From IMG/VR virus record IMGVR_UViG_3300033145_001156, positions 1-64,000 of that record: a stretch of DNA of 64,000 nt; one strand, 5' to 3'. The DNA is from a virus. Below are positions 1 through 64,000 of this stretch, piece after piece. The notes beneath the pieces were generated by a model. The model did no database searches and had not been told where the DNA came from. It saw only the letters and a program-made list of their open reading frames with translations. The position numbers and the translations under genes are program-made. Numbering within the stretch: the first letter of the stretch is position 1; every line of letters starts with the position of its first letter.

Positions 1-87
1 GGACAGGGGCCGATAGAGGACGTGTACGCAGCATTGGAGGCGCTGGAAGTAGCGTGCCAGGACATCATGCCAGAATGAGGAGGATGC

Positions 88-453
88 ATGCCACCATCGA
101 AATATGCGAAAGACATCGAGAAGATCAAGACAGCCCTGGCCGGGATAGTGCCGCAGGTGAAGTGCATCCCGGCGATCAAGGAGGCCATGTCGGACATGCG
201 CGTCGAGATGGCCGCGGTGGTGACGAAGATAGACCTGCTCCACGACAGCTGCCCGTACACCGGGGACATCGCGCTGGCAAGGGTGAACCACAAGAAGCTG
301 GGTGACGTGGAGGCAGACATCAAGGAGCTGAGGGAGAAGCGCAGCGAAGACCGCATCGACAGCGTGAAGGTGCTCGCGAAGGTGGCACTGATCGCCGCGT
401 TCGGAGGAGGGACTGCCGTCGGGTTGGACAAGCTGCTTGAATTCTTTCACTAG
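88..453 (+). CDS. Small protein with coiled-coil region and C-terminal hydrophobic segment (possible lysis/membrane protein)
   Basis: ORF track; GAGGAGG RBS upstream; C-terminal VLAKVALIAAFGGGTAVGL. Confidence 0.5.
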   Translation: MPPSKYAKDIEKIKTALAGIVPQVKCIPAIKEAMSDMRVEMAAVVTKIDLLHDSCPYTGDIALARVNHKKLGDVEADIKELREKRSEDRIDSVKVLAKVALIAAFGGGTAVGLDKLLEFFH

Positions 454-461
454 GAGGTGCT

Positions 462-1307
462 GTGAGCAGGAAACTCGTAGTAGGACTGGCCGACACGCAT
501 TGCGGTCATAAGTTGGGGCTGCTGAGCCCCGACACCAGGCTCAAGAACGAGACGGGCATCGGGTACTACAAGCCGCAGATGACCAGCCCGCAGGAGTACC
601 TCTGGGGCATATTCCTGGAGGACGTGGAGAGCATCAGGAGGCTGGCCGGGAGAAGCCCGGTCGTCCTGGTGTTGCTGGGCGACTGGATGCAGGGTGAAAG
701 GCACCCGGAGCAGCTGATGACCCAGCGCCTGTCTGACCAGGTCAAGATAGCTGCGGAAGTAATCGACCCGCTGCTGCGCCGCATCAGGAAGGTCGAGAAG
801 GTGCGGGCGGTGATGAGCACCCCGGCGCACGACCCGCTGGGCGCGCTCACCCTGATGGCCTGCGAGCAGATCCGGAAGGAGCACGGGCTGGACATCGAGA
901 CCGCCATCAGGACGGTCGCCAGGATAGGCAAGTTCGCGCTGGACTTCTCGCACAAGGGCCCGCACCCTGGGGGCAGGGCATGGCTGGACGGCAACACAGT
1001 CAGGTACAGGCTGACGGACATGATGCTGCGGGACATACTGCACGGGAAGGAGCCGCCCAGGGTGTACTGGAGGGCGCACCGGCACGAGTACCGCCACGAG
1101 CGCCGGGAGCTGTACGGCATCCCAGACAGGGTGTCCGACTTGTTCATCTTGCCCTCGTACTGCGGGATGGGATACTGGGCGGCGCAGAACATAGACCAAG
1201 CATACCTGACCAACGGGATGGTGGTGCTGGAGGTCATCGACGGCGAGTTCGCGGGATACGAGACGTTCAAGCGGACGAGGGACGTGAGGCTGGAGGAAGC
1301 ATGGTGA
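462..1307 (+). CDS. Calcineurin-like metallophosphoesterase
   Basis: Motifs ADTHCG, LLGDW, PAHD, SHKG, AHRH in metallophosphoesterase order; GGAGG RBS before GTG. Confidence 0.75.
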   Translation: MSRKLVVGLADTHCGHKLGLLSPDTRLKNETGIGYYKPQMTSPQEYLWGIFLEDVESIRRLAGRSPVVLVLLGDWMQGERHPEQLMTQRLSDQVKIAAEVIDPLLRRIRKVEKVRAVMSTPAHDPLGALTLMACEQIRKEHGLDIETAIRTVARIGKFALDFSHKGPHPGGRAWLDGNTVRYRLTDMMLRDILHGKEPPRVYWRAHRHEYRHERRELYGIPDRVSDLFILPSYCGMGYWAAQNIDQAYLTNGMVVLEVIDGEFAGYETFKRTRDVRLEEAW

Positions 1308-1540
1308 CGGAAAAGAAGAGAACCCTGGCCGAGGAGATAGCCCACATCCTGGAGCCCCCGCGGCAGGAGGATGACGAAATCACGGTCAGGGAGTATGCCG
1401 AGTTCAACGAGTGCACAATTCGCATCGCCTATACGCGGCTCATGAACGCCGCCAAGGACGGGAAGATGACCAAGCGGGAGATTTTGGCTGACCGCAACTG
1501 GTCTTGGGTATTCAGGATGGTGAGAGATGAAGAAGATTAG
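1301..1540 (+). CDS. Small winged-HTH-like hypothetical protein
   Basis: C-terminal part of ORF 980..1540; ATG 1301 after GGAGG; ITVREYAE...IAYTRL pattern. Confidence 0.5.
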   Translation: MVTEKKRTLAEEIAHILEPPRQEDDEITVREYAEFNECTIRIAYTRLMNAAKDGKMTKREILADRNWSWVFRMVRDEED

Positions 1541-2744
1541 CGTCGTCATCTTGACGTTGTTCTTGCTGGGCACGAGGGCGCTGGCCGACAAGAAGGGCGT
1601 CGCCGGGCCTGGCGGCTGCCCGGACGTGCCGCCGCTGCCAGCATTCTACCACGAGCTGGGGGTGAGCTGGGCCTACTCGTGGGCGTGCTGCGACTGGCAC
1701 ACGGGGGTCGAATACGTGCCCATGGTGCGCAGCATCCACGGTTACAGCGCGGACGACCTGATCCGGATGGTGCTGCGGCATGGCAGCGGGTCATACTGGC
1801 TGATAGGCAACGAGCCGGACAACGGGGGGCAGGACGACCTGACCCCGTCCCAGGCCGCCGAGGCGTACGGCGAGATCGCCCAGAACATCCTGCTGGTGGA
1901 CCCGAACGCCAGGCTCATCATGCTGGGACTCCAGAGCGGGAGCTGGGACGGGCGGGAGTACCTGCGGAACTTCCGGGCGGAGTGGATGGAGCGCTGGGGC
2001 TTCGGCGTGGACGACGTCGTGGCTGGCTGGCACGTGCACGCCTACGCCCACCCCTGGGGGGGCCAGACCCAGGACGAGGCCATCGCGCGCGTCAAGACGT
2101 ACGTCCAGGCGTTCCGCATAGAGATCGACAGGGAGAGCTCCGGCGCCGAGCTGTGGGTGACCGAGTACGGCACGCTGTACGGGCCCTACGCGAACACGCT
2201 GCATGTCATGGAGGTCATGACGGAGTGGCTGGAGGGTTACCCGGGGGTGCAGCGGTACGCGTGGTTCTACTTCGGCCACCCCAGCTGCGAGTGGGACGGG
2301 ACGGCGCTGTACACCTGCGCATCCGAGATGTCCTCGCTGGGGAGGTTGTACGCGTCCCTCGCTCCCGGTGCCACTCCGGCAGTCACCCTGTCTCCCAGCA
2401 CGACCCCCGTGCCGAGCCGAACGCCGCCCCCGACATGCACCCCATCCGCGACGATGATTCCCACCCAGACTCCTACCCAGACTCCTACCCTGATCCCCAC
2501 CTCCACACCTGTTCCCAGCTCGACCCCGACTCCCACCCAGACCCCCGCTCTCACGCGAGTCCCCGTCTTCATAGAGCCCCGGCTGGACATGACCGTGTCC
2601 CCTGACCCCGTCGAGCGCGACATGCAGAAGACCCAGGTCTTCATCACGCTGGTGAACCACGTCCGGACCCTGGTCATCGGCGTCCTCCTGGTCGCCGGGC
2701 TGGTGAACGGGATCGACCTCGCCGTCAGGTGGAAGAAGTCCTAG
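1527..2744 (+). CDS. Secreted, membrane-anchored glycoside hydrolase (GH-A clan, GH128-like) with Pro/Thr linker
   Basis: Signal peptide; WAYSW, IGNEPD (acid/base), WHVHAY, LWVTEYG (nucleophile), RYAWF; PT repeats; C-terminal TM helix. Confidence 0.8.
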   Translation: MKKISVVILTLFLLGTRALADKKGVAGPGGCPDVPPLPAFYHELGVSWAYSWACCDWHTGVEYVPMVRSIHGYSADDLIRMVLRHGSGSYWLIGNEPDNGGQDDLTPSQAAEAYGEIAQNILLVDPNARLIMLGLQSGSWDGREYLRNFRAEWMERWGFGVDDVVAGWHVHAYAHPWGGQTQDEAIARVKTYVQAFRIEIDRESSGAELWVTEYGTLYGPYANTLHVMEVMTEWLEGYPGVQRYAWFYFGHPSCEWDGTALYTCASEMSSLGRLYASLAPGATPAVTLSPSTTPVPSRTPPPTCTPSATMIPTQTPTQTPTLIPTSTPVPSSTPTPTQTPALTRVPVFIEPRLDMTVSPDPVERDMQKTQVFITLVNHVRTLVIGVLLVAGLVNGIDLAVRWKKS

Positions 2745-2761
2745 ACTTTGCGCAAAGTCTA
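2742..2761. repeat. Perfect 20-bp palindrome TAGACTTTGCGCAAAGTCTA, first copy of a dispersed motif
   Basis: Seen directly; core CTTTGCGCAAAG recurs exactly 13 times plus 6 variants. Confidence 0.95.
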
Positions 2762-2805
2762 ATCTTAAAATTCTCCGATTTGTTCAAAACTGGTGCTGCA
2801 AACCC

Positions 2806-2834
2806 TTGACAAATGCAGAGAAATGTTGTATAAT
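2806..2834 (+). promoter_or_regulatory. Consensus sigma70 promoter (AACCCTTGACAA family)
   Basis: TTGACA-17-TATAAT in an AT-rich intergenic gap. Confidence 0.9.
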
Positions 2835-3149
2835 ATAGACAGATGAGGGACACGCAGACACAGAGGAGAAAGCAGATGACAAAGCAGGAACAGGAAGCAA
2901 CCAAGCCAAAAGCATATTATACACTAAGTGAGGAGTTCGGGCAGGGAGTGGCAGAGACATACCTGAGTAAATGCAAACGAACAGTCATAGAATTCACGGG
3001 TGATGTGATGTATTTTGGCACGCGCGAGTCACATGATTATAGACTCCTAGTAGCTACCGGCAAAACCAGAGAAGAGCGCGATGCAGTCCGCAAGATCGAC
3101 TGGGCAGCGATCAATGACGAGATGGTGAGGCACACAGCGGGGCATTGAG

Positions 3150-3350
3150 TCCCGCTGAGGGGCTAGCTGAACGGGACAGACTTACAGTCTGTTGCCTGCT
3201 ATCCCACTGGGTCAACAAATGTGGAGATGCTGGAGCAATCCCAGTAAGTTCCAGGGCAGGCAAGAGGCCATAAAAGATTAGGCCCTACTGATAGCTATAG
3301 ATCCGTAAGGGGTTTAGGCGGACAGAGCGGCTCAATAATGAGTATAGCAA
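3150..3350 (+). ncRNA. Candidate structured RNA with three-way junction and loop-loop complementarity
   Basis: TTGCCTGC 3192-99 pairs GCAGGCAA 3256-63; ACTGGG 3206-11 complementary to CCCAGT 3240-45; flanking hairpins. Confidence 0.5.
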
Positions 3351-4023
3351 CAGGAGAGGATGAGCATGGCAGACCACATGACCACAGACGATAGAGCGGA
3401 ACAGGTAAGCTGGCTCAGGGAGTTGGCAGTCAACATCTCCGAGAACCTCGGAGAGGGGACGGCTGAGGAGCTGGTCGAATACGCTGAGCGCCACATAACC
3501 AAATAGACAGGAGCTTGCGCCTCTGCCGATTGCCTCACAGGAGGGGATACGATGGACTGGACAAAACGAGTTGGAGAGTTGCACAAAATGGCGCACGACT
3601 ACCATGAGACGCAACCGGCAATGGTAGAGGACTACGAGTCGCCGGAGCAATACGTAGAGGCGATGGTGCGGTGCGTTTGCGCAGGTGAGCATATCACGGA
3701 TCTTGACGAGCGACGGGTGGTTCGCAACGAGTTGGAGCGCATAGTCGGAATCGACTAGCAAGGAGCTTGCCTCGCGGGGCAGGCGAGAGCGGCGCAACGA
3801 TAGCGAGAAGGAATGAGATGATGAAGCCACGATATACATACAAGAATTTCAATACAGTGAAAATCCATTATACCTCTGGGCGATTCATTGGGTGGAGCAA
3901 GGAAACTGGCCCGCTCAATGTCCGATATGCGGGATTTGACCGCGGAGTTACCATGCTCTGGATACCTTTCTACTTGCTGACCAGGGCCACAAAGGACGCG
4001 ATAGCTATATTAGAGGAGGCATC

Positions 4024-4197
4024 ATGAAGAAACTTGCGACACTGAGCGTTAAAGTTCCCGAACAGGTACACGTGAAGATCAAGGCGGTTGCAACAAGGTA
4101 CGGCGTGTCAATAGCAACCGTTGTCCGCTGGGCGATCGCGACCTACTTTGAGGCCGAGGGGTTACCAAGGGCATTGGAGGCGGGCGATGGGGAATAA
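4024..4197 (+). CDS. Ribbon-helix-helix (CopG/Arc-like) DNA-binding protein, 57 aa, not in ORF track
   Basis: Manual translation MKKLATLSVKVPEQVHVKIKAVATRYGVSIATVVRWAIATYF...; GAGGAGG RBS. Confidence 0.7.
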   Translation: MKKLATLSVKVPEQVHVKIKAVATRYGVSIATVVRWAIATYFEAEGLPRALEAGDGE

Positions 4198-5133
4198 GTG
4201 GGAAATCAACCCTGACGATCCGTATGAGATCGTAGATGAGAATGGGGATGTGATAGCCCGGGCATGTAACGAGCCTGACGCTCTGATGGCAATGTCTTGC
4301 GCCAACGCCCGTCTCATAGCCACCGCGCCGGAACTGTTGGCGGCTTGCGAGTCAGCACTTAAGGCCCTGAACGAACTGCCCAGCAGATTGTGGCCGATGG
4401 GCATGGATGGGCGCCGATTCTGCCCGTATTACTTCGTGATCTCTGATCTGCTCACCGTGATCGCCAAGGCAACGCTCAAAATCAGCGAGGAGGAGATGCA
4501 TGGGCAGGCGAGACAGCAGCATAGTGGCACGGATATTGTGGCTGGCGATAGCGGCGGCAGCGATCGTGTGGCTGATGTCCCCAGGAATAACGAGGTGACG
4601 GGATGAACTTCGAGGAATGGCTATACCAGCGTTGTGCTAGTCCGGGGCGGGGCTGGCGTTATCGACTCTACCGCATCGTAGCTGACGCCAATCAGTGGTG
4701 GTTCTACACGTCCAGCTTCGAGCGCTGGACGGTATGGGTAGCGGCAATATTGATAGCGCTTCTGGCTGGCCTGGTGCTGGCCCGAATCATAGGAGGATGA
4801 GGTGGGAATGGGTGGAGCATATCAAGATGCATTAGAAAAGGAACAGAAGCGCAAGGCTCAGGTCAAGGCCGAAGCCCTGGCTGCTGAGGATGCGGCGGTC
4901 TACAATCTGAGGGAGATACGTAAGCTGGAGCAACGCACTGAGAGGCTAGGGCGCATGTTTGCAGATTCCGAGCGCGCGGGCGTTCTGCTCACGCGGCTGG
5001 TCGAACGGATGGGACACGATCTAGCAGTAATTGCGGGAGAAGGCTGGGGCAACAAAGTCTACACCCTCATTGGCCAAGCTGAGTACGACGCGGCCATGCA
5101 CGACGCAGAGGGGCCGGACGTGAAGAGGGAGGA

Positions 5134-5538
5134 TTGTGTGCCGTGAGTGAGCCGAAACGATGGGAGAAGACCTACACAAAACCGGAACGCTCAGAGATGG
5201 CTCTACATGCCACCTTAGCATTGGGGGGCAATGAGGACAAGGTGGCAGTCGTATGCCTTCGCTACGAATACACGCTCCGGGCCAAGGACGTGCAATTTGC
5301 AGAATTGGTAGAGCTGTACAACGACCTCTATGACCTATCGCAGACCACAGTCCGGAAATACAAGATGCTTGAGGCCACGCTCAAGTCTAAGGACGTGCAG
5401 ATAGCGGCGCTGGTGATGGCGTGTCTTAAATTCTCGAAAGCACATGGCTATGATCACACTACAGACATTACAGATGCAATGGTAGACCCACAGGACTGGG
5501 CAGAGTTTGATGCTGCAATCAAGGAGGCGACGCAATGA
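5134..5538 (+). CDS. Hypothetical protein, paralog of 5535..5855
   Basis: Shared LRYE.TLRAKD.Q and AAIKEAT blocks. Confidence 0.6.
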   Translation: MCAVSEPKRWEKTYTKPERSEMALHATLALGGNEDKVAVVCLRYEYTLRAKDVQFAELVELYNDLYDLSQTTVRKYKMLEATLKSKDVQIAALVMACLKFSKAHGYDHTTDITDAMVDPQDWAEFDAAIKEATQ

Positions 5539-5855
5539 GTGAGGCAATGAGTTTCGAGGAACGATTGTCGAGGGTGATCATACAATTGGGCCAACAGCGG
5601 GATGAGTATTTATATAACCGAACTCTGACAATGCTGGCAAACAATCAGCTACAGCTACGCTATGAGAAAACGTTGCGGGCCAAGGACGAGCAGATAGCGG
5701 CGCTAGTAGCTATACTAGAGAGCTTCATGTTAGAGCCTGGCCCGGAATGGGAACAGTCAGAACTTGTAGCAACGGACGGATTGATTGCTATCTACATTGA
5801 TGTTGACAAGTTCGCTAGGGCCAGAGCTGCAATCAAGGAGGCGACGAATGGATGA
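5535..5855 (+). CDS. Hypothetical protein, paralog of 5134..5538
   Basis: Same shared blocks; ATGA overlap. Confidence 0.6.
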   Translation: MSEAMSFEERLSRVIIQLGQQRDEYLYNRTLTMLANNQLQLRYEKTLRAKDEQIAALVAILESFMLEPGPEWEQSELVATDGLIAIYIDVDKFARARAAIKEATNG

Positions 5856-6546
5856 GGCATCACGCACATGCAGCGAATGTGGCAAGGAGCGCCCAGTATC
5901 AGAGATGCACCAAATCGAGATATGGGTAAATCGTAGGTGGCGTTGGCTCTGGTTCTGCAAAGACACGACTTGCGCGGGCGACTTTCAAATGGGTTGCGAG
6001 GGTTAGGAGGCAACATCATGAAGTGGAAAGTCACACGCAACGGCGAAGACCTGTACCCTGGTGATACCGGTCTGCCGAAGAGGGGCGCGATGCGACAGGC
6101 TCAGATGTTCAACCGCTGGGCCAAGGCGAACGGTGGGAAGGCGACGTATGGGATCAAGCCGCTGAAGGAGGGGAAGGGGAAATGAGAGTAAGTTGTTGGG
6201 AGTGTGGTAGGATATTACCCAGCATCCCACCCTACCACGAGGAGAGCAAAGACTGGGGCAAATACGAACTTTGTGGCAAATGCGAGGCGATCGCCGGAAA
6301 GAGGCGCGGGCGGGCGATAAAACGGGGGATATGCCCTTACTGTGACGGCCCACTAGAAGACGCCCCGGTTGATAATTATTGTTCACCCTGCCGGTGGTAC
6401 TTTGATAACTCAGATGAGGATCCCGGCCCGACACTTCCAATGGAAGACATAGATGCGGACCTTCTACCGGGCGATGGGATCATGACCCCATATGGCCCGA
6501 TGACGTCGGGATTCAATAGAGATAAGCCGCCGTGGCAGCGATAGGC

Positions 6547-6575
6547 TTGACAAGATTCTAGATCCGTGGTATGAT
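6547..6575 (+). promoter_or_regulatory. sigma70 promoter with extended -10
   Basis: TTGACA-17-TATGAT; 20 bp identical to the promoter at 8886-8905. Confidence 0.85.
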
Positions 6576-6688
6576 AGACTTGCTAGGGAGAGAGAAATGA
6601 GTATAATATCATCAAGCTCCTGGACGGCTCTCTCCCTAGCAGAAGAGATAAACCGGACGGGAGCTTTTGTTGTCTTACAGGAGGATGA

Positions 6689-8029
6689 GTGATGGCCAAG
6701 GCAAGAGTAAAGTACAAAACCAACCCGTTTCAGAAAGCGACGAAGGAACGCTCCAAGCTACGCATGGCAATAGACGGCCCAAGTGGTTCCGGCAAGACGT
6801 TTACCGCGCTGATATTCGCAACGGCACTGGCGAACGGCGGGCGCGTGGCCGTCGTTGATACGGAGCGAGGTAGTGCCAGCAAGTACGCCGATATGTTCGA
6901 GTTCGATGTACTGGAGTTGTCAGAGTACGCGCCTGAGCGATACATAGCGGGGATCACGGCAGCCGAGAAGGCGGGCTATGATGTGATCGTGATCGACAGC
7001 CTGAGCCACGCATGGGAAGGCAAGGGTGGCATATTAGAGATGCACGATGATGCCACAAGACGAAGTCGAAGTAAAAACTCCTACATAGCGTGGCGCGACG
7101 TGACACCCAAGCACCGGTCATTGATAGATGCGATGCTACAGAGTCCATGTCACATCATCGCAACCATGCGAACCAAGACGGCCTATGTCCAGTCGAAGGA
7201 TAGCAGTGGCAAGACCGTTATTGATAAGGTGGGAATGGCCCCGATTCAGCGGGCGGGCATGGAGTATGAGTTTGATATCGTAGCTGATATGGACTTAGGA
7301 CATACAATGGTTATCGGTAAGAGCAGATGCTTCTCTGTGACAGATGACGTTGTGTCAAAACCTACCGCTGAATGGTTCGAGAAGGTACGGGCATGGCTTA
7401 CCACGGGCGCAGAGCCACAAGAGAAGCGAGAGCCGGAAATGGAGACGACCGAAGCGGAAGCGCCGAAGAAGGCCAATGGAGATCCCCCTCGCCCCTGGAA
7501 GCCGGACGTGCTCAAAAGGAAGATGCTAAAAGCAGCAGAGACGAAGGCCTTGTCGGATAGATACGGCGGCGAGCCATCCCAAGAGCAGATCGGTCTCCTG
7601 GCTGGCAAGCTTGAAGAGGCCTGGGCTGGTGACAAGGGCGCAAAGCAGAACCGCTACGAAGTTCTGGGCTGGCTGACGGGTAGACGTAGCACAAGGGACT
7701 TGAACCTTCCGTGGGTAGCAACACTTCTCAAGTGGCTGCTCAAGGGCAAGGATGAGGCAGGCAATTACGAGTTCAACGAGCATGCACGTGAAGAGGCACG
7801 GTTGGTCTACAAGCAGGCCATGCTAGACCAGGGTCAGCAGGAGCTGCCGACGGGCGCAACGCCGCACGAAGACATGAACGGTCATGTCTATGGAGAAGCT
7901 GAGCGCGGGATTAGAGCGCACGAAGCCCACAAGACGCCCGACCAAGGCCAGGAGAAGGCGCAATTCGACGCAGCGCCACAGGAGCAACTAGATGGCCTGG
8001 GCTTCGGAAAGGGAGAGCATGACGCATGA
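6689..8029 (+). CDS. Sak4-like AAA ATPase / single-strand annealing protein with C-terminal extension
   Basis: GPSGSGKT Walker A, VDTERGS, VIVIDSLSHAW, YEFD. Confidence 0.85.
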   Translation: MMAKARVKYKTNPFQKATKERSKLRMAIDGPSGSGKTFTALIFATALANGGRVAVVDTERGSASKYADMFEFDVLELSEYAPERYIAGITAAEKAGYDVIVIDSLSHAWEGKGGILEMHDDATRRSRSKNSYIAWRDVTPKHRSLIDAMLQSPCHIIATMRTKTAYVQSKDSSGKTVIDKVGMAPIQRAGMEYEFDIVADMDLGHTMVIGKSRCFSVTDDVVSKPTAEWFEKVRAWLTTGAEPQEKREPEMETTEAEAPKKANGDPPRPWKPDVLKRKMLKAAETKALSDRYGGEPSQEQIGLLAGKLEEAWAGDKGAKQNRYEVLGWLTGRRSTRDLNLPWVATLLKWLLKGKDEAGNYEFNEHAREEARLVYKQAMLDQGQQELPTGATPHEDMNGHVYGEAERGIRAHEAHKTPDQGQEKAQFDAAPQEQLDGLGFGKGEHDA

Positions 8030-8799
8030 AACTACTAGCGTTCGACTTAGAGATAAGCCGGCCCTTTGTGAACGATGAATGGCGCGGAAAAGACCTGGGC
8101 ATTTCGTGTATCGGTCTAGCGTCTTTCGACGGTGATAAGCACGGCTGTTGGACTATCACGGATGACGCCGCAAGGCACGGAGACCGTGCCATGAAACCGG
8201 AAGGGCTAGGCCTGTTCGTACAGACCCTGGCTCGCTATCAAACAGAGGGCTACGAGATTCTCTCCTGGAACGGCCTTGGCTTCGGCTTCCCGATGCTCTA
8301 CGAATACGTCGAACAGAGGGATCTCTGTAAGAAGGTAGCTCTCGCTCATTATGATCTGGCCTTCCAAATGTTCACGGCCAAGGGCTTCATGATCGGCCTG
8401 GACACGGCGGCAAAGGGGATGGGGCTGTCCGGCAAGCTCGTAGGAATGAGCGGGAAACTAGCGCCGATGATGTGGTCGGGAACGGATGACGCAGAACTGG
8501 CAGAGAGCCTTGAGGCACAGACTGACCTTGTGCCAGGTAGCGTCAAGGCCCAGGAAACCGTTCTCAAATACGTGCAGCAGGACGCGGTGACGACGCTGGA
8601 GGTGATTGAGAAGGCGAACCAGCAGAAGCGGGTATCCTGGATATCTCGGAGCGGGCGGCGGAATACATGGCTTTTGCCCGTAAGCGATCCAGCATGCGGC
8701 CTGCGCAACGTCGCCTGGTGCCTGCAGGAGCCGGAACCCGACACATCCTGGATGAGCGAGCCACGTAGTCGCAGTGATTATGCGGGATGGTTGGAATAG
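8026..8799 (+). CDS. RNase H-fold 3'-5' exonuclease-like protein
   Basis: ExoI FDLE; ExoII-like WNGLGFG (Asp replaced); ExoIII YVQQD. Confidence 0.7.
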   Translation: MKLLAFDLEISRPFVNDEWRGKDLGISCIGLASFDGDKHGCWTITDDAARHGDRAMKPEGLGLFVQTLARYQTEGYEILSWNGLGFGFPMLYEYVEQRDLCKKVALAHYDLAFQMFTAKGFMIGLDTAAKGMGLSGKLVGMSGKLAPMMWSGTDDAELAESLEAQTDLVPGSVKAQETVLKYVQQDAVTTLEVIEKANQQKRVSWISRSGRRNTWLLPVSDPACGLRNVAWCLQEPEPDTSWMSEPRSRSDYAGWLE

Positions 8800-8887
8800 C
8801 ACCACAGTGCGCAGCCTATCGTGACAAGGGCTATCGTTGCCCGGGCCGGACGAAAGAACTCCCTAGACGACGGCTGCGCACTGACGC

Positions 8888-8916
8888 TTGACAAGATTCT
8901 AGATCTGTGGTAGAAT
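8888..8916 (+). promoter_or_regulatory. sigma70 promoter of the HNH-AP2 gene
   Basis: TTGACA-17-TAGAAT with extended TG. Confidence 0.85.
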
Positions 8917-9047
8917 AAGGCAACTGTGAGAGTGCCTATAGATCGAGTGAGGAGCTTTTTCATGAAGATAGCCCGCAAGTTGAACGGTCTGGCAACTCTC
9001 ACAGGTGGCCTCCTCCGACTTGCGGGTTTTCTTATTGAGGGGCAAGC

Positions 9048-9524
9048 GTGAAAGAGATACCGTTGACACAAGGCAAGGTTGCGCTAGTAGACGATGAAGA
9101 CTTTGAGTGGCTAAGAAAATATCAGTGGGTTGCAAAGGCTGATGGCAGAACGCATTATGCCCATTGTACAATTCGGCAAGATGGTGATGTGAAAATGCTT
9201 CTTATGCATCGTTTAGTCATGAAGGCCCTGGCGAGATTGTATGTGCATCATATCAATACTAATGGGTTAGATAATCGGCATAGCAATCTCAAAGTATGCA
9301 CAAGTAGCCAAAATGCTATGAACCGACGAAAGAGGACTAAATGTAGCTCTAAGTACAAAGGCGTACATTGGAATAAATCTCACAAAAAGTGGTATGCAAT
9401 GATAAGATTACGTGGAAGGGTAGAATGGCTTGGCTCATTTAACTGTGAAGTAGAAGCAGCCAAGGCATATAATCAGGCCGCCAAGAGGCTATTTGGCGAC
9501 TTTGCCAGATTGAATCCTCTATAG
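9048..9524 (+). CDS. HNH homing endonuclease with AP2 DNA-binding domain
   Basis: [44 protein letters not shown]; lower GC than flanks. Confidence 0.92.
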
Positions 9525-9605
9525 GTAGACAACCGTGAGAAGCCACCGTATGAGGTTACGGTACAGGGTGTAGCAAGCCTGCACGTGGGGGTAGAGGCAG
9601 GCATA

Positions 9606-9752
9606 GGGCGCGGGCAGCGTGGAAGGACATGCACCCCTCGGCTGGGGTCCACACCCGTAGGAGTCAGCCGAAAGCCACGAGCCTTAACGGATGCGCATCC
9701 CGAGAGGCCAGCGATCAAGTTGGGAGCCGGTATCGAATCCGGCCCCGCGCCC
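9606..9752 (+). ncRNA. tRNA-like structured RNA (about 147 nt)
   Basis: 9-bp terminal stem GGGCGCGGG/CCCGCGCCC; T-arm-like GCCGG-TATCGAAT-CCGGC; D-arm-like GCGTG-GAAGGA-CATGC. Confidence 0.6.
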
Positions 9753-11695
9753 GAACTTAGGAGAATGATGCGTTACGGTTGTAGAAAATGCGATTTGGTT
9801 GGTCAGAATCCTATATGTCCAGAATGTGGCAAGCCTGCTGCACCGGTAGTTCAAGATTATGTGATATGCCGCAGCTGCCACGGGGGAGGGCGCATTTTAC
9901 ACCCTTTCATGCCCTCTTGGGAATGTCCGGTATGTGGAGGCACAGGCGCTGGCTTGGGTTGGATGAAACTCGATCTTCAGACCAGCTCCGCACCCGTTTA
10001 ACGCTAGGCTATGACAGATTTCACAAGGAGGCCCACACATGGAACTTGACGGCAGGATCATATCATTTATGAAGCGACTAGATAACTTGAGAGAATATCA
10101 ATATAGATGCGTGATGCGACGTACAAAGCGACGCTTTGGCATAGCGGTCAATACCGATCCAGATGCACTGGAATGGCAGAAGCTAGATCGGGATATTCAC
10201 AATCTCTATAATGAGGCGATTGCCGTCGATAACAACAGGAGGATCCCATGACAGCGACAACCGAGAAGATACACCAATACCGAACGCTTGAACTCTGGCG
10301 TCACGCTCAAAACGTGATAGCCCGCAATCGTCGTCAGCGCAAGGCGGCTCGGGCCACGCGCCAGAATAGAGGCCAGCGGGCGCGGCACACACGGACAGGG
10401 GCCTGGGCGCGGACGAAACGGGCGTTCTGCAGCCGGAGCTGGAGGAAGTAATGAGCGATGCCGCGCTAGGCATTGGCTTCTGGCTGTTCGCCCTCGGCCT
10501 TTTAGTCCTGAGCATATGGGAACGAATCACGAGGAGGTAATGAAATGTGGTACACAGACTCGCACGGAATACCGCACTACGCATTGATAAGCGAGATATC
10601 GGAGTCCGAGGCGATGATTCAGCACGCCGTCACGGACGCCACCGGGGGCGCGTATACTGCGCCGGATGATCCTCACCGGCGAGGGTGCCTGGGTCGCGTC
10701 TTCGCAGGCGCGATGATGCTTATTGCCCTTTTTTGGCTGGCGATGACCGCAGAATTGTAAATTTGATGAAAGGAGGTGATACTTATGACACCAAAACCGT
10801 CACCGGCCACAGAGAACCGCAAGCCACAGAAGCCGCATAAGCCGGCAGGGAGCCAGGGATGAGACGCGTGGTGAGGACCGCGCCGACCGAGAGGATGATG
10901 GGATGATGCACAAGGGAATAGACTTGCACGACCTGGTATGTGAGCGCACCCAGCGCGTAGCTGAGATTGCAGCACTGCCACCGGAAAAACGCACAGAAGC
11001 GCTACTGGCATTGCGCGCCGAAGTCGAAGCCGCGCGTGGCAAGGGCATGGTACTGGGTGACAGGCAGATAGCGCGGGAGCTGATACGGGCACGAAGGGAA
11101 TTAAGGGAACATGCTAAAGGCGACGATCTACCTTTCGGCATGGGCAGCAAGATTCCGATGGAGAGACCCGTCACGCTGAGGATCGAGGATGATAGGGCAT
11201 GAAACGATCGCGACACGACTGGGACAATCACCTAGCAGAGTACATCACGGAAGAGGTGAGAGATAGAGCTGAAAAACTGGTGAGGGGCATAGCGGATCAG
11301 GATAAGCCGAAGAAGAGGCCAGTGAGAGAAGCATCAAGCGGTTGCTTGACAATGTTAATGCTGCTAATCGTGGCAGCGATAGTGTGCGCACATAGCGCAG
11401 AAAGGAAGTTGACGTGAAGACATTAGGGATTTTGATCGTTCTGGCAGGTATGATGGTAGTAGCCTGGGGATTCGCTGGCGTGACCCAACAGTATGACTTG
11501 TCTCGTGCCAGTGCAATGCAACTGACACAGGTTTATACAGAATCCCTCCGGGTGATGGCGCTGGGCATTGCATCAATGCTGCTTGGCGTGATGGTTATGA
11601 TCCTGCCGCCAGATACAACGCCAAAAGAGAAGTAGCGACTTGACAAACTCTGGCAGGTAGTGTATTTGCGCACATAGCGCAGAAGGAGAGGTATC

Positions 11696-12319
11696 GTGGA
11701 GACACTTAAGAAATGGGGCAAGAGAGTGCTGTTTGTGGTGGGCGCAATGGCGCTCATCCTGGTCGGCATGATGATGGCCCCGGCGGGAGAGACTGAGCAG
11801 GTCCCGGCGGCGACGCACACGCCGTATCCGACGCCGGAACCACTACCGACGCACACGCCGTATCCGACGCCGGAACCGACATATGCGCCAGTTCCAACAT
11901 CAAGGCCGGAACCGACGGTAGCGCTGGAGATCTATAACGAGCAGGAGTTCCTCGTGATGTTCACCTTGCACGTCTGCAACTCGGCGTTCTGCGAAACCAT
12001 CAAGGAGTACAGGGCGGCATTCCTGAGCGGGGATGCTTCCCTACAGTACGAGGCATTCCTCGCAGTGTGGGCTGTGGACTCAGTCACGATCGAGGCGCTG
12101 GCGATGACGAGCCTTGCCGGGGTGGGCGGCAAAGTCCGGGACCTCTACCGCGACACGCTGGAGACCGCTGAGTCTGTGGTGGGGATGTGTGACGTCGGGA
12201 TGGAACTCACTTCGACCGGCGTTGCTGCTCCACGGGACACCATGGTGGATTGGCTCGACGCCGCAGGAGAGTTGTGCGACCTTCTGGCGACCAGCGCGAT
12301 CTGGGAACCGTTCCGGTAG
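11696..12319 (+). CDS. Membrane-anchored protein with duplicated THTPYPTPEP linker
   Basis: N-terminal TM helix; 36-bp-period duplication near 11811-11880. Confidence 0.7.
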   Translation: METLKKWGKRVLFVVGAMALILVGMMMAPAGETEQVPAATHTPYPTPEPLPTHTPYPTPEPTYAPVPTSRPEPTVALEIYNEQEFLVMFTLHVCNSAFCETIKEYRAAFLSGDASLQYEAFLAVWAVDSVTIEALAMTSLAGVGGKVRDLYRDTLETAESVVGMCDVGMELTSTGVAAPRDTMVDWLDAAGELCDLLATSAIWEPFR

Positions 12320-12372
12320 AGAGGAGTTGGCGTTTGGCTGACTATGTGGTATACTAGCCAAGGAGGTGGAAG

Positions 12373-12687
12373 ATGTGTGAGATCTTGTTTACGATGGTGG
12401 AGAAGTTGGAGATAGTAGTTGCCGTGTCGTTCGTGATCGGCCTCTTGGTCGAGCTGTTCCCTGGGTTCTCTGAGTTGGAGGAGTACAAGAGGGCGTTGAT
12501 CGCGGCAGGCATCTCCGTCGTCCTGCCCGTGGGGGCGTTCCTGATCGGCGCGGTGCAGTCCTGCTGGGCAATGAACTGGGACTCGGCACTGCCGTTCGTG
12601 GTCGCGGGACTGGCAGCCGCGGTGGCTGCGCTAGGTGGTGAGAAGGCTGTTGGGGGCAAGCGGAGCTTCAGCGCGAGGAACAAGTAG
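12373..12687 (+). CDS. Small 3-TM membrane protein (holin-like)
   Basis: Three hydrophobic segments, basic C-terminus; AGGAGG RBS; TGnTATACT just upstream. Confidence 0.5.
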   Translation: MCEILFTMVEKLEIVVAVSFVIGLLVELFPGFSELEEYKRALIAAGISVVLPVGAFLIGAVQSCWAMNWDSALPFVVAGLAAAVAALGGEKAVGGKRSFSARNK

Positions 12688-13362
12688 GACTTTGCGCAAA
12701 GTTTAGCCCAGGCCCGGAGGCCGTCTTGGGGATTGAGGGAGGTGGGTGCCATCGTCGGGATTGCGGGTATGGCTTAACCAAGAAGGTGATGACGCTGGGT
12801 AGTACTCACATGAACACGGGACTGAATGTGAGGAATGGGTGCAAGAGTACCCAGCCAAAAGAGCATGGGCGGTACGGGGAACGTACTTGCGGTTATTAAG
12901 AGTCAAAACGTAACTTATCTTCATTGTTCTAGGGGGGTGGGTTAGCCACCCACCCCCCCAAAAAAGGAGAAGCAACATGTGGAGAGACAAGCGGATATGT
13001 AGACTGTTATGCGTGCTGGGAATCCATGTTCTGCTAGTTGGATTGCCGAATGGGCTATATCATTGTGGGCATTGTTCGACAGTAGTGGTGGCATAGTAAT
13101 TTGAGAAATGGGTGGGCATCATGCAGGCAGTTTATAACGATGGCACGGAAGGCGAACAGCTCACGGCCCGAGGGGCGCAGGAAACTTATCTGACCCTCGC
13201 AGCCCTATTGGCCGACGCGAAAGTAGAAAGCGTGAGAGTTACGCGCCAGCCAAGGCCGGAGACATGGCGTAGGGCTGGCAAGAAGGGGCGCAAGCAGGAA
13301 CGGTACTTCTGAGATACGGGAATGGCCATGACTGGGCGGGTGGGGTTGGCCAGGAAGATGAC

Positions 13363-13496
13363 TTTACAGATTTGGCGAAACGTGGTATAATTATAGTGCG
13401 TCTGGGATGAGTCATTGAGTGTCTCGTAGCGGGATTATCAATCCTAGCCCTAGTCGCAGAACGTAATTTTGACAATTCACTGAAATGTAGTATAAT
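13363..13496 (+). promoter_or_regulatory. Tandem sigma70 promoters
   Basis: TTTACA-17-TATAAT (13363-13391) and TTGACA-16-TATAAT (13469-13496). Confidence 0.75.
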
Positions 13497-13742
13497 ATGG
13501 TTGGTGGGACGGGGCAACCCATCAATAATCACAAGGAAGACACACACAATGATAAGTTACATAACGACTAATGAAAACGGTTCTCACAGGCCAGTCCTTT
13601 CGCAGAAGGGGCTGCCCAGCCCTAAACATTGTGTGTGTCGGGGGCTGGCCGGTGAGAATCGTTTTTGCATTTGTGGGGACAGGTATGCGCCTGTCCCCTT
13701 CGTGCGTTCTAGGACTTTGCGCAAAGTTTAGGAGGGACCATT

Positions 13743-14291
13743 ATGGGCATCAGACCTAAATTGCTTCTGTGTATTGGCATCGATGACTTTGCGCCCGGTG
13801 ATCGATTTGACGAGACCACATACCTACGTGTCATGGAAGATGATGTGTTTGATATTCCGTTAGGATTCATGGAGCAAGAGCACCCAGAACTTCAGGAGAA
13901 ACGGTTCTTGCACGACTACATCGTTCATGATACTGAATATGGGGACCCGCAGATTTTCGCCATTAGGGCACCTGGTAGTCAAACTATCGGCCCGGAGATA
14001 CCACTATATGCCCTCGCTCAGTATTTGGGTTGCAACACGAACTGGCATTATGTGTTTCAACCTGTGCAGTGGGGGAAAGATGGTTATTGGCCTCATGAAG
14101 TAGCAGAGTGGCAAGCAGAGCATCAAGGCAGATTTGGAAACGGTGCTGGAATTGACCGGCATTATGATCTACTTGAGTATCCTTATCTGTGCGAGTCAGT
14201 CATGCAGTGGGCCACGAAGGTGCTGAACTATGTGGGATTTCATGTTAGCATTGAAGATTTGAAAGTCATGCTGTACTTGTACTGGTGTTAA
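13743..14291 (+). CDS. Hypothetical protein
   Basis: ORF track; AGGAGG RBS directly after a palindrome copy. Confidence 0.7.
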   Translation: MGIRPKLLLCIGIDDFAPGDRFDETTYLRVMEDDVFDIPLGFMEQEHPELQEKRFLHDYIVHDTEYGDPQIFAIRAPGSQTIGPEIPLYALAQYLGCNTNWHYVFQPVQWGKDGYWPHEVAEWQAEHQGRFGNGAGIDRHYDLLEYPYLCESVMQWATKVLNYVGFHVSIEDLKVMLYLYWC

Positions 14292-14344
14292 GACAACTGA
14301 AAGAACTGAATAGACTTTGTGCAAAGCGCAAGAAAGGGAGAGAT

Positions 14345-15907
14345 ATGACAGAACCAACATGGCAAATTTCTTTGCCCTCACCAAGAGGCAATAAACGTCT
14401 CATAGAACTACCAGCAACTGGTATGGTTATCAGCCCTCTGAACCCCCGGAGGACGCGCCCAGAAGATGAGATAGATTTACTGGCATCCAGAATCAGGCAG
14501 CATGGTTATGAGATCACCCGCGCTATTTGGGTACACGAGGTGAACGAGCATTACGAAGTTTTCGCCGGAGGCACACGACTTGAGGCGGCCAAGCGCGCAG
14601 GAATGTCGCTGATTCCTTCGATTCTGCATGAAGGATTCAGCGAAGATGAAGTTTGCAAGCTGGCCGAACTTGACAATGAGAACGACGAGTACCACCAGCC
14701 CGTGCCTATCGTGGACGTGTGGCTGTCCTACAAGGCTCTGGCTAACGCGGGTTGGACGCAGCCCCGGATAGCGCGGGCTAAGGGATGCTCACAGTCATTT
14801 GTAAGTCTGCGCTTGGCATTAGCAAAACTACCTGAACCTATCCTAAGACAATTTATTAACAATGAAGAGTTGAAAGAGCGACATGCTCTTGAAATCATCA
14901 AATTATTAACAGTTAATAATCTCACTCCCTGGCTGACCCGCGAACAGGCCATGCTGGAGGTCATCAAGAAGGTGGGGATCGGGACGGCGGCGCAGTTCGC
15001 CAAGAAGGTGAAGACGTACAATACCATCATCGGAGAGGTGCAGACGTTTGCTGACGGCCTGGAGTATCAGCGCCGGCAAGAGTTCCTGGAGGTCCTTGCC
15101 GAAAAGAAGGTGCGGACGGTAGCGGCAGCTAAGAACATAGCGGCCAGGATCACGTATGCCATTGCTGAGGCGGCGCGCAGGGCCGAAGAGGATGCCCTCA
15201 TTGCTGTGCAAGAGGCCGAGCGCGAACGCATCGAGGCGGAACGCAAGGAACGTGAGGCCCAAGAACGGCAACGATGGTTCGATAATAACGTAACCCTGAT
15301 TCACGGCGACTTATTGTCGGTACAGATCGAGGACGAATCGGTGGATATGATATTCACGGATCCCCCGTACAGTGAAGATTCTATTTCACTATACGGCGAT
15401 CTGGCGAAGTTGGGGGCGCGTGTATTGAAACCTGGTGGCAGCCTGATCTGCTATGCGGGCCACTATGCCCTTCCCGAGATATTCTCCTTGATGACGCCAC
15501 ACCTGCGGTTCTGGTGGACGCTGGCCTGTGAGCATGGCGGCAACTCTGCACGACTACCTGGCAAGTGGGTATTCGTGGGGTGGAAACCAATGCTGTGGTT
15601 CGTCAAGGAAGGCCGTCGAGACAAGGAGTACGTGGCCGATATCTTCAAATCTACGCAGCCGGACAAGTCCCTGCATGAATGGCAACAGGATACCTCGGAG
15701 GCGGCCTACTACATTGAGCACCTGACCGGTCAGGGCGATATCGTGTTGGACCCGTTCTGTGGATCGGGCACTACGTTAGTAGCAGCGATCAATCTGGGAA
15801 GATTGATTATCGGCGTTGACCAGGATAGAGAATCGATTGAGACAACCAGGGAGCGACTAGATGAATACTACACCCGACAATCCGGAGCATATCCAACTAG
15901 AGAATGA
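14345..15907 (+). CDS. ParB-like N-terminal domain + HTH + coiled coil fused to N6A/N4C DNA methyltransferase (beta-class motif order)
   Basis: SPLNPRR and FAGGTRLEAAK (ParB/Srx); TQPRIARAKGCSQSFVS (HTH); FTDPPY before LDPFCGSGTT. Confidence 0.88.
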   Translation: MTEPTWQISLPSPRGNKRLIELPATGMVISPLNPRRTRPEDEIDLLASRIRQHGYEITRAIWVHEVNEHYEVFAGGTRLEAAKRAGMSLIPSILHEGFSEDEVCKLAELDNENDEYHQPVPIVDVWLSYKALANAGWTQPRIARAKGCSQSFVSLRLALAKLPEPILRQFINNEELKERHALEIIKLLTVNNLTPWLTREQAMLEVIKKVGIGTAAQFAKKVKTYNTIIGEVQTFADGLEYQRRQEFLEVLAEKKVRTVAAAKNIAARITYAIAEAARRAEEDALIAVQEAERERIEAERKEREAQERQRWFDNNVTLIHGDLLSVQIEDESVDMIFTDPPYSEDSISLYGDLAKLGARVLKPGGSLICYAGHYALPEIFSLMTPHLRFWWTLACEHGGNSARLPGKWVFVGWKPMLWFVKEGRRDKEYVADIFKSTQPDKSLHEWQQDTSEAAYYIEHLTGQGDIVLDPFCGSGTTLVAAINLGRLIIGVDQDRESIETTRERLDEYYTRQSGAYPTRE

Positions 15908-16466
15908 CGTTAGAAAATACCTGTCTGGATTGGGGTTTTTGACAGATGAGGCCACGTATCATAGCGTTATGAACCCGAAAGTCAAGGATCGGTTATCTCA
16001 CATTTACACGCCAACTTCGTTATATATCAGGGGAAGAGCTGACAGGATCGCCGTCCATACTCAATATGATATCGTTTTTGAGTGGGAGGCCAAGACGCAT
16101 ACGTCAAAGAAGTACCATGATATGACATTAGAAGCTCTGCCACTGTGTCATCATCTGGCGAAAATTCAATTAGACGTTGAATGTCTTTATGTCTATCGTG
16201 ACTCAATTGTTGGCTATGATTGTGGGTTCTGGGTGAAAGACATTCCGCCGATACGCGTCATAATGATCCCTGAGCGATGGGGCAGAGCCAAGTCGGATTG
16301 GTTCAAGGATCAATTCACCAGATTTTGGCCCGAAACAAAGATACGAACTACTCCGGCCTACGGCGGTAGCGGAGATCCGTTTGTGATCATAGATCAGTCA
16401 ATCGTGGCAAAATTATCACATTGGCAAGATTGTATCCGAGCGAAATTGAGCGAAGGCGAATTCTAA
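15861..16466 (+). CDS. Putative PD-(D/E)xK nuclease (possible restriction endonuclease)
   Basis: LENDV...RADRIAV...FEWEAKT; overlaps the MTase gene; lower GC. Confidence 0.5.
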   Translation: MNTTPDNPEHIQLENDVRKYLSGLGFLTDEATYHSVMNPKVKDRLSHIYTPTSLYIRGRADRIAVHTQYDIVFEWEAKTHTSKKYHDMTLEALPLCHHLAKIQLDVECLYVYRDSIVGYDCGFWVKDIPPIRVIMIPERWGRAKSDWFKDQFTRFWPETKIRTTPAYGGSGDPFVIIDQSIVAKLSHWQDCIRAKLSEGEF

Positions 16467-17143
16467 CAACTGAATAGGCACGTCCAGCGAACGCAGATAA
16501 CGCTGACCAAATAATACTGTCCCGACGTCGAAAGACAGCGCTCAGCGAACCAGAAAAAACCGGCAGGGCATGTCGGATGCTGAAAACAAATCCCGCGCTA
16601 CGGTGAGAATTGGGGCACTCACGAAGGCATCAATCGAAGCAACATCAGGGTTCACCGCGTAGCCAGCGACCCTCAGAGATTGACGTCGACCCTCCTGTCT
16701 GAGCCAAAAAGTCGTTGCCTGGGGCGGGTTATGCCTAAGAATAAAATATAAAGTAAAGTGCGTAAGCACTCCTGCGTAGCAGGAAAAACAGAAATAAACT
16801 AACTCAAGTTTATGGATTTGGCGGGGATATTGTCTACGACGTTCTTGGTGGGAGTTTTACGCGCTACGCGCGTGCTGCTACGCAGCATTTTCCACAACAG
16901 GGAAAAACACGTATATGATGTAGATAATTGGCATTTTAGTGGTAGATAGTCCTGGGGGGATGAGATGGTGATGCTGAGGGTGAGTTCCGAGCTGGGTGAC
17001 GGGGTGATGGTGCGCCTGCTGACCGAGAGGTCTATGGAGGTGTGCGACAGGTTCTCGGACGTCATGGAGGACGTGGTGACTTGCAGGTTGCGGGACGAGT
17101 GCGAGGTCAAGTGCGAGCTGATCGAGGCGTTCAAGGAGGGGTG

Positions 17144-17704
17144 ATGTTCAAGAAGATTGATGGGGTGGAGATGGAGTTCACCGATGAGGCGGACAAGTGG
17201 GGGTATTATCCGGCGGGGATTCCGGTGGATTTGGCGTTTTGCCAGGGTAAGTGGTGTTGGGGGGCTAGTGTTGGGGACAACACGGAGCAGTTGTATCGGG
17301 CGGCACAGAACGCGAGGCATAGGCACGACTTTCTTCCCTGCTATGTATTAGTATCGCTTGACTTGGAGAATTGGGCCAACTCTGTGAGTCATGGGATTGA
17401 AAAAGGGGGCGATGATTATCGCTGGGGGGGCAGGTATTTACAGGTTGAGGTCGCCGGGTATTTGCCCGAGAACACTTGGTTTTTGACGGGGCCTGATGAT
17501 TTTGAGGGGAAGTCGCGACAAGTTGAGGAAGACCTGAGTGCATACAGGTATCGAAAAGAAAACCCTCGCCCTCGTTTGTCATGGCTTGCGCTTTTGTTGC
17601 CAAATGGCGATTTGGGTATGCACCCACTTGGTGTAATATTTACGTTCTTGGGCATGGTGTTGGTTGTAACCCTGATTTGGGGCATGATCGGTAGTTGGTG
17701 GTAG
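17144..17704 (+). CDS. Hypothetical protein with C-terminal TM helix
   Basis: ATG 17144 after AAGGAGG within ORF 17042..17704. Confidence 0.6.
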   Translation: MFKKIDGVEMEFTDEADKWGYYPAGIPVDLAFCQGKWCWGASVGDNTEQLYRAAQNARHRHDFLPCYVLVSLDLENWANSVSHGIEKGGDDYRWGGRYLQVEVAGYLPENTWFLTGPDDFEGKSRQVEEDLSAYRYRKENPRPRLSWLALLLPNGDLGMHPLGVIFTFLGMVLVVTLIWGMIGSWW

Positions 17705-17846
17705 ACTTTGCGCAAAATTTAGGAGGTAGTGATGGTGGTGTTGATGTTCAGCGTGGGCGCGGGGTTCTCCGATGAGAAGTTGGCGAGGCTGTTGTCTAGG
17801 AAGGCGGAGGAGTTGGCTGATAGTTTGGCCGGTGCGGTTGAGGACG

Positions 17847-18284
17847 TCATATGCGAGGAGCATGGTTGGGACATGACTGAGGTTCACTGCGAGATGTTGA
17901 AGCAGGTGTGTCAGACTTTGCGCAAAGTTTGACGTCGAACACGATACGTGGGTTATCGCTTCTTACTGCGGGGTGACTGGTGATTCTAAAATGACAGTCG
18001 TCCAGGCCGATGACAGAGGCTAGAATATCAACAGGCAACTTCACCATGTTCGAACTGTCAGGGAGTCGTCCTCGCCTTCGTGGGCAGAACACCCGGACGT
18101 CCACGAACACCTTCTCCGGGACTCCCCGGTAGTCCAGCAGCATGAGCTGGTTCTGGATGAGTAGCCTGAAGTCCCACAGCCAGTCGGTCACGACCTTCTT
18201 CTTCCCGTACCGGGGACTTCCTCGTCGGTAACAAGAGTTGACCGAGAGAGCTGCCAGGTAGGGACACACTACTGTGAATTCCAT
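17847..18284 (-). CDS. rusA: RusA-like Holliday junction resolvase
   Basis: LSVNSCY N-terminal motif; PDSSNMVKLPVDIL...GLDD acidic pattern; minus-strand TTGCGC-17-TATACT upstream. Confidence 0.7.
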   Translation of the reverse strand: MEFTVVCPYLAALSVNSCYRRGSPRYGKKKVVTDWLWDFRLLIQNQLMLLDYRGVPEKVFVDVRVFCPRRRGRLPDSSNMVKLPVDILASVIGLDDCHFRITSHPAVRSDNPRIVFDVKLCAKSDTPASTSRSEPQSCPNHAPRI

Positions 18285-18421
18285 GCCCAGAGTATACCAC
18301 GAACGTCGTTTTGGCGCAAGTTTGTCTGCCAATATGTCGCAACTTTACAATATTATCCGTAAATATATCCCCATAAACGCAAAGTAAAGTAAACTCATCG
18401 TGAAACTCGTGCTAAAAACCC

Positions 18422-18450
18422 TTGACAATTGTAATATTATGTGGTATAAT
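18422..18450 (+). promoter_or_regulatory. Consensus sigma70 promoter (AACCCTTGACAA family)
   Basis: TTGACA-17-TATAAT with extended TG. Confidence 0.92.
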
Positions 18451-18606
18451 TCAACTAGAAAAGAGAGAGAAAACCTTAACAAGAAAATACACTCAGCGAC
18501 ACCGGACAAGATCCAGAACCACCACCAAGTAGGCGATGACCTAGAGAATCCCAAGAGGGCTAGGCCAACCGAAGTGGCAAGAGGGGGGAGGGGCTAACAA
18601 GGTGGG

Positions 18607-18787
18607 GAAGGCGGCAGGAGGTTGAGTCCTGCCAGATGCTCGGGTCATCAGACCGCTGCTAGGAACCGCCAACGTGGTGAGCCGATGTGGCGACGGCTGA
18701 GGGAACGTGAAACTCAGAAGGACGTCGAAGGTGAGTGGGAGCGCCGAAACGGAACTGGCGATGACCTGGGTATCTGGTAGGACTCAA
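18607..18787 (+). ncRNA. Structured leader RNA, copy 1 of GAAGGCGGCAGG element
   Basis: 28-bp helix 18622-49/18760-87 with four G-U pairs, overlapping a local hairpin 18613-33. Confidence 0.75.
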
Positions 18788-19180
18788 ACGAACTTATAAC
18801 CCTAAAGGAGAGAGTAATGAACATTCAGAGGAAATTGAGCAATGGGAACTGGACAGATACGGGAGAGTTCACTGATAGCTACATTAGTGATGCTCTCAAC
18901 AGGGAACCGATGCAGGCCGAATGGTTCAAGCGGGAACCACTAATGAGCAAGGCCGAGGTTCTGGATCACCTGGCCAGCGGCCAGACTCTCAAATATGATG
19001 ATGAGTGGTATGAGGAATTGAGAGACGCGGATGCAGCGAAGTGGCAGCCGAAACCACGTCGGGTCGTAGAGATGGTGCGATGTGATTGTGGGCATGATGT
19101 TCCAGTAGGAACGGCAATGTCATCGTCACGTGGGACATGCTGTCCAGACTGCTATGACAGGATGAGTGATTAGCGGTGAG

Positions 19181-19300
19181 GAAGGCGGCAGGGATTATGT
19201 CCTGCCAGAAGGTCATCAGCAGATTGATTGAGTTCAGCTATTAGTTTCGGCGGTTGGGGGACTGCCGAGGCACTGCTGGTGGTTTTCTGGTAGAATATAA
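19181..19300 (+). ncRNA. Structured intergenic RNA, copy 2 of GAAGGCGGCAGG element
   Basis: 28-bp helix 19195-222/19273-300 (G-U rich, one C-A), overlapping the local hairpin. Confidence 0.7.
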
Positions 19301-19676
19301 ATAAAAGACAATCCTAACAGAGCAAGAAGATCGGGGGGACTTTGTCCTCCATATATGCCGGTGCGGGCACAGAGACCCACCAGCCAACGAGACGTGATTA
19401 CCCAAAGTACCCGTGCTCGCGGGGAAACAGAGAAAGCGGGCTGGCACTTGGTGCGAAACCAGGGCGCGGCAGCAGCATATTTCACCAGTCATACGATTGG
19501 TTTGTAGAGAGGGTGGTCCGGGGGGTCGTGCCCCTGGGAGCTAAGGCCAGCAGGAGACGGGACTGCAATTCGCCGGGGGATGACACCCTGGATGGAACGC
19601 GGCGACGGGGAAGCTGGTGCTGGAAGGTGCGGGTAAAGAGGCTCGGTGGGACGCCACCCTAATCTAGGAGGAGAAT

Positions 19677-20036
19677 ATGAAACTGCTGACGAAGAAGTTG
19701 AAGAAGGCGTTGCCGGAGTTGTACAGCCAGGAGGAAGTGGAAGACCCGACGATCGTGGTCAAGTTCTTCCACCCGATGAGCAGCTGGAAGTGGTTTGCAT
19801 ACGAGGCCAGCGCTCAGTGGCTCGTGGACGGAGAGGTGGTCTACAGGGCGCTGAGTGACCCGGACGAATCGGGGGAGTACCTGGACACCACGTTCTTCGG
19901 GCTGGTGAAGGGGTTCGAGGAAGAGCTGGGATACTTCTCGCTGAAGGAATTGTCGGAGGTGCGAGACAGTTGGGGTTTGGGCGTGGAGCGCGACATGTAC
20001 TTCAATTCGGTTCCATTGTCTGAGGTAAGGAGTTAG
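19677..20036 (+). CDS. DUF2958-like protein
   Basis: [56 protein letters not shown]. Confidence 0.8.
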
Positions 20037-20410
20037 GAAGGCGGCAGGGATTGTGTCCTGCTGGAAGTCTGGCAGTGGGGATATTACTGGGATTGGTGAT
20101 GGGATTGTTATCAGTTATCGGGAGGGATGAACATGAATAAGATGACGTGGGCACACGCGATAGAGCTTGGGATACTGAGCGATGAAGCCAGCGCATACTT
20201 TGAGGCGCTAGAGGCCGAGGCGCGGGCGAAAGAATCCTTAACCTATGAGTACAGGCGCAGCTTTCCCAGCCCATATCCACCATACGCTGTTCAGTTACAG
20301 GATGGCGTAGCCATCGGTGCGACGGCCAATCTCTATGATGGCGCTGAGAATGAAGACCCCCGAACGTGGCGCTACTATCCCGCCGAGGCCGGGGTATGTG
20401 CTATCGAGTA

Positions 20411-20462
20411 GCTCGAAACGCCCCACGGGGCGTCCACCGGTGAGGCCGGTGCTGATGAGAGC
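20411..20462 (+). ncRNA. Hammerhead ribozyme, type II
   Basis: GCTC-GAAA-[CGCCCC ac GGGGCG]-TC^-[CACCGG tgagg CCGGTG]-CTGATGA-GAGC; complete core and three stems; intergenic. Confidence 0.92.
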
Positions 20463-22278
20463 AGACGGGAGGAGGAGGATGGTAACGAGGGAGCAGAACA
20501 GGCTGAACATCCTTGTGGATTTATACTTGGATGATCGGAGTATCCTGTCAGACAGGCAGAAGAACGCTGCCTGGGAGGAGATCAAGCGGCGCGATGCGCT
20601 GGGTGAGTTTTGGTCGGTCATGTTGCAGCGATGGGTGGGAGGAGATGATGCAACTACTACGGTGGAGGATACGCAGCGCGGATCCCGGCTGGCCAGAAGT
20701 GGAAGTGAGCGCGCCATCTGCTCAGGAAGCAGCAGAACAGGGCTTTGATTGGTATGAGCGCGTGGTTGTGCGCGAAGTCATGATGGATTCGCTCGGGCGC
20801 AAGAGAGGATTGGGAAAAGAAACGGAATGGCATAAGGAGGATAATCATGGCGTGGTCAGTGACGAGGCGGGCGACGGACGAGGATTACGAATTACTGGAG
20901 AAGCGGGCAGCGGCCTTCATCGGGCGACACCAGATCACGTGGCATGAAGGGGATTCGGCAGTCGGGGCAGTAGAGCTCGAGATTGAGTGGCTTCGGTTAC
21001 CCGATAGCAATGAATTCCAGCAGATGGAGGGCAAACGCCTGGAGCGTCTCTGGAAACGAATCTGCAACAGGGCGATAGGAGACGACGGGATCTGTTTCGG
21101 GAGTGTCGGGCATAGCGTGGATTAACATGTACAGCGCACGAGAGGAGCGCTATATAAGAGTTGCCCTAACGCCATGAAAAAACCAGCGGGGTGCGTAGAA
21201 AGCTGGGACGACTGGGCTTCGAGAATTCAGCGGTATCAGCGTATTTCATATGGCTGTGTCTACACGCACCGGAAAGTTGATCCTTCCCGCCAGCAGGGAT
21301 GCGGAAGTTGTCTTCAGTGACGGCCTAAATGTGGGTAGTGGGTAATGTAGAGTCCCGCGACTTCCTTCACTTGAACTAGACAAGTGCAGCATCATCCCTG
21401 CTGGCGAGAGTGATCAATAAATCAGAGGAGGAAAAAGTGATCAAGTATCATAGCCATAATGGGTTTTACAATGACGGGAATTCGTGTTACGTAACTGAGG
21501 ATCGGACACTCGATATTGAAGCTGGGACCCTGACTATTAAGTCGGTCGAGAGCTTGGGTGGGCAGCTTGCAGGTAACCACCAGTTTGCTCACAAGGAGAA
21601 TGTCACTGAGGAAATCCGGGAGGCTGTTCCGTTTTCGGTTGAGCAAGAAGATGCTGTTTGGAAGGCGCTGGAGCCGCTGGTGGAGACGGCGAGGAAGTAT
21701 CCGCATTTGGAGACGTTCCGGTTCTTCTCCGACAAGCACCGGTGGTTCGTGAAGGGTCGAATCGACAAGGCGGTCAGGCTGGCGGGGGATAGCGACTACC
21801 ACGGGGTGTATTGCTTGAAGGACGTGTTCGCGCTCCCGAAGCATGGCGTGGTATTGACGGCTTATTATGAGGACACCTATAAGCATTCGTATTGGAAGTT
21901 CAGGGTGGAATCGCTAGGAGGAGAAGGTGAAGACGCCATACATCGGGTTCAGCAATGAGACATTGGACAAGATGCCCACGGTCAAGGCGGGGACATTATC
22001 GAATGTCAGAAGTGCGGCGGTGAACATAGCGCGAAGGGCGTTGTACAAGAAGGCTGACTGGGAAAAGAAGGGTGGTTACAAGGCGTTTCATCGCAGTTTC
22101 GCAAATGCAAGCACTTTCACAACAGAATGACGTTTTCGACAGGATGCAGTTACACATCCTGAGCCTGGGGTACTACGTGGACCAAAAGGTACTGATCCTA
22201 GTACTCTTGTAGCGTAGAAACGCTACGCTTAGTGTATCCTGGGCTGAACCGCGCGCTTTGCGCGCACTACTTGGGTCG

Positions 22279-22387
22279 GTTGCAGTCTTCGAGAAGTGAA
22301 GTAGGAAACTGTAACACGAGGTGACATATGAGCAAGAAGAAATTGCGAGAGGTGGTTGCAGTCTTCGAGAAGTGAAGTAGGAATCTG
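22279..22387 (+). CRISPR. CRISPR-like mini-array: 37-nt repeat, 39-nt spacer, 3'-degenerate second repeat
   Basis: GTTGCAGTCTTCGAGAAGTGAAGTAGGAAACTGTAAC at 22279-315; first 29 nt identical at 22355-383. Confidence 0.65.
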
Positions 22388-22649
22388 CTGAACCCATCGC
22401 GACGCCAGGAAAACAAGCGGCCATGGTCGGCGAATACGTGCATGGCTACGGCGACGATTCGGCAGCAGCGGGGGCTAGTCTCCCGCTGTCCGCCGAACAT
22501 GTTCGGTGTGGTAGCGCTCACGGATCCCAGGGGTGCCTACTACCAGTTGATAGCGTGGTGGTTCTAGACAGCTGCATAGCGACTTGGGCATCGGATGGGG
22601 GATCTGACATCATGTTCGGCGGGCAGAGTGGGATTAGCAATAGAAACCC

Positions 22650-22678
22650 TTGACAATTCTGTTCTTTTGTGATATAAT
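22650..22678 (+). promoter_or_regulatory. Consensus sigma70 promoter (AACCCTTGACAA family)
   Basis: TTGACA-17-TATAAT with extended TG. Confidence 0.92.
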
Positions 22679-23798
22679 TAAGTAGAAAGGATGGGGTGAT
22701 GAGGAGCAAGATTCTGGATGAAGTTGTGGCTCACGGGGTCAACTCAGATACAGTGTGCGAGGTCGCGGGGTTGCTGGCGGTGGAGGGTACGGTGGGTGTC
22801 TTTGAGGTTGCGACGGAGATAGGAACTCGGACGGATCAGATGTACCAGCCACATCTGGGGGTAAAGAAGAGACCGACGCAGGAACTGGTCGATTGGGTGG
22901 CCGAGGTTTTGGAAAAGGAGTGGTGATATGAAGGGACAGGAGCTGTGTGACGCACACATCGCGGCAATCAGGCATGCGAGCGGTGACAGGTGTGCCGACA
23001 AAAGTGAGGTGTATCATGACAAGGGCTGGTACTATGTCAAGGTGGCACAGAAGGCCCATGACGGCAGTTGGGGCACGTGGGGAGTAGCTAGTCCTCGTCG
23101 CGCCCAAGACATCATCGCCAGGATAAGGATGTTGCGGGGGAGGGTTAGCTATGAGACGAGAAGGAGCCGCCTAGCCCATGCCCGTGAAGTTGAACTCGCG
23201 CATCACATATCCGTCGAGCGCGTCTGGCGGGAGGTGTCGGACAGCTACGAGGTCAGGATGTCCGTCCCGTCGTCGCTCATCAAGGGGATCCAGGACATGC
23301 GGGACTTCGGGGACACGGTTGATGAGGCTATCAGGGTGGCGGAGGGGATGGAGGGGGAGTGATGCTGAGGGAACGAGCACTAGAAGCGTGGATCGAAGAG
23401 GAGAGGGGCCGGAAGGATGCTCAGGAGCGCACGGACGTCGGGCTGTTCAGGAGGGCCAGGGAGCATTTCTCCAAGGCGTTCGGGGTGGAACCTGAGGTTG
23501 TCAAGCGCACCAGCCACTGGGTCGAGGTGGGGGCCGGGGGCATGGTGTTCTTCTTCAACCCGATGACGAAGACTTACTGGTTGTGGGGCGAGTGCCCGGA
23601 CTGCGGATGGCATTGCTGGTCGTCGCGCGGGTTCCAGACGCTGGGCGAGATGGGGAGGGTGATTGCCGAGTTCAAGCCTGAGGGGCACAAGTGCGGGACC
23701 CCAGAGGATGTGGAGGAGACTGCCGCTGAGACTTTGCGCAAAGCGTGGCGAGCCTTTATGATGGAGGAGTGATGAAGGAGCGAATAAGGAAATGGAAT

Positions 23799-23827
23799 TT
23801 GACAATTTCGTAGAGATGTAGTATACT
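23799..23827 (+). promoter_or_regulatory. sigma70 promoter of tnpB
   Basis: TTGACA-17-TATACT. Confidence 0.85.
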
Positions 23828-23957
23828 ATTGACACTGCGAAGAACCGATAGCGTTTCCGAGGACTTTCTTTTGGGGCTAATCCCCGAGATTAAGCGCTGG
23901 TTCTTCGCAGGAAGCAGCCTTGGGTCTCGGGGATTGTCTATTTCTGGAGATGATTGA

Positions 23958-25073
23958 ATGATCAGAGCAAGAGCATATAAGACGAAGCTGAAATTGAATA
24001 ATTGTGAGAAGACGTGGTGCAGGCGGTGTGCTGGTGCATCACGTTTTTGTTATAATTGGGGCCTGGCCCAAATGAAAGAAGCTTATGAGCAAGGAAGAGA
24101 GACGAGCGTGGGGGCTGAGAAGAAGCGCCTCAATGCCACCAAGGATGAAATCGCTCCGTGGTTGCGGGATGTACCTTATGCTGTGTTGCAGTCTGCATTT
24201 GATAACCTGTTCAAGGCATACTTGAATTTCTTTCGGAGGGTGAAGAAGAGGAAAGGCCCGGCAGGATTCCCGAAGTTCAAGTCGAGGCGTAATTCGCGGC
24301 AATCATTTACTCTACGAGGCAGTATTCAGCTCACGGAGACTGGTATCAAGTTGCCCCGTATCGGTTGGTTGCGGTTGGCAGAACATGGTTACATGCCTAC
24401 AACAAAGCGGGCGCGAATCTTGTCGGTGAACGTCTCAACCCGAGACCACGGGCTAACCTGGTATGCCAGTATCCAGGTAGAGGAAAGTGTACCTGAACCT
24501 ACCCCGGCGACTGGTGAACCACTGGGGATTGACCTGGGGATACATGCATTGGCGGTGCTGAGTGACGGTACGGTGTATGAGAACATCAAGCCATTGAGGA
24601 CGGCGCAACGAAAGGTGAAGCGGCTGTCGAAGGAATTAGCGCGTCGCACGAAGGGCGGCAAGAACTGGCTGAAAACCAAGGCCAAGTTGAACAAGGCTCA
24701 TTTGCATGCGCGGAATGTTCGGTTATCTTACCTGCACCAGATCAGCGCCGAGACAATTGCAAAGTATCCCAGAGTGATCGTGATGGAAGACCTCAATGTA
24801 GCAGGGATGGTAAAGAATCACTGTCTGGCGAGAGCGATAGCAGATTTAGGGATGTATGAGGTTAGGAGACAGATGAGCTATAAGGCTGCGTGGAATGGTT
24901 CTGAGTTCAAGTTGGCTTCCAGATGGTATCCTTCCTCGAAGGCATGTTCTGGGTGTGGGTGCATCAAGGACGGGTTGACGCTGGCCGACCGGACGTTCAC
25001 TTGCTCGGACTGTGGACTAGCGATCGATCGAGACCTAAACGCGGCCTTGAACCTGGCGGCGTTGGCACGTTAA
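23958..25073 (+). CDS. tnpB: TnpB RNA-guided endonuclease (IS200/IS605/IS607 OrfB family), solo, RuvC triad intact
   Basis: RAYKTKL, SRFCYNWGL, GFPKFK; RuvC-I GIDLG, RuvC-II VMEDL, Zn finger CSGCG/CSDCG, RuvC-III DRDLNAALNL; no tnpA nearby. Confidence 0.95.
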   Translation: MIRARAYKTKLKLNNCEKTWCRRCAGASRFCYNWGLAQMKEAYEQGRETSVGAEKKRLNATKDEIAPWLRDVPYAVLQSAFDNLFKAYLNFFRRVKKRKGPAGFPKFKSRRNSRQSFTLRGSIQLTETGIKLPRIGWLRLAEHGYMPTTKRARILSVNVSTRDHGLTWYASIQVEESVPEPTPATGEPLGIDLGIHALAVLSDGTVYENIKPLRTAQRKVKRLSKELARRTKGGKNWLKTKAKLNKAHLHARNVRLSYLHQISAETIAKYPRVIVMEDLNVAGMVKNHCLARAIADLGMYEVRRQMSYKAAWNGSEFKLASRWYPSSKACSGCGCIKDGLTLADRTFTCSDCGLAIDRDLNAALNLAALAR

Positions 25074-25183
25074 CAACCGTTGGAGGCCCCCAGAACCGGG
25101 GGTGACTGCCTGGGGAGTTGGAGTGCTGTAATGCTCTACTATGAACCAGGAAAGGCGCAGAGGAAGTCGCTCATAAGTCGCCT
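25074..25183 (+). ncRNA. Putative TnpB omegaRNA (reRNA) scaffold; boundaries uncertain
   Basis: Directly downstream of tnpB: CCCCC/GGGGG hairpin, GCCTGGGGAG...TGAACCAGGAA stem, AGGCG/CGCCT hairpin. Confidence 0.65.
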
Positions 25184-25218
25184 GGGGAATCCATGCAAGT
25201 TTATGCAGTTTGCATAGG

Positions 25219-25309
25219 GTTTCCCCCACGCACGTGTGGGGAGTTTGAACACCATCTGCTACTACGCGGTGAAGCGGAACGTTTCCCCCACGCACGTGTG
25301 GGGAGTTTG
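25219..25309 (+). CRISPR. CRISPR mini-array: two identical 29-nt type I-E-like repeats and one 33-nt spacer
   Basis: GTTTCCCCCACGCACGTGTGGGGAGTTTG at 25219-247 and 25281-309; CCCCAC/GTGGGG hairpin; spacer AACACCATCTGCTACTACGCGGTGAAGCGGAAC. Confidence 0.85.
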
Positions 25310-25971
25310 GAGCGAACGAAGTTCCGTCTGTATCGGTGGTGGGCGAAGCTAACAGGCGAACCGGTGATCATCTGTTGTCAGAAGAGACGTGCGCCCAGGT
25401 GGTGGATTGTGTTTCCGCACAGGGGGAGATGATGAGGAAGGGAAGTGAGATTGGGGCTGGATGAGGATGTTTGGTTTCGGTATCCCGCTGTTGTGCCTTG
25501 GGACGTAGAGGTTATAGAGGAGGACTTGTGATGGAGTACTGGCGCGGAGTTATGTGGTGGACAGTTTCGCCTGAGTGGGCCTGCATCATATGCGGGCACA
25601 GAGGGATGACGTGGGGGTTCGTCCGCGCGGAGTGCAGGTGCGACCTGTGCCATGCGAGGTACTTCATGCGGGACAGGGACGGGAAGATCATCAATGTCCC
25701 CATCACGCTGTTGAAGGAGGATTTCCAGGAACCGGCCAGGGAGCTGTGGGGGAAGTACCGGATACCTATTGATCAATTAACGGATGAACAGTGGGAAGAG
25801 GTGGGTATCGAGTTATAAGGGGGATGACGTGAAGAAGAAGGAGTATCAGAAGCTAGTGAAGACGTGTCAGGAGAGCAAGGGTCAGGGGACCTGTGATGGC
25901 TGTCCTGACTTCTGGGCGAAGGAGTGTGTGAAGGGGAAACATGCCATCTTGCGCTGGATAGGGGGATGGAT

Positions 25972-26316
25972 ATGAACAGGGATGAATTTCTAGCACGGGA
26001 AGTCATGCAATGGCACTGGGAGATACATGAGGCCATTCTTGGGTGGGTTGAGTATTGGGAGGGCTGGGTTGCCAGTGATGGGAAATGGAAGGCATCTAAG
26101 TGGAATCCTGGCGAGAGCTGGCCTCAGACTGGGATGGTCTTGAAGGAGATGGAGAAGGATGGTTGGGAATGCAGCATAACTACTCGTTTCGGGTTGCCCA
26201 AGTGCGTCATATTTCTCCGGCCTGCTAAGGACTGGATTTACAAGATGGCTGAACATGATGACTTGCGGGAGGCCATTGCGAACGCGGCGGCTAGGGCAAA
26301 AGGGTGGGAAGGATGA
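25972..26316 (+). CDS. Phage ABA-sandwich/BC1872-like protein; paralog of 38821 and 39185 genes
   Basis: LAREVMQW...WNP..SW...EMEKDGW...AAARA shared pattern. Confidence 0.55.
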   Translation: MNRDEFLAREVMQWHWEIHEAILGWVEYWEGWVASDGKWKASKWNPGESWPQTGMVLKEMEKDGWECSITTRFGLPKCVIFLRPAKDWIYKMAEHDDLREAIANAAARAKGWEG

Positions 26317-26924
26317 ATAACCTGTACTTAGTTGTGAGTGAGGAGTTGAGTTACGTTGCAGTCATTGACCCGGAGATCGGCGGGCCGACGGAGTGGTACC
26401 GGATAGCCGAGCTGGTGGTGGCTGGGGGCCATTCCCAGGCACGGTATCTGGCATGGCAGGCAGACAAGGATGGGTATGCGTGGACTTATGATTTCAACGA
26501 GATGCCGAAGTTTGCTGTCCGGCTGAAGGAGAAGGACGTCGAGGGGCCAGCACGGATCGCCACGGATGAGCATAGGTTCCCCGGGGACTTTGGCGAGGAC
26601 TACGAGCGGGAGTATCATGCGTTGTGGGACGTCGGGAAGGCCCCGCATATCGGTTATGGAGGGGAATGATGGTAAAGTGGTTGACGACGGTGCAGGGTGA
26701 ATGTCAGCGATTGACTGGGGTATCTGGGGAGCTGCGGTCGTTGGCGGATGCCTGCAAGGTGGTGGGATTGGGAGAGTTGAACGAGCAGTTGTTGGTATGT
26801 GCTTATGACATAGAGGGTGCGCAGTCCGAGATTCTCGGGGCTGTCGGGACCATGATATCTGATGAGCTAAGAGATAGCCAGGCAGCCATCCACGACACGT
26901 TCTTGGCCATGTTGGGGGGGCAGG

Positions 26925-27194
26925 ATGATGCGAACGATCTGGAAATATGCATTACCGTGGGCAGTGAACAAAACAGAGATGCCTTGCGGCGCAGAAATCT
27001 TACAGATACAGGCGCAAGGTAATGATATTGTCTTCTGGGCCATAGTGGACCCGAATGCTCCCATGGAAGAGAGAACATTCCATGTGATCAACACAGGACG
27101 GGCACTACCAAGAGTGGATTATGAGGATGGGATTGTGTATATGGGGACGGTGCAGATCAACGAGGTCGTGTGGCACGTGTTCGAGGAGGTGTGA
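26925..27194 (+). CDS. Conserved small phage protein
   Basis: MRTIWKY, ILQIQAQ, WAIVDP, YMGTVQ, VWHVFE. Confidence 0.65.
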   Translation: MMRTIWKYALPWAVNKTEMPCGAEILQIQAQGNDIVFWAIVDPNAPMEERTFHVINTGRALPRVDYEDGIVYMGTVQINEVVWHVFEEV

Positions 27195-27583
27195 TGAGCA
27201 CGAAGAGATGGGGGAAGTTGAGGAGGGAGCTCCTGTTGCAGTTGCATTCCCGTCGTTCGCATACTGTTACTGAGCTAGCTAAGCGGACGGGGCGGCACAG
27301 ATCATCGGTTAGCAGGACGTTGGCAGTGATGAAAAACGATGGTCTAGTTGCGAGGCATCTTGGCTATCTGGTGCTCACCGTTGACGGGGATTTTGCTGCT
27401 TTTGAGGTAGATGAGCAGATCCGGCGAGAGATCAATGAGGCGAAGCGGTATATCGGCGACCTTGAGGCTGTGCTGATGAGGCGCGATGGGTGTCGGAGGG
27501 GAAGGTGGGAGGATGATCTTCCTTCTATCGGCGTATTTGATGCGATGGCGAAGGAGGTTATGGGGCATGATAAAGCTGAGTGA
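27194..27583 (+). CDS. MarR/ArsR-type winged-HTH protein
   Basis: TVTELAKRTGRHRSSVSRTLAVMKNDGLV. Confidence 0.75.
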   Translation: MSTKRWGKLRRELLLQLHSRRSHTVTELAKRTGRHRSSVSRTLAVMKNDGLVARHLGYLVLTVDGDFAAFEVDEQIRREINEAKRYIGDLEAVLMRRDGCRRGRWEDDLPSIGVFDAMAKEVMGHDKAE

Positions 27584-28086
27584 GTTGAGGGAGTCCGACA
27601 GGGGCAGGATGGTCATCTACAGATCGCAGGGTGGGGACAAGGTGGAACGGGGTAGGATATCCAGTTGGAACGAGTGCTGGATGTTCGTGGAATATGACGG
27701 CCCCTACCGTGGTGCAGCGATGTACACGGCCCCGACGAGACCGGAAGATCTGGAGTGGCTAGAGGACTTTGTGCAAAGTGAGGAGGGGGAATGACGTGGC
27801 CGAATCCCGAGTTTGAAATGAGTAGTGAAGATTGGCCCGAAGTGTGGTTTGGGCCAGTGAAGAAGGAGGAAGGGGCAATGGAGTTTGAAATCAGGTGCGC
27901 GAGCGGGAAGCTGCCGCCCGAGTCTCCGTGGACGATGAAGAAGAGCAGCAACGGTTACATAATCACTCTTTCGACCTTTGCTGATTTGGCCGAATATGTC
28001 AAGCGGTACGGTGTGGTTATCGTCAGCGAGTGTTGGTGGAATCCAGATGTGGCCATGTTGATCACGCTTTATGATTCGGCGATAGA

Positions 28087-28635
28087 ATGACTGTCTACGT
28101 CACTGGGGATTGCCACTTAGGGCATACTGCAATCATCAAGTATACTGGAAGACCTTTCCTCACCATCAAGGAGCACGACGAGGCACTGATAGGGGAAAGG
28201 AACCGGATCGTGGGGCCGGAGGATACAGTGTACGACCTGGGGGATGTCACTCTCGGGGATGAGCAGGTGGCGCGGCGCTACTTCGCCAGGATGAATGGGA
28301 AGCTGTTCGTGCTGGGGAATACGTTCCATCATGACAGGCGATGGCTGTCTGGCGGACTGTACTGGACGAAGCACTATGAGGTCGTCATCTTGCCGCCCAT
28401 CCACACGATGAAGATTGATGACCTGTTCATCGTGCTCTGCCACTTCCCGTTCGCGGTGTGGGACAGGAAGCACTATAACAGCCTGCATCTCCATGCCCAT
28501 TGCCACAATAAGTATAAGCCTGAGCAGGGATTGATTTTGGATGTGGGGGTAGATAGCATTTTTAAGTTGCTGGGACAGTATAGACCGATTTCGTTGGATG
28601 AGATTGTGGAATACATGAAATCCAGGGAGGAATGA
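28087..28635 (+). CDS. Calcineurin-like phosphoesterase
   Basis: GDCHLGH, DLGD, LGN, LCHFP, LHAHCH, DVGVD. Confidence 0.88.
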   Translation: MTVYVTGDCHLGHTAIIKYTGRPFLTIKEHDEALIGERNRIVGPEDTVYDLGDVTLGDEQVARRYFARMNGKLFVLGNTFHHDRRWLSGGLYWTKHYEVVILPPIHTMKIDDLFIVLCHFPFAVWDRKHYNSLHLHAHCHNKYKPEQGLILDVGVDSIFKLLGQYRPISLDEIVEYMKSREE

Positions 28636-29069
28636 ATGATGGATAATCAAATGATGGGGACTCTTGCGGCAGCTTATACGTTGTTGCTTTCTACCAAAAT
28701 TGTCGACCATATTCCCCCTCGCGGGCAGGAGATTTTGGATCGCCTACGAGACTGCATTGCTGAGGCCTGTGTAGCAGATGCGGAGGAAGTGCGAGTTCGA
28801 TATGAGACCTTGGCTGGTACGATACGATATGCGGCCCCAGAAGTCATCGATGAGATTTTGGGAAGTCTGCTGAGAGGAGATCGGTGAGGGATGGATGAGA
28901 GGTACTGTGGCGAATGCGCGCTTTTCCGACTGAGCGCTTGGCAACTCCTGCCCGTTCAGGCGCAGAAGCTGCTCCAGGGGTGGGGCAAGTGCGAGTCCAC
29001 TGGTAGGGTGACTCACGAGAGCATGTTGTGCATTGACTGCGGGGACTACTCGGAAGACGAGGAGGGGGA

Positions 29070-29516
29070 ATGAGCGGCTACTTCGAGGTAGGCATCTTCC
29101 ATGGTAAGTGCAGGCATAATATTGGCACGCTGTGGAGAAGTGCCTACACGTTCGGCGCAGCAGGGATATTCACCATTGGGCGCAGGTACAAGAGGCAGTG
29201 CAGCGATACCTTGAAGACGTGGCGACAGGTTCCGCTGCGGCACTATCTCACATACGAAGATTTCTCGAAAAACCTTCCCTATGGAGCGCAGTTGGTCTGC
29301 GTGGAGTTGGCAGATGGGGCAGATGAGCTGTCGGAGTTTACTCATCCGAAGATGGCCGTCTATCTGCTGGGAGCTGAAGACCACGGGTTGCCAGACGAGA
29401 TTCTTGGGAGGTGTTGGAAAGTGGTGATCCCAACGCCTCGCCCGTTCTGTCTCAACGTCGCCACTGCGGGGTCGATCGTGCTGTATGACAGGTATGTGAA
29501 AGGATTGGGGAGATGA
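29070..29516 (+). CDS. SPOUT (SpoU/TrmH family) RNA methyltransferase
   Basis: NIGTLWRSA, LLGAEDHGL, CLNVATAGSIVLY. Confidence 0.9.
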   Translation: MSGYFEVGIFHGKCRHNIGTLWRSAYTFGAAGIFTIGRRYKRQCSDTLKTWRQVPLRHYLTYEDFSKNLPYGAQLVCVELADGADELSEFTHPKMAVYLLGAEDHGLPDEILGRCWKVVIPTPRPFCLNVATAGSIVLYDRYVKGLGR

Positions 29517-30127
29517 CGATTGAAATAGTGTTTCCAGCGGGGGCGTTCGGGCCATCTGAGTACGACACCGAGCTGGACGCGGCGCTCAGGGAGATAGCGG
29601 TGGCGTTCAGGTATGAGGGTGAGTGGGCCGAGAAGTACGGGACGAACTATGAGGGCAAGAAGTTCAGCATGTTCCGGTACTGGTGGGGAGCGTGCGAGTG
29701 CGGGTTCGCGGATGAGGATAACGAGTGGTGGCGGACACACAGTCATGACGAGAGCTGTTTCTATTGGAAGGCGCATGAGTTTGATGAAGAATGGGGCAAT
29801 GCTCGATGGATTGATGATCCGAGGCACGGGAAGTATGAGGTCGCAAGGGACGAGCTCCTGACTGAACACGGTGTGGAGTTGCTCGGTTGGGTGGCACACT
29901 GCTCCTGCGGATTGAGGGATGAATACCATGAGTGGCGCAAGGCGCACAACTGCCATCCCGACTGCCCGGCGGTGAGGCCCAACTTCCATTGGCACGGGGA
30001 TGATGAGGTTGCGGAGTTGCGAGTTGACTGGTATAAATTTTTAGGCCGGGGTGTTGAGGTGAGTCGGGAGGTGACATCTGAAGAGTTGCGGCACATATTA
30101 TCGGAATGTTTGAAGGAGGCGCGATGA
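29513..30127 (+). CDS. Hypothetical Cys/His-rich phage protein
   Basis: ORF track; coupled to neighbours. Confidence 0.65.
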   Translation: MTIEIVFPAGAFGPSEYDTELDAALREIAVAFRYEGEWAEKYGTNYEGKKFSMFRYWWGACECGFADEDNEWWRTHSHDESCFYWKAHEFDEEWGNARWIDDPRHGKYEVARDELLTEHGVELLGWVAHCSCGLRDEYHEWRKAHNCHPDCPAVRPNFHWHGDDEVAELRVDWYKFLGRGVEVSREVTSEELRHILSECLKEAR

Positions 30128-30369
30128 GTTTGAGGATTGCTGTCTGCGTGGGGTTGAGGGTCGTTGCTCAGGTGATGATGTTCGCCGGGATCGGCGAGGA
30201 GAAGTCGTCGTTCGTGAGGGGACTGAAGATGTGGTGGGTGACGATGTGGGTGGTATTGACGGTGGTATATTTCGTGTTGTATGCCTTGGGCCTGGGCGGG
30301 GATGATGTGGCCTGGTGGTTGTCTATGGGATACCTGGGATAGGACTTTGCGCAAAGCGCAGGGAGGGGA

Positions 30370-31143
30370 ATGATGGGCAGGGAGATACGTAGGGTTCCGC
30401 TGGATTTTGATTGGCCGTTGAAGAAGGTATGGAGCGGGTTCGTGAACCCGTGGTATGAGTTCTGCAAGAGATGCGAGGCATGTGATGGCACAGGACTCAA
30501 CCTAGAGTCAGCGCGCATCGAGCGGGCGTGGTACGACTTTGAGGGGTTGGGTGTCAAGTGGTGTTACGGGATTACCCAAGACGAGGTCAGGGCGCTGGTC
30601 AAGGCGGGGCGAATATCAGACTTGACGCATAGGTATCAGGTGGATCGGAGTGGGCGCGGCTGGGTTCCGACATGGGTTCCGCAATGGGTTCCGGTGAAGA
30701 TCGGGAGGCGACTGCCAGTTTTGCAATATCCTACCCCTGTCGGCGTGAATGCGTGGGCTAAGTCTGGTTGTTTGGGTCACGACACTATTAACCAAGGCAT
30801 TTGTGTGAAGACCCGTTGTAAGCGATTAGGTGTTTGGGGCTATTGTGAGGTCTGTGGCGGGGATGGGGATGTATGGAAACCATCTCGGGCAGAGGGAGAA
30901 GCTGAGGATTGGAAGGAGACGCCGCCGCCAGAGGGCGAGGGGTGGCAGTTGTGGGAGACGGTATCTGAGGGAAGTCCTGTCAGTCCAGTGTTTGCTACAA
31001 AGGAAGAGTTCGCTGAGTATTTGGTCGGCGAGGGGTACAGCGAGAAGGCGGTTGAGGGGTTCATCGGGGATGGGTGGTGTTTCAGCGGGATGGTCGTGGA
31101 CGGTAAAATATACGATGGCATTGAGAGTTGTGGATTGCGCTAG
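30370..31143 (+). CDS. Hypothetical phage protein with CxxCxGxG motifs
   Basis: MGREIRRVPLDFDWP, CEACDGTG, GWQLWETVSEGSPVSPVF. Confidence 0.75.
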   Translation: MMGREIRRVPLDFDWPLKKVWSGFVNPWYEFCKRCEACDGTGLNLESARIERAWYDFEGLGVKWCYGITQDEVRALVKAGRISDLTHRYQVDRSGRGWVPTWVPQWVPVKIGRRLPVLQYPTPVGVNAWAKSGCLGHDTINQGICVKTRCKRLGVWGYCEVCGGDGDVWKPSRAEGEAEDWKETPPPEGEGWQLWETVSEGSPVSPVFATKEEFAEYLVGEGYSEKAVEGFIGDGWCFSGMVVDGKIYDGIESCGLR

Positions 31144-31416
31144 GGCGCAGGAGGAGATGATGGCTAGGAAGAAGAAGTTTACCAGGATTAAGAAGCAGGT
31201 ACGTGAGGGGGCAGAATTGGGTCGAACGCCCGTGGTGACTCCCCCATACGTGTTGGTTGAGATGTATTTCAAGCCTGATGGGAGAGGTAAGCCATATGTG
31301 GGTCGGGGGTTCGCCAAGTGTTGCCCCAAGGATGTTTGGGATGAGGCGCGGGGGGTTGCCATTGCTAAGGGGCGGGCTGAGGTAGACATCGCGCGGCAAC
31401 TCTGCGCGTAAAACCC

Positions 31417-31445
31417 TTGACAATTCCCTGGAATTGTGGTATAAT
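31417..31445 (+). promoter_or_regulatory. Consensus sigma70 promoter (AACCCTTGACAA family)
   Basis: TTGACA-17-TATAAT with extended TG. Confidence 0.92.
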
Positions 31446-31942
31446 TAGAGAAGGAAGGAGGACGTGATGAAGCAGGAGTTTCCGGAGAAGCTCATAGTGA
31501 AGCAGGAGTTCTCGGTTGATTCGCCAGCAAAGCTGTTGGTGAAGTTCTCGGTGGACGGGGATCGGCGGTACGTGGCGGGGGAGTTGGAGCGGGACTGTTC
31601 CGGCCTGGACGAGGCGCTGGGGCTGTTCGACGAGATCAGGGAGAGGTACAAGGGCAAGGTCGGCCCGAGCCCGCTGGAGGTGTTCGTCAGCTTGCTGAGG
31701 TTAGAGCAGGTGGTAGACCTGTTCACGGAGGAGACGGCAGCAGCCATGCCGTTCCCGCTGGAGAAGGTCAAGGATAAGAGCTACGTCGGCAAGACGGTCG
31801 GGGACGTGTTCATGGCCGAGGAGGGACTGGTGAACTGGGTTCAGAAGAAGATCAAGTTCGATGAGGAGAGCGACATCACGAAGAGGTTGGGGATCGCAGC
31901 GTGCGTGTGGTATTTCAGTGATAATGAGGAAGGGAGTTACTG

Positions 31943-33100
31943 ATGGTACAAGAACGGGAAGTTGATGGATCTGTCATTTTCGACAAGGGGCAGTACGCGG
32001 TCAGGTTTGACAAGTTCTCGAAGAAGGATTCGACGGACGGGCTGCCGATCGCCGAGTTGGTGAACTGGGGCGGCGAGGAGCTCATGATAGTCCGATACAA
32101 CACGGTTATTCCAGAAGGGAGAGGGCCTTCTGGGAGCGTGAGGGTTGGGGAGTTGTTGTTGTTAATGCGGGCGTTCGGGTGCGATGTGTCCAAGATGCCC
32201 AAGCGGATCAACGAGGACACGCTGGCCGATGCCCTGATGGAGGCCGCTCTTCAATTAGAGGGGTGCCAGAACGAGGTCGTCGTTCACGTGACCAAGGAAG
32301 GAAGTTGGTTGTCCTGGATCGAAGGGATGGGGTTGCCGCAGGACGAGACGTTTCAGTTCAGGTTGTCCCAGTTCACGACCCTGAACGAAGAAGGTATCCC
32401 GTGTCCCAGGGTGCATCCTGCGAGTGAGGATTACGGGAGGGTCTTCTTCGTAAAACTCGAAGTCGTTGGGGGAGAGTTTGATGGCATAGAAGTGCGCTGC
32501 ATGGTTCCCTACGCTTACGCGGTTAATGAGAGGGGCGAGCCGACGTTGCCGACATACACAGACCGAAAGACTGGCGAGAAGGTGAAAGCAGTAGGGTATG
32601 TGAGGACTGTGAAGTTTGAGAGCCTTTTTCTTGATGATGAGTATGACTGCGAGGATGGCCCGAGCGACAACGTCGTTGCGATAATGGCGAAGCACATTTC
32701 CAATAAGACTGCTCTCGGGCGGGTGAACAAGTACGGGGCGGACCTGGACTCCATGATGAAGCCGCCAGAAGGGTCGGTGCCAAAAACCCAGCCCCCTCTA
32801 TCAGAAGGGGAAGAAGAGGCCCTGTCGAAGATCGAGCATGATACCATCGGGGATGACCAGCTGCGGGACCTGATGGCAAAGCATGCCACCATGCCGGTGT
32901 TCAAGGAAGGCACCTGGGTGTTCACCAAGGATGGGCTGGCATGGGCGAAGGACATCCTTGCTGGGTGGTCGGACAAACACAACCTGCCCAGGAAGTGTAG
33001 CCAATGGAACAAGGCGCAGCGGTCCCTGGTAGTGAAACTGCTGGATGGTGAACTGGCTGGCAGGGAATGGTTCGGAGAGGAAGAAGAAAGTGCCTTCTGA
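31943..33100 (+). CDS. Hypothetical protein, possibly ssDNA-binding
   Basis: 385-aa ORF; acidic tail ending in Phe (GEEEESAF); lies upstream of primase. Confidence 0.4.
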   Translation: MVQEREVDGSVIFDKGQYAVRFDKFSKKDSTDGLPIAELVNWGGEELMIVRYNTVIPEGRGPSGSVRVGELLLLMRAFGCDVSKMPKRINEDTLADALMEAALQLEGCQNEVVVHVTKEGSWLSWIEGMGLPQDETFQFRLSQFTTLNEEGIPCPRVHPASEDYGRVFFVKLEVVGGEFDGIEVRCMVPYAYAVNERGEPTLPTYTDRKTGEKVKAVGYVRTVKFESLFLDDEYDCEDGPSDNVVAIMAKHISNKTALGRVNKYGADLDSMMKPPEGSVPKTQPPLSEGEEEALSKIEHDTIGDDQLRDLMAKHATMPVFKEGTWVFTKDGLAWAKDILAGWSDKHNLPRKCSQWNKAQRSLVVKLLDGELAGREWFGEEEESAF

Positions 33101-33578
33101 CTTGGGGTTCAGCGAATCGATTTTCAGGGGCAGGAAGAAGGTGAAGACGCGGATGGTCGAGCCTGTGCTTGACACCCCGTACAGGCTGGCGCGGTACTGG
33201 CATGACAGCATGTGCGAGGTCGGGGTCGAGCCTCCGTGCGGGCCGGGCGCGATGTGCGCTATGGCGAAGAAGGTTCTCGCGCTGTGGGGGCCGAGGTTGG
33301 CGAAGGCGAAGGTGGATGAGCTGGTCGAGGGGGCGCGCAAGAGAGGTACTTGGGCGTCCCTGAAGCCGTTGCTGAGGGGGAAGTGATGAAGATATTGCGT
33401 CTAGTAGTGATTAGTGGTCTTGTCGGGTTCGTGGTGATGTATTGCAGCATGGCAGTCTTCCCTCGTCCTTGGGGGTTCATTACCGGGACGTTGGGATGCG
33501 TGGCTGGTGGGTATCTCGTTAGTATATGGAGTGATCGCAAGGAGTGACGAGGACTTTGCGCAAAGTTTGGGGGAAGTG

Positions 33579-33869
33579 ATGCTGAGGGCATGGGTATCTG
33601 AGAAGGACAGAGCGGAGATAGGCGACGTCCGGCTGCATCTGCTGGCGTACATCCAGGGGTATGTCGAGGGCCACGGCTATCCCCCGACTGTCAGGGAGAT
33701 CCGTGACGTGTCGGGGTTCGCCTCGACGAACACTGTCCAGTACCACCTGGACAGGTTGGTTGAGATGGGGCTGCTCACGAAGGTTCGCGGGAAGTCGCGG
33801 ACGCTGAGGATCACTGATGAAGCGAGGAAGAGAATTGCGTTCACGTGGGAGGATGATGATGCGAAATGA
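33579..33869 (+). CDS. LexA-type DNA-binding domain protein (no peptidase domain)
   Basis: HGYPPTVREI...GFASTNTVQYHLDRL...GKSRTLRI. Confidence 0.88.
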   Translation: MLRAWVSEKDRAEIGDVRLHLLAYIQGYVEGHGYPPTVREIRDVSGFASTNTVQYHLDRLVEMGLLTKVRGKSRTLRITDEARKRIAFTWEDDDAK

Positions 33870-34019
33870 AGGTTCTGAAGGAGCATGGCTTAGCGCAGCT
33901 GCCCTGTTGGTGGTGTTGTTGGGATTAGGGTTGGAGGCATTGCGACCAGGATTGGGCGTCAATACAGCATTCTTGTTAGGCGCAATAGTAGGTGGCATGT
34001 TTTGCATCGTGATATACGG

Positions 34020-34970
34020 ATGAACCCGTTTGAGGCGGCGAGGGAGAAGGACATCGTGGACGTGATCGGTCGGGATGTGAGGCTGAGGAAGTCCGGCCAC
34101 GTCCACAAGGGGCTGTGCCCGTTCCACGATGACTATGAGCCTTCCCTGGTGGTCTATCAAGACTCATTCTGGTGCTTCGGTTGCGGCGTTGGTGGGTCAG
34201 TTATAGACTACGTGATGTTGCGGGAGCGATGTGGTTCGCTGGAGGCTGCGAGGAAACTGGTTGGCGGGAGCTTTCTCCCCTATGTGCGGCGGCCCGCCAG
34301 ACAGAAAACGATTGCGCCTGCCGTGCCTCGATGGGTTCTTGGATACTGGCACGGAAAGTTGCTGGCGGGCTGCCGCACGTACTTCCATTCGCGAGGGTTC
34401 ACGGACGAGACGATTGACTTGTTACAGTGGGGCTGGGATGGCAGGCGGTTCACGATCCCGGTCTGGGACGGAGTTCCTGGAGAGAGCAGGGTTCACCAGG
34501 TCGCGAGGAGGCGATGCGATGAAGTAGAGATGAGGCAGTTGAGGGAAGAGATGCCTGAGGCCGATGAGCAGACTTTGCGGGAGGCGCTCCCGCAGAAGTA
34601 TTTGAATATCTGGGGATATGGTGGAAATCATCTTTACGGCAAGTGGAGCCTGAAGGGGCCTGTTCTGTACGTGTTCTTTGGGTTGCTGACGGCGGCGATG
34701 GCGATCCAGGACGGACTTCCTGCGTGCAGTCCGAGCAACGGCGTCGGGAGCTGGCAGGATGAGTGGAGTCAGTATTTCCAAGAGGCTGACACGGTATGGG
34801 TTCTCCAGGACAACACGCCGTCCGAGAGGGACGCAACGCACCTGGTCGCGGCCAGCATCGGGGGTCATGCAAGGGTCGTGGTGACTCCTGGAGAAGGAGA
34901 CTATGCAGACTACAAAGTGGGTGGGGGTACTGTCAAGGAGTTCTTGGAGTACATAGAAAAGGAGAATTGA
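34020..34970 (+). CDS. DnaG-like primase (CHC2 zinc finger + TOPRIM) with degenerate acidic motifs
   Basis: CPFHDD..PS, FWCFGCG.GG.VIDY; TOPRIM region VFFGLLT and QDNT. Confidence 0.8.
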   Translation: MNPFEAAREKDIVDVIGRDVRLRKSGHVHKGLCPFHDDYEPSLVVYQDSFWCFGCGVGGSVIDYVMLRERCGSLEAARKLVGGSFLPYVRRPARQKTIAPAVPRWVLGYWHGKLLAGCRTYFHSRGFTDETIDLLQWGWDGRRFTIPVWDGVPGESRVHQVARRRCDEVEMRQLREEMPEADEQTLREALPQKYLNIWGYGGNHLYGKWSLKGPVLYVFFGLLTAAMAIQDGLPACSPSNGVGSWQDEWSQYFQEADTVWVLQDNTPSERDATHLVAASIGGHARVVVTPGEGDYADYKVGGGTVKEFLEYIEKEN

Positions 34971-35995
34971 CGTGGGGATAAGTCCAGCAGCATTGATGGC
35001 GTTGTTGAAAGGTGATTTTGAGAATGCGATAGTGGCCTCGACGCCAGGGGGCATTGAGGCTCAGGAGGCGGCAGGGCAGAAGAGCTTCGTGGCTGATACT
35101 ACTTTGCCCATCAAGTGTGATTATTGCACTCGGGAGCAGTTGGAGCAGATGGGGATAGTGTTTGGCGAACCCGTGGATGACTTGTTCGTAGAGGTGCAAT
35201 TACCCGAGGGGCGGAAGAAGGTTGCCACCTCGCATTCGATGCATTCTGATTTGTTGGATGACAGGGGGCGCAAGCGGGCGGGCATCTACTACAAAGCGGC
35301 CTTCTATGATCGCAGAGCAGGTATAAGTTTGGAGCATCGGTTTCATGTCTTTTCGGAACCCGTTGGTGGTTGGTCTGGGTATGACAGGCACACAACGCCA
35401 TTTATTGTGGTGATAAGAGACTGTGGTGAGATTGTGTGGGAGGCAGAGGTAGTTGGCCCCGTAGCTGAGGAGTATTCGGAAGGGGGCGTGTTTGAAAAGA
35501 AGTGGAAGATTGTGGCCAGACATTGGCTGGATGAGTACTATCCTGATTGGGAGAACCCATTAGCACATTGGGATTAGGACTTTGCGCAAAGCGCATGAAA
35601 GGGAGTTGATGATGGAGTCCTTGGAGAAGAGGCAGTTGAGGATTTTGTTCTCAGCGGTTAGAAGGGCTTATGAGATGCTAACGACTGGCGGCGACATAGA
35701 TCGGATCGGGGCAGCAGCAAAGATTCTCCGCGAGGCGAACGAGGCCGTGATGCGGGAGGAAGAGTGGGTAACTCTAGGTGACCTTGAGAGTGGGTCTTTG
35801 TTTACAAAGGTTGACGGTGGATTATATCTCAAGAGAGCTGCCTTTAAAGACTATGCATATCCTTGTGTTGGGGTCGGTGATGGTGTTACGCATTACTTCG
35901 CACCCTCCATCGTAGTCCGTAAAATCCAGGCTCCGACAATAGATTGATTAGAGGAGGAATGATGAACGCGTTCAAGACTGAGGGGATGGTGAATA

Positions 35996-36898
35996 GTGAA
36001 GATAAGTTCTATCGGCTGGTGTGACTACTCAGGAGGAAGCCTAAATATAGTGGTTCGCGGTTCTGCCAAGGGAGATTGTGAGTGTGGTCCTGGCTGTACG
36101 AATTGTTATGTCAAGGCTTTTGACAACAGGTTTCATTTCCTGCCCGAGAGGACGATGTGGTATCCTGATAAGCTGAAGAAGCTGGCGACGATGAGGTTCC
36201 CCGAGTTCAGCCCGAAGCGGGGTGCGCCTCACAGGCCGATGTGCTTCGTGGCCGATACTGGAGACCTGTTTCATGAAGATGTACCAGACTTGTTTCTGAT
36301 GCACGTATTTGATGTGCTCCGTGGTAGGCCAAATGTCATTTGGCAGATACTCACGAAGCGCCCGCGCCGCATGGGGGACATCATAACAAGGTATTGTAGA
36401 GACCGTGCTAACATAGCAAGATTGCGAGACAGCATTTGGTTGGGCGTCTCTATCTCCAACCAGCGCACTGCCGACGAGCGAATCCCGATCTTGCTAGACA
36501 TACCGCCAGCGGCGAGGTGGGTTAGTATAGAGCCAATGTTGTCAGCGATGGACATCTTGCACTATCTGGACGGATGCCCTGAGCCTTGCGGCGGCGGTCA
36601 TCTGGGTTACGTCTCACATGACATGGCTATTGATGCAGAGTGCCCAGAATGGGAAGGCGCGAGCCTTGGCTACCAAGAGCCAGAATGGGTACAGACAGCC
36701 CCATGCCTGGACTGGGTGGTATTAGGCGCAGAGAGCGGTTCGAATCGGCGGCCTTTCAAAGTGGAGTGGGCTGCTGATATTAAGCAACAATGCGATGCAG
36801 CTGGTGTGGCCTTTTTCGGAAAACAGGACAGTGGATTGCATCCAGGCAAGCCGCTGTTGGTGGACGGGAGAGAATGGAAAGAATGGCCAAAGATATAG
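35996..36898 (+). CDS. Gp37/Gp68 (DUF5131) family protein
   Basis: SSIGWCD, CGPGCTNCY, GDLFHE, WQILTKRP, WLGVS, WVSIEP, DWVVLGAESG, FFGKQ. Confidence 0.9.
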   Translation: MKISSIGWCDYSGGSLNIVVRGSAKGDCECGPGCTNCYVKAFDNRFHFLPERTMWYPDKLKKLATMRFPEFSPKRGAPHRPMCFVADTGDLFHEDVPDLFLMHVFDVLRGRPNVIWQILTKRPRRMGDIITRYCRDRANIARLRDSIWLGVSISNQRTADERIPILLDIPPAARWVSIEPMLSAMDILHYLDGCPEPCGGGHLGYVSHDMAIDAECPEWEGASLGYQEPEWVQTAPCLDWVVLGAESGSNRRPFKVEWAADIKQQCDAAGVAFFGKQDSGLHPGKPLLVDGREWKEWPKI

Positions 36899-37278
36899 AT
36901 ACATCTAGCTCATTCAAATTAGATATATATGTCTCTCCATTTCTTCCGATATATTTTCCAGCCAAGAATGAGGGAGAACTAGATTCAGTATTGCATCAAG
37001 TACAATTACCAAATAACCGTGTAGTTGTTAGCGAAGAGCTAATGGAAGAGATAAAAAGAACAGTGATGGGTGAAAAGATAGACTATGACATGGCATGTAC
37101 TTACATAGAATCACTAACAGACGCTAGGCCCAATTCACTTGACGAGGCAGAGTTAGAAGTCTTTGCCCTAGCGGTTGATGAGTATGAACAGATTCATTAC
37201 CCTATTGATTTGCCTAATCCTATTGAGGCAATTAAGTTTCGTAAAGAACAGGAGCAAATAGATGAGTGCCAACCGTGA
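36883..37278 (+). CDS. Protein ending in a HigA-antitoxin-like N-terminal domain (no HTH)
   Basis: ELEVFALAVDEYEQIHYPIDLPNPIEAIKFRKEQ. Confidence 0.65.
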   Translation: MAKDIDTSSSFKLDIYVSPFLPIYFPAKNEGELDSVLHQVQLPNNRVVVSEELMEEIKRTVMGEKIDYDMACTYIESLTDARPNSLDEAELEVFALAVDEYEQIHYPIDLPNPIEAIKFRKEQEQIDECQP

Positions 37279-37425
37279 TATAGACGGCAAACTCAAGCAG
37301 AAGTTTGGTGACACTGAGCCACACGTTGGTGATTGGAAGCCTAAGAAGCCTAGGTTAGTCATTGGATGTCTATTGCCAGTGCTGATATTGGCTAGTATAA
37401 TCCTTAGTATATTGTGGATGCTATA

Positions 37426-38235
37426 ATGGCTGAGATATCTATCTTGATGAATGGGGTTGGCGTAAGGGCAACATTGAATAAGCGCAAGACTCAGACTCGT
37501 AGACTTATCTTACCTCAACCTACTGGTAAAAACCTAGAGATATTAGAGCGTAGTTATGGTGGTGATTGTGATATTGATAACTATTATCAAGCATTAACCG
37601 CAGATGATATGGGTTACGAATCCACTACGTTACGTTGTCCGTTTGGGGGTTATGGAGACTTTCTCTACGTTCGGGAGACTTGGTGCAAGGTGCTGACAGA
37701 AGTCCATTACACGGGAGAAGGTCATGGGGGTGATAGTGATCTTTGCTGTGGGTATAGAGCTACGATGACTTACACGTGTGGGAAGCCCATGCCTGAGAAC
37801 CCGTTTCGCAAGTGGAAGCCTTCTATTCACATGCCGAAGAAACGTGTTAGGCTGTGGTTAGTTAATGAAGGAACTGGGGTTGAGCAAGTTCAGGATATTA
37901 GTAAGGCTGATGCAATTGCAGAGGGAATACAGTGGAGCAAAGCATTTCCAGAAGGTTATACAATAGACGCCTCAGAAGACTTGGATGGCTCTATGGTTGG
38001 TGGTAATTATGAGATTTGCTCTTATGATGCTATACAGTGTTTTAGTAAGCTATGGGATTCAATCTATGCTAATCCTCGTCCGGTGCGCATCAAGGGTGTG
38101 ATTGACCATTATGTAAGTTATCCCTGGGATGATATTCGGGAGGTCAGTGAGCATCGGGGTAAGCTATGGTTCATAATAGGTAACGCATGGTTGTGGAAAC
38201 TAAGATATAGAATTAGAGAGAATAGTAATAAGTAG
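37426..38235 (+). CDS. ASCH/PUA-like phage protein; paralog of 46354..46986
   Basis: KTQTRR, CPFG..GDFLYVRETW, WKPSIHMPK, VQDISKADAIAEG. Confidence 0.8.
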   Translation: MAEISILMNGVGVRATLNKRKTQTRRLILPQPTGKNLEILERSYGGDCDIDNYYQALTADDMGYESTTLRCPFGGYGDFLYVRETWCKVLTEVHYTGEGHGGDSDLCCGYRATMTYTCGKPMPENPFRKWKPSIHMPKKRVRLWLVNEGTGVEQVQDISKADAIAEGIQWSKAFPEGYTIDASEDLDGSMVGGNYEICSYDAIQCFSKLWDSIYANPRPVRIKGVIDHYVSYPWDDIREVSEHRGKLWFIIGNAWLWKLRYRIRENSNK

Positions 38236-38476
38236 GGAGAAATAAATATGAGTAGACAGTACAAGCGCGTATGTGACAATTGCCTAGACGAAATGATAGA
38301 GATGTGGGGTTGGTGGCGGGTTGAGAGAGTGAGGCGATATCCCTCTCCAGAGGTAAGTCATGCTTATTTGACTGAACCCAGAATAGAATGGGATTTCTGT
38401 AGTCAAGAGTGCATGGTAGAAAAAGTACGAGAATGGACAGAGGAACAGGCAAAGCTAGCGCGGCTGAGAGCAAGTG

Positions 38477-38641
38477 GTGATTAAGACAGAGACTGACTAT
38501 CTCAACGCCCTGTCAATGGCTGAGGCATGGATGGATGCCGAGCCTGGGTCAAAAGAGGAAGACATGCTGAGACTATTAGTGGAAGACATTATCGCATATG
38601 AGGAGGTTCACTATCCGATGGGGGAAGATGATGAAGCTTGA
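38477..38641 (+). CDS. 54-aa stand-alone HigA-like N-terminal domain, not in ORF track
   Basis: Manual translation MIKTETDYLNALSMAEAWMDAEPGSKEEDMLRLLVEDIIAYEEVHYPMGEDDEA; overlaps both neighbours. Confidence 0.7.
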   Translation: MIKTETDYLNALSMAEAWMDAEPGSKEEDMLRLLVEDIIAYEEVHYPMGEDDEA

Positions 38642-38820
38642 GCATAAACCGCCAGAAACAGAAGAAGAGATAGACACTTATCTTCGACTACATGGCTATG
38701 ATCCGAGGGAAGTCGCTAGGTGGGGTAAAGAGATAGCGACGTTAGCGATGTTAAACGTGCAGGTAGCAAGAGTAAGGAAGCTCCTAGAGTGGCTGTTGGG
38801 AGAAAAGCGAGTGGAGGAAG

Positions 38821-39195
38821 ATGATGGAGATTGAGCGGATGCGACGGATATTGGCAGAACGGTGCATGGGCTGGCACAAAATGGAGATGGAACTTGAACT
38901 TGGTGCACGAGCGATATATTGGGTGGACGCAAGTGGCGAGGCTAGGGCTAGCGTGTCACGCTGGAAGCCTGATCAAAAGTGGCAAGACTGCTTACTTACC
39001 ATTGAGGAAATGCGGAAGGCAGGATGGAAGGATGACCTAGCATGGCTTCCTGACGGTACATTTCGGGTACGTTTCAATCGTGGCGATGCATGGGGCGAGT
39101 CATGCAATGTGGTAGATGGTGAATTGTCAGAGCCACACGCTCGTATGCTTGCCGCCGCCCGCGCCCTGGAATCGGAGAATACTGATGGACACTAA
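38821..39195 (+). CDS. ABA-sandwich/BC1872-like protein
   Basis: LAERCMGW...WKPD...EEMRKAGW...ARMLAAARAL. Confidence 0.6.
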   Translation: MMEIERMRRILAERCMGWHKMEMELELGARAIYWVDASGEARASVSRWKPDQKWQDCLLTIEEMRKAGWKDDLAWLPDGTFRVRFNRGDAWGESCNVVDGELSEPHARMLAAARALESENTDGH

Positions 39196-39541
39196 GCAGA
39201 TGCGGGAGACGCTTGCGACTAGGGCGATGGGTTGGGTATGGAATGAGTTCGAGGGGTTGGAGATGTGGGGAATCCTGAGCCACGGGGGGATAAAATTGGA
39301 GTGCTGGCTTGATGATTGGGAGCCAGATAAGAACGGTAAGCAGATGATGGATGTTATCGAGAAGATGCGGGAGAAGGGGTGGCGCTGCGTCGTGAACGAT
39401 GCTCTCTACCCGACTATCACGGCGGTCTGGTGGCGCAAGGACAATATATTCTGCCAGTTCGACGCCAAGGGTGAATCGGAATGCGAAGCTCGTATGTTGG
39501 CCGCAGCTCGTGCCCTGGGGATGGAGGATAGTAATGGCTGA
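39185..39541 (+). CDS. ABA-sandwich/BC1872-like protein (tandem paralog)
   Basis: LATRAMGW...WEPD...EKMREKGW...ARMLAAARAL. Confidence 0.6.
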   Translation: MDTKQMRETLATRAMGWVWNEFEGLEMWGILSHGGIKLECWLDDWEPDKNGKQMMDVIEKMREKGWRCVVNDALYPTITAVWWRKDNIFCQFDAKGESECEARMLAAARALGMEDSNG

Positions 39542-41060
39542 ACAAATAAACTGTCCGCGGTGCTTATCTATTCAAGTACAATCGTGGTGGGGATGTTGGC
39601 GCTGCATGGATTGCGGGCACAAGTGGTGGCGATTCGCGGGATTCAAGAAGATACACATGGGAATCTCAACGGTGGGCAGATGGGAGTCGGGGGAATAATG
39701 GATGAGCATGTTCAGCAGGGTGGGTTGCGCGGTGAAAAGGTTCAGTACCCAGATGGCGTTGGTTGCTGTGTTTGGTATCCCTGGGAAGATGACACAGACA
39801 CAGGATTGTGTTTTGACTTCCCTGAAGAAGACATAGATGATTTGATAGTACTACTTCAGAAGCTCAAGGTAGTAGAAGCCAGGACATATAAGGAGGAAGA
39901 ATGATGAGCATTGATCTGCCGAATGGTTCTGTGATAGGTAGTAATTATTATGTGCAGGGCCGGTTGCGCGGAGAGAGGGTTCATGGCGGGTATCGTGTTT
40001 GGCGTCCATTTGAGGATGATCCGTGGGTGTTTGTACATTGTGATTTTTCAATGAAGGACTTGGATGATTTGATAACCCTTTGTCAAGTATTTAAGAATAT
40101 GGAAAAGGAGGAGCGGGAGTGTCAGTAAAATTGCAGGAAGTACGATATGGTACGAATGATATTGGTGTTGCCATAGAAATCAGGGAGGCCCAAAATGGGG
40201 GACTTGTACCCAGAATGATCATTAGAACTTACGGAACCCTGGAGGATGACAATACAGGAGTATTGAAGTTAAGCCTAGATTCTTGGGATGTTGTGAAGGC
40301 TGTTGGCAATGAGGTGTTTGCCGCATGGCAGATGCTTGACAAGTGATTTACGGGGAGACGGGAAGGAGGAAGAGTGATGAGCGCTGATCTGCACATTCAC
40401 GTGTACGAGGGGTTGACGAAGGATGACCTGAGAAGGTTTTTCAGTCACACGATGGGGTCGAAGTGGTTCACACTAAGTAATTTGTGGACTCCGGAGGAGC
40501 ACCAGGAGAGTTCCAACAAGATGATGGATAGTCCTGACGTCTGGGTGGGCAGCGTTTCATGGCTCAAGGCGGCACTTCTTGAGGACGGGGACAAGTACAT
40601 CCCGTCACCCGTCATGAAAGTGAGTGAGATCGTCGGGGAGGATCTGCCCGTGGTAGATGATGTATTGATCGGGCGGATCAAGGAAGCGCTGGCGCTGGAG
40701 AACACGACGGGTTACAATGTGGCGTCGCCGGAGACGGTTGTTGCGTTTCTGGAGGAGCATCGCGGGAAGCGGGTCTTCACGATCAGTTGGTAGGGAGGTG
40801 TCTGTGAGAGTGCGGGATTTGCGAGGTCTTGATGGATTGGGTGTGCTAGTTAAGAGAAGCTCTAAGCTCAAGAATGTCGAGCGGGATTTCCAAGAGCAGT
40901 TGGCAGAGGCGGTCGAGAAGTTCAGGGAGAAGATGGGAGAAGAACCTAACACCATCCTGCTGGGGGTCCAGTTCGCTAGCTACGAGACGGGGATGGAGAC
41001 GCTGGTGAGTAAAGATGCCCCATTTTCAGGGTTCATTCTCTATAATATCCCTGACGTCCC

Positions 41061-42425
41061 ATGAAAATCTCTGAACTGGAGGAGGCGGTCATCGCGGCCT
41101 GCATGGCCGACCCGGAGGCGATGGCGGAGGCGGCGTCGAGCCTTCCGGAGGACAGGTTCGGGACTCACCAGGAGGTCTATTCGGCCATGCTGGAGATGTT
41201 CTTCGCCGGTGGCGGGATCGACCTGATAGGGCTGGCGAAGCAGATCGGGCCTGACCTGGACTCGGTCGGCGGGGTCCCGAAGCTGCGCTACCTCAAGCGG
41301 TCGATGGAGAGGCTGGACGTGAGGCCGGGCGGCTGGCGGAGCTGGATCAAGCTCGTGGGCGGGGCTGGCCAGTTGAGGCAGATGGCCCTGTTCGTGGATG
41401 GGTACCACGAGAAGCTGTCCGACCTCGACAGGGCGCTGATGGAGATACGGGACGTTGAGCAGTTCATGTCCGCGTTCTCGACCAAGTTCCAGGCGTCCCT
41501 GGGGGGTGACAGTGGCGGGCTTCGTCCGATAGGCGAGTTCGTCGAGGAGTGGAAGGGCATCATCGGCGACAAGCTGGCTGGGAAGGTCGTGGACAGGATC
41601 CCGACTGGCTGGCCGACGTTCGACTCGGTATTCGGGGGGTTCCCGATGCCGGGCCTGGTCATATTCGCGGGGCTGCCGGGGACCGGCAAGACTCAGTTCG
41701 CCATACAGGTCGCCGTGGACATCGCCCGGAGGATAAGGGACACGGGGCAGAAGGGCTGCGTGGGGATATTCTCGATAGAGATGAAGGGCAGCTCCTTGGT
41801 CAACAGGATCATCTGCGCGGACATGGGGCTGGACACGAGGAAGATCAATTCATGCCTGGAGGACTGGCGGGCATCCAGGCTGTACGAGGCGGGCGACGGG
41901 CTGGCCGCGCTGCCTTTGTACGTCGACCCTTCAGACATGGTGACTTCCGAGATGATCTCCTACCGGGCCGCCGCACTCCACATGAGGCACGGACCCTTGA
42001 GATTCCTGGTCATCGACTTCGCAGAGCTCATCGGAGACAAGCGCATGGAGTCTGAGGAGCTGAGGGTGTCTGGGATATACCGGAATGCGACCTCGCTGTC
42101 GAAGACACTCGACATGACCGTCATGCTGCTGGCGCAGTACAACCGGGGGGTCGCTGCGAGGGACACTAAGCTGGGGGGGAACTCCGACATACGGTACTCG
42201 TCCTTCGCGGAGATAACGGCGTCGATGATACTCCACGGCTACAACCCGGTGCAACTGCGAAAGATGGGGGTCAGCCTGAGGACGCCGAAGGACTATCCCG
42301 GCATAGAAGGTAGGGCATATGTGTTCTGCGGCAAGCATCGCGAGGGGCCGACAGGCATCATAGAGCTGGACTGGAACCCGAGTTCGACGTTCTGGTCGGA
42401 CCCGCAATCGGAGGGGGCATTTTGA
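41061..42425 (+). CDS. dnaB: DnaB-like replicative helicase
   Basis: IPTGW..FD, GLPGTGKT, IFSIEM, LVIDF, LAQYNR, KHREGPTG. Confidence 0.92.
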   Translation: MKISELEEAVIAACMADPEAMAEAASSLPEDRFGTHQEVYSAMLEMFFAGGGIDLIGLAKQIGPDLDSVGGVPKLRYLKRSMERLDVRPGGWRSWIKLVGGAGQLRQMALFVDGYHEKLSDLDRALMEIRDVEQFMSAFSTKFQASLGGDSGGLRPIGEFVEEWKGIIGDKLAGKVVDRIPTGWPTFDSVFGGFPMPGLVIFAGLPGTGKTQFAIQVAVDIARRIRDTGQKGCVGIFSIEMKGSSLVNRIICADMGLDTRKINSCLEDWRASRLYEAGDGLAALPLYVDPSDMVTSEMISYRAAALHMRHGPLRFLVIDFAELIGDKRMESEELRVSGIYRNATSLSKTLDMTVMLLAQYNRGVAARDTKLGGNSDIRYSSFAEITASMILHGYNPVQLRKMGVSLRTPKDYPGIEGRAYVFCGKHREGPTGIIELDWNPSSTFWSDPQSEGAF

Positions 42426-42925
42426 TGATCAAGGGAGAGTTCCATAACGTAGACATCAACTTGGGATACGAAAGGCTCGCGAAGGCTATCGTCGTGGGTG
42501 GGCTGCGAGGGTGGAATTACAAGTTCCTCGCCTCCGACTGGTGCTTGGACTTGTGCCTGATGGTGGACTGGGACAGGGACGAGCTGGTGCGGAAGCTGAG
42601 GAAGGTTGAGAAGCGGGAAGGGCCGTGCTGGTGGAAGCTGCGGCGGACATGCGATGACTGTGAGAAGCCGATAGCCGACTGGAACAAGTCTGGATACTGC
42701 AAACTTTGCGCAAAGTCTCACAGGAAGCGTAATGACCATAACTATGGCAGGGCCAGGATGTGTCTGAAGTGTGGTGGGCGAATAACCAATAACGCGAGAT
42801 TATGCAGGACGTGCGAGAACAAGAGGAGGAGAAGTGCTGGACTTGACGGTGGCGGACAGGCAGTTGGCGTTCACGAAAACTGTGTTGGGGAGGATGGAGG
42901 AGTTCGAACACAAGGACATAATTGA
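42422..42925 (+). CDS. Zinc-finger hypothetical protein
   Basis: Several CxxC pairs. Confidence 0.55.
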   Translation: MMIKGEFHNVDINLGYERLAKAIVVGGLRGWNYKFLASDWCLDLCLMVDWDRDELVRKLRKVEKREGPCWWKLRRTCDDCEKPIADWNKSGYCKLCAKSHRKRNDHNYGRARMCLKCGGRITNNARLCRTCENKRRRSAGLDGGGQAVGVHENCVGEDGGVRTQGHN

Positions 42926-43532
42926 GGCGACCAGGGTGCAATGCGGACTCCTGTCCGATTGGAAGACTGTCGAGCGGAAGGCCGCGTTGAACATGATGAT
43001 CGGCGTCTACACGCTGGATTTGTTGTGGCGGGAGCTGGGGAGCGATGACGTGTACTCGTTCTATGAGCAGGCTCCATGGTGTCCGATAGAAGAGTTCAAC
43101 TACTCGTTCGAGCAGTTCATGGACAGGGCCTTCGAGCTGGACTGGGCCACGGTGAGGAACTGGTGCAGGGTGGCGGACACGTGGCTCATCAATCCCCCCA
43201 TGATTGAGTTCAAGCCGGAGGAGGTAGAGCCTTCCAAGCTCTTGCTGTTCACAGCAAAGGAGCGCAAGGGGGAGATGACGGAGGAGGACTACGAGGTGCT
43301 GGGGAGCGGGTGCTCGTGGAGGAAGATGCGGCAGCACCTCTTGGTGAGCAGGCACGGGGAGAGCCCGATGAACGACAGGGTCATCATCCTGGACGGGGGG
43401 ATACTGTGGGCAAAGGACGGCAGGGGACCGAGGGTCGCGATAGGGAGTTTAGAAGTCGATGAAGAGGATGATCTTATAAGATGGGGGGTAGAGCGGATCG
43501 TTAAGGCGGCGGGTGTGAAGATAAGGGGATGA
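42834..43532 (+). CDS. Hypothetical protein
   Basis: ORF track; AGGAG RBS before GTG. Confidence 0.65.
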   Translation: MLDLTVADRQLAFTKTVLGRMEEFEHKDIIEATRVQCGLLSDWKTVERKAALNMMIGVYTLDLLWRELGSDDVYSFYEQAPWCPIEEFNYSFEQFMDRAFELDWATVRNWCRVADTWLINPPMIEFKPEEVEPSKLLLFTAKERKGEMTEEDYEVLGSGCSWRKMRQHLLVSRHGESPMNDRVIILDGGILWAKDGRGPRVAIGSLEVDEEDDLIRWGVERIVKAAGVKIRG

Positions 43533-44610
43533 GACTGGGGCCATATCTTTTGGGATAGAGCGGACGAGGCTGGTTTTCATGGCTGTCTAAGGCCGCTAGG
43601 AACTATTCTCTTTGGAAAGTAGAGAGCTTGGAGAAGTTAGTTAGGTAATAAGTGTTAGTTTACGAGAGCAGCGGGACGTAGAAGGAAGGAGATGAAATAA
43701 TGTTGGAAGTGTTGGAAGTAGAGAGGTTTTTCCAGGTGGTTGGAATGTGCGTTGTGTTTGGTGGGCTGATTTGGGTTTTCGGGTCAGTCGTAGTTGATAT
43801 ATGGAGAGGCAAAGCATGACTCAGAAAGAAAGGACGGCGGACATGGGAGAAGAGGGTGTGAATCGGAAGTCGTTGAGGTTGTATGGTTATGAGGTGGCGA
43901 GAGACTATGGCATGCGGGTTAGATCATCATCTGATGCTGTGTATTTACACTTATGTGACATAGCCAACGACGACAAGCTATACGTGACGCGCATAACGTT
44001 GTTTAGGTTACAAGAGATCATTGCTGACGCGATGCAGCTATTCAAGCAGGCAGACGAGGTAGAAAAAGCACAAATAGCTGAACGAGAAGAGGTGAGTGTG
44101 CTAGAATAGGTTGGTTAGGCGAACTGGTTAATTGGTTGACATTGACGATAAGCATGAATGGACTTTGCGCAAAGCGCAAGAAGGGATTAAACCGTGAGGA
44201 TTGAGACTAGATTTATAAACCAGCTTTTGAATCAAATACAAAAGAGTAGATTCTATGATGGAAGCTATACTTACGTAGACCCTCTCTTATTGGTTCGTCA
44301 CAAGTTGGAATGCCTACGGGATGGCCGAGAGTGTAATCCTCTTAATGATTATGATGCCAGACTGTTGTTGAGGGCCATTAGGACAAATAGGGATCACGTT
44401 ATAGAACATGATCGGTCCGAAGCGATAGAAAAGCTGCTTGACAAGATGTACCAAATTTGTGTTCATGGTGAGTGGGCGCATCCTGGGGGAATCGTTGGCG
44501 ATCCCCGGGCGGAGGGCGCGGGTTGAGCCAGCATAAGTAGTGCATATGGTTCTAATCCGTTTTCTGCGAAGAGACTGGATGGAATACAGAAGAAGTTATT
44601 TGAGTAACCC

Positions 44611-44639
44611 TTGACAATTCGGGGTATTTGTATTATAAT
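44611..44639 (+). promoter_or_regulatory. Consensus sigma70 promoter (AACCCTTGACAA family)
   Basis: TTGACA-17-TATAAT. Confidence 0.9.
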
Positions 44640-44873
44640 TCAGGCAAGGAGGTGGAGATATGACTCACAAGGTGATATACAAGATGAACCTGAGGGGGGA
44701 CGGGCGATTGGTGGAGTTCCTTCAGCCCTTCCTGGCCAGTTACGTCGAGGAGAAGCTGACCCTGGGCAGGGCGAGGAAGTTCAAGTCTGCGCTGGAGATC
44801 ATCTTCGGAGACGCCGTGACCGTCCAGACGGCCAGCCTGCCGATCAGCATCAAGATTCTGTAATGCTCTTCAC

Positions 44874-45179
44874 GTGAAAAAGTGGCAGAAGAGGATCTGG
44901 CAGGAGGTCATCGACCGGGATGAGGGGTTGTGCTTATACTGCGGAAGGCAGGGATGTCAGGTCCATCATGTCACGCCACGGTTGCGCTATGGTAAAGAGG
45001 GCAAGAGGAAGGGCGGCCCATTGTGGCAGTTGAAGAACATGTGCTGTGTGTGTTTCAGGTGCAACGTGGAGGCGCACACGAGGGGGATGAGGATCAGGGC
45101 CATGGAGATTCTGCACCAGCGATTCGAATATGACTACTCTGACGGGCCATGGGCGGAATATGGGGTGGGCGATGGATGA
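44874..45179 (+). CDS. Small HNH endonuclease
   Basis: RDEGLCLYCG...QVHHV...NMCCVCFRCN..AH. Confidence 0.8.
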   Translation: MKKWQKRIWQEVIDRDEGLCLYCGRQGCQVHHVTPRLRYGKEGKRKGGPLWQLKNMCCVCFRCNVEAHTRGMRIRAMEILHQRFEYDYSDGPWAEYGVGDG

Positions 45180-45448
45180 CAAGGACTTCCGGGAGATTGA
45201 TGCTTATCTCATTTTCCAAAGGAAGTTAGCGGAGGAGACGGAGAATGCTGGCAAGATGGTGGCGGGGTTTTTCAACACCCTCGTTCAGCATGGCGTACCA
45301 GAACAATGGGCAGCATACATGACCTCATTCTACTTTTGGGCACTGACGCAGAAGGGGAAATGAGCGGAGACCGGTTCGACTTGGTTGGGGGCTTCCTGAT
45401 CTTGATGCTCGCAGTCGTGGTGGTGTTGGCGATATGGGGAGGTTGCAG

Positions 45449-45514
45449 ATGAGAGAACTGCCGATCTTGCTTAATGGCGAAATGGTACGGGCGACGATGG
45501 AGGGGCGCACTTGA
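45449..45514 (+). pseudogene. Orphaned 5' end of the ASCH-like gene, cut off by the LAGLIDADG insertion
   Basis: MRELPILLNGEMVRATMEGRT* with GGAGG RBS; aligns to N-terminus of 46354 gene; stop lies within a TTGACA. Confidence 0.8.
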
Positions 45515-45539
45515 CAACTAGAGTAGTCTGTACTATACT
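45511..45539 (+). promoter_or_regulatory. sigma70 promoter of the LAGLIDADG gene
   Basis: TTGACA-17-TATACT. Confidence 0.85.
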
Positions 45540-45577
45540 ATACCTGAGAATGTTTAGTCCATGAGGAGGTATAGGGC

Positions 45578-46369
45578 ATGATTAACTGGCAGGATAAGGA
45601 CTGGTCATATTTACTAGGCGTTATACATGGCGATGGATGTATCGCCCCGCGCAGCATAAATATTGCTGTAGGATATGGTGATCGGGACTACGCAGATGTG
45701 TTAATGTCTTTATGGGAATCGTTGGGATATTTTCCCAAGTTGTACCGCCCACGCTCTGCACTTAGGGTAAGCGTTCACAGCAAAGTGTTGCGTGATGAGA
45801 TAGCGCCATTCAAGCAGAAAGGTATTTGGTCATGGCCGGAAGGGTTGCAGGAGTCGGAATATCTTTCTGGGGTATTCGACTCTGATGGATGGGCATCTTT
45901 GGCGGGCGGTAGTAAGAAGATTGGTATTACACTCAAACGGAGCGGAAATCTTAAGAGACTAGCTGCCTACCTGGGTCATTTGGGAATTCCTAGAGTAACC
46001 GTTCAAAATAGAGTAACAAGCTATAAGGGTCGCCCCTACGAAATAGAGAGAATACTCATTTGTGATTCAGCAAGGATTGTTCAGCTCGGAGCCTTGTTGA
46101 ATTTTCGTAATGCTAGAAAGGCAGGCATGTTTGATGCGGTTTATCAACATGCTAAGAACTATTTGAATCGGGTCCCACTGTGGCGCGAGGTAGGATTATG
46201 GCTAATGGAAGAGTCTAGAGATTGGCGCGAAATTGCCAAGAAGTTTAATTTGTCGAAGGCTCAAGTTGATAGTGTCCTGCAGAACTTACGCCAGAACGCA
46301 GACGTTCAGACAACGCCCCAGGTAGTAATCTTGACGAAATACGAGGTGAGGGAGTGGCGAGACAAATAA
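45578..46369 (+). CDS. Free-standing double-motif LAGLIDADG homing endonuclease with C-terminal HTH
   Basis: YLLGVIHGDG and YLSGVFDSDG; WREIAKKFNLSKAQV. Confidence 0.9.
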   Translation: MINWQDKDWSYLLGVIHGDGCIAPRSINIAVGYGDRDYADVLMSLWESLGYFPKLYRPRSALRVSVHSKVLRDEIAPFKQKGIWSWPEGLQESEYLSGVFDSDGWASLAGGSKKIGITLKRSGNLKRLAAYLGHLGIPRVTVQNRVTSYKGRPYEIERILICDSARIVQLGALLNFRNARKAGMFDAVYQHAKNYLNRVPLWREVGLWLMEESRDWREIAKKFNLSKAQVDSVLQNLRQNADVQTTPQVVILTKYEVREWRDK

Positions 46370-46986
46370 GAGAACTTCCCGTGTTAATGAATAGCTCTAT
46401 GACTATAGCGACAATGGCCAGGACGAAGACGATGACTCGCAGGCCGATGAGGCCGCAGCCTGAACATGATGCGCGATACACTCACCAGCCCCAGCGGTTG
46501 GTTTGGAGGGCGCGTAGTGGATGGGAAGGCATCATGTGGGAGCCGTGGAAGCTAGGACATCCCCGGCCAGGATATGAGCACGTTGCCAAGCAGGGGCCAT
46601 ACGGAGTCCCCGGCGACTTCCTCTATGTGCGGGAGACGTGCCGGGCTGAGGAGCTTGAAAGCGGCCTCGACGGTATACGTTACTTGGCCGACAATGCCTT
46701 CATCGAAATCGAGGATAGTCTAGAAGCGGGCAAGCGCTGGAGCCAGATGTACCATTATCGAGGGGGCGAGGGGCTGACTATTCCCAGTATCCACATACCC
46801 AAGTGGGCCACACGGACGTGGCTGGTGAATACGGGCGTGGGAGTGGAGCGCGGGCCAGAGATCACGGAAGCCGATGCGAGGGCCGAGGGGTTCGAGAGCG
46901 CCGACGCGTTCATGATCTGGTGGGAGAATCAATACCCTGGAATGGACTGGCGGTTCGTGACTAGCTACGAGGTGATAGAGCGATGA
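46354..46986 (+). CDS. ASCH/PUA-like phage protein with replaced N-terminus
   Basis: KTMTRR, PYGVPGDFLYVRET, PSIHIPKWA, ITEADARAEGF. Confidence 0.8.
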   Translation: MARQIRELPVLMNSSMTIATMARTKTMTRRPMRPQPEHDARYTHQPQRLVWRARSGWEGIMWEPWKLGHPRPGYEHVAKQGPYGVPGDFLYVRETCRAEELESGLDGIRYLADNAFIEIEDSLEAGKRWSQMYHYRGGEGLTIPSIHIPKWATRTWLVNTGVGVERGPEITEADARAEGFESADAFMIWWENQYPGMDWRFVTSYEVIER

Positions 46987-47414
46987 GAGATGATCTTGGA
47001 CGTACGACATGGCCCGACAAGGTGCGAGCAGAGCGCGACAAATACGGGGAGTTCATCGAGCGGCTGGCGCGGACGGGACTAAAATGGCGACTTGACAATC
47101 CATCTTACTGGTACTGTCCGCACTGTGACGGCGGGGTAGTCCGTTCTGGCATAGGGCTCACCCACGAAGGCAACTGCCCCGTCGTCGAAGCTCGCCGTCT
47201 CTTGGGCTGGCCCGTGGATGAGCGGGGGAATCTGGAGTGATGATGACAATAAATGAATTCGTATGCAACGGGATCGACAGGCTCATGGCAGACGCGGCAG
47301 CGCAAGCATCTGAGTTCACGGATGCTAGCAGTGCGTTGGCAATAGCGTTCCTCGACGCGCCGGACACGTTGCGGAGGGCCTGGCATGACTGGCTAGTGAG
47401 CGAGGAGGAGAACG

Positions 47415-48382
47415 ATGAGTGAGCGAACAGCATCTGAGATTCGGACGTATTGTGAGGCGGCAAGCGAGGGGCCGTGGCACAAAAACGGATTCCTGCCGCA
47501 ACGGGCATATAACGGGGCTAGTCAATGTGTTCTCGTTGCTCCTGCACGAATCTTTGTTCGTAGCGAAGTAGCCATCGCCGAAGCAAACCTCGCATTTTGC
47601 GTCAACGCCCGCGTCGACCTGCCCCGCGTGTTGGAGGTAGCGGTGAAGCTGCGAGAGATGGCAGAGTTTGCTTGTGAGCTTGCCGACGACGATGTGGACT
47701 GGGATGCAGTGAACGTGTTGCTAGACGAAACTAGGTGGCTAGCGGAGGATACCGATGGAGATGAGTGAGCGGACGGCGGCACAAATCCGCGCGTACCTGG
47801 CAGAGGATATGAAGCTGCACAACTTCCTGGCATTGGTGGAAGTGGACATGCCGCGATTGCTGGAGGCGGCAGTGAAGTTGCGGGAGGCGCGATTGAGTGA
47901 TCGGCGTTGTATTATTGGCACTGCTTTCTATTCCCCGCTTTCTGAAGAGAAAATTGAGCGTCTGGCACAGCAAGATACCCTTTTGATCGAAACCGCATGG
48001 CTAGCAGAGGGGGATACTGATGGAGGCACCTGAGCGGATCTACTTGCAAGCGAGCATGACGGAAGAGGATGACGACTGGGATGACGAGGTTGGAGTGACT
48101 TGGTGCGTTGACAGGATCAATGATACCGATGTTGAATATGTGCGGCGGGACGTGGCGGCGAAGCTGAGGGCGGCGCTTGCGCACTATCGTCTCACGGTTT
48201 CGGCGTATCATGGCAAATGCGCGGATCTCTTTGCCGAAACCGCATGGCTGGCAGATTCACCGGAAGCGGCAGTTTCACTAAACGCTGAAAACGGAGAGGA
48301 GAGTGAAGGCCACGTGCTGGCAGATGGTAAGCTGCATGATGGCATATCGACGACGGGACAATGGGGGGAGGGTGAAGCGTGA
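47415..48382 (+). other. Three tandem related small CDSs (47415..47768, 47755..48033, 48020..48382)
   Basis: Shared MSERTA..IR.Y, VD.PR.LE.AVKLRE and ET.WLA blocks. Confidence 0.65.
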
Positions 48383-49120
48383 CAGACTTGGAATCGGCAA
48401 TTTGGGGATTGGTGACAGAGAAGGAACTAAAAACGATCGGTGACCAGAAGCAGTTAGTGCGAGATATCGTAGCGCTATTCCCGCCGCAAAATCTGACACA
48501 TTACGCTCTTCGGGGTATCGTGGAGCAACTGCGGCTTTGCGGGTACGAATGTGAAGCTGGGCCGCTGATACTCAATACGGCATTTATAGCACTAGAGGAA
48601 TTGTCTCGCCAGGGAGGAGAGTGAAACGTGCACAAGTGGCTGACGGCAGAAGAGATTGAGTGTATGGAAGAGACCTTGGTAGGTTTGGAAGAGCGACTTA
48701 TCGCTGCTCCCCTTTTTGCGCCTGATATGCGACGTCTCATAGCCGACCGTCGAGAGACGCGGAAACTGCTTAGGCGCGTTGTGTTCGGAGATATATTCAT
48801 GGATTTGAGGCTAGCGCTAAGTGACATAAGCGATATGTTGGAGGCAACCGCCGATGACTAACTGGCAAAAGTGTCCTGATTGCGGTAAGGTTTGCGCGAA
48901 GCTAAGAATATGGGGTAACATCTTAGTTGGGTATTGTCTGGGCTGTGACCTCAAGTGGTGGGGTATGTTGGGTACGGAGCACCTGATAGGCAGGAAAGGC
49001 GGGAAGAAAGATGACTGACGCTGAAAAGATGCTTCTGAAGAAGCTACGCGTGCTCCTGGTGGAAATGATTCACTTGATTGACGCGCGGCTATCGATGGCA
49101 AGCGCCGGGGGGTAGCACAA

Positions 49121-49579
49121 ATGACTGATGCACAGATGCTCCAGACAATCACAACAATGCTGACAGGCCCACCTTCCAGCCTGGTGATAATCATGGCGAT
49201 TGGGGCGGCGGCGCGGTTGCATGGCCTAGACGGCTTGATGTACTACCGCCAGATATGGGCCGAATCCAGGTTCAATCCTGAAGCGGTCAACCCAAAGTCC
49301 GGCTGCCTTGGGCTGGGCCAGATGAATCCGAAGTTCTGGCCGGAGGCGACGACCGACGTGAAGGGCAATCTGAAATTGTCGGCAGGGTACATGGAGAACT
49401 TGTTGGAGCAATATGGGGGCAACTACGAAAAGGCACTGGCGGCATATAACTGGGGCCCTGCGAGAGTAGATTTTATGATTGACAAGTTCGCTGCTTATGG
49501 CGGCAGCTGGTATGCCGTCTTGCCCCAGGAGACGCAGAAGTACATCCGCTGGATCATGGAGGGGGATGGAGATGAGTGA
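49121..49579 (+). CDS. Lytic transglycosylase (SLT domain)
   Basis: AESRFNP.A, GCLGLGQ, ALAAYNWGP, ETQKYI. Confidence 0.9.
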   Translation: MTDAQMLQTITTMLTGPPSSLVIIMAIGAAARLHGLDGLMYYRQIWAESRFNPEAVNPKSGCLGLGQMNPKFWPEATTDVKGNLKLSAGYMENLLEQYGGNYEKALAAYNWGPARVDFMIDKFAAYGGSWYAVLPQETQKYIRWIMEGDGDE

Positions 49580-51696
49580 ACTGATTGATATAGTCAGGTG
49601 TCACAGGTGCAACAACAGGGCTATCGTGGCGGGACTCTGCGCTGGGTGCGCCAGCAAGGAGATCAAGCGGCTGCGCGAATCACTACGAGGGGCGCAAGAT
49701 AACGTGACGCGCCAGATCGAGGCAGTCAAGGATGCGGAGAGGGAGATCAAGCGCTTGCGGAAGATTGAGGCGGCACTGTTATTGCCTTGGCAAGTGGATG
49801 TTGACCCCAGGAAGGCCGCGATCACCTGGTATCGGAAAATGGCTCTTTATTCTGCCGGCGGCGACGCTCTGAGGGCGCAACGGTTCGCCATGGCCGATGC
49901 GCTGGAGGGGAAACCATGACAGATGCACTTCAATTAGAGCTACTCAATGCGCGCATCAAAACACTGGAAGCCGAAAATGCGTTGCTAGGTGCTCAGCATG
50001 ATGCCTATGAAGATTTCATATGGGCCGTATTAGGTATGTTCAGCGGAAAGAATATGGAGGCTTTCAAGGTATGGGTTGCTAATGTTCTCAAGTCTATTGA
50101 TGCGTTGCCGAATAGCGATAAGATTAGAGAGGCATTGGAGGCGAGATGAGCAAGGGCGGGTGGTTCGTGGCGGCATGCGCACTGGGGGTCTTGGGGTACG
50201 CACTCGTGTCGTGCGGGCTGTGGACGCTGGTGCGTTGACTAGAGCGCCGTTTTGTGGTAGAATTATGGGAGGGAAGGATGAAGCATTTCGTTGATGGGGA
50301 TCAGGTGGCGATCACGCTGGACGACTTTGTGGACTTGCAGCAATCGCCCGCCGTGTTCATTCCCGTGGACAGCGACGACGGGAGGGCCGTGATCGCTGGC
50401 GGGGTGGCGCAGTTGTCTGTGGGGCGGTTGAGCGAGATATTCAACGAATTGAGGACTTTGCGCGAAGCGCAGGAAGGGGATGGAAATGGGCGGGCAGGTC
50501 TTGAAGGTTAGGCGGTACAAGGCGGGGTACGAGGTTCGGACGATACATCATCCAGAAGAAGATTGCGGCGTTCCCGGCGGGATGGAGATGAAGTCCGCCT
50601 TCACGCCGGAAGGGTACTACATCGGCAATTCCAAGGATGCATACCGATTGATAGTCAAGCGGGGCATCAAGCCGGAACCCATGAAGCCGGATCGTCCGGA
50701 GGCTAACGGGGGTTGGGGGCGGACGTGTTCCATCGGGTTCTGTGAGCGCGACCAGAAGTGGTTCGGCTGGTCACACAGGGCTATCTACGGGTTCGGAATT
50801 GGCGCTAAGGTAAAAGAGGGGGACTGTGCTGCGAGTTCGGGATGGACTGACGAGTGGTTGGCAGAGTATCCTGAAGATGACCTTAGCTTACCAGTCGGAT
50901 TTGTCGCTGAGTCATTAGCTGATTGTAAACGAATGGCGATAGCGTTTGCGGAAAGTGTATCCTAGGACTTTGCGCAAAGTCTGGGGGAGCGACGGTCGGG
51001 GTTCGCAGGCATGGGTTCGACATGGAGTGGGCGCACCACAGGCACGGGGTCCGGGTGGGTGATGAGAGGGTGTCGGAGTACGTCGAGGATGTGCTCAGGC
51101 AGGTGAAGAGGAGCGGCAACGGATTCGTGGGGACGGGCGACTTGGCGGTGTACGGGTATCTGGCTGACGAGGCTGATCTGTATGTGCTCGTCATCCTTCA
51201 CGGGGCGGAGAGCTACTGCCTGGAGATGACGGCAGAGGCGGTTCATGCGAGACTCGTGGATTCAATGCCCTGATTGCAAGGGCCTTGGCAAGATTGACGG
51301 GAAGAAGTGTCCGCGCTGCGGGGGGAAGTTCTGCGTGAAGAAAGAGGAGGATTGAATGGAGACGTTCAAGTGCTACGTGTGCAAGGTGGAGGTCGAGGGA
51401 GGATACCACGTGTTCATGGAGGCCCGGAGCGCCAGGGAGAAGGACAGGTTCAGGGACGTGTGCGAGAAGTGCGTGCCGGGGGCGACCGAGTTCGACAGGT
51501 GTCTCAGTCCTGAAACGATAAAACAGATGCATGGGGAGTATGCGTCTGGGATGGGTCCGAGGGAGATCGAGCTGAGGGAGATGTTCCGGGAGGCGATGAA
51601 GATACTCCCTGACAGGGTGAGGCACGGGATCTACGAGGCGTATTGGGAGAAGTGCGAGAGGGTGCTGGGATGACCTTGCAGCAAAGGGAGTGAAGC

Positions 51697-52185
51697 ATGG
51701 CAACGTTGGGTGACCTCAGGCAGGACCCTAAAAATGCAAGAAAACATTCAGCGCGCGGTTTTGGGATGCTAGTCGATACTATCCAGGAAGTCGGCGCAGC
51801 ACGTTCCGGTGTGTGCGATGAGGACGGTGTGATCCTTGCGGGAAACTTGACCTGGGAAGCTATGGCTGAGGCTGGGATCAATAAGGTGAAGATCGTGGAC
51901 GCTGAGGGTGATGAATGGGTGGTCGTTCGGCGTAAAGGGCTGAGTAATAAACAGAAGGTCAAGCTGGCTGTGGGTGATAACCGGATCGGCGAATTGTCTG
52001 AGTGGGATGTGGATGTATTAGAGGGGCTGGACATTGACTTGGGCGATATGTGGTTCGACTCAGAGCTTGCAGAGATAGGACTAGTCGATCCGGCTGACGT
52101 GGTATTTCCAGAATATGATGAATCTATAGCTGGCGAGGTAGAATACATTGAATGCCCCGAATGCGGACACAAATGGCCCAAGTAG
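51697..52185 (+). CDS. ParB/Srx-like protein with C-terminal CPxCG
   Basis: DPKNARKH, ILAGN, GDNRIGELSEWD, CPECGHKW. Confidence 0.8.
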   Translation: MATLGDLRQDPKNARKHSARGFGMLVDTIQEVGAARSGVCDEDGVILAGNLTWEAMAEAGINKVKIVDAEGDEWVVVRRKGLSNKQKVKLAVGDNRIGELSEWDVDVLEGLDIDLGDMWFDSELAEIGLVDPADVVFPEYDESIAGEVEYIECPECGHKWPK

Positions 52186-53195
52186 ATTACATGGCTATTC
52201 TGGAGGGGGCGTGGCAGCAGCATCTTGAAGAACGTAAGCTGGATGCCCCGACGCTGATAAGCACTTTCGCAGGTTGCGGCGGTTCCTCCCTCGGCTACAG
52301 CATGGCAGGGTTTCGGGAACTCCTGGCAGTCGAATGGGATGACAATGCAGTCGCAACGTTCAAGTTGAACTTTCCAGACGTGCCGGTCTATCATGGTGAC
52401 ATTCACAAGCTGACAGTTGAAAAGTGCTTGGAAATGATCGGCCTGCAACCTGGGGAGATTGACCTTCTGGATGGTTCACCGCCTTGTCAGGGATTCAGTA
52501 CGGCAGGCAAGCGCAAGATGGAGGACAAGCGCAATCAACTTTATATGGAGTTTATCCGATTGCTCAGGGGGTTAAGGCCGAAGGTGTTCGTGATGGAGAA
52601 TGTGAGCGGCCTGGTCAAGGGCAAGATGAAGCTGGTGTTTGCTGACATCATGCAGGAGATGAAGGCAAGCGGTTATAGGGTCAGGTGCAAGTTGCTCAAT
52701 GCGATGTACTTTCAGGTTCCGCAGAGTAGACAACGACTGATATGGATCGGGGTTAGGGATGATTTGGGAATTGAAGTGAGCTTTCCGAAGGCAGAGCATA
52801 GACCGATAACAGCGGGGCAAGCTATTGTCGGGGCTGATTCTATGCCTCTTGGGAGACCGACATTAGCAGTTCGTAATGTTAGCCGACAAATACGACCAGG
52901 TGAAGGGGCGGGCAAGTATACTAAACATGGTACGGCTTTTAGCGTGATCCGTCTCGATGAACGAAGACCAGCACCAACGTTGACAAAGTCATTAGCTGGG
53001 ATGAGTGGAATTATGCAGCCGACAGGGGATAGCTATCTATCAGCAGCACAGATCAAAAGACTAGCAAGCTACCCAGGTTCATTTCGATTGATGGGTGCTG
53101 CTACTAGAAAGTGGGCATGTATTGGTAATTCCGTTCCGCCCCTCTTCATGCGGGCAATTGCAAAACATATCAGAACAGAGATATTGAAAGCATAA
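52173..53195 (+). CDS. DNA (cytosine-5) methyltransferase
   Basis: FAGCGG, GSPPCQGFS, ENV, QSRQR, IGNSVPP. Confidence 0.95.
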   Translation: MAQVDYMAILEGAWQQHLEERKLDAPTLISTFAGCGGSSLGYSMAGFRELLAVEWDDNAVATFKLNFPDVPVYHGDIHKLTVEKCLEMIGLQPGEIDLLDGSPPCQGFSTAGKRKMEDKRNQLYMEFIRLLRGLRPKVFVMENVSGLVKGKMKLVFADIMQEMKASGYRVRCKLLNAMYFQVPQSRQRLIWIGVRDDLGIEVSFPKAEHRPITAGQAIVGADSMPLGRPTLAVRNVSRQIRPGEGAGKYTKHGTAFSVIRLDERRPAPTLTKSLAGMSGIMQPTGDSYLSAAQIKRLASYPGSFRLMGAATRKWACIGNSVPPLFMRAIAKHIRTEILKA

Positions 53196-53364
53196 CAGAA
53201 ATAGGGTTAGGACCCAAGTTATTGGAATCATGAGGCGCAACGATGGGAGCGGTTAAGTTTATGTCAACAAATGAAACACAGGCGTGCGAGTGGTTTGCTG
53301 TACATGTCTCAGAAAGTGAGTATGATTTGTTTGCCTTGGTAACTGTTTGCATAGTTGGTGCATA

Positions 53365-53922
53365 ATGGGCAGACGCAGAGAACTGGCAGAACTAAGGCGG
53401 GACAGGCGAAGGATAGCTACTCTATATCTCAGAGGTAAACTTCAAACGGAAATCGCTGAAGAGCTAGGGATCAATCAGTCAACTGTAAGCCGTGATTTGA
53501 AAGCGCTTCAGAAGGAATGGCTGGAAGACACCAAGATTGACTTCGACAAGGCTAAAGCCAGAGAGATTGCCAAGATTGATAACCTCGAACGCATTTACCA
53601 TGTTGCTTGGATACGCAGTTGTGAGGATGCTGAGACTATTCGTAAGAAGAAGGCAGAAGTTGCTGGGGTAGAGCGTAAAGAGATCGTCACTACTGCTAAG
53701 GGGCAGGTAGGTGATCCTCGTTTTTTGACGGGGGTACAGTGGTGTATTGAGCGGCGCTGTAAAGTGTTGGGCATTGATGCGCCAACGAAGATAGCACCGA
53801 CAGATCCGACAGGGGAGAAGGAATATACAGGGCTTACGGACGAAGAGCGAAATAGACGGATATGTGCGCTCCTTGGGATCAAGCCAGAGGGTGAAGCTAG
53901 ATCGGATACTTCTGACGAGTGA
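53365..53922 (+). CDS. terS: Terminase small subunit (HTH)
   Basis: QTEIAEELGINQSTVSRDL; IERRCKVLGIDAP; immediately upstream of TerL. Confidence 0.75.
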   Translation: MGRRRELAELRRDRRRIATLYLRGKLQTEIAEELGINQSTVSRDLKALQKEWLEDTKIDFDKAKAREIAKIDNLERIYHVAWIRSCEDAETIRKKKAEVAGVERKEIVTTAKGQVGDPRFLTGVQWCIERRCKVLGIDAPTKIAPTDPTGEKEYTGLTDEERNRRICALLGIKPEGEARSDTSDE

Positions 53923-55417
53923 CGTTTTCAAGAAGGTATACCGTGATGACAGGGCGGCTTTCGTCTGGGACTGCATAGACTGGCAAGCTCCCATTCTGAA
54001 AGGCGAGACGATGGCGGCCTACCAGGAGGAGATACTGTCTGAGCTGGACGTCAGGGAGAGAGTGTCTGTTCGGGGGCCCCACGGTCTCGGGAAAACTGCG
54101 CTGGCAGCTTGGAATGTTTTGCATTTCGCGTTGACGAGGGATGGGGAGGATTGGAAGGTTCCCACGTTGGCGTCCGTCTGGCGGCAACTTGTTGAGTACC
54201 TTTGGCCTGAGGTACATAAATGGGCATCCATATTGAGATGGGACAAGATAGGGAGGAATCCTTTTGGTGATCAGTTGATGGTATTGCGGCTCCGGTTGTC
54301 TACGGGGGCCGCTTTTGCTGTTGCGGCAAAAGACCCTGGGTTGATCGAGGGAGCTCATGCAGAGCAAATGTTGTACGTTTTTGATGAGAGTAAGTCTATT
54401 GCCGACAGGATGTGGGATGCTGCTGAGGGTGCGTTCGCGTCTGGCGACGTCAAGTGGTTTGCCATTAGCACGCCTGGGGAGACGCAGGGCAGGTTCTGGC
54501 AGATACAGGCGCGCAAGAAGGGCTACCACGACTGGTGGGTGAGGCACGTCACACTGGAGGAGGCTCTTGCTGCTGGGCGGATGCGCCCCAAGTGGGTCGA
54601 GGAAAGGAAGCTACAATGGGGGGAGCAGTCTCCCATCTACCAGAACCGCGTGCTGGGGGAATTCGCGGACTCGCCCTCGGACGCCATCATACCGCTGACT
54701 TGGGTGGAGGCGGCCAACGAGCGCTGGCGGGAGTGGGACAAGGAGGGGGTGCTGACGGCGGTCGGGGTGGACGTCGGGGGCGGGCTGGCCACGGGGAACA
54801 AGAGCGTGATAGCTAAGGCGTACGACAGGTTCAAGATCGCCGAGCTGGTGAAGATACCCATGGCGAGCGACCCGAAAGTAGCGACGATGGAACTCACCGG
54901 GAGGATAGTCGCGATGCTGCGGGGCACAGATGCGACAGCGGTGGTGGACTCGATAGGGATAGGGGCCGGGGTGCTGCACAGGCTGTGCGAGCTGGAGTAC
55001 AAGGCCATCGACTTCGTGGCGGGCAGGAAGACGTCCCTGATGGACCAGGTGGATTCGTACGGGTTCAGGAACTGGAGGTCCGCCGCATGGTGGATAACCA
55101 GGGAGCTGCTGGAGCCGGACAGCGGGTACGACGTGTGCCTGCCGCCGGACGACGAGCTGACGGGCGACCTGACGACGCCGAAGTGGAAGCCGGTGAGCGC
55201 CGGGCTAATCCTCGTCGAGCCGAAGGACAAGGTGAAGGACAGGCTCCCGGAGGGGCGGTCGACGGACTGCGGGGATGCCGTGGTGCAGGTGCTGGTGGGG
55301 AAGACGCTGGAGAACGCCCGTCTGCTGGAGGAGGTCAGGAGGAAGAAGCCGAAGGTGAAGAGCGTGTGGGCACCGGGGTACAGGATAGGGAAGGGGTTGA
55401 CGAGGGGGAGAGGATGA
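53864..55417 (+). CDS. terL: Terminase large subunit
   Basis: YQ Q-motif, GPHGLGKT, YVFDES, ISTP, RVLGEF, nuclease VGVDVG...STDCGDA. Confidence 0.92.
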   Translation: MRSLGSSQRVKLDRILLTSDVFKKVYRDDRAAFVWDCIDWQAPILKGETMAAYQEEILSELDVRERVSVRGPHGLGKTALAAWNVLHFALTRDGEDWKVPTLASVWRQLVEYLWPEVHKWASILRWDKIGRNPFGDQLMVLRLRLSTGAAFAVAAKDPGLIEGAHAEQMLYVFDESKSIADRMWDAAEGAFASGDVKWFAISTPGETQGRFWQIQARKKGYHDWWVRHVTLEEALAAGRMRPKWVEERKLQWGEQSPIYQNRVLGEFADSPSDAIIPLTWVEAANERWREWDKEGVLTAVGVDVGGGLATGNKSVIAKAYDRFKIAELVKIPMASDPKVATMELTGRIVAMLRGTDATAVVDSIGIGAGVLHRLCELEYKAIDFVAGRKTSLMDQVDSYGFRNWRSAAWWITRELLEPDSGYDVCLPPDDELTGDLTTPKWKPVSAGLILVEPKDKVKDRLPEGRSTDCGDAVVQVLVGKTLENARLLEEVRRKKPKVKSVWAPGYRIGKGLTRGRG

Positions 55418-56027
55418 TGGAGCACAAGTGCGAGGCGAATGAGGGCGGTACTCACGTAGAGTTCTGGCCCAAAGATCAGAAATGGCATTTGAGTACTTGC
55501 GGAACTCTCTTATATTGTCCCTACTGCGGCATCAAGCTGGAGAAGCCAGATGAGAAGATCGAGGTGAGCCGGAACGCGTTGAGAGAGGTTGTCGATCAGT
55601 TGTGGATAGTCCATGAAGAAGATGCTTGGGGGGGGCATCGCACAGATGCTCCCGAGAGGGTCTTTGCTCAATGCCAACGGATCAACAAGATGCTGCGGGA
55701 TGCAGAGCGCGAGGAGGGGGGATGATGGAGCACGAGCACAGATGTACAAAGAGTGCGAGTGTCAGAATTCTATGGCGTACCGATCACTGGAGTATCGTAG
55801 ATTCTACAGGCTGGCCGCGTTTCGGTATCACTCACTGCCCCTACTGCGGCGTGAAGCTGGAGCCGCCGGACGTCAAGATTGAGGTGAGCCGGAAGGCACT
55901 ACTAAACTGGGCTAGTCGTTTAGACCTTGCTAATAGCGAATTACTAGGGGGCTGGCTGAGAACAGAAGTTAGTACTTTCATTGGGGCAATTGCAATTTGT
56001 ATCAGGACGGCAGCACTCAATGACTGA
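55414..56027 (+). other. Two tandem paralogous CDSs (55414..55725, 55722..56027)
   Basis: Shared MMEH.. start and CPYCG.KLE.PD.KIEVSR.AL block. Confidence 0.7.
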
Positions 56028-57133
56028 GCGCGAGGAGGGGGGATGATGTGGACTGACGTGTACGACAAGTGGGGTACTGGGGAGCATGAGGACGTTCCGT
56101 GCAAGTTTGCGGGGCAGACGATAATGTTGAGCAGGGAGAAATGCGAAGCCGGGCTGGGTGACTTGGTGAAGGAGTACGTTCGCATCCTGCGCACCCCGTG
56201 GTGGCGGAGGACGTTCGGCTGGGGGTTCGCGGAGAAGTTTCTGCGGAAGCGCCTGAACGTCTCCATCCTTGAATGGCATAAGTAGGATTTTGCGTAAAGT
56301 TCAGGAGGAAGCGATGATGTTGCCTGGCAGTTTGGTGGCCGAGATGGTAGATGCGACAATAACAGGAAACATAGTACTATTCTTCCCCCACGAGATACCA
56401 GAACAGTTTCCTGGAGTAACTGGCAAGTTGCTGTGCCATGCACCACCATTGGAAGATGGTGGTCTTAGACATGCTTTCGTGTATCTAGGGCCGGAGCAAG
56501 CGGACGAGGCCGGGTTCTGCCATGTGTGCGGAGAGTTTCAGTTGCCTATTGTTGTTCTTGCGAACTCGTGGTCTGCGTGTGGATATTGTGGCAGTAAGCG
56601 CCTTGTGCGCGAAGTTCAGGGGGTAATGATGAGGGGGATAAAGTCGTATTGGTGGCAGTGCGACGTCTGCAAGAAGACCGCAGAGACGAGACAAGATAAG
56701 TTACCGCTAGGGTGGATGCCTGCCTACGGGATGCACGTGTGTTCTGAGGAATGCAAGCAGAAGATGATCAAGATTCAGTCTGAGGTCTACTGCATCGGTC
56801 CTGGGGAGACCTTGGATTTCGAGACGATGAGCATCATTGACTGGCAGGTAGGTGAGGGTAAGTTGTACCTGACTGTTGATGAGGGGAGAATGGGGTAGAT
56901 GGGTGAGAAGAGGATATGCTACCACCTGTTCCTCGTGCCGACGGCATGGGACCAAAAGAGGCCGGGGCCATGCGAGGTCAACTCTTGCAGGTGCGGGCAG
57001 AACTGGACGTGCCCCGTGTGCGGGTACGGGCAGGGTTCGTGGCCGCACGTGTGTGACATGCCGGACGGGGAGCACGAGAGATTGTTGAAGCGGAGCCTGG
57101 TGGAGAATGCAGACATATGGAGGGCGTTGGCAG

Positions 57134-57418
57134 ATGCGTGACGAGACGTTGTTCCTGGAGTGCGAGTGCCACAGCGACGAGCACGTCCTGAGGTGGAGCC
57201 TGGTTGCCGATCCCAAGTGGCCCGCCTTGTACACCTCGGTGTTCTTGTGCCAGTACAGGAACGTGTTCAAGCGAGTATGGGTTGCCGTCAAGTACGTCCT
57301 TGGGTACAAGTGCAGGTATGGGCATTAGGACTGCTTCGAGTTGAACCCAAAGGACATAGGGCGGATGATAGCCCTGCTGGAGGTATACCGGGAGGCAGTG
57401 CATGGTGGAGAGTCTTGA
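57134..57418 (+). pseudogene. Small Cys-rich gene with an in-frame TAG at 57326-28
   Basis: ...YKCRYGH*DCFELNPKDIGRMIALLEVY...; frame stays open to a stop overlapping the next gene. Confidence 0.55.
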
Positions 57419-60400
57419 GGAGGCTGCCGAGTCGGTGGGGAAGGTCGACTGGGACCAGTTCGTGGCAACCATCTGCGAGAGTCGGGAGCGGGTGATCGAG
57501 GAGTTCTGCTGGTGGGCGGAACATTGCGGGGAAGCGCTCGCAGAAGCTTATGCCTTGTGGGAGGAGTCTTGTGGTAGACCTCCGATGACCAAGAACGAGA
57601 AGAAGCAGGCGTGGTTCAACTACGTGCGTGAAAGGGAGAGGGATGGGCAAGGCGTTCGAGATGAATGACGATGGTTGGTCGTCCCACGGGACATAGCCAT
57701 CAGGCTGGGAAGAGGAGGGTGAGGATGAGTGAGATGCTGCGGTGCGGGGACTGCGCGCTGTTCGAGCGGGGCGGCACGGCTGCCCTTTACAATTGGTGGG
57801 GTGACTGTGAGGTAAGCCCGGATCCCCTCTCGGTGCATGGCTCGGACGAGGCCTGCAAGAAATTCAAGCCGAAGGGGGAACCCGAGCTACTGGCGGAGAA
57901 GGTATACGAATGGGACATAGGTGACTTTAAGATGCACGAGACTGGGGATGTGCAGGAGCTGCCAGTGGAAGACGCGTGTATCAATATCTTTGATTCTGCG
58001 CCTGTGCGGTTAGGAGGATATAAGGCAGTATACATTTATCGATTCCCTTGGCTTGCGTTCAAGCCCAAAGGTTGGCGGCAGTGGGTTGTCTTCCTGTGGG
58101 GGACGGACGTCTGGTTCGGGCGGTGGCCGTTCTGCAAGTGCCTGTTCGCGGCCAACGTCCTGGTCTGGATGCTGGGGTGGGTGATGGGATGAGCAGGGTC
58201 CATCAGGTCAAGTGCGACGGTTGCAGGAAGATACAGGAGGACACGCGGGACAACGCCATGCCAGAGTGGAGGGACCCGGACAGGTGGGACGGCTGGTGGT
58301 CGCTGGACGTGGCAGGAGACGGTCGGGAGCACTACGACTTGTGCTGCCTCAAGTGCCTGAAGGAGTGGGTGGGGAATAGGGTTGAGTACTGGGAGCGATA
58401 CGAAAAGGAGGCTGTTGACTTGAAAGTGGATCAGGGGAGGGCGATGCAGTGAATAACCAGGTGCAAAACTTGTCAGTTCTCAGGAGGGCGGCATGAGGAG
58501 GGTAACTTGGGCTCGTTGGATTGAGCTGTGTACTGATGATTGCGATTTTGAGTGCTATGTAGAAGATAGTCGGCTCTTCGCGATACCAAGAACTGGCAAG
58601 GTGTTTGAGATTCTCATGCCAGGGCACTGGGAGAAGCTGCGCGGCGGCCCATTCATTCGTCACGGGGGCGACCTCAGCTTCCATTGCGCCTGTGGCAAGC
58701 CCGTAGTGTTAGCTGACGAGGCTATCATGGACTGTTCATGCGGACGGCGATATCGGTTGCCACCCGCAGAAGTGGAAGTATGGAGGGAACGATGAAGAAG
58801 CTGGAGGAGAGATTGGAGAGGGAGGATGATGGGTGCGGGGAGTGGAGGCCCCGTTCCGTATTTGCAGCTACCCGATACAGAATAGAAAACGGGGAGGAGG
58901 TGATACTTGGGGACAAGGTACTTCCTGACTGTGAGCTGCCTTCAATGCGGGAGAACTAATAATGATATTTACTACGCCCCGACGTGCGGCTTCCTGACCC
59001 ACAAGTGCGACCACTGCGGGGTGGAGTTCGACATCGAGGCCCAGCTCTGCGAGAGGGAGAGGACGGAACTCAGGCGGCAGCAGGAGGAGCACAGTGCGAT
59101 GATAGAGAGGATGGTGGAGGGTTTTGGACGGAGTGGTGCCGTCATTGACTTGGAGGACTTCACATAAAATGGCGAGGGCTATGAGTTGGCAGAACACCTT
59201 GCGCAAAGCGCAGAGGGGGAGTGACAAGTGATAACGCGGAAATTCTCTTGCGGGAGCGGTTGTTCTTTTTATCATGCGATATACGTTGAAGGCCTGAACA
59301 GGGGCTACATCTGCCTCGCTCAACCCGGAGAAGAACCAGAAGGTTGTCCGATGGTGAGGCCCGTCATTGATGGAGACTATGTGCACATTCATTGCCCATC
59401 ATGCTATGCTTGCGTGCCCATCGTTGAAGGGGGATACGAGGTTTGCGACAAATATGATAAGCCGTTTGGGCGGATGGACCAACAAGTAGATTCCTGCGTG
59501 GGGTGTCCGTTTTATCACCCAAACAAGAAGGCGGGTGGATGGCTTGAGTCGCGGGAAGACTTAATAAAAGAGCTTCACAGGCTTCGTACAGAGTTGCTTC
59601 GTGCAGCGAGGAGGGCAGAGCGGGCAGAGAAAGAGATCAAAGACAAGGCGACGGAAGAGCATGAGGGTTTTATGTAGCCATTAGAGATGGCGTGGAGTTC
59701 AAGTTGGTTAAGTGTGCGAGGTGTCGCAAGTGTGGAAACATCAACGACATGCGGTTAGTCTCGTGTTCTTGGATGCACAAGAAGTGAGACTTTGCGCAAA
59801 GTGAGGAGGTCTAATGTCTGAATGGAACTGGAGTGATGTTCGCGAGCCGATAGAGAAGCTACTGCGGGAGAAGTATGGTGTAGGGTTGGAATCGGTCACG
59901 GTGGTGAGGACTGCCCGCTCGAACTGGCATGCCCACGTTCCGGCAGGTCTTACGTTCGTGCCTACCCGATACCGAAACGTTGACAGGAAGGGTGTGAGGG
60001 CATGGCTGTGGCGCTTCTTCGGGAAGGTGCTTGGGAAGCCCCGCTGGGGGCAAGACAAGGTGATGCTGGAGCCCATGTGTCCTCACGAAGTGGAGGAGAT
60101 CCAGTTGTCGCAATACACCGCTAAAGATCCGTGTGGTGTTGAATACAGATGGTGGATGGGATACGGCCCGGAGTCGAAGGTCCTGGCTATCGGTGATTGG
60201 GAAGGTTCGACTGGCTTTGCGCAAAGCAGGAAGGGGGAAAGAGATGCTGACGATGGAGCATCGGCCCAAGATCGAGAAGGCGTATGAGGATGCGATTGTT
60301 GAAGTCAAGGAAGGGAGAAAATGATGAAGTGGCCGGGGATGGGTGAATATGGTGATGTCAATGAGGGAGAGGGGTCGGTTCACCTTCCGTTCACTCAGGT

Positions 60401-60607
60401 GGATGTGGAGTTCTTTCCGAAACTCATGTACGGCTATAGGGGCTACACATGGCCCGACGACCTGTGTCCGCACGTGAAGGACAACAAGATTGAGCGGGTT
60501 TTGGTGCTGACCAGCCAAGACGGCTACACCGGCGCGGGGATATGCCTGGACTGCCTGATGGAGTGGGCGGAGCGGAACCGCAGCAGGATATGGAAGGGAG
60601 AAGGCGA

Positions 60608-61858
60608 GTGAAGAAGGTGGCGTTCCTGACGACGTTCTTCGAGGTCGAGAGCGGGTATTCCCTGGTGGCGGTGACGGAGACCCAGATCAGGATGCTGTTG
60701 GACCACGGGTACGAGCCGGTCGTCCTGGTGCAGGAGGACTTCAAGCCCCACGGGATGTGGGCCCCGGAGATGCTGGACGTGCGCCCCGTGATCCCCAGAT
60801 TGAAGCTGACGCAGGGGGTCGCCAAGGACTTCGAGGAACGAGTGAACAGGATACAGGAGGCGCTGGAGGAGAACCTGGAGGGGGTCGACGTCTGCATCAC
60901 GCAGGACATCATCCTCCAGGCATTCTACAAGGAGCACAACGTGGCCATGAGGCGATACGCCAGGCGGCACGAGCTCCTGTGGCTGCACTGGATACACTCG
61001 TGCCCGAGCGCGGGGGACCAGGGGAAGTACCCCGGCAACTGCCGGTTCACCCCTCCCCCGGGCTACATCGTGTACCCCAACTCGTCCGATAAGTCGCTGG
61101 TGGTGGGCGCTTACGGGCTAGGCGGTCAGGAGTGGCGGGTGAAAGTGAGCAGGGCTGGCCACTCGATAGACCCGATGCTGCTGTGGCCCTACGACGAGCT
61201 GACGCGGGACCTCGTCTCCAAGTTCGCTCTCCACCAGGGGGACGTGTCCGTCGTGTACCCCGCCAGGCTGGACAGGGGGAAGCAGCCCGAGAAGATCATA
61301 CGGCTGCTGGCGGGGGTCAAGAAGTTGGGCTACACCCCCAGGCTCCTGGTCATCGACTGGCAGTCGATGGGCAAGAGGTTCCAGAAATACATAGACGAGC
61401 TGCTGGAGCTGGCCAGGGAGTTGGGGCTGGAGGGGGAGGTCGCGTTCACGAGCAGGCTGGACGACAGGTGCTCCCAGGGCGTCCCGAGGAGGATCGTCGT
61501 CGAGCTGATGGACTTATCCAACGTGTACGTCCACCCCTCTAGGGTCGAGACTTACTCGTTCGTCGTGCATGAGGCCATGCTCAGGGGCTGCCTGTGCGTC
61601 CTGAACCACGACCTGCCCATGATGCGGGAGCTGTACGGGGACGCGGCGATATACATGGACTTCAGCAGCGACAGAATGAGTCGTAAATATCAGCCCGATG
61701 AGCAGTCGTTCTGGGACGACGAGGCCAAGAGGCTGATGGCTGAGTTGGGGCAGAACAGGGCGCTAGCGGCGAGGCAGAAGGCACGGAAGGAGTGGACGCC
61801 CCAGGCACTGTGGAAACAATTCGAGCCCCTGCTTTTCCTAATACCAGTAGGTGAATAA
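60608..61858 (+). CDS. GT-B glycosyltransferase (GT4-like)
   Basis: YPARLDRGKQPE, VYVHPSRVETYSFVVHEAMLRG. Confidence 0.88.
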   Translation: MKKVAFLTTFFEVESGYSLVAVTETQIRMLLDHGYEPVVLVQEDFKPHGMWAPEMLDVRPVIPRLKLTQGVAKDFEERVNRIQEALEENLEGVDVCITQDIILQAFYKEHNVAMRRYARRHELLWLHWIHSCPSAGDQGKYPGNCRFTPPPGYIVYPNSSDKSLVVGAYGLGGQEWRVKVSRAGHSIDPMLLWPYDELTRDLVSKFALHQGDVSVVYPARLDRGKQPEKIIRLLAGVKKLGYTPRLLVIDWQSMGKRFQKYIDELLELARELGLEGEVAFTSRLDDRCSQGVPRRIVVELMDLSNVYVHPSRVETYSFVVHEAMLRGCLCVLNHDLPMMRELYGDAAIYMDFSSDRMSRKYQPDEQSFWDDEAKRLMAELGQNRALAARQKARKEWTPQALWKQFEPLLFLIPVGE

Positions 61859-63219
61859 TGAATATCATTGTTACAGGCACTGGTCGGTGCGGTACAGGAT
61901 TTATGGCCAGGTGGTTATCTAGTGCTGGTATCAAATGTACTCACGAAGGAGTGTTTAACACTAAGGGTTGGGACTACGCGCTAGAGCAGATACGGTTGCG
62001 GTTGGCCAATCCCTATTGGGGCTGGCAAGCTGATTCATCATGGCTTGCCGCTCCATGGCTAGGGCAACCAGAGCTTAAAGATATGACTGTGATTCATGTT
62101 GTGCGTCATCCCAAGCCAACTATAGATTCGTTCTTGCGACTAATTTTGTATGCTAACAACCGACCATATTTTGACTGGGCGGCCCAGTTCCTTCCTAGAT
62201 TGAGGGAACTAAATCCAGTAGATAGTATGGTTTACTGGTATATAACTTTGAACGAGATGATAGAACCATATGCCCACTATCGACATATGGTAGAAGATAG
62301 TACCATGTCACTAGAACGGTTCTTAGGCATAGATATAGAACCTGAGAAGCTCTATAATAATACTCTATACAACACTAGGGCTGGTCTTGGCCCATCAAAT
62401 ATTAGACTAGAAGACATCAACTCAGAGTTAAGAGATAAGCTACTAGCCATGACAGACAAATATGGATACGAATGGGATGATGCTTTTGTACCCGAGACCA
62501 TAGAGGCTACGTGGTGGGCAGGACAATCTATATTACTAGATTCAAGATCAGGCTACCTTGGTGGTTCTTGGCAGTGGCGTGACACTAACGGAAAACCATT
62601 AGCCTATGATGGTGATCTCGTTAAGTTCTTCTATGAACAAACACTCTCAGTGGAACACCCATTCGTAGTAGACGTTGGGGCTAGCACGGGTAGCTTTACC
62701 CTGTTACCCTTGTTACATCCAACAATGAATGTCTTGGCATTTGAACCTAACCCTATGGCATTTAGTGTGTTAGAGAGCAATATTAAATTGCATAACCTTC
62801 AAGATAGAACATCGCTGTGTCAAATAGCACTATCAGATACTAATGGAACAGGAACACTAAAGGTTCCCGAAGGCAGCACCCATATGGCTATTGGATGTTT
62901 GGGATCGCCAAGGCCACGCGGACTTGAATGGTATGATGTGCCTGTGGAAATCAAAAGTCTAGATAGCTATAACCTCCCAGTATTAGATTTCCTTAAGATT
63001 GATACCGAGGGAAATGAACTGAATGTTTTGAAGGGTGGCGAGGTTACAATTAAAAGGTTCTTGCCATCAATATTGCTAGAATATCAAGCACTTAATACTA
63101 GACAGTTTGGGTACGAGCCTGAGAAGATAATTGAGTTGCTAGAAAGCTGGGGTTATGACCATTTTGAACACGTAGGGATAGAGGACATCTATGTTAGTTG
63201 CGATCATAACGACTCTTGA
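61858..63219 (+). CDS. Sulfotransferase-like domain fused to FkbM-family methyltransferase
   Basis: VTGTGRCGT and HVVRHP (PAPS-binding-like); VDVGASTG, AFEP, FLKIDTEGNE..VL.G. Confidence 0.8.
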   Translation: MNIIVTGTGRCGTGFMARWLSSAGIKCTHEGVFNTKGWDYALEQIRLRLANPYWGWQADSSWLAAPWLGQPELKDMTVIHVVRHPKPTIDSFLRLILYANNRPYFDWAAQFLPRLRELNPVDSMVYWYITLNEMIEPYAHYRHMVEDSTMSLERFLGIDIEPEKLYNNTLYNTRAGLGPSNIRLEDINSELRDKLLAMTDKYGYEWDDAFVPETIEATWWAGQSILLDSRSGYLGGSWQWRDTNGKPLAYDGDLVKFFYEQTLSVEHPFVVDVGASTGSFTLLPLLHPTMNVLAFEPNPMAFSVLESNIKLHNLQDRTSLCQIALSDTNGTGTLKVPEGSTHMAIGCLGSPRPRGLEWYDVPVEIKSLDSYNLPVLDFLKIDTEGNELNVLKGGEVTIKRFLPSILLEYQALNTRQFGYEPEKIIELLESWGYDHFEHVGIEDIYVSCDHNDS

Positions 63220-64000
63220 CAACCTGCCCTTGCTGAAGGAGCAGATCCTCGTCCTGCGGAGCGACCCGTTCGTGGACGAGATCGTGGTAGTCAGCAATGG
63301 TTCTAATGATGGAACTAATGAATGGTTAAAGGAGCAAGATATTATTTCTGTTATTAGGGAGAACGACGGGGCCGGGCCTGGCAGGAACGCTGGTCTTGAT
63401 ATGGCAGGAGAGTTCGACTACGTGCTCATGCTCGACGGCGGGATCAGGCCGCTGGTGAACGGGACGGGGCACATGCTGGACTACCTGGAGAGGCACCCCG
63501 GGGTCGACGTCCTCGGGCTGGAGGTCCCGCACTTCGAGACCGACAGGGGGAGGGCGTGGCGTAGGTGGCCTAGGCCAATAACTGACGACCAGACGTACAG
63601 GCACAGCCATCTAAGCCTCACGGCGTATTGCCTCTCGCGGGCGCGCGCGTGGGACGGGCTGAGGTTCAGCGAGGAGGGGCCGTTCGGGGAGCCCGGGTGG
63701 GGCGTGGACGATGACGAGATGGCCTGCCAATGGGCCGAGGCGGGGATAGTCCTGTACTCAGTAACTAACATCCACCCCTACAGGCGGGGGTCGGGCAGCT
63801 TCAGGAGGCTGTTCCTGGAGACGGGCGTCTGGCCGAACCAGTACGGATCGGTATACGAGAAGAGGCTGGTCTGGATGCAGCAGAACTGGCCGCAGTACGG
63901 GCGGGGGGTGCAATGGGGAGAACCCTGGCTTACCATCGTCGTCAAGGTCGGGGAACTGGAGGGGACGGCCAGGATCATCAAGCGCGCGCACAACATGCTG
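63191..64000 (+). CDS. GT2 glycosyltransferase, truncated by the window edge
   Basis: Manual translation MLVAIITT...EIVVVSNGSNDGT...GRNAGL...YVLMLDGG...GWGVDDDE. Confidence 0.8.
   Translation, partial: MLVAIITTLDNLPLLKEQILVLRSDPFVDEIVVVSNGSNDGTNEWLKEQDIISVIRENDGAGPGRNAGLDMAGEFDYVLMLDGGIRPLVNGTGHMLDYLERHPGVDVLGLEVPHFETDRGRAWRRWPRPITDDQTYRHSHLSLTAYCLSRARAWDGLRFSEEGPFGEPGWGVDDDEMACQWAEAGIVLYSVTNIHPYRRGSGSFRRLFLETGVWPNQYGSVYEKRLVWMQQNWPQYGRGVQWGEPWLTIVVKVGELEGTARIIKRAHNML

What the first reader, a model, noticed from the sequence alone, without database searches (positions are those of the whole stretch)
2742..60227. Genome-wide palindrome CTTTGCGCAAAG, about 19 copies, mostly at gene junctions
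Seen: exact 12-mers start at 2746, 12690, 13715, 17916, 23732, 30345, 33554, 35580, 42704, 44163, 50968, 59790 and 60215. Variants start at 14315, 17706, 27767, 50456, 56288 and 59197. Chance expectation for an exact 12-mer in 64 kb is about 0.004. Most copies sit just after or near a stop codon (often TAGGAC-TTTGCGCAAAG) and shortly before the next RBS. They are not within the strong promoters. Inference: a dedicated protein-binding network (stoperator-like, parS-like or packaging sites) or a gene-cassette exchange site. Candidate binders are the LexA-like protein 13 bp after one copy, the RHH protein (4024), the MarR-like protein and two ParB-like proteins. The GCGC core could be methylation-sensitive.
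Basis: partly seen in the sequence, partly recalled or inferred. Interest (0 to 1): 0.85.

Follow-up and report, generated by a model that had tools for sequence, protein, structure and literature searches.

The report
Dispersed palindrome before phage gene starts
An uncultivated 105-kb phage carries about two dozen copies of one 12-base palindrome, mostly wedged between a stop codon and the next gene's ribosome-binding site; it is most likely the docking site of an unidentified paired DNA-binding regulator, a kind of repeat already known from other phages whose function has never been shown.

Summary
The window has 13 exact CTTTGCGCAAAG (0 expected) and the six listed variants. The whole 105,622-bp phage genome has 18 exact copies and 24 within one mismatch.

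Fourteen of the 24 are intergenic, although about 86% of the genome is coding. Thirteen have a Shine-Dalgarno plus start codon 10-25 nt downstream (background 16%, p=1.5e-5). None overlaps the roughly 17 consensus sigma70 promoters.

Five metagenome contigs from relatives (72-82% nucleotide identity) keep the exact 12-mer at four orthologous junctions, so the motif is under selection. They also show gains and losses. Some gene-replacement breakpoints abut the motif, but most do not.

Two distant complete phages share this phage's primase, helicase and SSB module. Each carries a related dispersed palindrome: CTTTTG-YR-CAAAAG (28 copies, some in promoter spacers) and CYTTAGCGCTAARG (32 copies, before ribosome-binding sites on both strands).

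The motif is at chance level in 401 sampled Chloroflexota genomes. Chloroflexota is only a guessed host phylum.

Best reading (about 0.5): operator-like sites for a twofold-symmetric DNA-binding protein. The LexA-HTH-only protein is the best local candidate, but it is absent from the two distant phages. An RNA-level element is the main rival. This scan has met similar dispersed phage palindromes on other DNA. I class it as a new member of a known, unexplained kind.

The parts
2742..2761 (.). Copy 1, extended to a perfect 20-bp palindrome TAGACTTTGCGCAAAGTCTA. It sits 1 nt after the stop of the glycosyl-hydrolase gene (1527-2744) and 60 nt upstream of the -35 box of the consensus promoter at 2806 that opens the early region.
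12690..12701 (.). Exact copy, TAG-GA-motif, 2 nt after the stop of 12373-12687. Relatives L226 and L227 lack it, and their homology to this genome ends exactly here.
13715..13726 (.). Exact copy after a terminator-like hairpin (13675-13698). The SD and ATG of the 182-aa gene 13743-14291 follow 16 nt downstream. Conserved exactly in L227; decayed to CTTTGCATAAAG in L226.
14315..14326 (.). Variant CTTTGTGCAAAG followed by CGCAAGAAAGGGAG, 18 nt before the ATG of the ParB-N6/N4 methyltransferase fusion gene.
17706..17717 (.). Variant CTTTGCGCAAAA, 1 nt after a stop, with SD and start 11-14 nt downstream (gene 17732-17932).
17916..17927 (.). Exact copy inside the last 5 codons of gene 17732-17932. 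Extended dyad CAGACTTTGCGCAAAGTTTG. No start codon follows.
23732..23743 (.). Exact copy near the 3' end of gene 23362-23772, 67 nt upstream of the promoter (23799) of the TnpB gene.
27767..27778 (.). Variant CTTTGTGCAAAG with SD and ATG 12 nt downstream (gene 27791-28090). The copy and this gene are both absent from relative L225.
30345..30356 (.). Exact copy, TAG-GA-motif-CGCAGGGAGG, with a start 13-16 nt downstream. In relative L225 it is kept as an island of homology (L225 1881) while genes on both sides are replaced or deleted.
33554..33565 (.). Exact copy 13 nt before the ATG of the LexA-HTH-only gene.
33579..33869 (+). 96-aa protein consisting of a LexA-type winged-helix DNA-binding domain only. 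Best candidate reader within this lineage. It has 7 homologues at 71-83% identity in metagenome contigs.
35580..35591 (.). Exact copy, TAG-GA-motif-CGCATGAAAGGGAG, with a start 14-20 nt downstream. Conserved exactly in L228 (1029), where the upstream 201-aa gene is missing and homology resumes 5 nt before the copy.
42704..42715 (.). Exact copy in the 400-nt gap after the DnaB gene (41121-42425). A weak SD and an ATG lie 17 nt downstream; that ORF was not validated.
44163..44174 (.). Exact copy followed by CGCAAGAAGGG, with a GTG start 19 nt downstream (gene 44194-44526).
50456..50467 (.). Variant CTTTGCGCGAAG 12 nt before the ATG of the Tad6-like gene (exact in relative L224). In L224 the gene after the copy is an unrelated 217-aa ORF.
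50480..50965 (+). Tad6 (type I Thoeris inhibitor) homologue, flanked on both sides by copies of the palindrome.
   Evidence: PF25188, E=2.7e-54
50968..50979 (.). Exact copy, TAG-GA-motif-TCT, 2 nt after the Tad6 stop. The next start is about 75 nt away.
56288..56299 (.). Two-mismatch variant TTTTGCGTAAAG in the canonical context: TAG-GA before it, SD and ATG 14 nt after it.
59197..59208 (.). Variant CCTTGCGCAAAG followed by CGCAGAGGGGGAG, with a GTG start 19 nt downstream.
59790..59801 (.). Exact copy with SD and ATG 12 nt downstream (gene 59814-60287).
60215..60226 (.). Exact copy inside gene 59814-60287 (codon 133 of 157). It is followed by an SD-like run and an in-frame ATG, possibly a relic leader.
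14345..15907 (+). ParB_N + ParB-HTH + N6/N4 DNA methyltransferase fusion, the second candidate reader. Only its methyltransferase domain has relatives in the two distant motif-bearing phages.

Best explanation
The element is a 14-bp unit, GA-CTTTGCGCAAAG. In about half of the copies it is the head of a roughly 30-nt unit that runs into the Shine-Dalgarno sequence of the next gene.

It is most likely a set of double-stranded DNA docking sites (operators) for one twofold-symmetric, sequence-specific DNA-binding protein, probably phage-encoded. The sites lie inside long host-RNAP-transcribed operons, at the 5' border of about 15 early or middle genes. Most of these have no family match; they include the Tad6 anti-Thoeris gene, the ParB-methyltransferase gene and the LexA-like gene.

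Inferred mechanism: occupancy would co-regulate these cistrons, either by blocking elongating RNA polymerase as a roadblock (as stoperators do) or by occluding the region where the ribosome-binding site is transcribed. As a by-product, the roughly 30-nt repeated unit offers short homology at which genes are occasionally swapped.

Shown: existence, non-random placement, conservation under selection, related motif families in two distant phages, and no enrichment in the candidate-host genomes searched.

Inferred: that the element acts as DNA, that a protein binds it, and what binding does.

Within this lineage the 96-aa LexA-HTH-only protein (33579-33869) is the best candidate reader, at about 0.25. 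An exact copy sits 13 nt before its start codon.
For: 1. Chance is excluded: 13 exact copies in the window and 18 in the genome against 0 expected.

2. The 12-mer is a perfect palindrome including its centre. In an RNA hairpin that centre would be the loop, which has no need to be self-complementary. The 12-mer alone gives only a 4-bp stem, and all stem positions are invariant rather than covarying.

3. Selection: four orthologous junctions in relatives keep the exact 12-mer although flanks are only 72-82% identical.

4. A related motif family occurs in two distant complete phages.
- G001 has 28 copies of TTTG-YR-CAAA against 3 for the control. The central step is always pyrimidine-purine, with CA and TG both common, a set closed under reverse complement. 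Several copies fill the 17-bp spacer of TTGACT/TTTACT...TATAAT promoters in a fixed register.
- G004 has 32 copies of TTAGCGCTAA against 0 for the control. It differs from this phage's core by a symmetric T-to-A plus A-to-T change. Copies lie in front of SD sequences of genes on both strands, and between -10 boxes and SDs.

5. These three are the only phages in IMG/VR found to have a full-length relative of this primase. Three other complete TerL relatives have no dispersed palindrome.

6. The word is not a repeat of any genome searched: the 12-mer occurs 0-2 times in each of 4 Chloroflexota MAGs, and the 14-mer gives single hits in 3 of 401 Chloroflexota genomes.

7. A LexA-type winged-helix protein is encoded 13 nt after a copy and is conserved in the lineage.

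8. Precedents for dispersed phage operators and palindromes exist (PMC4351075, PMC9283540, PMC3203893).
Against: - No binder was identified.
- The LexA-like domain and ParB_N are absent from G001 and G004.
- The only proteins shared by the three motif-bearing phages are TerL, primase, DnaB, a tandem-OB SSB-like protein and an amino-methyltransferase domain. None is an obvious palindrome reader.
- The tight coupling to the SD (13 of 24 here, 12 of 32 in G004) is what an mRNA-level element would show. A DNA roadblock does not require it.
- The flanks are asymmetric. GA on the left occurs in 21-22 of 24 sites, while the right side falls into discrete classes: CGCA(A/G)G, TTT, TCT.
- The CGCAAG class creates a stable 7-8 bp RNA hairpin UUUGCGC-AAA-GCGCAAG of -6 to -10 kcal/mol just 5' of the SD.
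- In this phage no copy overlaps a promoter.
- The phage has no tyrosine integrase and all genes lie on one strand, so a lysogenic silencing role like that of stoperators is unlikely.
Confidence: 0.5

Rival explanations
1. RNA-level element. Transcribed as part of the polycistronic mRNA, the palindrome plus its flank forms a small hairpin directly 5' of the Shine-Dalgarno sequence. It could serve as a translational operator for an RNA-binding protein. Alternatively it could be an intercistronic processing or stability signal: cleavage in the conserved unpaired GA, then a protective 5' hairpin for the downstream cistron.
For: - There is significant coupling to an SD plus start codon 10-25 nt downstream in this phage and in G004, following gene direction on both strands in G004.
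- In relative L224 a copy lies between a -10 box and the SD, in the transcribed leader.
- The right flank falls into classes that each extend a helix: class I GACUUU[GCGC]AAAGUY, and class II UUUGCGC[AAA]GCGCAAG at -6 to -10 kcal/mol.
- Most changes in variant copies fall in loop positions or are G-U compatible.
- Canonical terminators are rare, so long polycistronic RNAs are expected.
- From general knowledge: T7 and SP82 early mRNAs carry repeated, sequence-conserved intercistronic processing hairpins.
Against: - A loop has no reason to be self-complementary.
- There is no covariation among 24 copies, and the 12-mer alone pairs weakly.
- The 17706 variant folds to 0 kcal/mol, yet it sits in the canonical context.
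- G001 copies inside promoter spacers at a fixed register are hard to explain at the RNA level.
- G004's flanking pair prefers T...G or C...A regardless of transcription direction.
- No CsrA or RegA family member was found.
- Nine to eleven of the 24 copies have no SD or start codon after them.
Confidence: 0.25
2. The sites are read by a host protein, such as a global regulator or nucleoid protein of an unknown, possibly Chloroflexota, host. All three phages would exploit it.
For: - Three phages that share very few proteins carry related motifs.
- No shared phage DNA-binding protein was detected.
- The phage relies on host sigma70-type promoters.
Against: - The word is at chance level in 401 sampled Chloroflexota genomes and in the four MAGs nearest by TnpB.
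- The host is unknown, so this test is weak.
- The three phages use three different half-sites, which would need three host orthologues of shifted specificity.
Confidence: 0.1
3. The sites form a ParB/KorB-type network. The ParB_N + HTH + methyltransferase fusion (14345-15907) would load at the palindromes as a CTP-dependent clamp, then silence, organise or methylate the neighbouring DNA.
For: - A ParB_N plus HTH_ParB/KorB domain protein is present, and its gene is preceded by a variant copy 18 nt before the ATG.
- ParB-family proteins bind 14-16-bp palindromes, and KorB uses multiple operators at varied distances from promoters (PMC11790492).
- G004's palindrome resembles the KorB operator half-site TTTAGC (general knowledge).
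- G004's sites are more evenly spaced than random: CV 0.54, p=0.0002.
Against: - ParB_N was not found in G001 or G004. Only the methyltransferase domain is shared.
- No ParA partner or plasmid-prophage features were seen.
- Spacing in this phage is not more even than random.
Confidence: 0.08
4. The primary role is recombination. The repeats would be exchange sites that shuffle promoterless gene cassettes (motif + SD + ORF) between related phages.
For: - Several replacements start or stop at a copy: G000 12690, 13726, 30340, 35575 and 50483.
- Nine or ten of 32 breakpoints lie within 25-30 nt of a copy, against about 12% of junctions that carry one.
- Presence or absence of a copy goes with a different downstream gene at two junctions.
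- Units of up to 27-41 nt are over 92% identical between sites.
- Tad6 is flanked by two copies.
Against: - Most breakpoints (22 of 32) are not at a copy. Insertions also occur at junctions without one, for example L228 and L225 2205-2537.
- Any element at gene starts will coincide with gene-wise mosaic boundaries.
- No site-specific recombinase or Y1 transposase was found.
- Exact conservation of a palindrome is not needed for homology-driven exchange.
Confidence: 0.07

Closest known systems
17-bp dyad-symmetric repeats of Cluster O mycobacteriophages (TGTTCGGNNNCCGAACA; Cresawn et al. 2015, PMC4351075)
   Same: - One short palindrome occurs in tens of copies through a large, apparently non-temperate siphovirus genome.
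- Many copies are intergenic, a minority lie within genes, and they are denser in the non-structural part.
- The copies are not at the SigA-type promoters.
- A dimeric DNA-binding protein was predicted, but the binder and function are unknown.
- ParB-domain, glycosyltransferase and methyltransferase genes are present in both.
   Different: - The sequence and length differ: 12-14 bp without a spacer here.
- Here more than half the copies are tightly start-associated.
- Here some indel ends abut copies, whereas in Cluster O few or none do.
- The host lineage is unrelated.
Start-associated sequences and extended SAS of Cluster K mycobacteriophages (Pope et al. 2011, PMC3203893; still functionally untested in 2025, PMC12699233)
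   Same: - Repeats are confined mainly to the non-structural half.
- They lie a few nucleotides upstream of start codons, often with the upstream stop codon inside or beside the repeat.
- They are absent from host genomes.
- ESAS is an inverted repeat placed just upstream of the SD-bearing repeat, which matches the palindrome-then-SD layout here.
   Different: - SAS itself is asymmetric and contains the SD.
- ESAS arms are 17 bp with a variable spacer.
- Here a single compact perfect palindrome precedes an ordinary SD.
- There is no sequence similarity.
Stoperators and operators of Cluster A mycobacteriophages (L5 gp71-type repressor; PMC9283540, PMC6550527)
   Same: - About 20-35 dispersed copies of one 13-bp-scale site lie in short intergenic gaps inside operons.
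- The known mechanism, a repressor bound as a roadblock to elongation, is the model for the mechanism proposed here.
   Different: - Stoperators are asymmetric, are read by a monomer, and are oriented with transcription.
- They serve prophage silencing in temperate phages.
- This element is palindromic, and the phage shows no integrase or divergent immunity region.
KorB operators (OB) of plasmid RK2 and other multi-site ParB-family systems (PMC11790492)
   Same: - Multiple copies of one palindrome sit at varied distances from promoters on one replicon.
- A ParB-family HTH protein is encoded here.
- G004's TTAGCGCTAA resembles the OB half-site.
   Different: - The ParB domain is missing in two of the three motif-bearing phages.
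- The sites here are at cistron starts rather than upstream of promoters.
- No KorA-like partner was identified.
Intercistronic RNase III processing hairpins of T7 and SP82 early mRNAs (general knowledge, not checked in a paper here)
   Same: Repeated, sequence-conserved hairpin-forming elements lie between cistrons of phage polycistronic early RNAs.
   Different: - Those hairpins are 20 bp or longer with internal loops.
- Here the stems are 4-8 bp, too short for RNase III.

Membership tests
Cluster A-type stoperator | Asymmetric site of about 13 bp read in one orientation | tested here: not met
   The core is a perfect 12-bp palindrome. Only the flanks are asymmetric.
Cluster A-type stoperator | Orientation correlated with the direction of transcription | tested here: inconclusive
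   All genes of this phage are on one strand. In G004, which has genes on both strands, the asymmetric flank pair shows no clear link to gene strand, but the gene calls were crude.
Cluster A-type stoperator | The same site also serves as the operator at the early lytic promoter of a temperate phage with an immunity repressor | tested here: not met
   No copy overlaps any of the ~17 consensus promoters; copy 2746 lies 60 nt upstream of the first early promoter. No tyrosine integrase was found. In G001 some copies do fill promoter spacers.
Cluster O-type dispersed dyad repeat | Short dyad-symmetric repeat in tens of copies, many intergenic, mostly not at promoters | tested here: met
   There are 24 copies within one mismatch, 14 of them intergenic and none in a promoter.
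Cluster O-type dispersed dyad repeat | Sequence TGTTCGG-N3-CCGAACA and membership of that phage cluster | tested here: not met
   The sequence is different, and a 5.7-kb test stretch (window 14285-20000) has no DNA match among 50,697 GenBank phage records.
Cluster K SAS/ESAS | Repeat immediately upstream of start codons, mainly in the non-structural region, and absent from the host | tested here: met
   13 of 24 copies have an SD plus start within 25 nt (p=1.5e-5). 18 of the 24 copies lie in the first 60 kb. The motif is at chance level in the Chloroflexota genomes searched; the host is unknown.
Cluster K SAS/ESAS | Asymmetric 13-mer that contains the SD core (GGGATAGGAGCCC) | tested here: not met
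   The repeat is a palindrome that ends 1-8 nt before an ordinary SD.
parS / KorB operator network | ParB-family protein with an HTH encoded on the same replicon | tested here: inconclusive
   Present in this phage (ParB_N 2.9e-9, HTH_ParB 6.6e-7) but absent from G001 and G004, which carry related palindromes.
parS / KorB operator network | Binding and CTP-dependent loading of the ParB protein at the palindrome | not testable with these tools
   Needs EMSA and CTPase assays.
LexA / SOS box | LexA with a self-cleaving S24 peptidase domain acting on SOS boxes | tested here: not met
   The 96-aa protein has only the DNA-binding domain. From general knowledge, the palindrome matches none of the LexA box consensus sequences I recall.
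REP elements mobilised by RAYT / IS200-IS605 Y1 transposase | Y1 transposase (RAYT or TnpA) in the genome and imperfect palindromes of 20-40 nt with a conserved 5' tetranucleotide | tested here: not met
   No Y1_Tnp (PF01797) was found in G000, G001 or G004. The element is only 12-20 bp. A solo TnpB is present at 23958-25073.
Intrinsic terminator | GC-rich stem followed by a U-tract | tested here: not met
   The stem is 4-8 bp and no T-run follows; an SD follows instead.

The most novel reading that the evidence does not exclude
The three phages that share an unusual DnaG-type primase, DnaB and tandem-OB SSB module form a previously unrecognised group. They would carry one co-evolving operator family, CTT(T/A)G-YR-C(A/T)AAG, read by a small protein of a new family. 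In this phage the operator is fused to the ribosome-binding site as a portable 30-nt leader. That leader would both co-regulate and shuffle accessory and anti-defence gene cassettes such as Tad6. The result would be a combined regulatory and gene-exchange system for promoterless cassettes in a lytic phage.
Probability: 0.15. Interest if true: 0.7.

Novelty: new member of a known kind. Interest (0 to 1): 0.45.

Why it matters
Dispersed short repeats at gene junctions have been described in several phage groups: Cluster A, K and O mycobacteriophages, and several uncultivated phages met in this scan. Only the Cluster A stoperators have a demonstrated mechanism.

This case adds three useful features:
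- Close relatives show both strict conservation and turnover of sites.
- There is a sharp, testable alternative between a DNA operator and an mRNA leader, because the element sits immediately 5' of ribosome-binding sites.

It might also explain comparable repeats elsewhere.

Tried and rejected
Searches for relatives:
- Distant BLASTN of 5.7 kb against GenBank phages found no match.
- The exact 14-mer in IMG/VR gave only single chance hits. The 18-mer gave none.
- Protein-seeded searches in IMG/VR with the major capsid protein, DnaB, primase and the LexA-like protein found no close relative. The one exception is a 4.7-kb capsid fragment without copies.

- Pfam and PHROG scans of about 100 proteins of G000, G001 and G004 found only three DNA-binding candidates: the LexA-like domain, the ParB-HTH fusion and a weak HTH_23 hit.
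- phmmer and blastp between the three motif-bearing genomes, and among the genes that follow copies, found no shared small protein.
- Small ORFs upstream of the primase in G001 and G004 are not similar to each other or to the LexA-like protein.
- The shared 385-aa protein was tested as a possible reader. It has 47 homologue clusters and a confident model (pLDDT 86). Its best, weak, fold matches are multi-OB ssDNA-binding proteins (LEF-3, RPA, PrgE). It is therefore an SSB, not a palindrome reader.

Other checks:
- No CsrA, RegA, tyrosine integrase or Y1 transposase.
- The C5 methyltransferase at 52152-53195 aligns over its full length with M.HhaI, but its best match is another enzyme, so GCGC specificity stays open. 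GCGC is not avoided or enriched beyond 1.1-1.2-fold.
- Rfam has no family at the copies.
- Site spacing in this phage is not more even than random.
- The leader CGCAAGAAAGG without the palindrome occurs only as chance coding matches.

- The look-up of encoding contigs, so the contigs of the 7 LexA-like homologues could not be fetched.
- The look-up of sequencing runs, so there was no transcript evidence.
- Complex prediction, so no dimer test of the LexA-like protein was run.

Full report
**What is there.** A hundred dinucleotide-preserving shuffles gave none. At up to two mismatches there are 23 matches against 2.5 expected, and all six listed variants are real.

The window is the first 64 kb of a complete 105,622-bp IMG/VR virus record with a 114-bp terminal repeat. 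All genes lie on the + strand and GC skew is strong. The whole genome has 18 exact copies and 24 within one mismatch; the reversed control word has none. TerL, portal, protease and major capsid genes identify it as a tailed phage. No tyrosine integrase was found.

**Anatomy.**
- The conserved unit is longer than 12 bp. G and A precede it in 21-22 of 24 copies, and a stop codon often precedes them (TAG-GA in six copies).
- The right flank falls into discrete classes: CGCA(A/G)G, TTT, TCT, TGA.
- By my gene calls the genome is about 86% coding, yet 14 of 24 copies are intergenic. Six or seven more lie in the last few to ~25 codons of a gene.
- Thirteen of 24 have a Shine-Dalgarno sequence and a start codon 10-25 nt downstream, against 15.7% of random positions (p=1.5e-5).
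- There are no copies between 2757 and 12690, the first block of about 30 small early genes. Eighteen of the 24 lie between 12.7 and 60.2 kb (one more, the 20-bp dyad at 2746, is also in the window), and only five lie in the structural half.
- The phage has about 17 near-consensus TTGACA-N17-(TG)TATAAT promoters. None overlaps a copy. Copies 2746 and 23732 lie 60-67 nt upstream of a -35 box.
- Canonical terminators are rare.
- Genes that follow copies are mostly without any family match. The exceptions are a LexA-type winged-helix protein without a peptidase domain (ATG 13 nt after copy 33554), a ParB_N-HTH-N6/N4 methyltransferase fusion (14345), and a Tad6 anti-Thoeris homologue that is flanked by two copies.

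**Close relatives.** GenBank phages hold no DNA match to the 5.7-kb stretch tested, and IMG/VR holds no close relative. One scan of JGI metagenome contigs with a 19-mer (motif plus flank) returned five short contigs, L224-L228. All are true relatives at 72-82% nucleotide identity, and each has two copies.

Four junctions are orthologous and keep the exact 12-mer in the relatives:
- 13715 = L227:930
- 30345 = L225:1881
- 35580 = L228:1029
- 50456 = L224:506

This holds although the surrounding sequence has diverged by a quarter, which argues for purifying selection.

There is also turnover:
- L224 has a copy between a -10 box and the SD of a gene whose G000 orthologue has a short leader without it.
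- L225 has a copy, together with a different downstream gene, at a junction where G000 has neither.
- Copy 12690 is absent from L226 and L227, and homology ends exactly at it.
- L226 has a decayed copy.

In the relatives the common unit is TAGGA-CTTTGCGCAAAG-CGCAAGAAAGGGAG-N5-8-ATG, about 30 nt.

Of 32 internal homology breakpoints, 9-10 lie within 25-30 nt of a copy, while about 12% of gene junctions carry one. That is an enrichment. However, most breakpoints are elsewhere, and any start-associated element will coincide with gene-wise mosaicism.

**Distant relatives.** Among 80 loci with a TerL of 44-56% identity, none has this 12-mer. Two complete phages carry related dispersed palindromes.

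G001 (98,979 bp, 45.6% GC):
- It has 28 copies of TTTG-NN-CAAA against 3 for the control. The consensus is aCTTTTG-YR-CAAAAGt.
- The central step is always pyrimidine-purine: CA, TG, TA, and once CG.
- Several copies fill the 17-bp spacer of TTGACT/TTTACT...TATAAT promoters in a fixed register. Others abut an SD.

G004 (161,983 bp, genes on both strands):
- It has 32 copies of TTAGCGCTAA against 0 for the control, extended to C-Y-TTAGCGCTAA-R-G.
- This differs from the G000 core by a symmetric T-to-A and A-to-T change.
- Twelve of 32 precede an SD and start codon on whichever strand the gene lies (p=1.4e-4).
- Some lie between a -10 box and the SD, or directly after a terminator.
- Their spacing is more even than random: CV 0.54, p=0.0002.

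Three other complete TerL relatives have no dispersed palindrome. The proteins shared by the three motif-bearing genomes, apart from TerL (which the other three also have), are a DnaG-type primase, a DnaB helicase, an amino-methyltransferase domain and a 385-437-aa protein. Of these, the primase, the helicase and the methyltransferase domain had no blastp match in the three genomes without a palindrome; the 385-aa protein was linked to G004 only by phmmer and was not sought in those three genomes with that method. Full-length relatives of this primase in IMG/VR are G001 and G004 only. The 385-aa protein models confidently (pLDDT 86). Its best, weak, fold matches are tandem-OB ssDNA-binding proteins, so it is an SSB rather than a site-specific reader. 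The LexA-like domain and ParB_N occur only in G000.

**Host.** The host is unknown. The solo TnpB at 23958-25073 is nearest (37-43% identity) to proteins of Chloroflexota MAGs. The 12-mer occurs 0-2 times in each of four such MAGs. The 14-mer is found once in each of 3 of 401 sampled Chloroflexota genomes.

Two of these MAGs, G006 and G008 (loci L213 and L215), are unpublished. Only two statements rest on them: part of the TnpB similarity, and the counts of 1 and 2 copies in those two genomes.

**DNA or RNA?**

For DNA:
- The 12-mer is palindromic including its centre, which in an RNA hairpin would be a loop with no reason to be self-complementary.
- There is no covariation among copies.
- The YR centre in G001 forms a set closed under reverse complement.
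- The change between G000 and G004 is symmetric.
- In G001 the site sits in promoter spacers.
- Folding of the core alone is weak. One variant in the canonical context does not fold at all.

For RNA:
- The element is tightly coupled to the SD in G000 and G004.
- One copy sits in a transcribed leader (L224).
- The conserved left GA has no symmetric partner.
- The right-flank classes each extend a helix. In particular the CGCAAG class forms UUUGCGC-AAA-GCGCAAG at -6 to -10 kcal/mol.
- Most variant changes are in loop positions or are G-U compatible.

I weigh these as about 0.5 for a phage-encoded DNA-binding reader. About 0.18 more goes to DNA-level variants (a host factor, or a ParB-type network). 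An RNA-level element gets 0.25, and recombination as the primary role gets about 0.07.

**Mechanism proposed.** A dimeric protein would occupy the sites inside operons at the 5' edge of a subset of early and middle cistrons and co-regulate them. Roadblock is the known precedent (stoperators, PMC9283540). The repeated 30-nt unit would incidentally provide short homology for gene replacement.

The LexA-HTH-only protein is the best candidate in this lineage. It is the only clear winged-helix protein found, it is conserved at 71-83% in seven metagenome homologues, and its gene is preceded by an exact copy. Its absence from G001 and G004 means one of two things: either the three motif families are read by unrelated proteins, or the true reader is an unrecognised small protein.

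**Comparison with known systems.** The nearest descriptions are:
- the 17-bp dyad repeats of Cluster O mycobacteriophages, which have more than 30 copies, are many of them intergenic, belong to non-temperate phages and have an unknown function (PMC4351075);
- the SAS/ESAS repeats of Cluster K, which are start-associated, occur in the non-structural half and are still untested (PMC3203893, PMC12699233).

KorB operators (PMC11790492) and stoperators are working models but not memberships. The defining features that failed are listed in the membership table.

This scan has already followed up several dispersed phage palindromes on other DNA with the same open end. I therefore class this one as a new member of a known, mechanistically unexplained kind.

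**Limits.** Gene calls are my own heuristic. The relatives are short contigs. No binding, transcript or methylation data could be obtained.

Noticed in passing
window 20410-20470 (+): Rfam type II hammerhead ribozyme (RF02276, 39.1 bits against a gathering score of 37, E=2e-4). It lies in a region of small ORFs and repeated non-coding elements.
   Followed up: no
window 23958-25073 (+): Intact 371-aa TnpB (OrfB_IS605 + Cas12f1-like TNB + HTH) in the phage. No Y1 transposase occurs anywhere in the genome. Its own consensus promoter is at 23799. The nearest relatives (37-43% identity) are in Chloroflexota MAGs, which is the only host hint.
   Followed up: partly
window 50480-50965 (+); L224 508-1158: Tad6 (type I Thoeris inhibitor) homologue, E=2.7e-54, flanked by two palindrome copies. 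In the related contig L224 the same slot after the conserved copy holds an unrelated 217-aa ORF.
   Followed up: partly
G004 (record of L192/L255), whole 161,983 bp: 32 copies of TTAGCGCTAA are spaced more evenly than random (CV of gaps 0.54; 1 of 5000 simulations as low). The flanking pair is mostly T...G or C...A, so the 14-mer is intrinsically asymmetric and is used in both orientations.
   Followed up: partly
L200 and L205 (TerL relatives): Five to six copies per 21 kb of TTACC-N5-GGTAA. Its right arm runs into an extended -10 box (TGGTAAGAT / TGGTAAAAT). This looks like a promoter-embedded operator family, different from the one studied here.
   Followed up: no
L179/L180 4566-4811 and 12983: Three copies of CTGAATATTCAG within 250 bp, next to a TTGACA box, plus a fourth copy 8 kb away. 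This looks like a classical clustered operator region.
   Followed up: no
window 13363-13742: Two consensus promoters (13363, 13469) are followed by a ~200-nt leader, a GC-rich hairpin (13675-13698) with a weak T-tail, the palindrome, and then the SD of gene 13743. The layout resembles an attenuator and is conserved in L227.
   Followed up: no
window 9048-9524 and 45578-46369: Two free-standing homing-endonuclease-like genes: HNH + AP2 and LAGLIDADG_3.
   Followed up: no
L224 1170-1584 versus window 51217-51340 and 57140-57407: In this relative, sequences that are 5.8 kb apart in G000 are adjacent. The G000 block between them holds the C5 methyltransferase and the large terminase gene, so that block lies elsewhere in the relative or the contig is rearranged.
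   Followed up: no
window 31943-33100 (+): 385-aa protein with no Pfam or PHROG match and 47 homologue clusters in 1.8 billion representatives. It has a confident model (pLDDT 86), and its weak best fold matches are tandem-OB ssDNA-binding proteins (baculovirus LEF-3, RPA70, PrgE). It is probably the SSB of the primase-helicase module shared with G001 and G004.
   Followed up: yes
window 52152-53195 (+): C5 cytosine methyltransferase that aligns over its full length with M.HhaI (GCGC), E=1.8e-22, but matches another enzyme (8yf3) better. G004 has a homologue and keeps an invariant GCGC core. G001 had no blastp match to this enzyme, and its core has drifted to GYRC. With n=3 this is only a lead.
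   Followed up: partly

Follow-up and report, generated by a model that had tools for sequence, protein, structure and literature searches.

Why should a phage place a long, interleaved RNA structure between a near-consensus promoter and the gene behind it? The question is raised by a 105-kb (105.6-kb) phage genome, of which the window analyzed here is a stretch of 64,000 nt, where four strong promoters are each followed by an RNA of ∼100 bases containing two interleaved helices.

Four strong promoters lead into interleaved helices

The first-pass annotation had described four leaders sharing the order A-B-A′-B′, and all eight helices were found, at or 1–2 nt off the positions it gave (Table 1). 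The promoters (P1–P4) correspond to TTGACA-N16/17-TAnnAT with scores of 11–12 out of 12, and P1 and P2 are near-identical over 27 nt. In three of the four leaders, arm A begins at approximately +1 of the transcript, its distance from the −10 box being 5, 7, and 7 nt in leaders 1, 2, and 4 and 42 nt in leader 3. The 5′ bases of the transcript pair into the large loop (31–40 nt) of a terminator-like hairpin, B:B′, and a short reading frame crosses the element. Helix A has the 14 and 13 bp previously reported for leaders 1 and 3 and is slightly longer in leader 4 (13 instead of 12 bp); helix B of leader 3, given as 24 bp, extends over 27 bp with one mismatch. The U-rich run claimed to follow B′ is also present (7, 6, 8, and 6 T in the next 12 nt for leaders 1–4; T makes up 20% of the genome). 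As had been stated, the sequences differ, leaders 1–4 having nothing in common beyond chance words of 8–9 nt, and the genes downstream are those named before: an AAA_24/Sak4-like gene (leader 1), an HNH_3+AP2 gene (leader 2), the gene at 13743, which encodes an unknown protein of 182 aa and has a ParB-methylase behind it (leader 3), and tnpB (leader 4).

Table 1. Features of the four leaders (window positions). Helix energies are stacking energies in kcal/mol.
Feature	Position	Strand	Remarks
Promoter P1	6547..6575	+	TTGACA-17-TATGAT, TG-extended
Leader 1 arm A	6581..6594	+	∼+1; includes SD-like GGGAGAGAG of uORF1
uORF1	6597..6692	+	31 codons; TGA overlaps sak4 ATG at 6692
Leader 1 arm B	6614..6622	+	5′ half of terminator-like helix, weak
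Leader 1 arm A′	6628..6641	+	A:A′ 14 bp, perfect, −30.6; 14/14 identical in homologue L114
Leader 1 arm B′ and U-rich tail	6658..6678	+	B′ = 6658–6666; B:B′ 9 bp including one G-U, −17.2; 7 T in 12
Promoter P2	8888..8916	+	TTGACA-17-TAGAAT
Leader 2 arm A	8924..8933	+	7 nt after −10
uORF2	8962..9051	+	29 codons; stop overlaps HNH-AP2 GTG (9048)
Leader 2 arm B	8970..8982	+	
Leader 2 arm A′	8995..9004	+	A:A′ 10 bp, −20.2; within 33-nt loop of B:B′
Leader 2 arm B′ and U-rich tail	9016..9040	+	B′ = 9016–9028; B:B′ 13 bp, −25.0
Promoter P3	13469..13496	+	TTGACA-16-TATAAT, 12/12
Leader 3 arm A	13539..13551	+	Last three bases = uORF3 ATG
uORF3	13549..13731	+	60 codons; stop 11 nt 5′ of ATG at 13743
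Leader 3 arm B	13572..13599	+	
Leader 3 arm A′	13627..13639	+	A:A′ 13 bp, −23.7; adjoins B′ directly
Leader 3 arm B′ with U-run	13640..13673	+	B′ = 13640–13667; B:B′ 27 bp, one mismatch, −22.8 and −24.6; 8 T in 12 nt after 13661
Leader 3 second local hairpin	13675..13698	+	10 bp, −25
Promoter P4	23799..23827	+	TTGACA-17-TATACT
Leader 4 arm A	23835..23847	+	7 nt after −10
Doubtful uORF4	23871..23957	+	TTG start, 28 codons; stop abuts tnpB ATG
Leader 4 arm B	23878..23891	+	Lower stem; hairpin can zip up to 7-nt loop
Leader 4 arm A′	23898..23910	+	A:A′ 13 bp, −26.1; overlaps apical part of extended B hairpin
Leader 4 arm B′ and U-rich tail	23923..23948	+	B′ = 23923–23936; B:B′ 14 bp, −26.5

The arrangement exceeds chance and is tied to promoters

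For every leader, none of 1,000 dinucleotide shuffles matched the observed interleaved pair. Nine interleaved clusters with both stems at or below −20 kcal/mol are present in the 105.6-kb genome, and three of them (leaders 2, 3, and 4) begin within 60 nt past a strong −10 box, the strong set consisting of 13 consensus −10 boxes whose downstream zones together cover ∼0.75% of the genome. The B stem of leader 1, taken alone, does not rise above background (genome-wide, a cutoff of −17 is passed by 50 clusters). Single helices at or below −20 number 146 genome-wide; only three have a 5′ arm that begins 4–12 nt past a strong −10 box, namely the A arms of leaders 1, 2, and 4. Together, these data support an interleaved topology that is real, non-random, and promoter-anchored.

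Short reading frames cross the leaders

The 31-codon frame whose stop overlaps the sak4 ATG, noted earlier for leader 1, is indeed there; leaders 2 and 3 have such a frame as well, and that of leader 4 is doubtful. All of them stop at the main start codon or close by. Shuffling produced ATG-initiated frames ending at the main start in 0.7% (leader 1, frame of this length), 4.3% (leader 2), and 2.1% (leader 3) of cases, and the TTG-initiated frame of leader 4 is not unusual (12%). On codon score, the open frame ranks first among the three frames of every leader, and the values of 0.01–0.21 per codon are at or below the lower quartile (0.139) of real 30-codon gene chunks. The start codon or Shine-Dalgarno (SD) sequence lies inside arm A, or within 3 nt of it, in leaders 1 and 3 and in five instances from other phage contigs (L003, L120, L203, L213, and L216; see below). 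The best start is not covered by A in leaders 2 and 4; the uORF2 frame is open back to a GTG at 8926, inside A.

These frames could be ordinary small protein genes (29–60 aa) standing first in their operons, with the helices being local features that have nothing to do with each other (a hairpin at the 5′ end and a weak internal terminator) and their interleaving meaningless. SDs, phage-typical stop-start overlaps, and positive codon scores would agree with this, as would a predicted protein (P0004) 73% identical to that of uORF3 and small MK-plus-hydrophobic ORFs upstream of several HNH-AP2 genes. However, P0004 does not share the cysteine residues of uORF3, and no Pfam hits were obtained. 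The only homologue of leader 1 found, L114, also argues against protein-coding function: A′ is kept, and pair 6618:6662 of B:B′ underwent a compensatory change from U-A to C-G, whereas +1/−1 indels shift the peptide frame for ∼20 codons, with an open frame still reaching a TGA that overlaps the ATG. Judged by sequence, it is the RNA and the open frame that are kept, not the peptide, the covariation consisting of one pair in one truncated homologue. This one compensatory change supports B:B′ of leader 1. The cassette is missing from a sak4 homologue that is 80% identical. Perfect long-range helices of 10–14 bp, in the same order in nine unrelated sequences and always promoter-anchored, are moreover hard to call incidental. 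We consider the small-gene explanation quite improbable.

The design recurs in other phages

The same design, in unrelated sequence, was found in five other phage contigs, where 4–7 nt separate the end of the −10 box from A and the U-rich tail is again present. Three instances precede HNH-AP2 genes, one precedes replication genes (L120, upstream of a small ORF and replisome genes), and one is followed not by a gene but by a second promoter (L003, where it forms a solitary unit flanked by two promoters). The linker on one side is at most 6 nt in seven of nine instances, and A′ and B′ of L213 overlap by 3 nt. Association with HNH-AP2 genes applies to L203, L213/L214, and L216 and, more weakly, to L207; the HNH starts of L207 and L213, located 12 and 16 nt past the end of B′, lack a visible SD, in agreement with coupling-dependent translation. 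The main genes of leaders 1–3 have good SDs of their own, which is why coupling is not required.

The first-pass annotation had linked the leaders to potentially toxic nucleases and recombinases. In this general form, the link is not supported, given the replisome genes behind L120, the promoter behind L003, and the sak4 and TnpB homologues without the element; the association with HNH-AP2 genes stands. TnpB usually sits in IS200/IS605-type elements with sub-terminal hairpins at their ends, and leader 4 might be the left end of such an element with tnpB, its hairpin being the palindrome recognized by the transposase. Although the domains of TnpB (OrfB_IS605, Cas12f1-like_TNB, and HTH_OrfB_IS605) are in line with this idea, tnpA is absent, the hairpin sequence has no copy downstream of tnpB, and the promoter fits the phage's own consensus. 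The regions upstream of 13 TnpB homologues from phages and bacteria contained neither comparable helices (best −12.7) nor sequence similar to leader 4, and this leader has so far not turned up at the left end of any mobile copy of tnpB elsewhere. This origin is, therefore, highly improbable.

Translation-gated attenuation as the preferred reading

The reading we prefer, with a probability of roughly 45%, is that each element may be a cis-acting leader RNA, a translation-gated attenuator limiting the output of a very strong promoter to the next gene; the leaders are probably a previously undescribed kind of throttle on the downstream gene. Arm A, the first 10–14 transcribed bases, which usually bears the ribosome-binding site or start codon of the short ORF, would pair with A′ 35–75 nt downstream and hide this 5′-proximal start site. 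The wide, terminator-like B:B′ would straddle A′, with the U-rich run and then the main gene start behind it, and the short ORF would begin at the 5′ end, cross B, A′, and B′, and stop right at the main start codon or adjacent to it. The chance for a ribosome to load would be brief, ending as soon as A′ is transcribed. Once loaded, a ribosome trailing RNA polymerase would hold A:A′ and B:B′ open, permit read-through, and be handed to the main start by stop-start coupling; with no ribosome, A:A′ would close over the start site, B:B′ would form, and the transcript would end at the U-run. Because A:A′ could re-form after the first ribosome, each message would be translated few times. Termination at B′, translation of the uORFs, and this order of events are what we infer from the layout.

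The attenuator part of the original proposal is consistent with the U-rich tail, the terminator-like B hairpin, the leader ORF, and alternative folds of similar energy (A fold/B fold: −31.7/−26.5 in leader 1, −36.3/−40.7 in leader 2, and −42.8/−42.7 in leader 4, being nearly iso-energetic in the latter two). A consensus terminator scan flagged none of the B hairpins, with their wide loops, and only a small sub-hairpin in leader 4, so termination may be inefficient. As to the pseudoknot part, linker lengths in leaders 1, 2, and 4 are compatible with an H-type pseudoknot; those of leader 3 are not. Any mutual exclusion of A:A′ and B:B′ would be topological or steric, as the two share no nucleotides; a pseudoknot and mutually exclusive folds are both possible readings.

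A:A′ might instead be the ON state, forming first and blocking closure of B:B′ by steric or topological strain so that polymerase reads through; occupation or removal of the 5′ end (by an initiating ribosome, a 5′ exonuclease, a protein, or an RNA) would free the terminator and turn the gene off. A′ is transcribed before B′, which gives A:A′ kinetic priority, and with a linker of 0–6 nt on one side in leaders 1, 3, and 4, the terminator loop would be tied up. Besides the similar fold energies, the short linkers in most instances, and the overlaps in leader 4 and L213, a local GGGG/CCCC hairpin ties up B when leader 4 adopts the A fold. Yet, the arms have no bases in common except in leader 4 and L213, the linkers permit both helices at once in leaders 1, 2, and 4 and in L003, L120, and L216, no toggling signal is evident, and it is left unexplained why A so often bears the start site of an ORF crossing the element. 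We regard an ON-state role as rather unlikely, although terminators can be suppressed by structures without common bases (bioRxiv 10.64898/2026.06.17.733018). In that "Tug-of-war" antitermination, a structure suppresses an intrinsic terminator at a short spacer (bioRxiv 10.64898/2026.06.17.733018), but it lies upstream of the whole terminator, whereas the phage leaders would use the terminator's own loop and the 5′ end of the transcript.

Both helices could also coexist in a long H-type pseudoknot with coaxial stacking, which would take in the 5′-terminal nucleotide and be a static structure serving as a 5′ stabilizer or barrier against 5′-end-dependent RNases, as a ribosome roadblock, or as a stable terminated small RNA of ∼100 nt with its own function. 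The interleaved order, with one short and one long linker, resembles the H-type, A at +1 leaves a free 5′ end able to wind into the closed loop, and the solitary unit of L003 resembles a small RNA gene; by our own rough estimate, adding a pseudoknot penalty to the summed stem energies gives a value comparable with those of the nested folds. However, stems of 13–27 bp far exceed those of known H-type pseudoknots, and in leader 3, where A′ abuts B′ and 20 nt between A and B would have to span ∼40 bp, both helices cannot fully form. With ORFs and U-tails unexplained as well, a static pseudoknot is unlikely.

Comparison with known systems

The pseudoknot of T4/T2 gene 32 has stems of a few bp and is a protein-binding site. 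It shares with the phage leaders the interleaved stem order and the 5′-proximal location in a phage mRNA; the leaders differ in their stems of 9–27 bp, the U-tail behind them, and the ORF through them. In P1/P7 c4-icd-ant and P4 CI RNA immunity, pairing blocks translation of an upstream ORF, which leads to premature termination before a harmful gene. There, too, complementary segments are spread over one phage leader transcript, but these systems depend on Rho and on an RNA that is processed and acts in trans, whereas pairing in the leaders is intramolecular and the stop looks intrinsic. An Rfam search of positions 5500–35000 (E ≤ 1) gave no match; Rfam includes a C4 family.

In ribosome-mediated attenuators (pyrBI type; trp/his leader peptides; the tnaC and speFL uORFs), the ribosome trailing the polymerase decides on read-through. 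They resemble the leaders in that the structural gene is immediately preceded by a terminator with a short ORF lying over it. In the phage leaders, however, no regulatory codon run is evident, the terminator loop is 31–40 nt, and the competing helix has no bases in common with the terminator and hides the leader ORF's own start at the RNA 5′ end. Attenuation dependent on uORFs has been reviewed (PMC12360218).

Homing-endonuclease genes of the T4 type (mobE, segB, and I-TevI) are controlled by internal terminators, RBS-sequestering hairpins, and promoter placement, and seg43 of Aeromonas phage 25 has a stable hairpin just 5′ of its RBS (PMC2988022). The likeness lies in several negative RNA-level controls before free-standing HNH or GIY-YIG genes (PMC2988022). 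In the T4 system, the hairpin covers the endonuclease's own RBS, which a late promoter inside the hairpin sets free; in the phage leaders, by contrast, both helices come after the promoter and leave out the main SD, and non-nuclease genes are preceded by the design as well.

Results and Discussion

Four promoter-proximal leaders share an interleaved helix topology

The window comprises the initial 64 kb of the 105,622-bp genome, an IMG/VR virus record that has direct terminal repeats and carries its genes on the plus strand. On this strand, 13 near-consensus promoters (TTGACAAtt...TGtgGTATAAT) were found, 11 of them within the window. Nine of the 13 have an SD with a start codon within ~20–40 nt or are followed by leaders of other types; the other four (P1–P4) lead into the leaders L1–L4 (Table). 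The identities of the genes behind these leaders, as assigned in the first-pass annotation, agree with the domain annotation of the four loci. No tRNA genes were detected in the window. Among P1–P4, only P1 and P2 are nearly identical to each other, and an exact search with a word common to both returned two unrelated contigs, one of which has a closely similar promoter (L112 in the Table). A palindrome, GACTTTGCGCAAAGT, recurs at ~17 sites (32 strand matches with up to two mismatches vs 0.2 expected) and looks like an operator motif; one site lies within L3, just before the SD of gene 13743, and another 55 nt upstream of P4.

Table. Leaders and neighboring features; coordinates refer to the window unless a contig is named.
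Feature	Position	Gene or context	Traversing ORF or remark
L1	promoter 6547; A 6581–94/6628–41; B 6614–22/6658–66	Sak4-like AAA_24 ATPase	uORF1, 31 codons; TGA overlaps main ATG
L2	promoter 8888; SD of main gene 9037–9042	HNH_3+AP2 endonuclease	uORF2, 29 codons; GTGA overlap with main start
L3	promoter 13469	182-aa protein without assigned function, then ParB-methyltransferase fusion	uORF3, 60 codons; stop 11 nt before main ATG
L4	promoter 23799	TnpB	uORF4, 28 codons; TTG start
Inverted repeat	8805–8816/8872–8883	between the end of gene 8026–8799 and P2	perfect, 12 bp; 55 nt between arms; no U-run after it
Short ORFs, MK(R/T/I) then hydrophobic	window 8962–9051; L218 about 1406–1503; also L201, L203, L211	starts of HNH-AP2 genes	24–32 codons
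Promoter similar to P1/P2	L112 88–118 (−)	AT-rich, unrelated IMG/VR contig	~28/31 nt the same; SD directly after
GACTTTGCGCAAAGT sites	2744, 12688, 13713, 17704, 17914, 23730, 27765, 30343, 33552, 35578, 42702, 44161, 50966, 59788, others		
Long-range helix	18622–18649/18760–18787	within 365-nt purine-rich leader after promoter 18422	
Long-range helix	21277–21301/21393–21417		
Long-range helix	22474–22501/22611–22638		
Long-range helix	34281–34300/34362–34381	inside ORF 34002–34970	
Hammerhead ribozyme, type II	20410–20470 (+)	between two genes	Rfam RF02276
Repeat-spacer-repeat	25220–25310	~145 nt past tnpB stop	
Weaker interleaved pair	50306–50430	just inside coding region after promoter 50235	

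The first-pass annotation had described L1–L4 as RNAs of unrelated sequence with one arm order, A-B-A'-B', followed by a U-rich run. All of the claimed helices are present. The A helices are perfect duplexes of 10–14 bp with arms 33–75 nt apart, and the B helices comprise 9, 13, 27 (one mismatch), and 14 bp in L1–L4. When the stacking energy of the weaker stem in the best interleaved pair of each leader was taken as the statistic, values of −17.2, −20.2, −23.7, and −26.1 kcal/mol were obtained for L1–L4, and none of 1,000 dinucleotide shuffles matched the observed value in any leader. Genome-wide, both stems reach −20 or lower in nine interleaved clusters, three of which (L2, L3, L4) have their start no more than 60 nt from a strong −10 box, positions that make up ~0.75% of the genome; at −22 or lower, L3 and L4 are two of three. 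The B stem of L1 is unexceptional on its own, 50 clusters passing at −17 genome-wide. In L1, L2, and L4, the A arm begins 5–7 nt past the −10 hexamer, that is, at approximately the first transcribed base, and among the 146 helices of the genome at −20 or lower only these three A arms are so placed. Ordinary nested folding retains A:A' in L1 and B:B' in L2–L4 (z-scores of −2.1, −1.5, −4.9, and −2.7 for L1–L4). No sequence is common to the four leaders, and the G+C-rich B:B' stem (stacking −17 to −47 kcal/mol) is followed, as in intrinsic (Rho-independent) terminators, by a tract with 6–8 T in 12 nt, compared with 20% T genome-wide. Thus, the earlier description was correct and, if anything, understated. 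MITE-like terminal inverted repeats were rejected as an identity since the arms are unrelated between leaders.

Terminator-like helices and alternative folds

The loops of B:B' measure 35, 33, and 40 nt in L1–L3, as opposed to the ~3–8 nt of a short terminator loop, and the L4 hairpin alone zips to a 7-nt loop, with mismatches. Because of loops of 31–40 nt, the B hairpins are not canonical terminators; a consensus terminator scan did not flag the B:B' helices. Folds in which either helix was forced were compared at the length at which polymerase would stand on the U-run. The nested A and B folds differ by 5.2 (L1), 4.4 (L2), and 0.1 kcal/mol (L4), and in L3 the B fold is favored by 13.8 kcal/mol. 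In the A fold of L4, arm B is kept in a local GGGG/CCCC hairpin. Alternative folds that are close in stability, in a leader just behind a promoter, are characteristic of attenuators. In classical attenuators, however, the antiterminator shares bases with the terminator, whereas the competing helices here share none: A/A' and B/B' are disjoint in L1–L3, and the only overlap in L4 is between A' and the apical extension of the terminator hairpin. Nor do the leaders correspond to the T4-type hairpin, which covers the SD or start of an endonuclease gene and is relieved by a promoter inside the hairpin; here, the hairpin leaves the main ribosome-binding site uncovered, and in L2 the promoter lies 5' of A and the SD of the HNH-AP2 gene 3' of B'. 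The absence of base sharing and the uncovered ribosome-binding site place the leaders outside both classical classes.

Structures that do not overlap a terminator can nevertheless suppress it (bioRxiv 10.64898/2026.06.17.733018), which makes a design with base-disjoint helices plausible. A:A' may represent the read-through state, strain on the terminator loop blocking its closure. Alternatively, the two helices may be present at once in a long pseudoknot, which would shield the 5' end or give rise to a stable small RNA. The stem order of an H-type pseudoknot (S1-S2-S1'-S2') is present, with linkers of 19/5/16 (L1), 36/12/11 (L2), 20/27/0 (L3), and 30/6/12 nt (L4), which, by geometric estimate, would leave room for both stems at once in L1, L2, and L4, though not for the stems of L3 at full length. 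The initial proposal of a pseudoknot or attenuator is partly supported: the U-tails, the terminator-like helix, the similar folds, and the ORF speak for an attenuator-like leader, which may act either as a pseudoknot or as a switch.

The leaders are not members of any named family. L1–L4 had no Rfam match, either by the gathering threshold or with hits allowed up to E ≤ 1, and none was found for the analogous leaders of the phage contigs L203, L207, L213, and L216. A group I intron core (P3/P7 order) was discarded because the element is too short and lacks an Rfam match, an HDV-like ribozyme because its P1 stem has ~7 bp compared with the 10–14 bp of arm A, and a type III antitoxin RNA because there are no tandem direct repeats.

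Short ORFs traverse the leaders

Each leader contains an ORF that runs through B, A', and B' to the main start (Table). As in leader-peptide attenuators, a short ORF thus runs over the terminator-like helix in L1–L3; uORF4 is doubtful. Equally long ATG-initiated ORFs with the same end point occurred in 0.7%, 4.3%, and 2.1% of shuffles for L1–L3, and the L4 frame in 12%. By codon usage, the open frame scored best of the three in all four leaders, the scores being at or under the lower quartile of those obtained with 30-codon pieces of real genes. Arm A contains the SD of uORF1 in L1 and, as its three final bases, the ATG of uORF3 in L3, so that A:A' pairing would conceal both start sites. L2 has in-frame GTG codons within A. 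Repeated rare or cognate codons were not seen, except for an SSSS run in uORF1, and the peptide is not conserved in L114, a metagenome contig with a homologous leader. The main genes behind L1–L3 carry their own SDs, which, along with the wide loops, is a weak point of the scheme set out below.

Several HNH-AP2 genes from unrelated phages are preceded by short ORFs encoding MK(R/T/I) and then hydrophobic residues (Table), which end at or overlap the gene start. These ORFs could serve as leaders or encode genuine small membrane peptides.

Homologues of the leaders

The collections contained no near-identical phage record and no close relative. The closest IMG/VR relatives of sak4 and TerL are at most 59% and 56% identical, respectively, and, being so distant, offer no orthologous leaders. 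Alicyclobacillus phage MMB025 (58% identical Sak4) has neither promoter nor leader before its sak4 homologue. HNH-AP2 relatives were at most 50% and TnpB relatives at most 43% identical, and the 13743 protein had no relatives in IMG/VR.

A scan of metagenomes for Sak4 yielded two contigs, L114, with a partial leader, and L113, without the cassette. L114 (Sak4 81% identical) covers leader 1 except for its 5' third. All 14 positions of A' are the same as in L1, the B:B' pair 6618:6662 is changed from U-A to C-G, and the remaining three differences fall in linkers. A +1 indel followed by a −1 indel shifts the reading frame across ~20 codons, and a frame is still open to a TGA overlapping the ATG. 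This pattern speaks for selection on the RNA, and perhaps for an open frame being maintained, rather than for selection on the peptide, an argument made from one compensatory pair in one sequence, with A:A' extending beyond the part covered by L114. In L113 (80% identical), an ordinary gene without promoter or leader lies upstream; the cassette was therefore gained or lost between close relatives.

For uORF3, a predicted protein (P0004) of 73% identity was found, in which the blocks corresponding to B, B', the second hairpin, and a palindrome are kept, and the A' block and all cysteines are not. The lack of cysteine conservation led to rejection of uORF3 as a zinc-ribbon protein. A search pattern back-translated from the conserved block of uORF3 gave no match.

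Similar elements in other phages

Other phage contigs (~0.96 Mb, both strands) were scored for interleaved stems at −20 or lower, a 12-nt tail with at least 5 T, and a site resembling a promoter. A U-rich tail was present in 16 non-redundant clusters, five of which (on L003, L120, L203, L213 with its twin L214, and L216) also have a promoter whose −10 ends 4–7 nt before A. On L120, the promoter matches in 12/12 positions and an ATG directly follows A. The element ends 16–20 nt ahead of an HNH-AP2 start on L203, L213, and L216, and 12 nt ahead on L207, a weaker case; of the five independent clusters at HNH loci, three are located in the 4.7% of sequence just upstream of an HNH start. The first-pass annotation had proposed that such leaders restrain potentially toxic nucleases and recombinases. 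This restriction is not supported: on L120, the element precedes a 48-aa ORF, a 280-aa protein, and a DnaB-like helicase, on L003 what comes next is a second consensus promoter, and no such element was found upstream of 13 TnpB homologues. L4 as the left end of an IS200/IS605 element was dismissed, the hairpin being neither repeated at the right end nor conserved with tnpB in these homologues.

Across nine instances, which are unrelated in sequence, the span from A to B' is 86–129 nt. In seven of them, a linker of at most 6 nt adjoins A' on one side; also in seven (L1, L3, L003, L120, L203, L213, L216), the start codon of the crossing ORF lies within A or at most 3 nt after it.

A possible mode of action

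The elements are probably cis-acting leaders that throttle expression of the downstream genes, to which we assign a probability of roughly 0.7. The recurring start site in the 5' strand, the complement of this strand before B', the wide U-tailed helix, and the contact between stop and start are best accommodated by a translation-gated attenuator, a scheme held at slightly under even odds. A ribosome would have to load before A' emerges; trailing the polymerase, it would mask one arm of the wide terminator anywhere 50–95 nt behind the enzyme and would then reach the main start by coupling. If no ribosome loads, A:A' would lock the start site, and B:B' together with the U-run would end the transcript. 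Once the first ribosome has passed, A:A' would close again and so restrict subsequent rounds. We infer that transcripts end at B', that the uORFs are translated, and that events follow this order. In their working, such leaders resemble ribosome-mediated attenuators (pyrBI type; uORF-dependent cases, PMC12360218) and the multiple layers of regulation, at the RNA level, of homing-endonuclease genes in phages (PMC2988022).

More speculatively, and in our view less likely than not, the leaders may represent a class of promoter-proximal RNA modules that is widespread among phages, has not been catalogued, and is defined by topology rather than sequence. In such a class, the 5'-terminal strand would bear the start site of the traversing ORF and invade the loop of the wide terminator; only a ribosome loading within about a second of initiation would rescue the transcript, and re-locking of the message after rescue would result in roughly one translation per transcript. 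Such modules would be gained and lost with accessory genes, for example those for HNH-AP2 homing endonucleases. Should the translation-gated mechanism hold, selfish or dosage-sensitive phage genes behind consensus promoters would be expressed sparingly with neither protein nor ligand, and transcription read-through would be coupled to the first round of translation. The antiterminator concept would be widened because the competing helices share no bases, which ties in with “tug-of-war” results. Being short, defined by topology, and independent of sequence, the module would be easily tested on synthetic templates, could be reused as a synthetic-biology part, and would be missed by sequence-based RNA family searches.

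Other RNA and repeat features of the window

Four further long-range helices of 20–28 bp, with 61–110 nt between arms, were observed (Table), three of them outside the listed long ORFs; such helices seem to be unusually abundant in this phage. The weaker interleaved pair after promoter 50235 has an energy of approximately −19 kcal/mol. The hammerhead ribozyme scored 39.1 bits vs a gathering threshold of 37. Downstream of tnpB, a 29-nt palindromic repeat (GTTTCCCCCACGCACGTGTGGGGAGTTTG) occurs twice, on either side of a 33-nt spacer, in what looks like a CRISPR-like mini-array beside the 371-aa TnpB/Cas12f-like gene.

Follow-up and report, generated by a model that had tools for sequence, protein, structure and literature searches.

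A repeated RNA cassette with a local hairpin and a long-range helix in the gaps of a phage operon

The operon and its repeated element

The phage record IMGVR_UViG_3300033145_001156 is complete, with a length of 105,622 bp and direct terminal repeats. Here, we analyzed its first 64 kb (64,000 nucleotides), which we refer to as the window. A promoter with a full consensus match and the next promoter of this quality, a sigma-70-type promoter with an extended -10 element (12/12) at 22650-22678, enclose a unit of ~4.2 kb (Table 1). A terminator scan between the two promoters gave no convincing candidate, and nothing at the copies of the element described here. The operon encodes small proteins, for which Pfam and PHROGs provided no functional assignment apart from DUF2958. 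Its promoter region recurs in the relatives L015 and L083.

Table 1 Features of the operon, in positions of the window
Feature	Position	Strand	Details
Operon promoter	18422-18450	+	TTGACA, 17-nt spacer, TATAAT, TG before the -10; 12/12 consensus match
C/A-rich leader before type-1 copies	18474-18606	+	Blocks invariant in five sequences (four metagenome contigs and the window)
Leader blocks	18493-18506; 18513-18523; 18590-18604	+	CCTTAACAA, followed by TCAGCGACACCGGA (18493-18506), CCAGAACCACC (18513-18523) and GGGGCTAACAAGGTG (18590-18604)
Copy 1, segment and hairpin	18607-18633	+	Invariant GAAGGCGGCAG; stem 18613-18619/18627-18633, loop 18620-18626
Copy 1, long-range helix	18622-18787	+	Arms 18622-18649/18760-18787; encloses a 110-nt domain
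ORF1	18817-19173	+	First operon gene; C-terminal Cys pattern
Copy 2, segment and hairpin	19181-19206	+	Invariant segment; stem 19187-19193/19200-19206
Copy 2, long-range helix	19195-19300	+	Arms 19195-19222/19273-19300; encloses an unrelated 50-nt hairpin domain
DUF2958 protein ORF	19677-20036	+	Second operon gene
Copy 3	20037-20075	+	Invariant segment; 8-bp hairpin 20042-20049/20056-20063; no long helix
Further operon ORFs	20127-20411; 20479-20748; 20847-21125; 21437-21958	+	
Type II hammerhead ribozyme	20410-20470	+	Rfam RF02276; 39.1 bits vs gathering threshold 37, E 7e-6 (local search)
Unrelated closing helix, ~24 bp	21276-21418	+	~90-nt domain; gap before the gene at 21437; z -4.65
Unrelated closing helix, ~26 bp	22474-22638	+	~110-nt domain; operon end, just before the next promoter; z -3.96

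Within this unit, the motif GAAGGCGGCAGG-N7/8-GTCCTGC has three exact matches, all on the plus strand (18607-18632, 19181-19205 and 20037-20061); the expectation from 100 shuffles is 0. Even at two mismatches, these are the sole copies in the whole 105,622-bp record, and a covariance model of the 45-nt core detected no extra copy above 19 bits in the phage genome. The three copies fall in successive gaps of the operon, each before one of its successive ribosome-binding sites. Copy 1 is placed within the operon leader of ~360 nt, with 29 nt between the end of its long helix and the ATG at 18817. Copy 2 begins 8 nt past the stop codon of ORF1 (19171-19173), and copy 3 starts at the base right after that of the DUF2958 ORF (20034-20036).

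Copy 2 and the DUF2958 gene are separated by 376 nt (19301-19676) that contain no supported ORF and no Rfam match; the longest ORF there has no match in PHROGs, and the fold is weak (z -1.7). The first 22 nt of this region resemble the start of the leader in the metagenome contig L084 (AGACAA.CC.TAACA..GCAAG), though not significantly, and a comparison of the region with the leader gave no significant similarity either.

The gap following that of copy 3 is filled by a type II hammerhead ribozyme, which lies outside the repeat family; copy 3 and the hammerhead flank the ORF at 20127-20411. L084 also has a type II hammerhead that scores below threshold (25.9 bits, E 0.18; 71-127, minus strand), two genes past the cassette, at a position equivalent to that in the window. 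Towards the end of the operon, two closing helices of ~24 and ~26 bp have a cassette-like architecture with a different sequence. Thus, the operon repeatedly puts a ribozyme or a duplex of the size cut by RNase III before its genes.

Relatives and forms of the cassette

Relatives were sought with exact-pattern scans (20-nt exact matches), which yielded 49 loci from 241 million metagenome records and 45 from 185,579 genomes. Reading of the flanks revealed nearly all of these to be coincidental matches in coding sequence, terminators or P8/P9 of Bacteroidales RNase P RNA. The true relatives are four short metagenome contigs (L063, L083, L084 and L085) carrying five further copies, one or two per contig, and the element is identical in L084 and L085. 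Both folds are conserved in these homologs, which come from other samples. Among the 185,579 scanned genomes, no true copy was detected. In addition, blastn with 3 kb found no match in GenBank phages, a pattern scan of IMG/VR returned 11 matches that are all chance, terminators or tRNA-like, and two leader-based patterns had zero matches in IMG/VR. Nothing was found at the copies with Rfam, either at gathering thresholds on the whole window or at E up to 10 on 18300-20600. The cassette is a previously uncatalogued RNA element.

Bacteroidales RNase P genes carry GGAAGGCGGCAGG-N9-GUCCUGCC, presumably in P8/P9, a coincidental match that could mislead pattern searches (L088, L092, L093, L096, L114, L123, L125, L126 and several metagenome loci). 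The cassette itself is not an RNase P RNA: the local alignment ends at 31 nt with a score of 33 against a shuffle maximum of 32, and no Rfam RNase P match was obtained. A comparison with CRISPR repeats, using the exact 20-nt search, gave the 45 genome and 49 metagenome matches at one per locus, none of them array-like.

Two forms of the element can be distinguished. Copy 1 belongs to the longer "type-1" form, which consists of the cassette plus a C/A-rich leader of ~130 nt. A short form beginning at the stop codon is represented by copies 2 and 3 and by the second copy of L083 (L083b). In the window, L083 and L084, type-1 copies immediately follow the promoter; in L063 and L085, they follow other genes. 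The leader was located at 2504-2620 in L063, at about 865-1001 in L084 (minus strand), at 1078-1211 in L085 and at 134-240 in L083. It has no Rfam match and no conserved reading frame, and its indels are not multiples of three. A coding role was rejected, as the homologs conserve neither the 52-codon TTG frame (18622-18780) nor an AUG frame of 8 codons nor the frames of the leader. The G-poor, C/A-rich composition of the leader is like that of a Rho-utilisation site or an unstructured ribosome landing pad.

The genomic context of the cassette differs between the phages. Each cassette precedes a different gene (five genes in five phages), and the identity between L084 and L085 spans CCTTAACAA through the Shine-Dalgarno sequence, which makes the cassette a portable module located immediately ahead of a ribosome-binding site. 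In L015 (81% identity) and L016, which hold the closest relatives of ORF1, a promoter of the same kind is followed by a short plain leader, and the element is absent. At 2880-3000, L015 contains the homologous promoter region and ORF1, with a plain leader of 35 nt where the cassette would be. The cassette was thus gained or lost as a whole. The element was present in none of 21 DUF2958 loci examined, a search for relatives of the gene at 21437 found none, and the ORF at 20127-20411 has a single distant relative in protein libraries. No gene is common to all five contigs, which are, however, short. Altogether, the three copies in the window are members of a small family of cis-acting RNA cassettes in a few related environmental phages.

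Paired structure and competing folds

Each cassette is built from an invariant purine-rich segment, (G)GU-RR-G-R-AAGGCGGCAG, a hairpin of 7-8 bp and a long-range helix of 22-29 bp, the outer part of which re-uses the loop and the 3' strand of the hairpin. In copy 1, the 28 bp of the long helix comprise 24 Watson-Crick and 4 G-U pairs with zero mismatches. The 28 positions of the copy 2 helix include 21 Watson-Crick pairs, 6 G-U pairs and one C-A (19201/19294). No other uninterrupted G-U-tolerant helix on either strand of the genome reaches this length, and the folding z-scores against shuffles are -5.7 and -5.3 for the regions of copies 1 and 2, respectively. The third longest, at 34281-34300/34362-34381, has 20 bp with 2 G-U pairs. 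In copy 3, the alternative pairing amounts to just 7 bp (20058-20064/20069-20075), and the minimum-energy fold is the local hairpin.

All six distinct copies with a distal arm form a helix of 22-29 bp around 39-110 nt of variable sequence. For a pair table, these six helices from five contigs, which are few and partly paralogous sequences, were anchored at the outer end. Standard pairs account for 125/132 anchored pairs (95%), and 15 of the 22 helix positions show at least two standard pair types, many via two-sided changes. Compensatory changes are also seen in the helices of L063, L084 and L085 that are orthologous to copy 1. Over the six helices, the deviations comprise 22 G-U against 3 A-C/C-A; for copies 1 and 2 alone, 10 of 11 deviations from Watson-Crick pairing are G-U and one is C-A. 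This excess argues that selection acts on the plus-strand RNA. Judged from these few, partly paralogous sequences, the element is a selected plus-strand RNA structure.

Conservation extends to the hairpin, which has at least 7 bp in 7/7 distinct copies. In the first copy of L083 (L083a), two hairpin pairs are changed on both sides (A-U to C-G and G-C to A-U), and the distal arm is matched to them. This single lineage is suggestive of co-variation of all three strands. Furthermore, the position m10, the G of CUGCC, always forms a C-G pair in the hairpin, and in the long helix it is found in G-U (four times) or G-G (twice), never in a Watson-Crick pair. Taken at the sequence level, the presence in all seven copies, the joint change in L083a and the behavior of m10 indicate that the hairpin, too, is under selection. 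Beyond pairing, ~18 nt are near-invariant among copies that differ elsewhere. The enclosed domains show no relationship from copy to copy, and one ortholog has lost half of its domain, so it is the helix with its flanks that is conserved and not the insert. The earlier note had described the three copies, both 28-bp helices with their bias towards G-U pairs, the differing domains and the shortened copy 3, all of which our analysis bears out. It had also considered the release of small RNAs as a purpose, which is not supported, given the divergence and partial loss of the domains.

The two folds were originally described as mutually exclusive. This holds for the outer ~12 bp of the long helix, formed by the 3' strand and the loop of the hairpin, which clash with the hairpin; the inner 10-16 bp are compatible with it. 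The relevant energy comparison is hence between the full helix and the hairpin plus an inner helix of 10-16 bp. Here, the full helix is predicted to be favoured by 0-3.7 kcal/mol in copy 2 (W2), L063 and L083a, with the helix state of copy 2 lying 3.4 kcal/mol below the alternative, whereas predicted values of 9-13 kcal/mol were obtained for copy 1 (W1), L084 and L083b. As the two states come out nearly equal in predicted energy in three of the six copies, the term "switch" used in the earlier note is a fair description.

When the hairpin is formed, pairing between the 5' GUGAG and the 3' CUCA is possible and is predicted to create a three-way junction. This stem between 5' tail and 3' end has a compensatory change in L083b (UGAG/CUCA to UAAG/CUUA) and an A-A mismatch in W2 and in L083a.

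A proposed role in transcript processing and its alternatives

The early transcript of phage T7 is cut by RNase III at five leader or intercistronic sites (PMC4858673). The best explanation for the cassettes, to which we assign a probability of roughly 45%, is that they are T7-like intercistronic processing sites of the RNase III type, in which the exchange between hairpin and helix would gate or resolve the cut. The full-length helix would be the substrate of a double-strand-specific endonuclease, the host RNase III, and the early transcript of ~4 kb would be cut into gene-sized mRNAs with defined 5' leaders. The hammerhead would presumably do the same cutting job in the next gap. With the hairpin formed, only the inner helix of 10-16 bp would remain, too short for RNase III, since helices of this length are below the substrate length of the enzyme. 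Once the distal arm captures the 3' strand of the hairpin, the helix would reach 22-29 bp, and this exchange could gate the cut. Where a copy starts within 0-13 nt of the preceding stop codon, a ribosome that terminates there would open the hairpin. Another possibility is that the hairpin re-forms once the cut is made, capping the 3' end of the upstream mRNA and freeing the downstream one.

Such a processing role fits the length of the helix, its position before the ribosome-binding site, the neighboring hammerhead and the precedent of T7 (PMC4858673). We further infer support from the host-type promoter without terminators, the hammerheads nearby and the two additional, unrelated helices of 24-26 bp. 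In line with this, a hammerhead in one gap and duplexes of RNase III size in its neighbors argue for cutting or insulating cistrons as the shared job. Against this role, a search of the phage genome for an encoded RNase III or double-stranded RNA-binding domain found none. Several observations are left unexplained by RNase III processing: the invariant 5' segment is conserved beyond the needs of pairing, and RNase III requires no sequence of this sort; copy 3 is entirely without the long helix, and 376 nt separate the copy 2 helix from the next gene, so that its leader would not be defined. The closest ORF1 relatives (L015 and L016) manage without the element, which counts against this role.

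The likeness to the T7 RNase III signals (R0.3, R0.5, R1, R1.1 and R1.3) comprises paralogous structured elements in the leader and in intercistronic gaps, an early polycistronic transcript made by the host polymerase, a location just upstream of the next gene and a double-stranded region of about two helical turns, compared with 22-29 bp in six of the seven distinct copies of the cassette. However, a T7 signal is a local hairpin in which an asymmetric internal loop determines the one cut, whereas the cassette helix closes over a domain of 39-110 nt and has no internal loop, just the non-Watson-Crick m10. The cassette also adds the conserved competing hairpin and the invariant purine-rich segment, and cutting is putative here. 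Long helices that close over a domain, as in the stems flanking precursor rRNAs, resemble the cassette more.

Without cleavage, the cassette could be a conformational switch or insulator that tunes mRNA stability or access to the downstream ribosome-binding site, or one that guides co-transcriptional folding by protecting the pyrimidine-rich middle strand against mispairing before its distal partner has been synthesized. We regard this as possible, yet unlikely. It would agree with the conservation of both folds and the near-isoenergetic state of three copies. Moreover, the strands freed in either state are Shine-Dalgarno-like (GGAGG, AGGAG, GGUAGGA), and the remnant distal strand of copy 3 overlaps the real Shine-Dalgarno sequence at about 20113-20120. 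A related design is known from the leader of the MS2 maturation gene and from hok mRNA, in which a local hairpin that is made first shares a strand with a later, more stable long-range helix, and this long-range pairing hides the ribosome-binding site. In the cassette, by contrast, a comparison of the copies revealed that the real Shine-Dalgarno sequence or start codon is consistently hidden in neither fold, and Shine-Dalgarno sequestration was rejected as its role. Since the distal arm would invade the hairpin from a toehold of 10-16 bp, a long-lived kinetic trap is also unlikely, and the unrelated long helices in the other gaps would be left unexplained.

Ribozymes flank single genes in prophages, for which processing into gene-length mRNAs was suggested (Perreault et al., PMC3088659), and the role of bacterial and phage hammerheads is still an open question (PMC6765202). 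The cassette occupies the same niche (PMC3088659), presumably for the same purpose, with hammerheads in the window and in L084. It could be asked whether the three-way junction of the hairpin state is itself a new class of self-cleaving ribozyme, with 5' GUGAG/3' CUCA, the hairpin and the inner helix as putative stems and the conserved purines on the junction strands. A new self-cleaving RNA is conceivable because associations of this type have led to ribozyme classes before (PMC6765202). Twister, twister-sister, pistol and hatchet came from phage-related operons, where ribozymes are clustered and lie on either side of single genes (PMC3088659, PMC6765202). Cassette and hammerhead on either side of the ORF at 20127-20411, the invariant AAGGCGGCAG segment, which pairing alone does not explain, and the one compensatory change of L083b in the closing stem would be in agreement with it. 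We nevertheless consider a ribozyme improbable. Known models are unmatched even at E up to 10, and the cassette has no Rfam ribozyme match or recognisable catalytic core and is dominated by a long regular duplex. In addition, the closing stem has an A-A mismatch in two copies, the junction strand opposite the hairpin is variable and the inner helix is absent from copy 3. Similarly doubtful is the broader proposal that the cassettes are either a new self-cleaving ribozyme or, somewhat less radically, a translation-gated RNase III switch, for which a terminating ribosome would license the cut, and that they would be interchangeable with hammerheads as gene insulators.

The invariant single-stranded segment and the hairpin might also be recognised as an operator by a phage or host RNA-binding protein, which would decide the fold. 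The ~18 near-invariant nucleotides across otherwise differing copies and the persistence of the hairpin in copy 3 without the long helix could be understood in this way. Its chances appear slim, as the loop varies in sequence and in length (6 to 9 nt), Pfam and PHROGs gave DUF2958 alone for the operon and no RNA-binding protein, and the five contigs, short as they are, share no common gene.

A selfish or structural repeat acting as DNA or single-stranded DNA was considered as well, either a MITE/REP-like insertion bounded by terminal inverted repeats or a linker through which genes are shuffled by recombination. Single-stranded DNA hairpins also tolerate G-T wobbles. Its absence from the nearest ORF1 relatives, which have a 35-nt leader instead, and its position next to different genes in different phages would be expected of such a repeat. 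REP, ERIC and Correia repeats are transcribed palindromes found after stop codons in operons, and some are reportedly cut by RNase III or stabilise the upstream mRNA. However, a host genome carries tens to hundreds of such repeats, oriented either way, whereas the phage genome has three cassettes, the related contigs have one or two each, and the scan of 185,579 species gave no true copy. Every copy has the orientation of the transcript, the inverted repeats change compensatorily instead of decaying, and the bias of 22 G-U to 3 A-C speaks against strand-neutral decay. A DNA-level repeat is therefore very unlikely, and a dispersed repeat of the REP/MITE type was rejected.

Finally, the cassette is not an intrinsic terminator or attenuator (the hairpin is followed by AGAUG, AGAAG or GGAAG without a U tract), its likeness to the hairpin ribozyme (GA/GUCCUG, ACCAG...CUGGUA) does not extend to loop A, whose positions vary, and it matches no class model or core of the known ribozymes (hammerhead, twister, twister-sister, pistol, hatchet, HDV-like and hairpin), as cmscan recovered the separate hammerheads only, with cutoffs of E up to 10 for 18300-20600 and E up to 1 for six related loci.

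If the cassettes are processing sites, as we tentatively favor, the operon would offer a compact system of ~2 kb for a direct comparison of ribozyme- and nuclease-based processing. Should the RNA turn out to cleave itself, it would constitute a new ribozyme class. The three-strand design, in which hairpin, shared middle strand and distal strand are combined and one pair is weak in one of the folds, is uncommon among the described bacterial processing sites and could be a natural template for conditional RNA insulators.

Follow-up and report, generated by a model that had tools for sequence, protein, structure and literature searches.

The complete genome of this uncultured phage is 105,622 bp long with direct terminal repeats, and "the window" below refers to its first 64 kb, the whole stretch of DNA that was analyzed here. 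The window is about 55% G+C with a strong positive GC skew, and nearly all of its long open reading frames (ORFs) lie on the plus strand. A CRISPR-like repeat-spacer-repeat unit, called the mini-array here, occupies part of a non-coding gap that opens after the last early-operon ORF and closes at the next consensus promoter (table 1). The RNA of this gap folds with a z score of −3.19, and two hairpins precede the mini-array; the second of these (GCGCGCTTTGCGCGC) is a variant of the gene-junction palindrome that is dispersed through the window. The mini-array has no promoter of its own. Searches of Pfam, PHROGs and PADLOC gave no match for the neighbouring ORFs, none of the genes beside the unit was recognised as an acr gene, and a 601-nt query covering the gap found no blastn match among phages. 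A 90-codon frame that opens inside the second repeat and runs through the structured gap has no homologue among 5.8 billion proteins and is probably not a gene.

Table 1. Features in and around the mini-array (window coordinates), and bacterial arrays that share its tail variant
Feature	Position	Strand	Remarks
Non-coding gap holding the mini-array	22131..22649	+	Between last early-operon ORF (ends 22130) and next consensus promoter
G+C-rich palindromic hairpin	22250..22266	+	GCGCGCTTTGCGCGC; 12 nt upstream of repeat 1; variant of phage gene-junction palindrome
Repeat 1	22279..22315	+	37 nt; starts GTTGCAGT, ends AGGAAACTGTAAC (8-nt tail read as ACTGTAAC)
Spacer	22316..22354	+	39 nt; RBS GAGGTG, then ATG and 8 codons
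15-codon frame	22328..22375	+	MSKKKLREVVAVFEK; from ATG in spacer to TGA (22373-22375) inside repeat 2; coding status putative
Repeat 2	22355..22393	+	First 30 nt equal to repeat 1; 3' end decayed, AATCTGCTGAAC replaces AAACTGTAAC
90-codon open frame	22381-22653	+	Begins inside repeat 2, runs through structured gap
Consensus promoter TTGACA-17 nt-TATAAT	22650..22678	+	Starts next operon; conserved in relative L003
Arrays with the tail variant in bacterial genome G035	Locus L139, contigs C4, C25, C63, C86, C194

Several other elements of the same neighbourhood deserve mention. A promoter module of about 50 nt (AACCCTTGACAA, about 17 nt, TATAAT, with an extended −10 element) occurs five times in the window, at 2801, 18417, 22645, 31412 and 44606, and these modules probably mark the starts of the early and middle operons of the phage. 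A type II hammerhead ribozyme lies at 20410-20470 on the plus strand between two small ORFs of the early operon (Rfam RF02276, 39.1 bits against a gathering score of 37). Directly before the promoter at 22650 is an inverted repeat of 28 nt (22474-22501 and 22611-22638, 82% complementary and 109 nt apart), and a similar inverted pair (21277-21301 and 21393-21417), whose 3' arm is conserved in the related contig L003 discussed below, precedes the gene of a 182-amino acid protein. Both pairs look like further copies of a long-range-helix RNA cassette found at 18.6-20.1 kb.

The window contains a direct repeat of 34 nt (22278-22311 and 22354-22387) in which 33 positions match, the first 30 nt of the repeat are exact, and the two copies are 76 nt apart from start to start. 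When the repeat 29-mer was sought with up to three mismatches it occurred twice in the 64-kb window and never in 100 shuffles. No third copy is present in the complete 105,622-bp genome, even with eight substitutions allowed. The parsing given in a previous sequence-only reading of this DNA (37-nt repeat, 39-nt spacer, then a second copy with a decayed 3' end) is accurate, and the unit has the form generally required of a CRISPR array, namely direct repeats of 23-47 nt around a unique spacer of similar length (here 37 nt, 39 nt and a period of 76 nt). Beyond base 30, repeat 2 differs from repeat 1 by substitutions and by a 2-nt difference in length. The two ends of repeat 1 are complementary to each other and form an 8-bp stem (hairpin −9.5 kcal/mol, z −2.4); repeat 2 by itself folds weakly and keeps no stable hairpin. 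That reading also stated that there are no cas genes, and this too holds: neither Cas6 nor Cas1 has a match anywhere in the phage genome, and ten neighbouring ORFs gave no PADLOC match. In this the unit is like virus-borne mini-arrays, which occur in viruses with no cas genes and presumably rely on those of the host.

We compared the repeat with those of bacterial arrays by scanning genome contigs for three copies of its first 8 bases, GTTGCAGT, spaced 56-74 nt apart. The largest group among the true arrays listed is a family with 37-nt repeats (L020, an Anaerolineales array of 65 repeats, and L029, L051, L069/L091, L074, L095 and L124). The 3' tails of this family, which played no part in the selection, read A[CT]TGAAA[CG] with GGNN before them, and phage copy 1 ends in ACTGTAAC in the same register; since the ends of the phage unit are complementary to each other, the likeness of its two ends to the family does not amount to two independent observations. 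The periods of the family arrays are 72-77 nt (76 in the phage), and the 9-mer AGGAAACTG is common to the phage repeat and L020 in the same register. Some of these arrays adjoin recognisable cas genes: those of a type I-D system beside L074 (Cas1 and a cyano-type Cas3'), of type I-B beside L095 (Cas3, Cas5b, Cas7/Csh2 and Cas8b) and of type III-D beside L051 (Csx10, Csx7, Csx19 and a weak Cas10 match). About 20 of 401 sampled genomes of the phylum of L020 carry arrays of the 37-nt family; nothing stated here depends on the unpublished genomes G838 and G852, which came up in the genome sampling. One genome, G035, which like L020 belongs to the Chloroflexota, has several 37-nt arrays with the tail [AC]CTGTAAG in place of the usual ACTGAAAG, and this TGTAA variant is common to the G035 arrays and the phage unit.

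Two models built from the bacterial repeats were run against the phage. A position weight matrix made from positions 9-37 of seven family repeats, whose arrays had been found through their first 8 bases alone, places copy 1 at rank 308 of 211,188 phage-genome positions (P about 0.0015); copy 2 does not score. A covariance model (R1) built from 11 bacterial repeats was run over the window with filters off; its members were chosen for sharing the phage ends, so it is biased toward these, and with that bias its best match in the window is 22279-22315, full-length and ungapped and weak (14.4 bits, E 0.16). The second-best match is the same site on the opposite strand, and on repeat 2 the model covers the first 18 nt only (22355-22372, 9.3 bits). 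The middle 16 nt of the phage repeat, positions 9-24, are unlike those of any array found. The likeness to CRISPR repeats thus goes no further than the family (5' end, length, tail and period), and the mini-array is probably CRISPR-derived; that the phage makes use of it is less probable than that derivation.

A close relative of the repeat was sought more widely. The exact 29-mer is absent from viral contigs, and neither 185,579 species genomes nor 241 million metagenome records contain the exact 22-mer. With blastn at E ≤ 10 the 37-mer matched nothing in plasmids and gave two chance partial matches in phages. Comparison of the gap with Rfam, including its CRISPR-DR models, returned no family at E ≤ 10, about 920 sampled genomes from two phyla held no closer repeat, and the pattern of the family ends occurred once in viral contigs, by chance and in a coding region (L172). 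No cas-bearing host array with an identical or nearly identical repeat was found in the collections searched, and the host may be an organism yet to be sequenced. The description of the repeat as CRISPR-like stands for its length, ends and period, but its middle is unmatched and no near-identical repeat turned up. Matching it to CRISPR repeat collections, which had been expected to point to the host, gave no Rfam CRISPR-DR family and indicated no host.

The spacer was said to read as a ribosome binding site followed by an ATG and SKKKLREV, and the letters bear this out: GAGGTG is followed after 5 nt by the ATG at 22328, from which the 15-codon frame runs into repeat 2. It was also said to have no match in the window, and indeed it occurs just once in the complete genome of 105,622 bp. 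The exact spacer 25-mer has no match in viral contigs, and a codon-degenerate search of these for MSKKKLREV gave a single match, internal to an unrelated protein of a low-G+C phage, which was rejected as chance. Against 1.1 Mb of fetched loci the spacer gave only chance 10-12-mers, and the spacers of the fetched bacterial arrays have no match to the phage. No protospacer in a virus or mobile element was thus found in viral contigs or the phage's own genome, and of the proposal that the unit targets the start of a gene, the gene-start-like nature of the spacer stands, whereas viral contigs, the phage genome and the fetched loci yielded no target. Since neither a near-identical repeat nor a spacer target was found, the exploitation of a host CRISPR type and the targeting of a gene start are things that we infer. 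The opposite suggestion, that the duplication is a remnant of a coding sequence, gained no positive evidence, as neither terminus of the peptide has a paralogue in the phage genome and the downstream frame has no homologue. We estimate that only about 2% of random 39-nt pieces of phage DNA would contain a full ribosome binding site and ATG in the gene orientation, a hint that the "spacer" could have been part of the phage all along. If repeat 1 were taken out, the ATG would lie 25 nt after the junction-type hairpin, a layout much like that of ordinary genes of this phage (13-16 nt at 13710 and 30340). Three origins of the spacer are possibilities: native phage sequence, a real tiny ORF with a chance likeness to CRISPR, or a Cracr-like guide segment that addresses a gene start or promoter region.

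We somewhat favour the plus strand as the functional one. Read in this direction the repeat matches the family sequence better, the copy that has decayed comes last, in the trailer position, and the orientation is that of the uniform plus-strand transcription of the phage; no promoter-like site lies just downstream on the minus strand. On the other hand, repeats of the family characteristically carry a 4-bp hairpin immediately 5' of the 8-nt tail, and this does not form on the phage plus strand, where two of the four model pairs are non-standard. In the phage unit such a hairpin is found on the minus strand only, where CUUC/GAAG (positions 15-18 and 26-29) immediately precedes ACUGCAAC. A crRNA from the minus strand would be complementary to a message with the ribosome binding site and ATG, as an RNA-targeting type III system requires.

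Relatives of the phage were sought in metagenomes by alignment of the upstream 182-amino acid protein, which has no Pfam, PHROG, PADLOC or PDB relative. Two short contigs, L003 and L004, were obtained in this way. L003, whose upstream protein is 65% identical, is the only relative with DNA covering the slot of the mini-array; there a tRNA-Trp gene (anticodon CCA, L003 592-665) replaces the whole gap, and the unit is absent. The shared promoter follows the slot and is itself followed by an ArdC-N antirestriction gene (L003 737-1099). L004 ends too early to cover the slot, and the closest relative by the upstream protein (P0001, 93% identical) is on a 5.1-kb contig. A search of viral contigs with the flanking proteins found no relatives, and the promoter pattern and the junction palindrome gave unrelated single matches only. 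Because L003 has a tRNA-Trp gene in this place and ArdC-N after the promoter, the slot holds variable cargo in an early region of anti-defence type. The upstream protein was considered as a dedicated partner of the mini-array and rejected, as it is present without the unit in L003.

It is established that viruses can carry mini-arrays without cas genes as well as solitary repeats (PMC6858448, PMC10651486, PMC11656645). Those of the Sulfolobales viruses SPV1 and SPV2 (Medvedeva et al. 2019, PMC6858448; reviewed in PMC11656645) resemble the phage unit in having one or two spacers, host-type repeats and no cas genes; their use of host Cas proteins is presumed, and their spacers plausibly come from another virus. 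They differ in that their repeats are identical or nearly so to those of known host arrays and their spacers match related viruses, neither of which was found here. Racrs (Camara-Wilpert et al. 2023, PMC10651486) are likewise phage-encoded repeat mimics in anti-defence regions without a cas gene, but they are single repeats that need no spacer, whereas here two repeat copies enclose a spacer of the length usual for CRISPR. In the Cracr RNAs of viruses and the CreA/CreR RNAs of hosts (bioRxiv 10.1101/2024.10.29.618823) degenerate repeats flank a single spacer segment resembling a gene start, much as they do here. Cracrs are defined by their likeness to host CreA/CreR and by at least 9 PAM-proximal matches to a cas or creT promoter (bioRxiv 10.1101/2024.10.29.618823), and the systems for which they are described do not include I-D and III-D. 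A further comparison is with the 37-nt repeats of the I-B, I-D and III-D systems above (for example L020, L074, L095, L051 and G035), which have in common with the phage unit their length, the GTTGCAG(T) 5' end, the register of the A[CT]TG[AT]AA[CG] tail, GGA[AT] just before it and the 72-77 nt period; positions 9-24 are unrelated, so that the match to real arrays is confined to ends, length and period. On this comparison of sequences the unit looks like one of a real Cas6-type repeat family carried without cas genes, and it probably belongs to a kind of element already known from viruses.

Our preferred reading, held tentatively and at a little less than an even chance, is that the unit is a CRISPR-derived mini-array without cas genes, carried as cargo at the end of the early operon, which supplies a guide to be loaded by host Cas proteins against the start of a competitor's gene. 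In this view a complete 37-nt repeat and a 39-nt spacer are followed by a second repeat whose 3' end is truncated or decayed, the repeat being a putative member of the broad 37-nt Cas6-processed family GTTGCAG...A[CT]TG[AT]AA[CG] of I-B, I-D and III-D systems. Transcription would occur as part of the long early plus-strand transcript, and host Cas6 would cleave the repeats 8 nt before their 3' ends. This would leave a single crRNA-like RNA in which an 8-nt tag precedes the 39-nt spacer and the 5' portion of repeat 2. An effector complex of the host might take up this RNA, and the most likely use of this complex would be against a gene start in a competing phage or mobile element, as with the Sulfolobales virus mini-arrays.

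The same features can be read in other ways. It is unlikely that the unit acts as an anti-CRISPR or regulatory RNA, that is, as a Racr-like repeat mimic that soaks up Cas6 or effector subunits or as a Cracr-like silencer of a host gene; in the latter form it would steer the host complex, through partial complementarity, to the promoter or start of a cas gene or of a toxin gene that guards CRISPR. Its place in the early operon, the ArdC-N gene in this region of a relative and the fact that Racrs are solitary repeat units in phages (PMC10651486) all fit such a role, as does the divergence of a "pseudo-repeat" from its family, which is also seen in CreA and Cracr RNAs (bioRxiv 10.1101/2024.10.29.618823). 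Moreover, a gene start is the type of site bound by Cracr-like RNAs, and partial complementarity would explain the absence of a full protospacer match. Cracrs, however, have been described for types V-A, I-F, I-E, I-C and I-B and not for I-D or III-D, and no acr gene was recognised beside the unit. No more probable is that the unit is a fossil without function, either part of a host array (repeat, spacer and about the first 30 nt of the following repeat) gained by illegitimate recombination or the product of ectopic spacer insertion at a lone repeat, and is not used at all. The identity of the repeats stops abruptly after base 30 of the second, with the first 30 unchanged, which points to a breakpoint rather than gradual decay; the slot takes unrelated cargo in relatives, and the unit has no promoter of its own in a phage that has no cas gene. 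Perfect conservation over 30 nt in a compact genome nevertheless argues for a recent origin or for selection, and the lost 3' end of the last repeat is one that a single crRNA does not need.

It is also improbable, to about the same degree, that the unit is not CRISPR at all and that a local partial duplication or a pair of hairpins flanks a tiny translated ORF, with ends that resemble a CRISPR repeat by chance; such a unit could be a leader-peptide-like or processing element of a structured early transcript. A self-complementary hairpin with a CRISPR-like 5' end automatically has a CRISPR-like 3' end, and the early operon is rich in structured RNA (the hammerhead ribozyme and the long-range helices). 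The ribosome binding site is strong and stands with its ATG on the coding strand, at the above distance from the junction-type hairpin once repeat 1 is taken away; the covariance model gives an E of only 0.16, and no CRISPR relative has the same repeat middle. Such an origin does not readily account for the exact 37-nt length, the AGGAAACTG shared with L020, the 76-nt period and the sharply bordered layout of repeat, unique segment and repeat, nor does it fit well with a second copy that lacks a stable hairpin or with a genome in which neither the peptide nor the repeat has a paralogue. Finally, the spacer could be the native 5' end of a gene that formerly occupied the slot, a reading to which we give little credence. 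The guide, made with host Cas proteins, would then be directed against relatives that still have the intact gene at this locus, and after co-infection and repair the allele bracketed by repeats could copy itself in, so that the unit would behave as a selfish, homing-like element that needs no protein. In a minus-strand variant of this reading, which we rate no higher, the abundant plus-strand early transcript would act as an "anti-crRNA", an antisense partner to a host crRNA and its tag, and would blunt type III immunity.

That the unit is an example of a known phenomenon is plausible but unproven. If the preferred reading of a guide used by host Cas proteins is correct, the phage carries a second CRISPR-type unit and is an added case of a bacterial virus that borrows a repeat of Cas6-type systems (I-B, I-D or III-D), and the organisms whose arrays carry the 37-nt repeat become candidates for its host. 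With its gene-start-like spacer and ambiguous strand the unit is a compact test case that could help to distinguish the roles proposed for viral mini-arrays, namely whether they guide attacks on rivals, act as decoys, silence transcription or home as selfish units.

The other CRISPR-type unit lies beside a TnpB gene downstream. The TnpB protein (371 amino acids; 23958-25309 on the plus strand including the repeats) has OrfB_IS605 and Cas12f1-like TNB domains and its own promoter, and is not accompanied by TnpA. The gene is 1.6 kb downstream of the 37-nt unit and its repeats 2.9 kb downstream. We rejected the TnpB element as a partner of the 37-nt unit, as the two are separated by three genes and a consensus promoter and their repeats are unrelated. 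The two mini-arrays had been called unrelated, and the 29-nt TnpB-linked repeats do differ in sequence from the 37-nt repeat. The further idea that they exploit two different host CRISPR types is weakened, because the 29-nt array follows TnpB, and it may be this nuclease, not a Cas complex of the host, that uses it. The downstream repeats are two identical 29-nt palindromes (25219-25309, beginning 145 nt after TnpB) that are 62 nt apart from start to start with a 33-nt spacer between them, and they look like a separate mini-array of type I-E.
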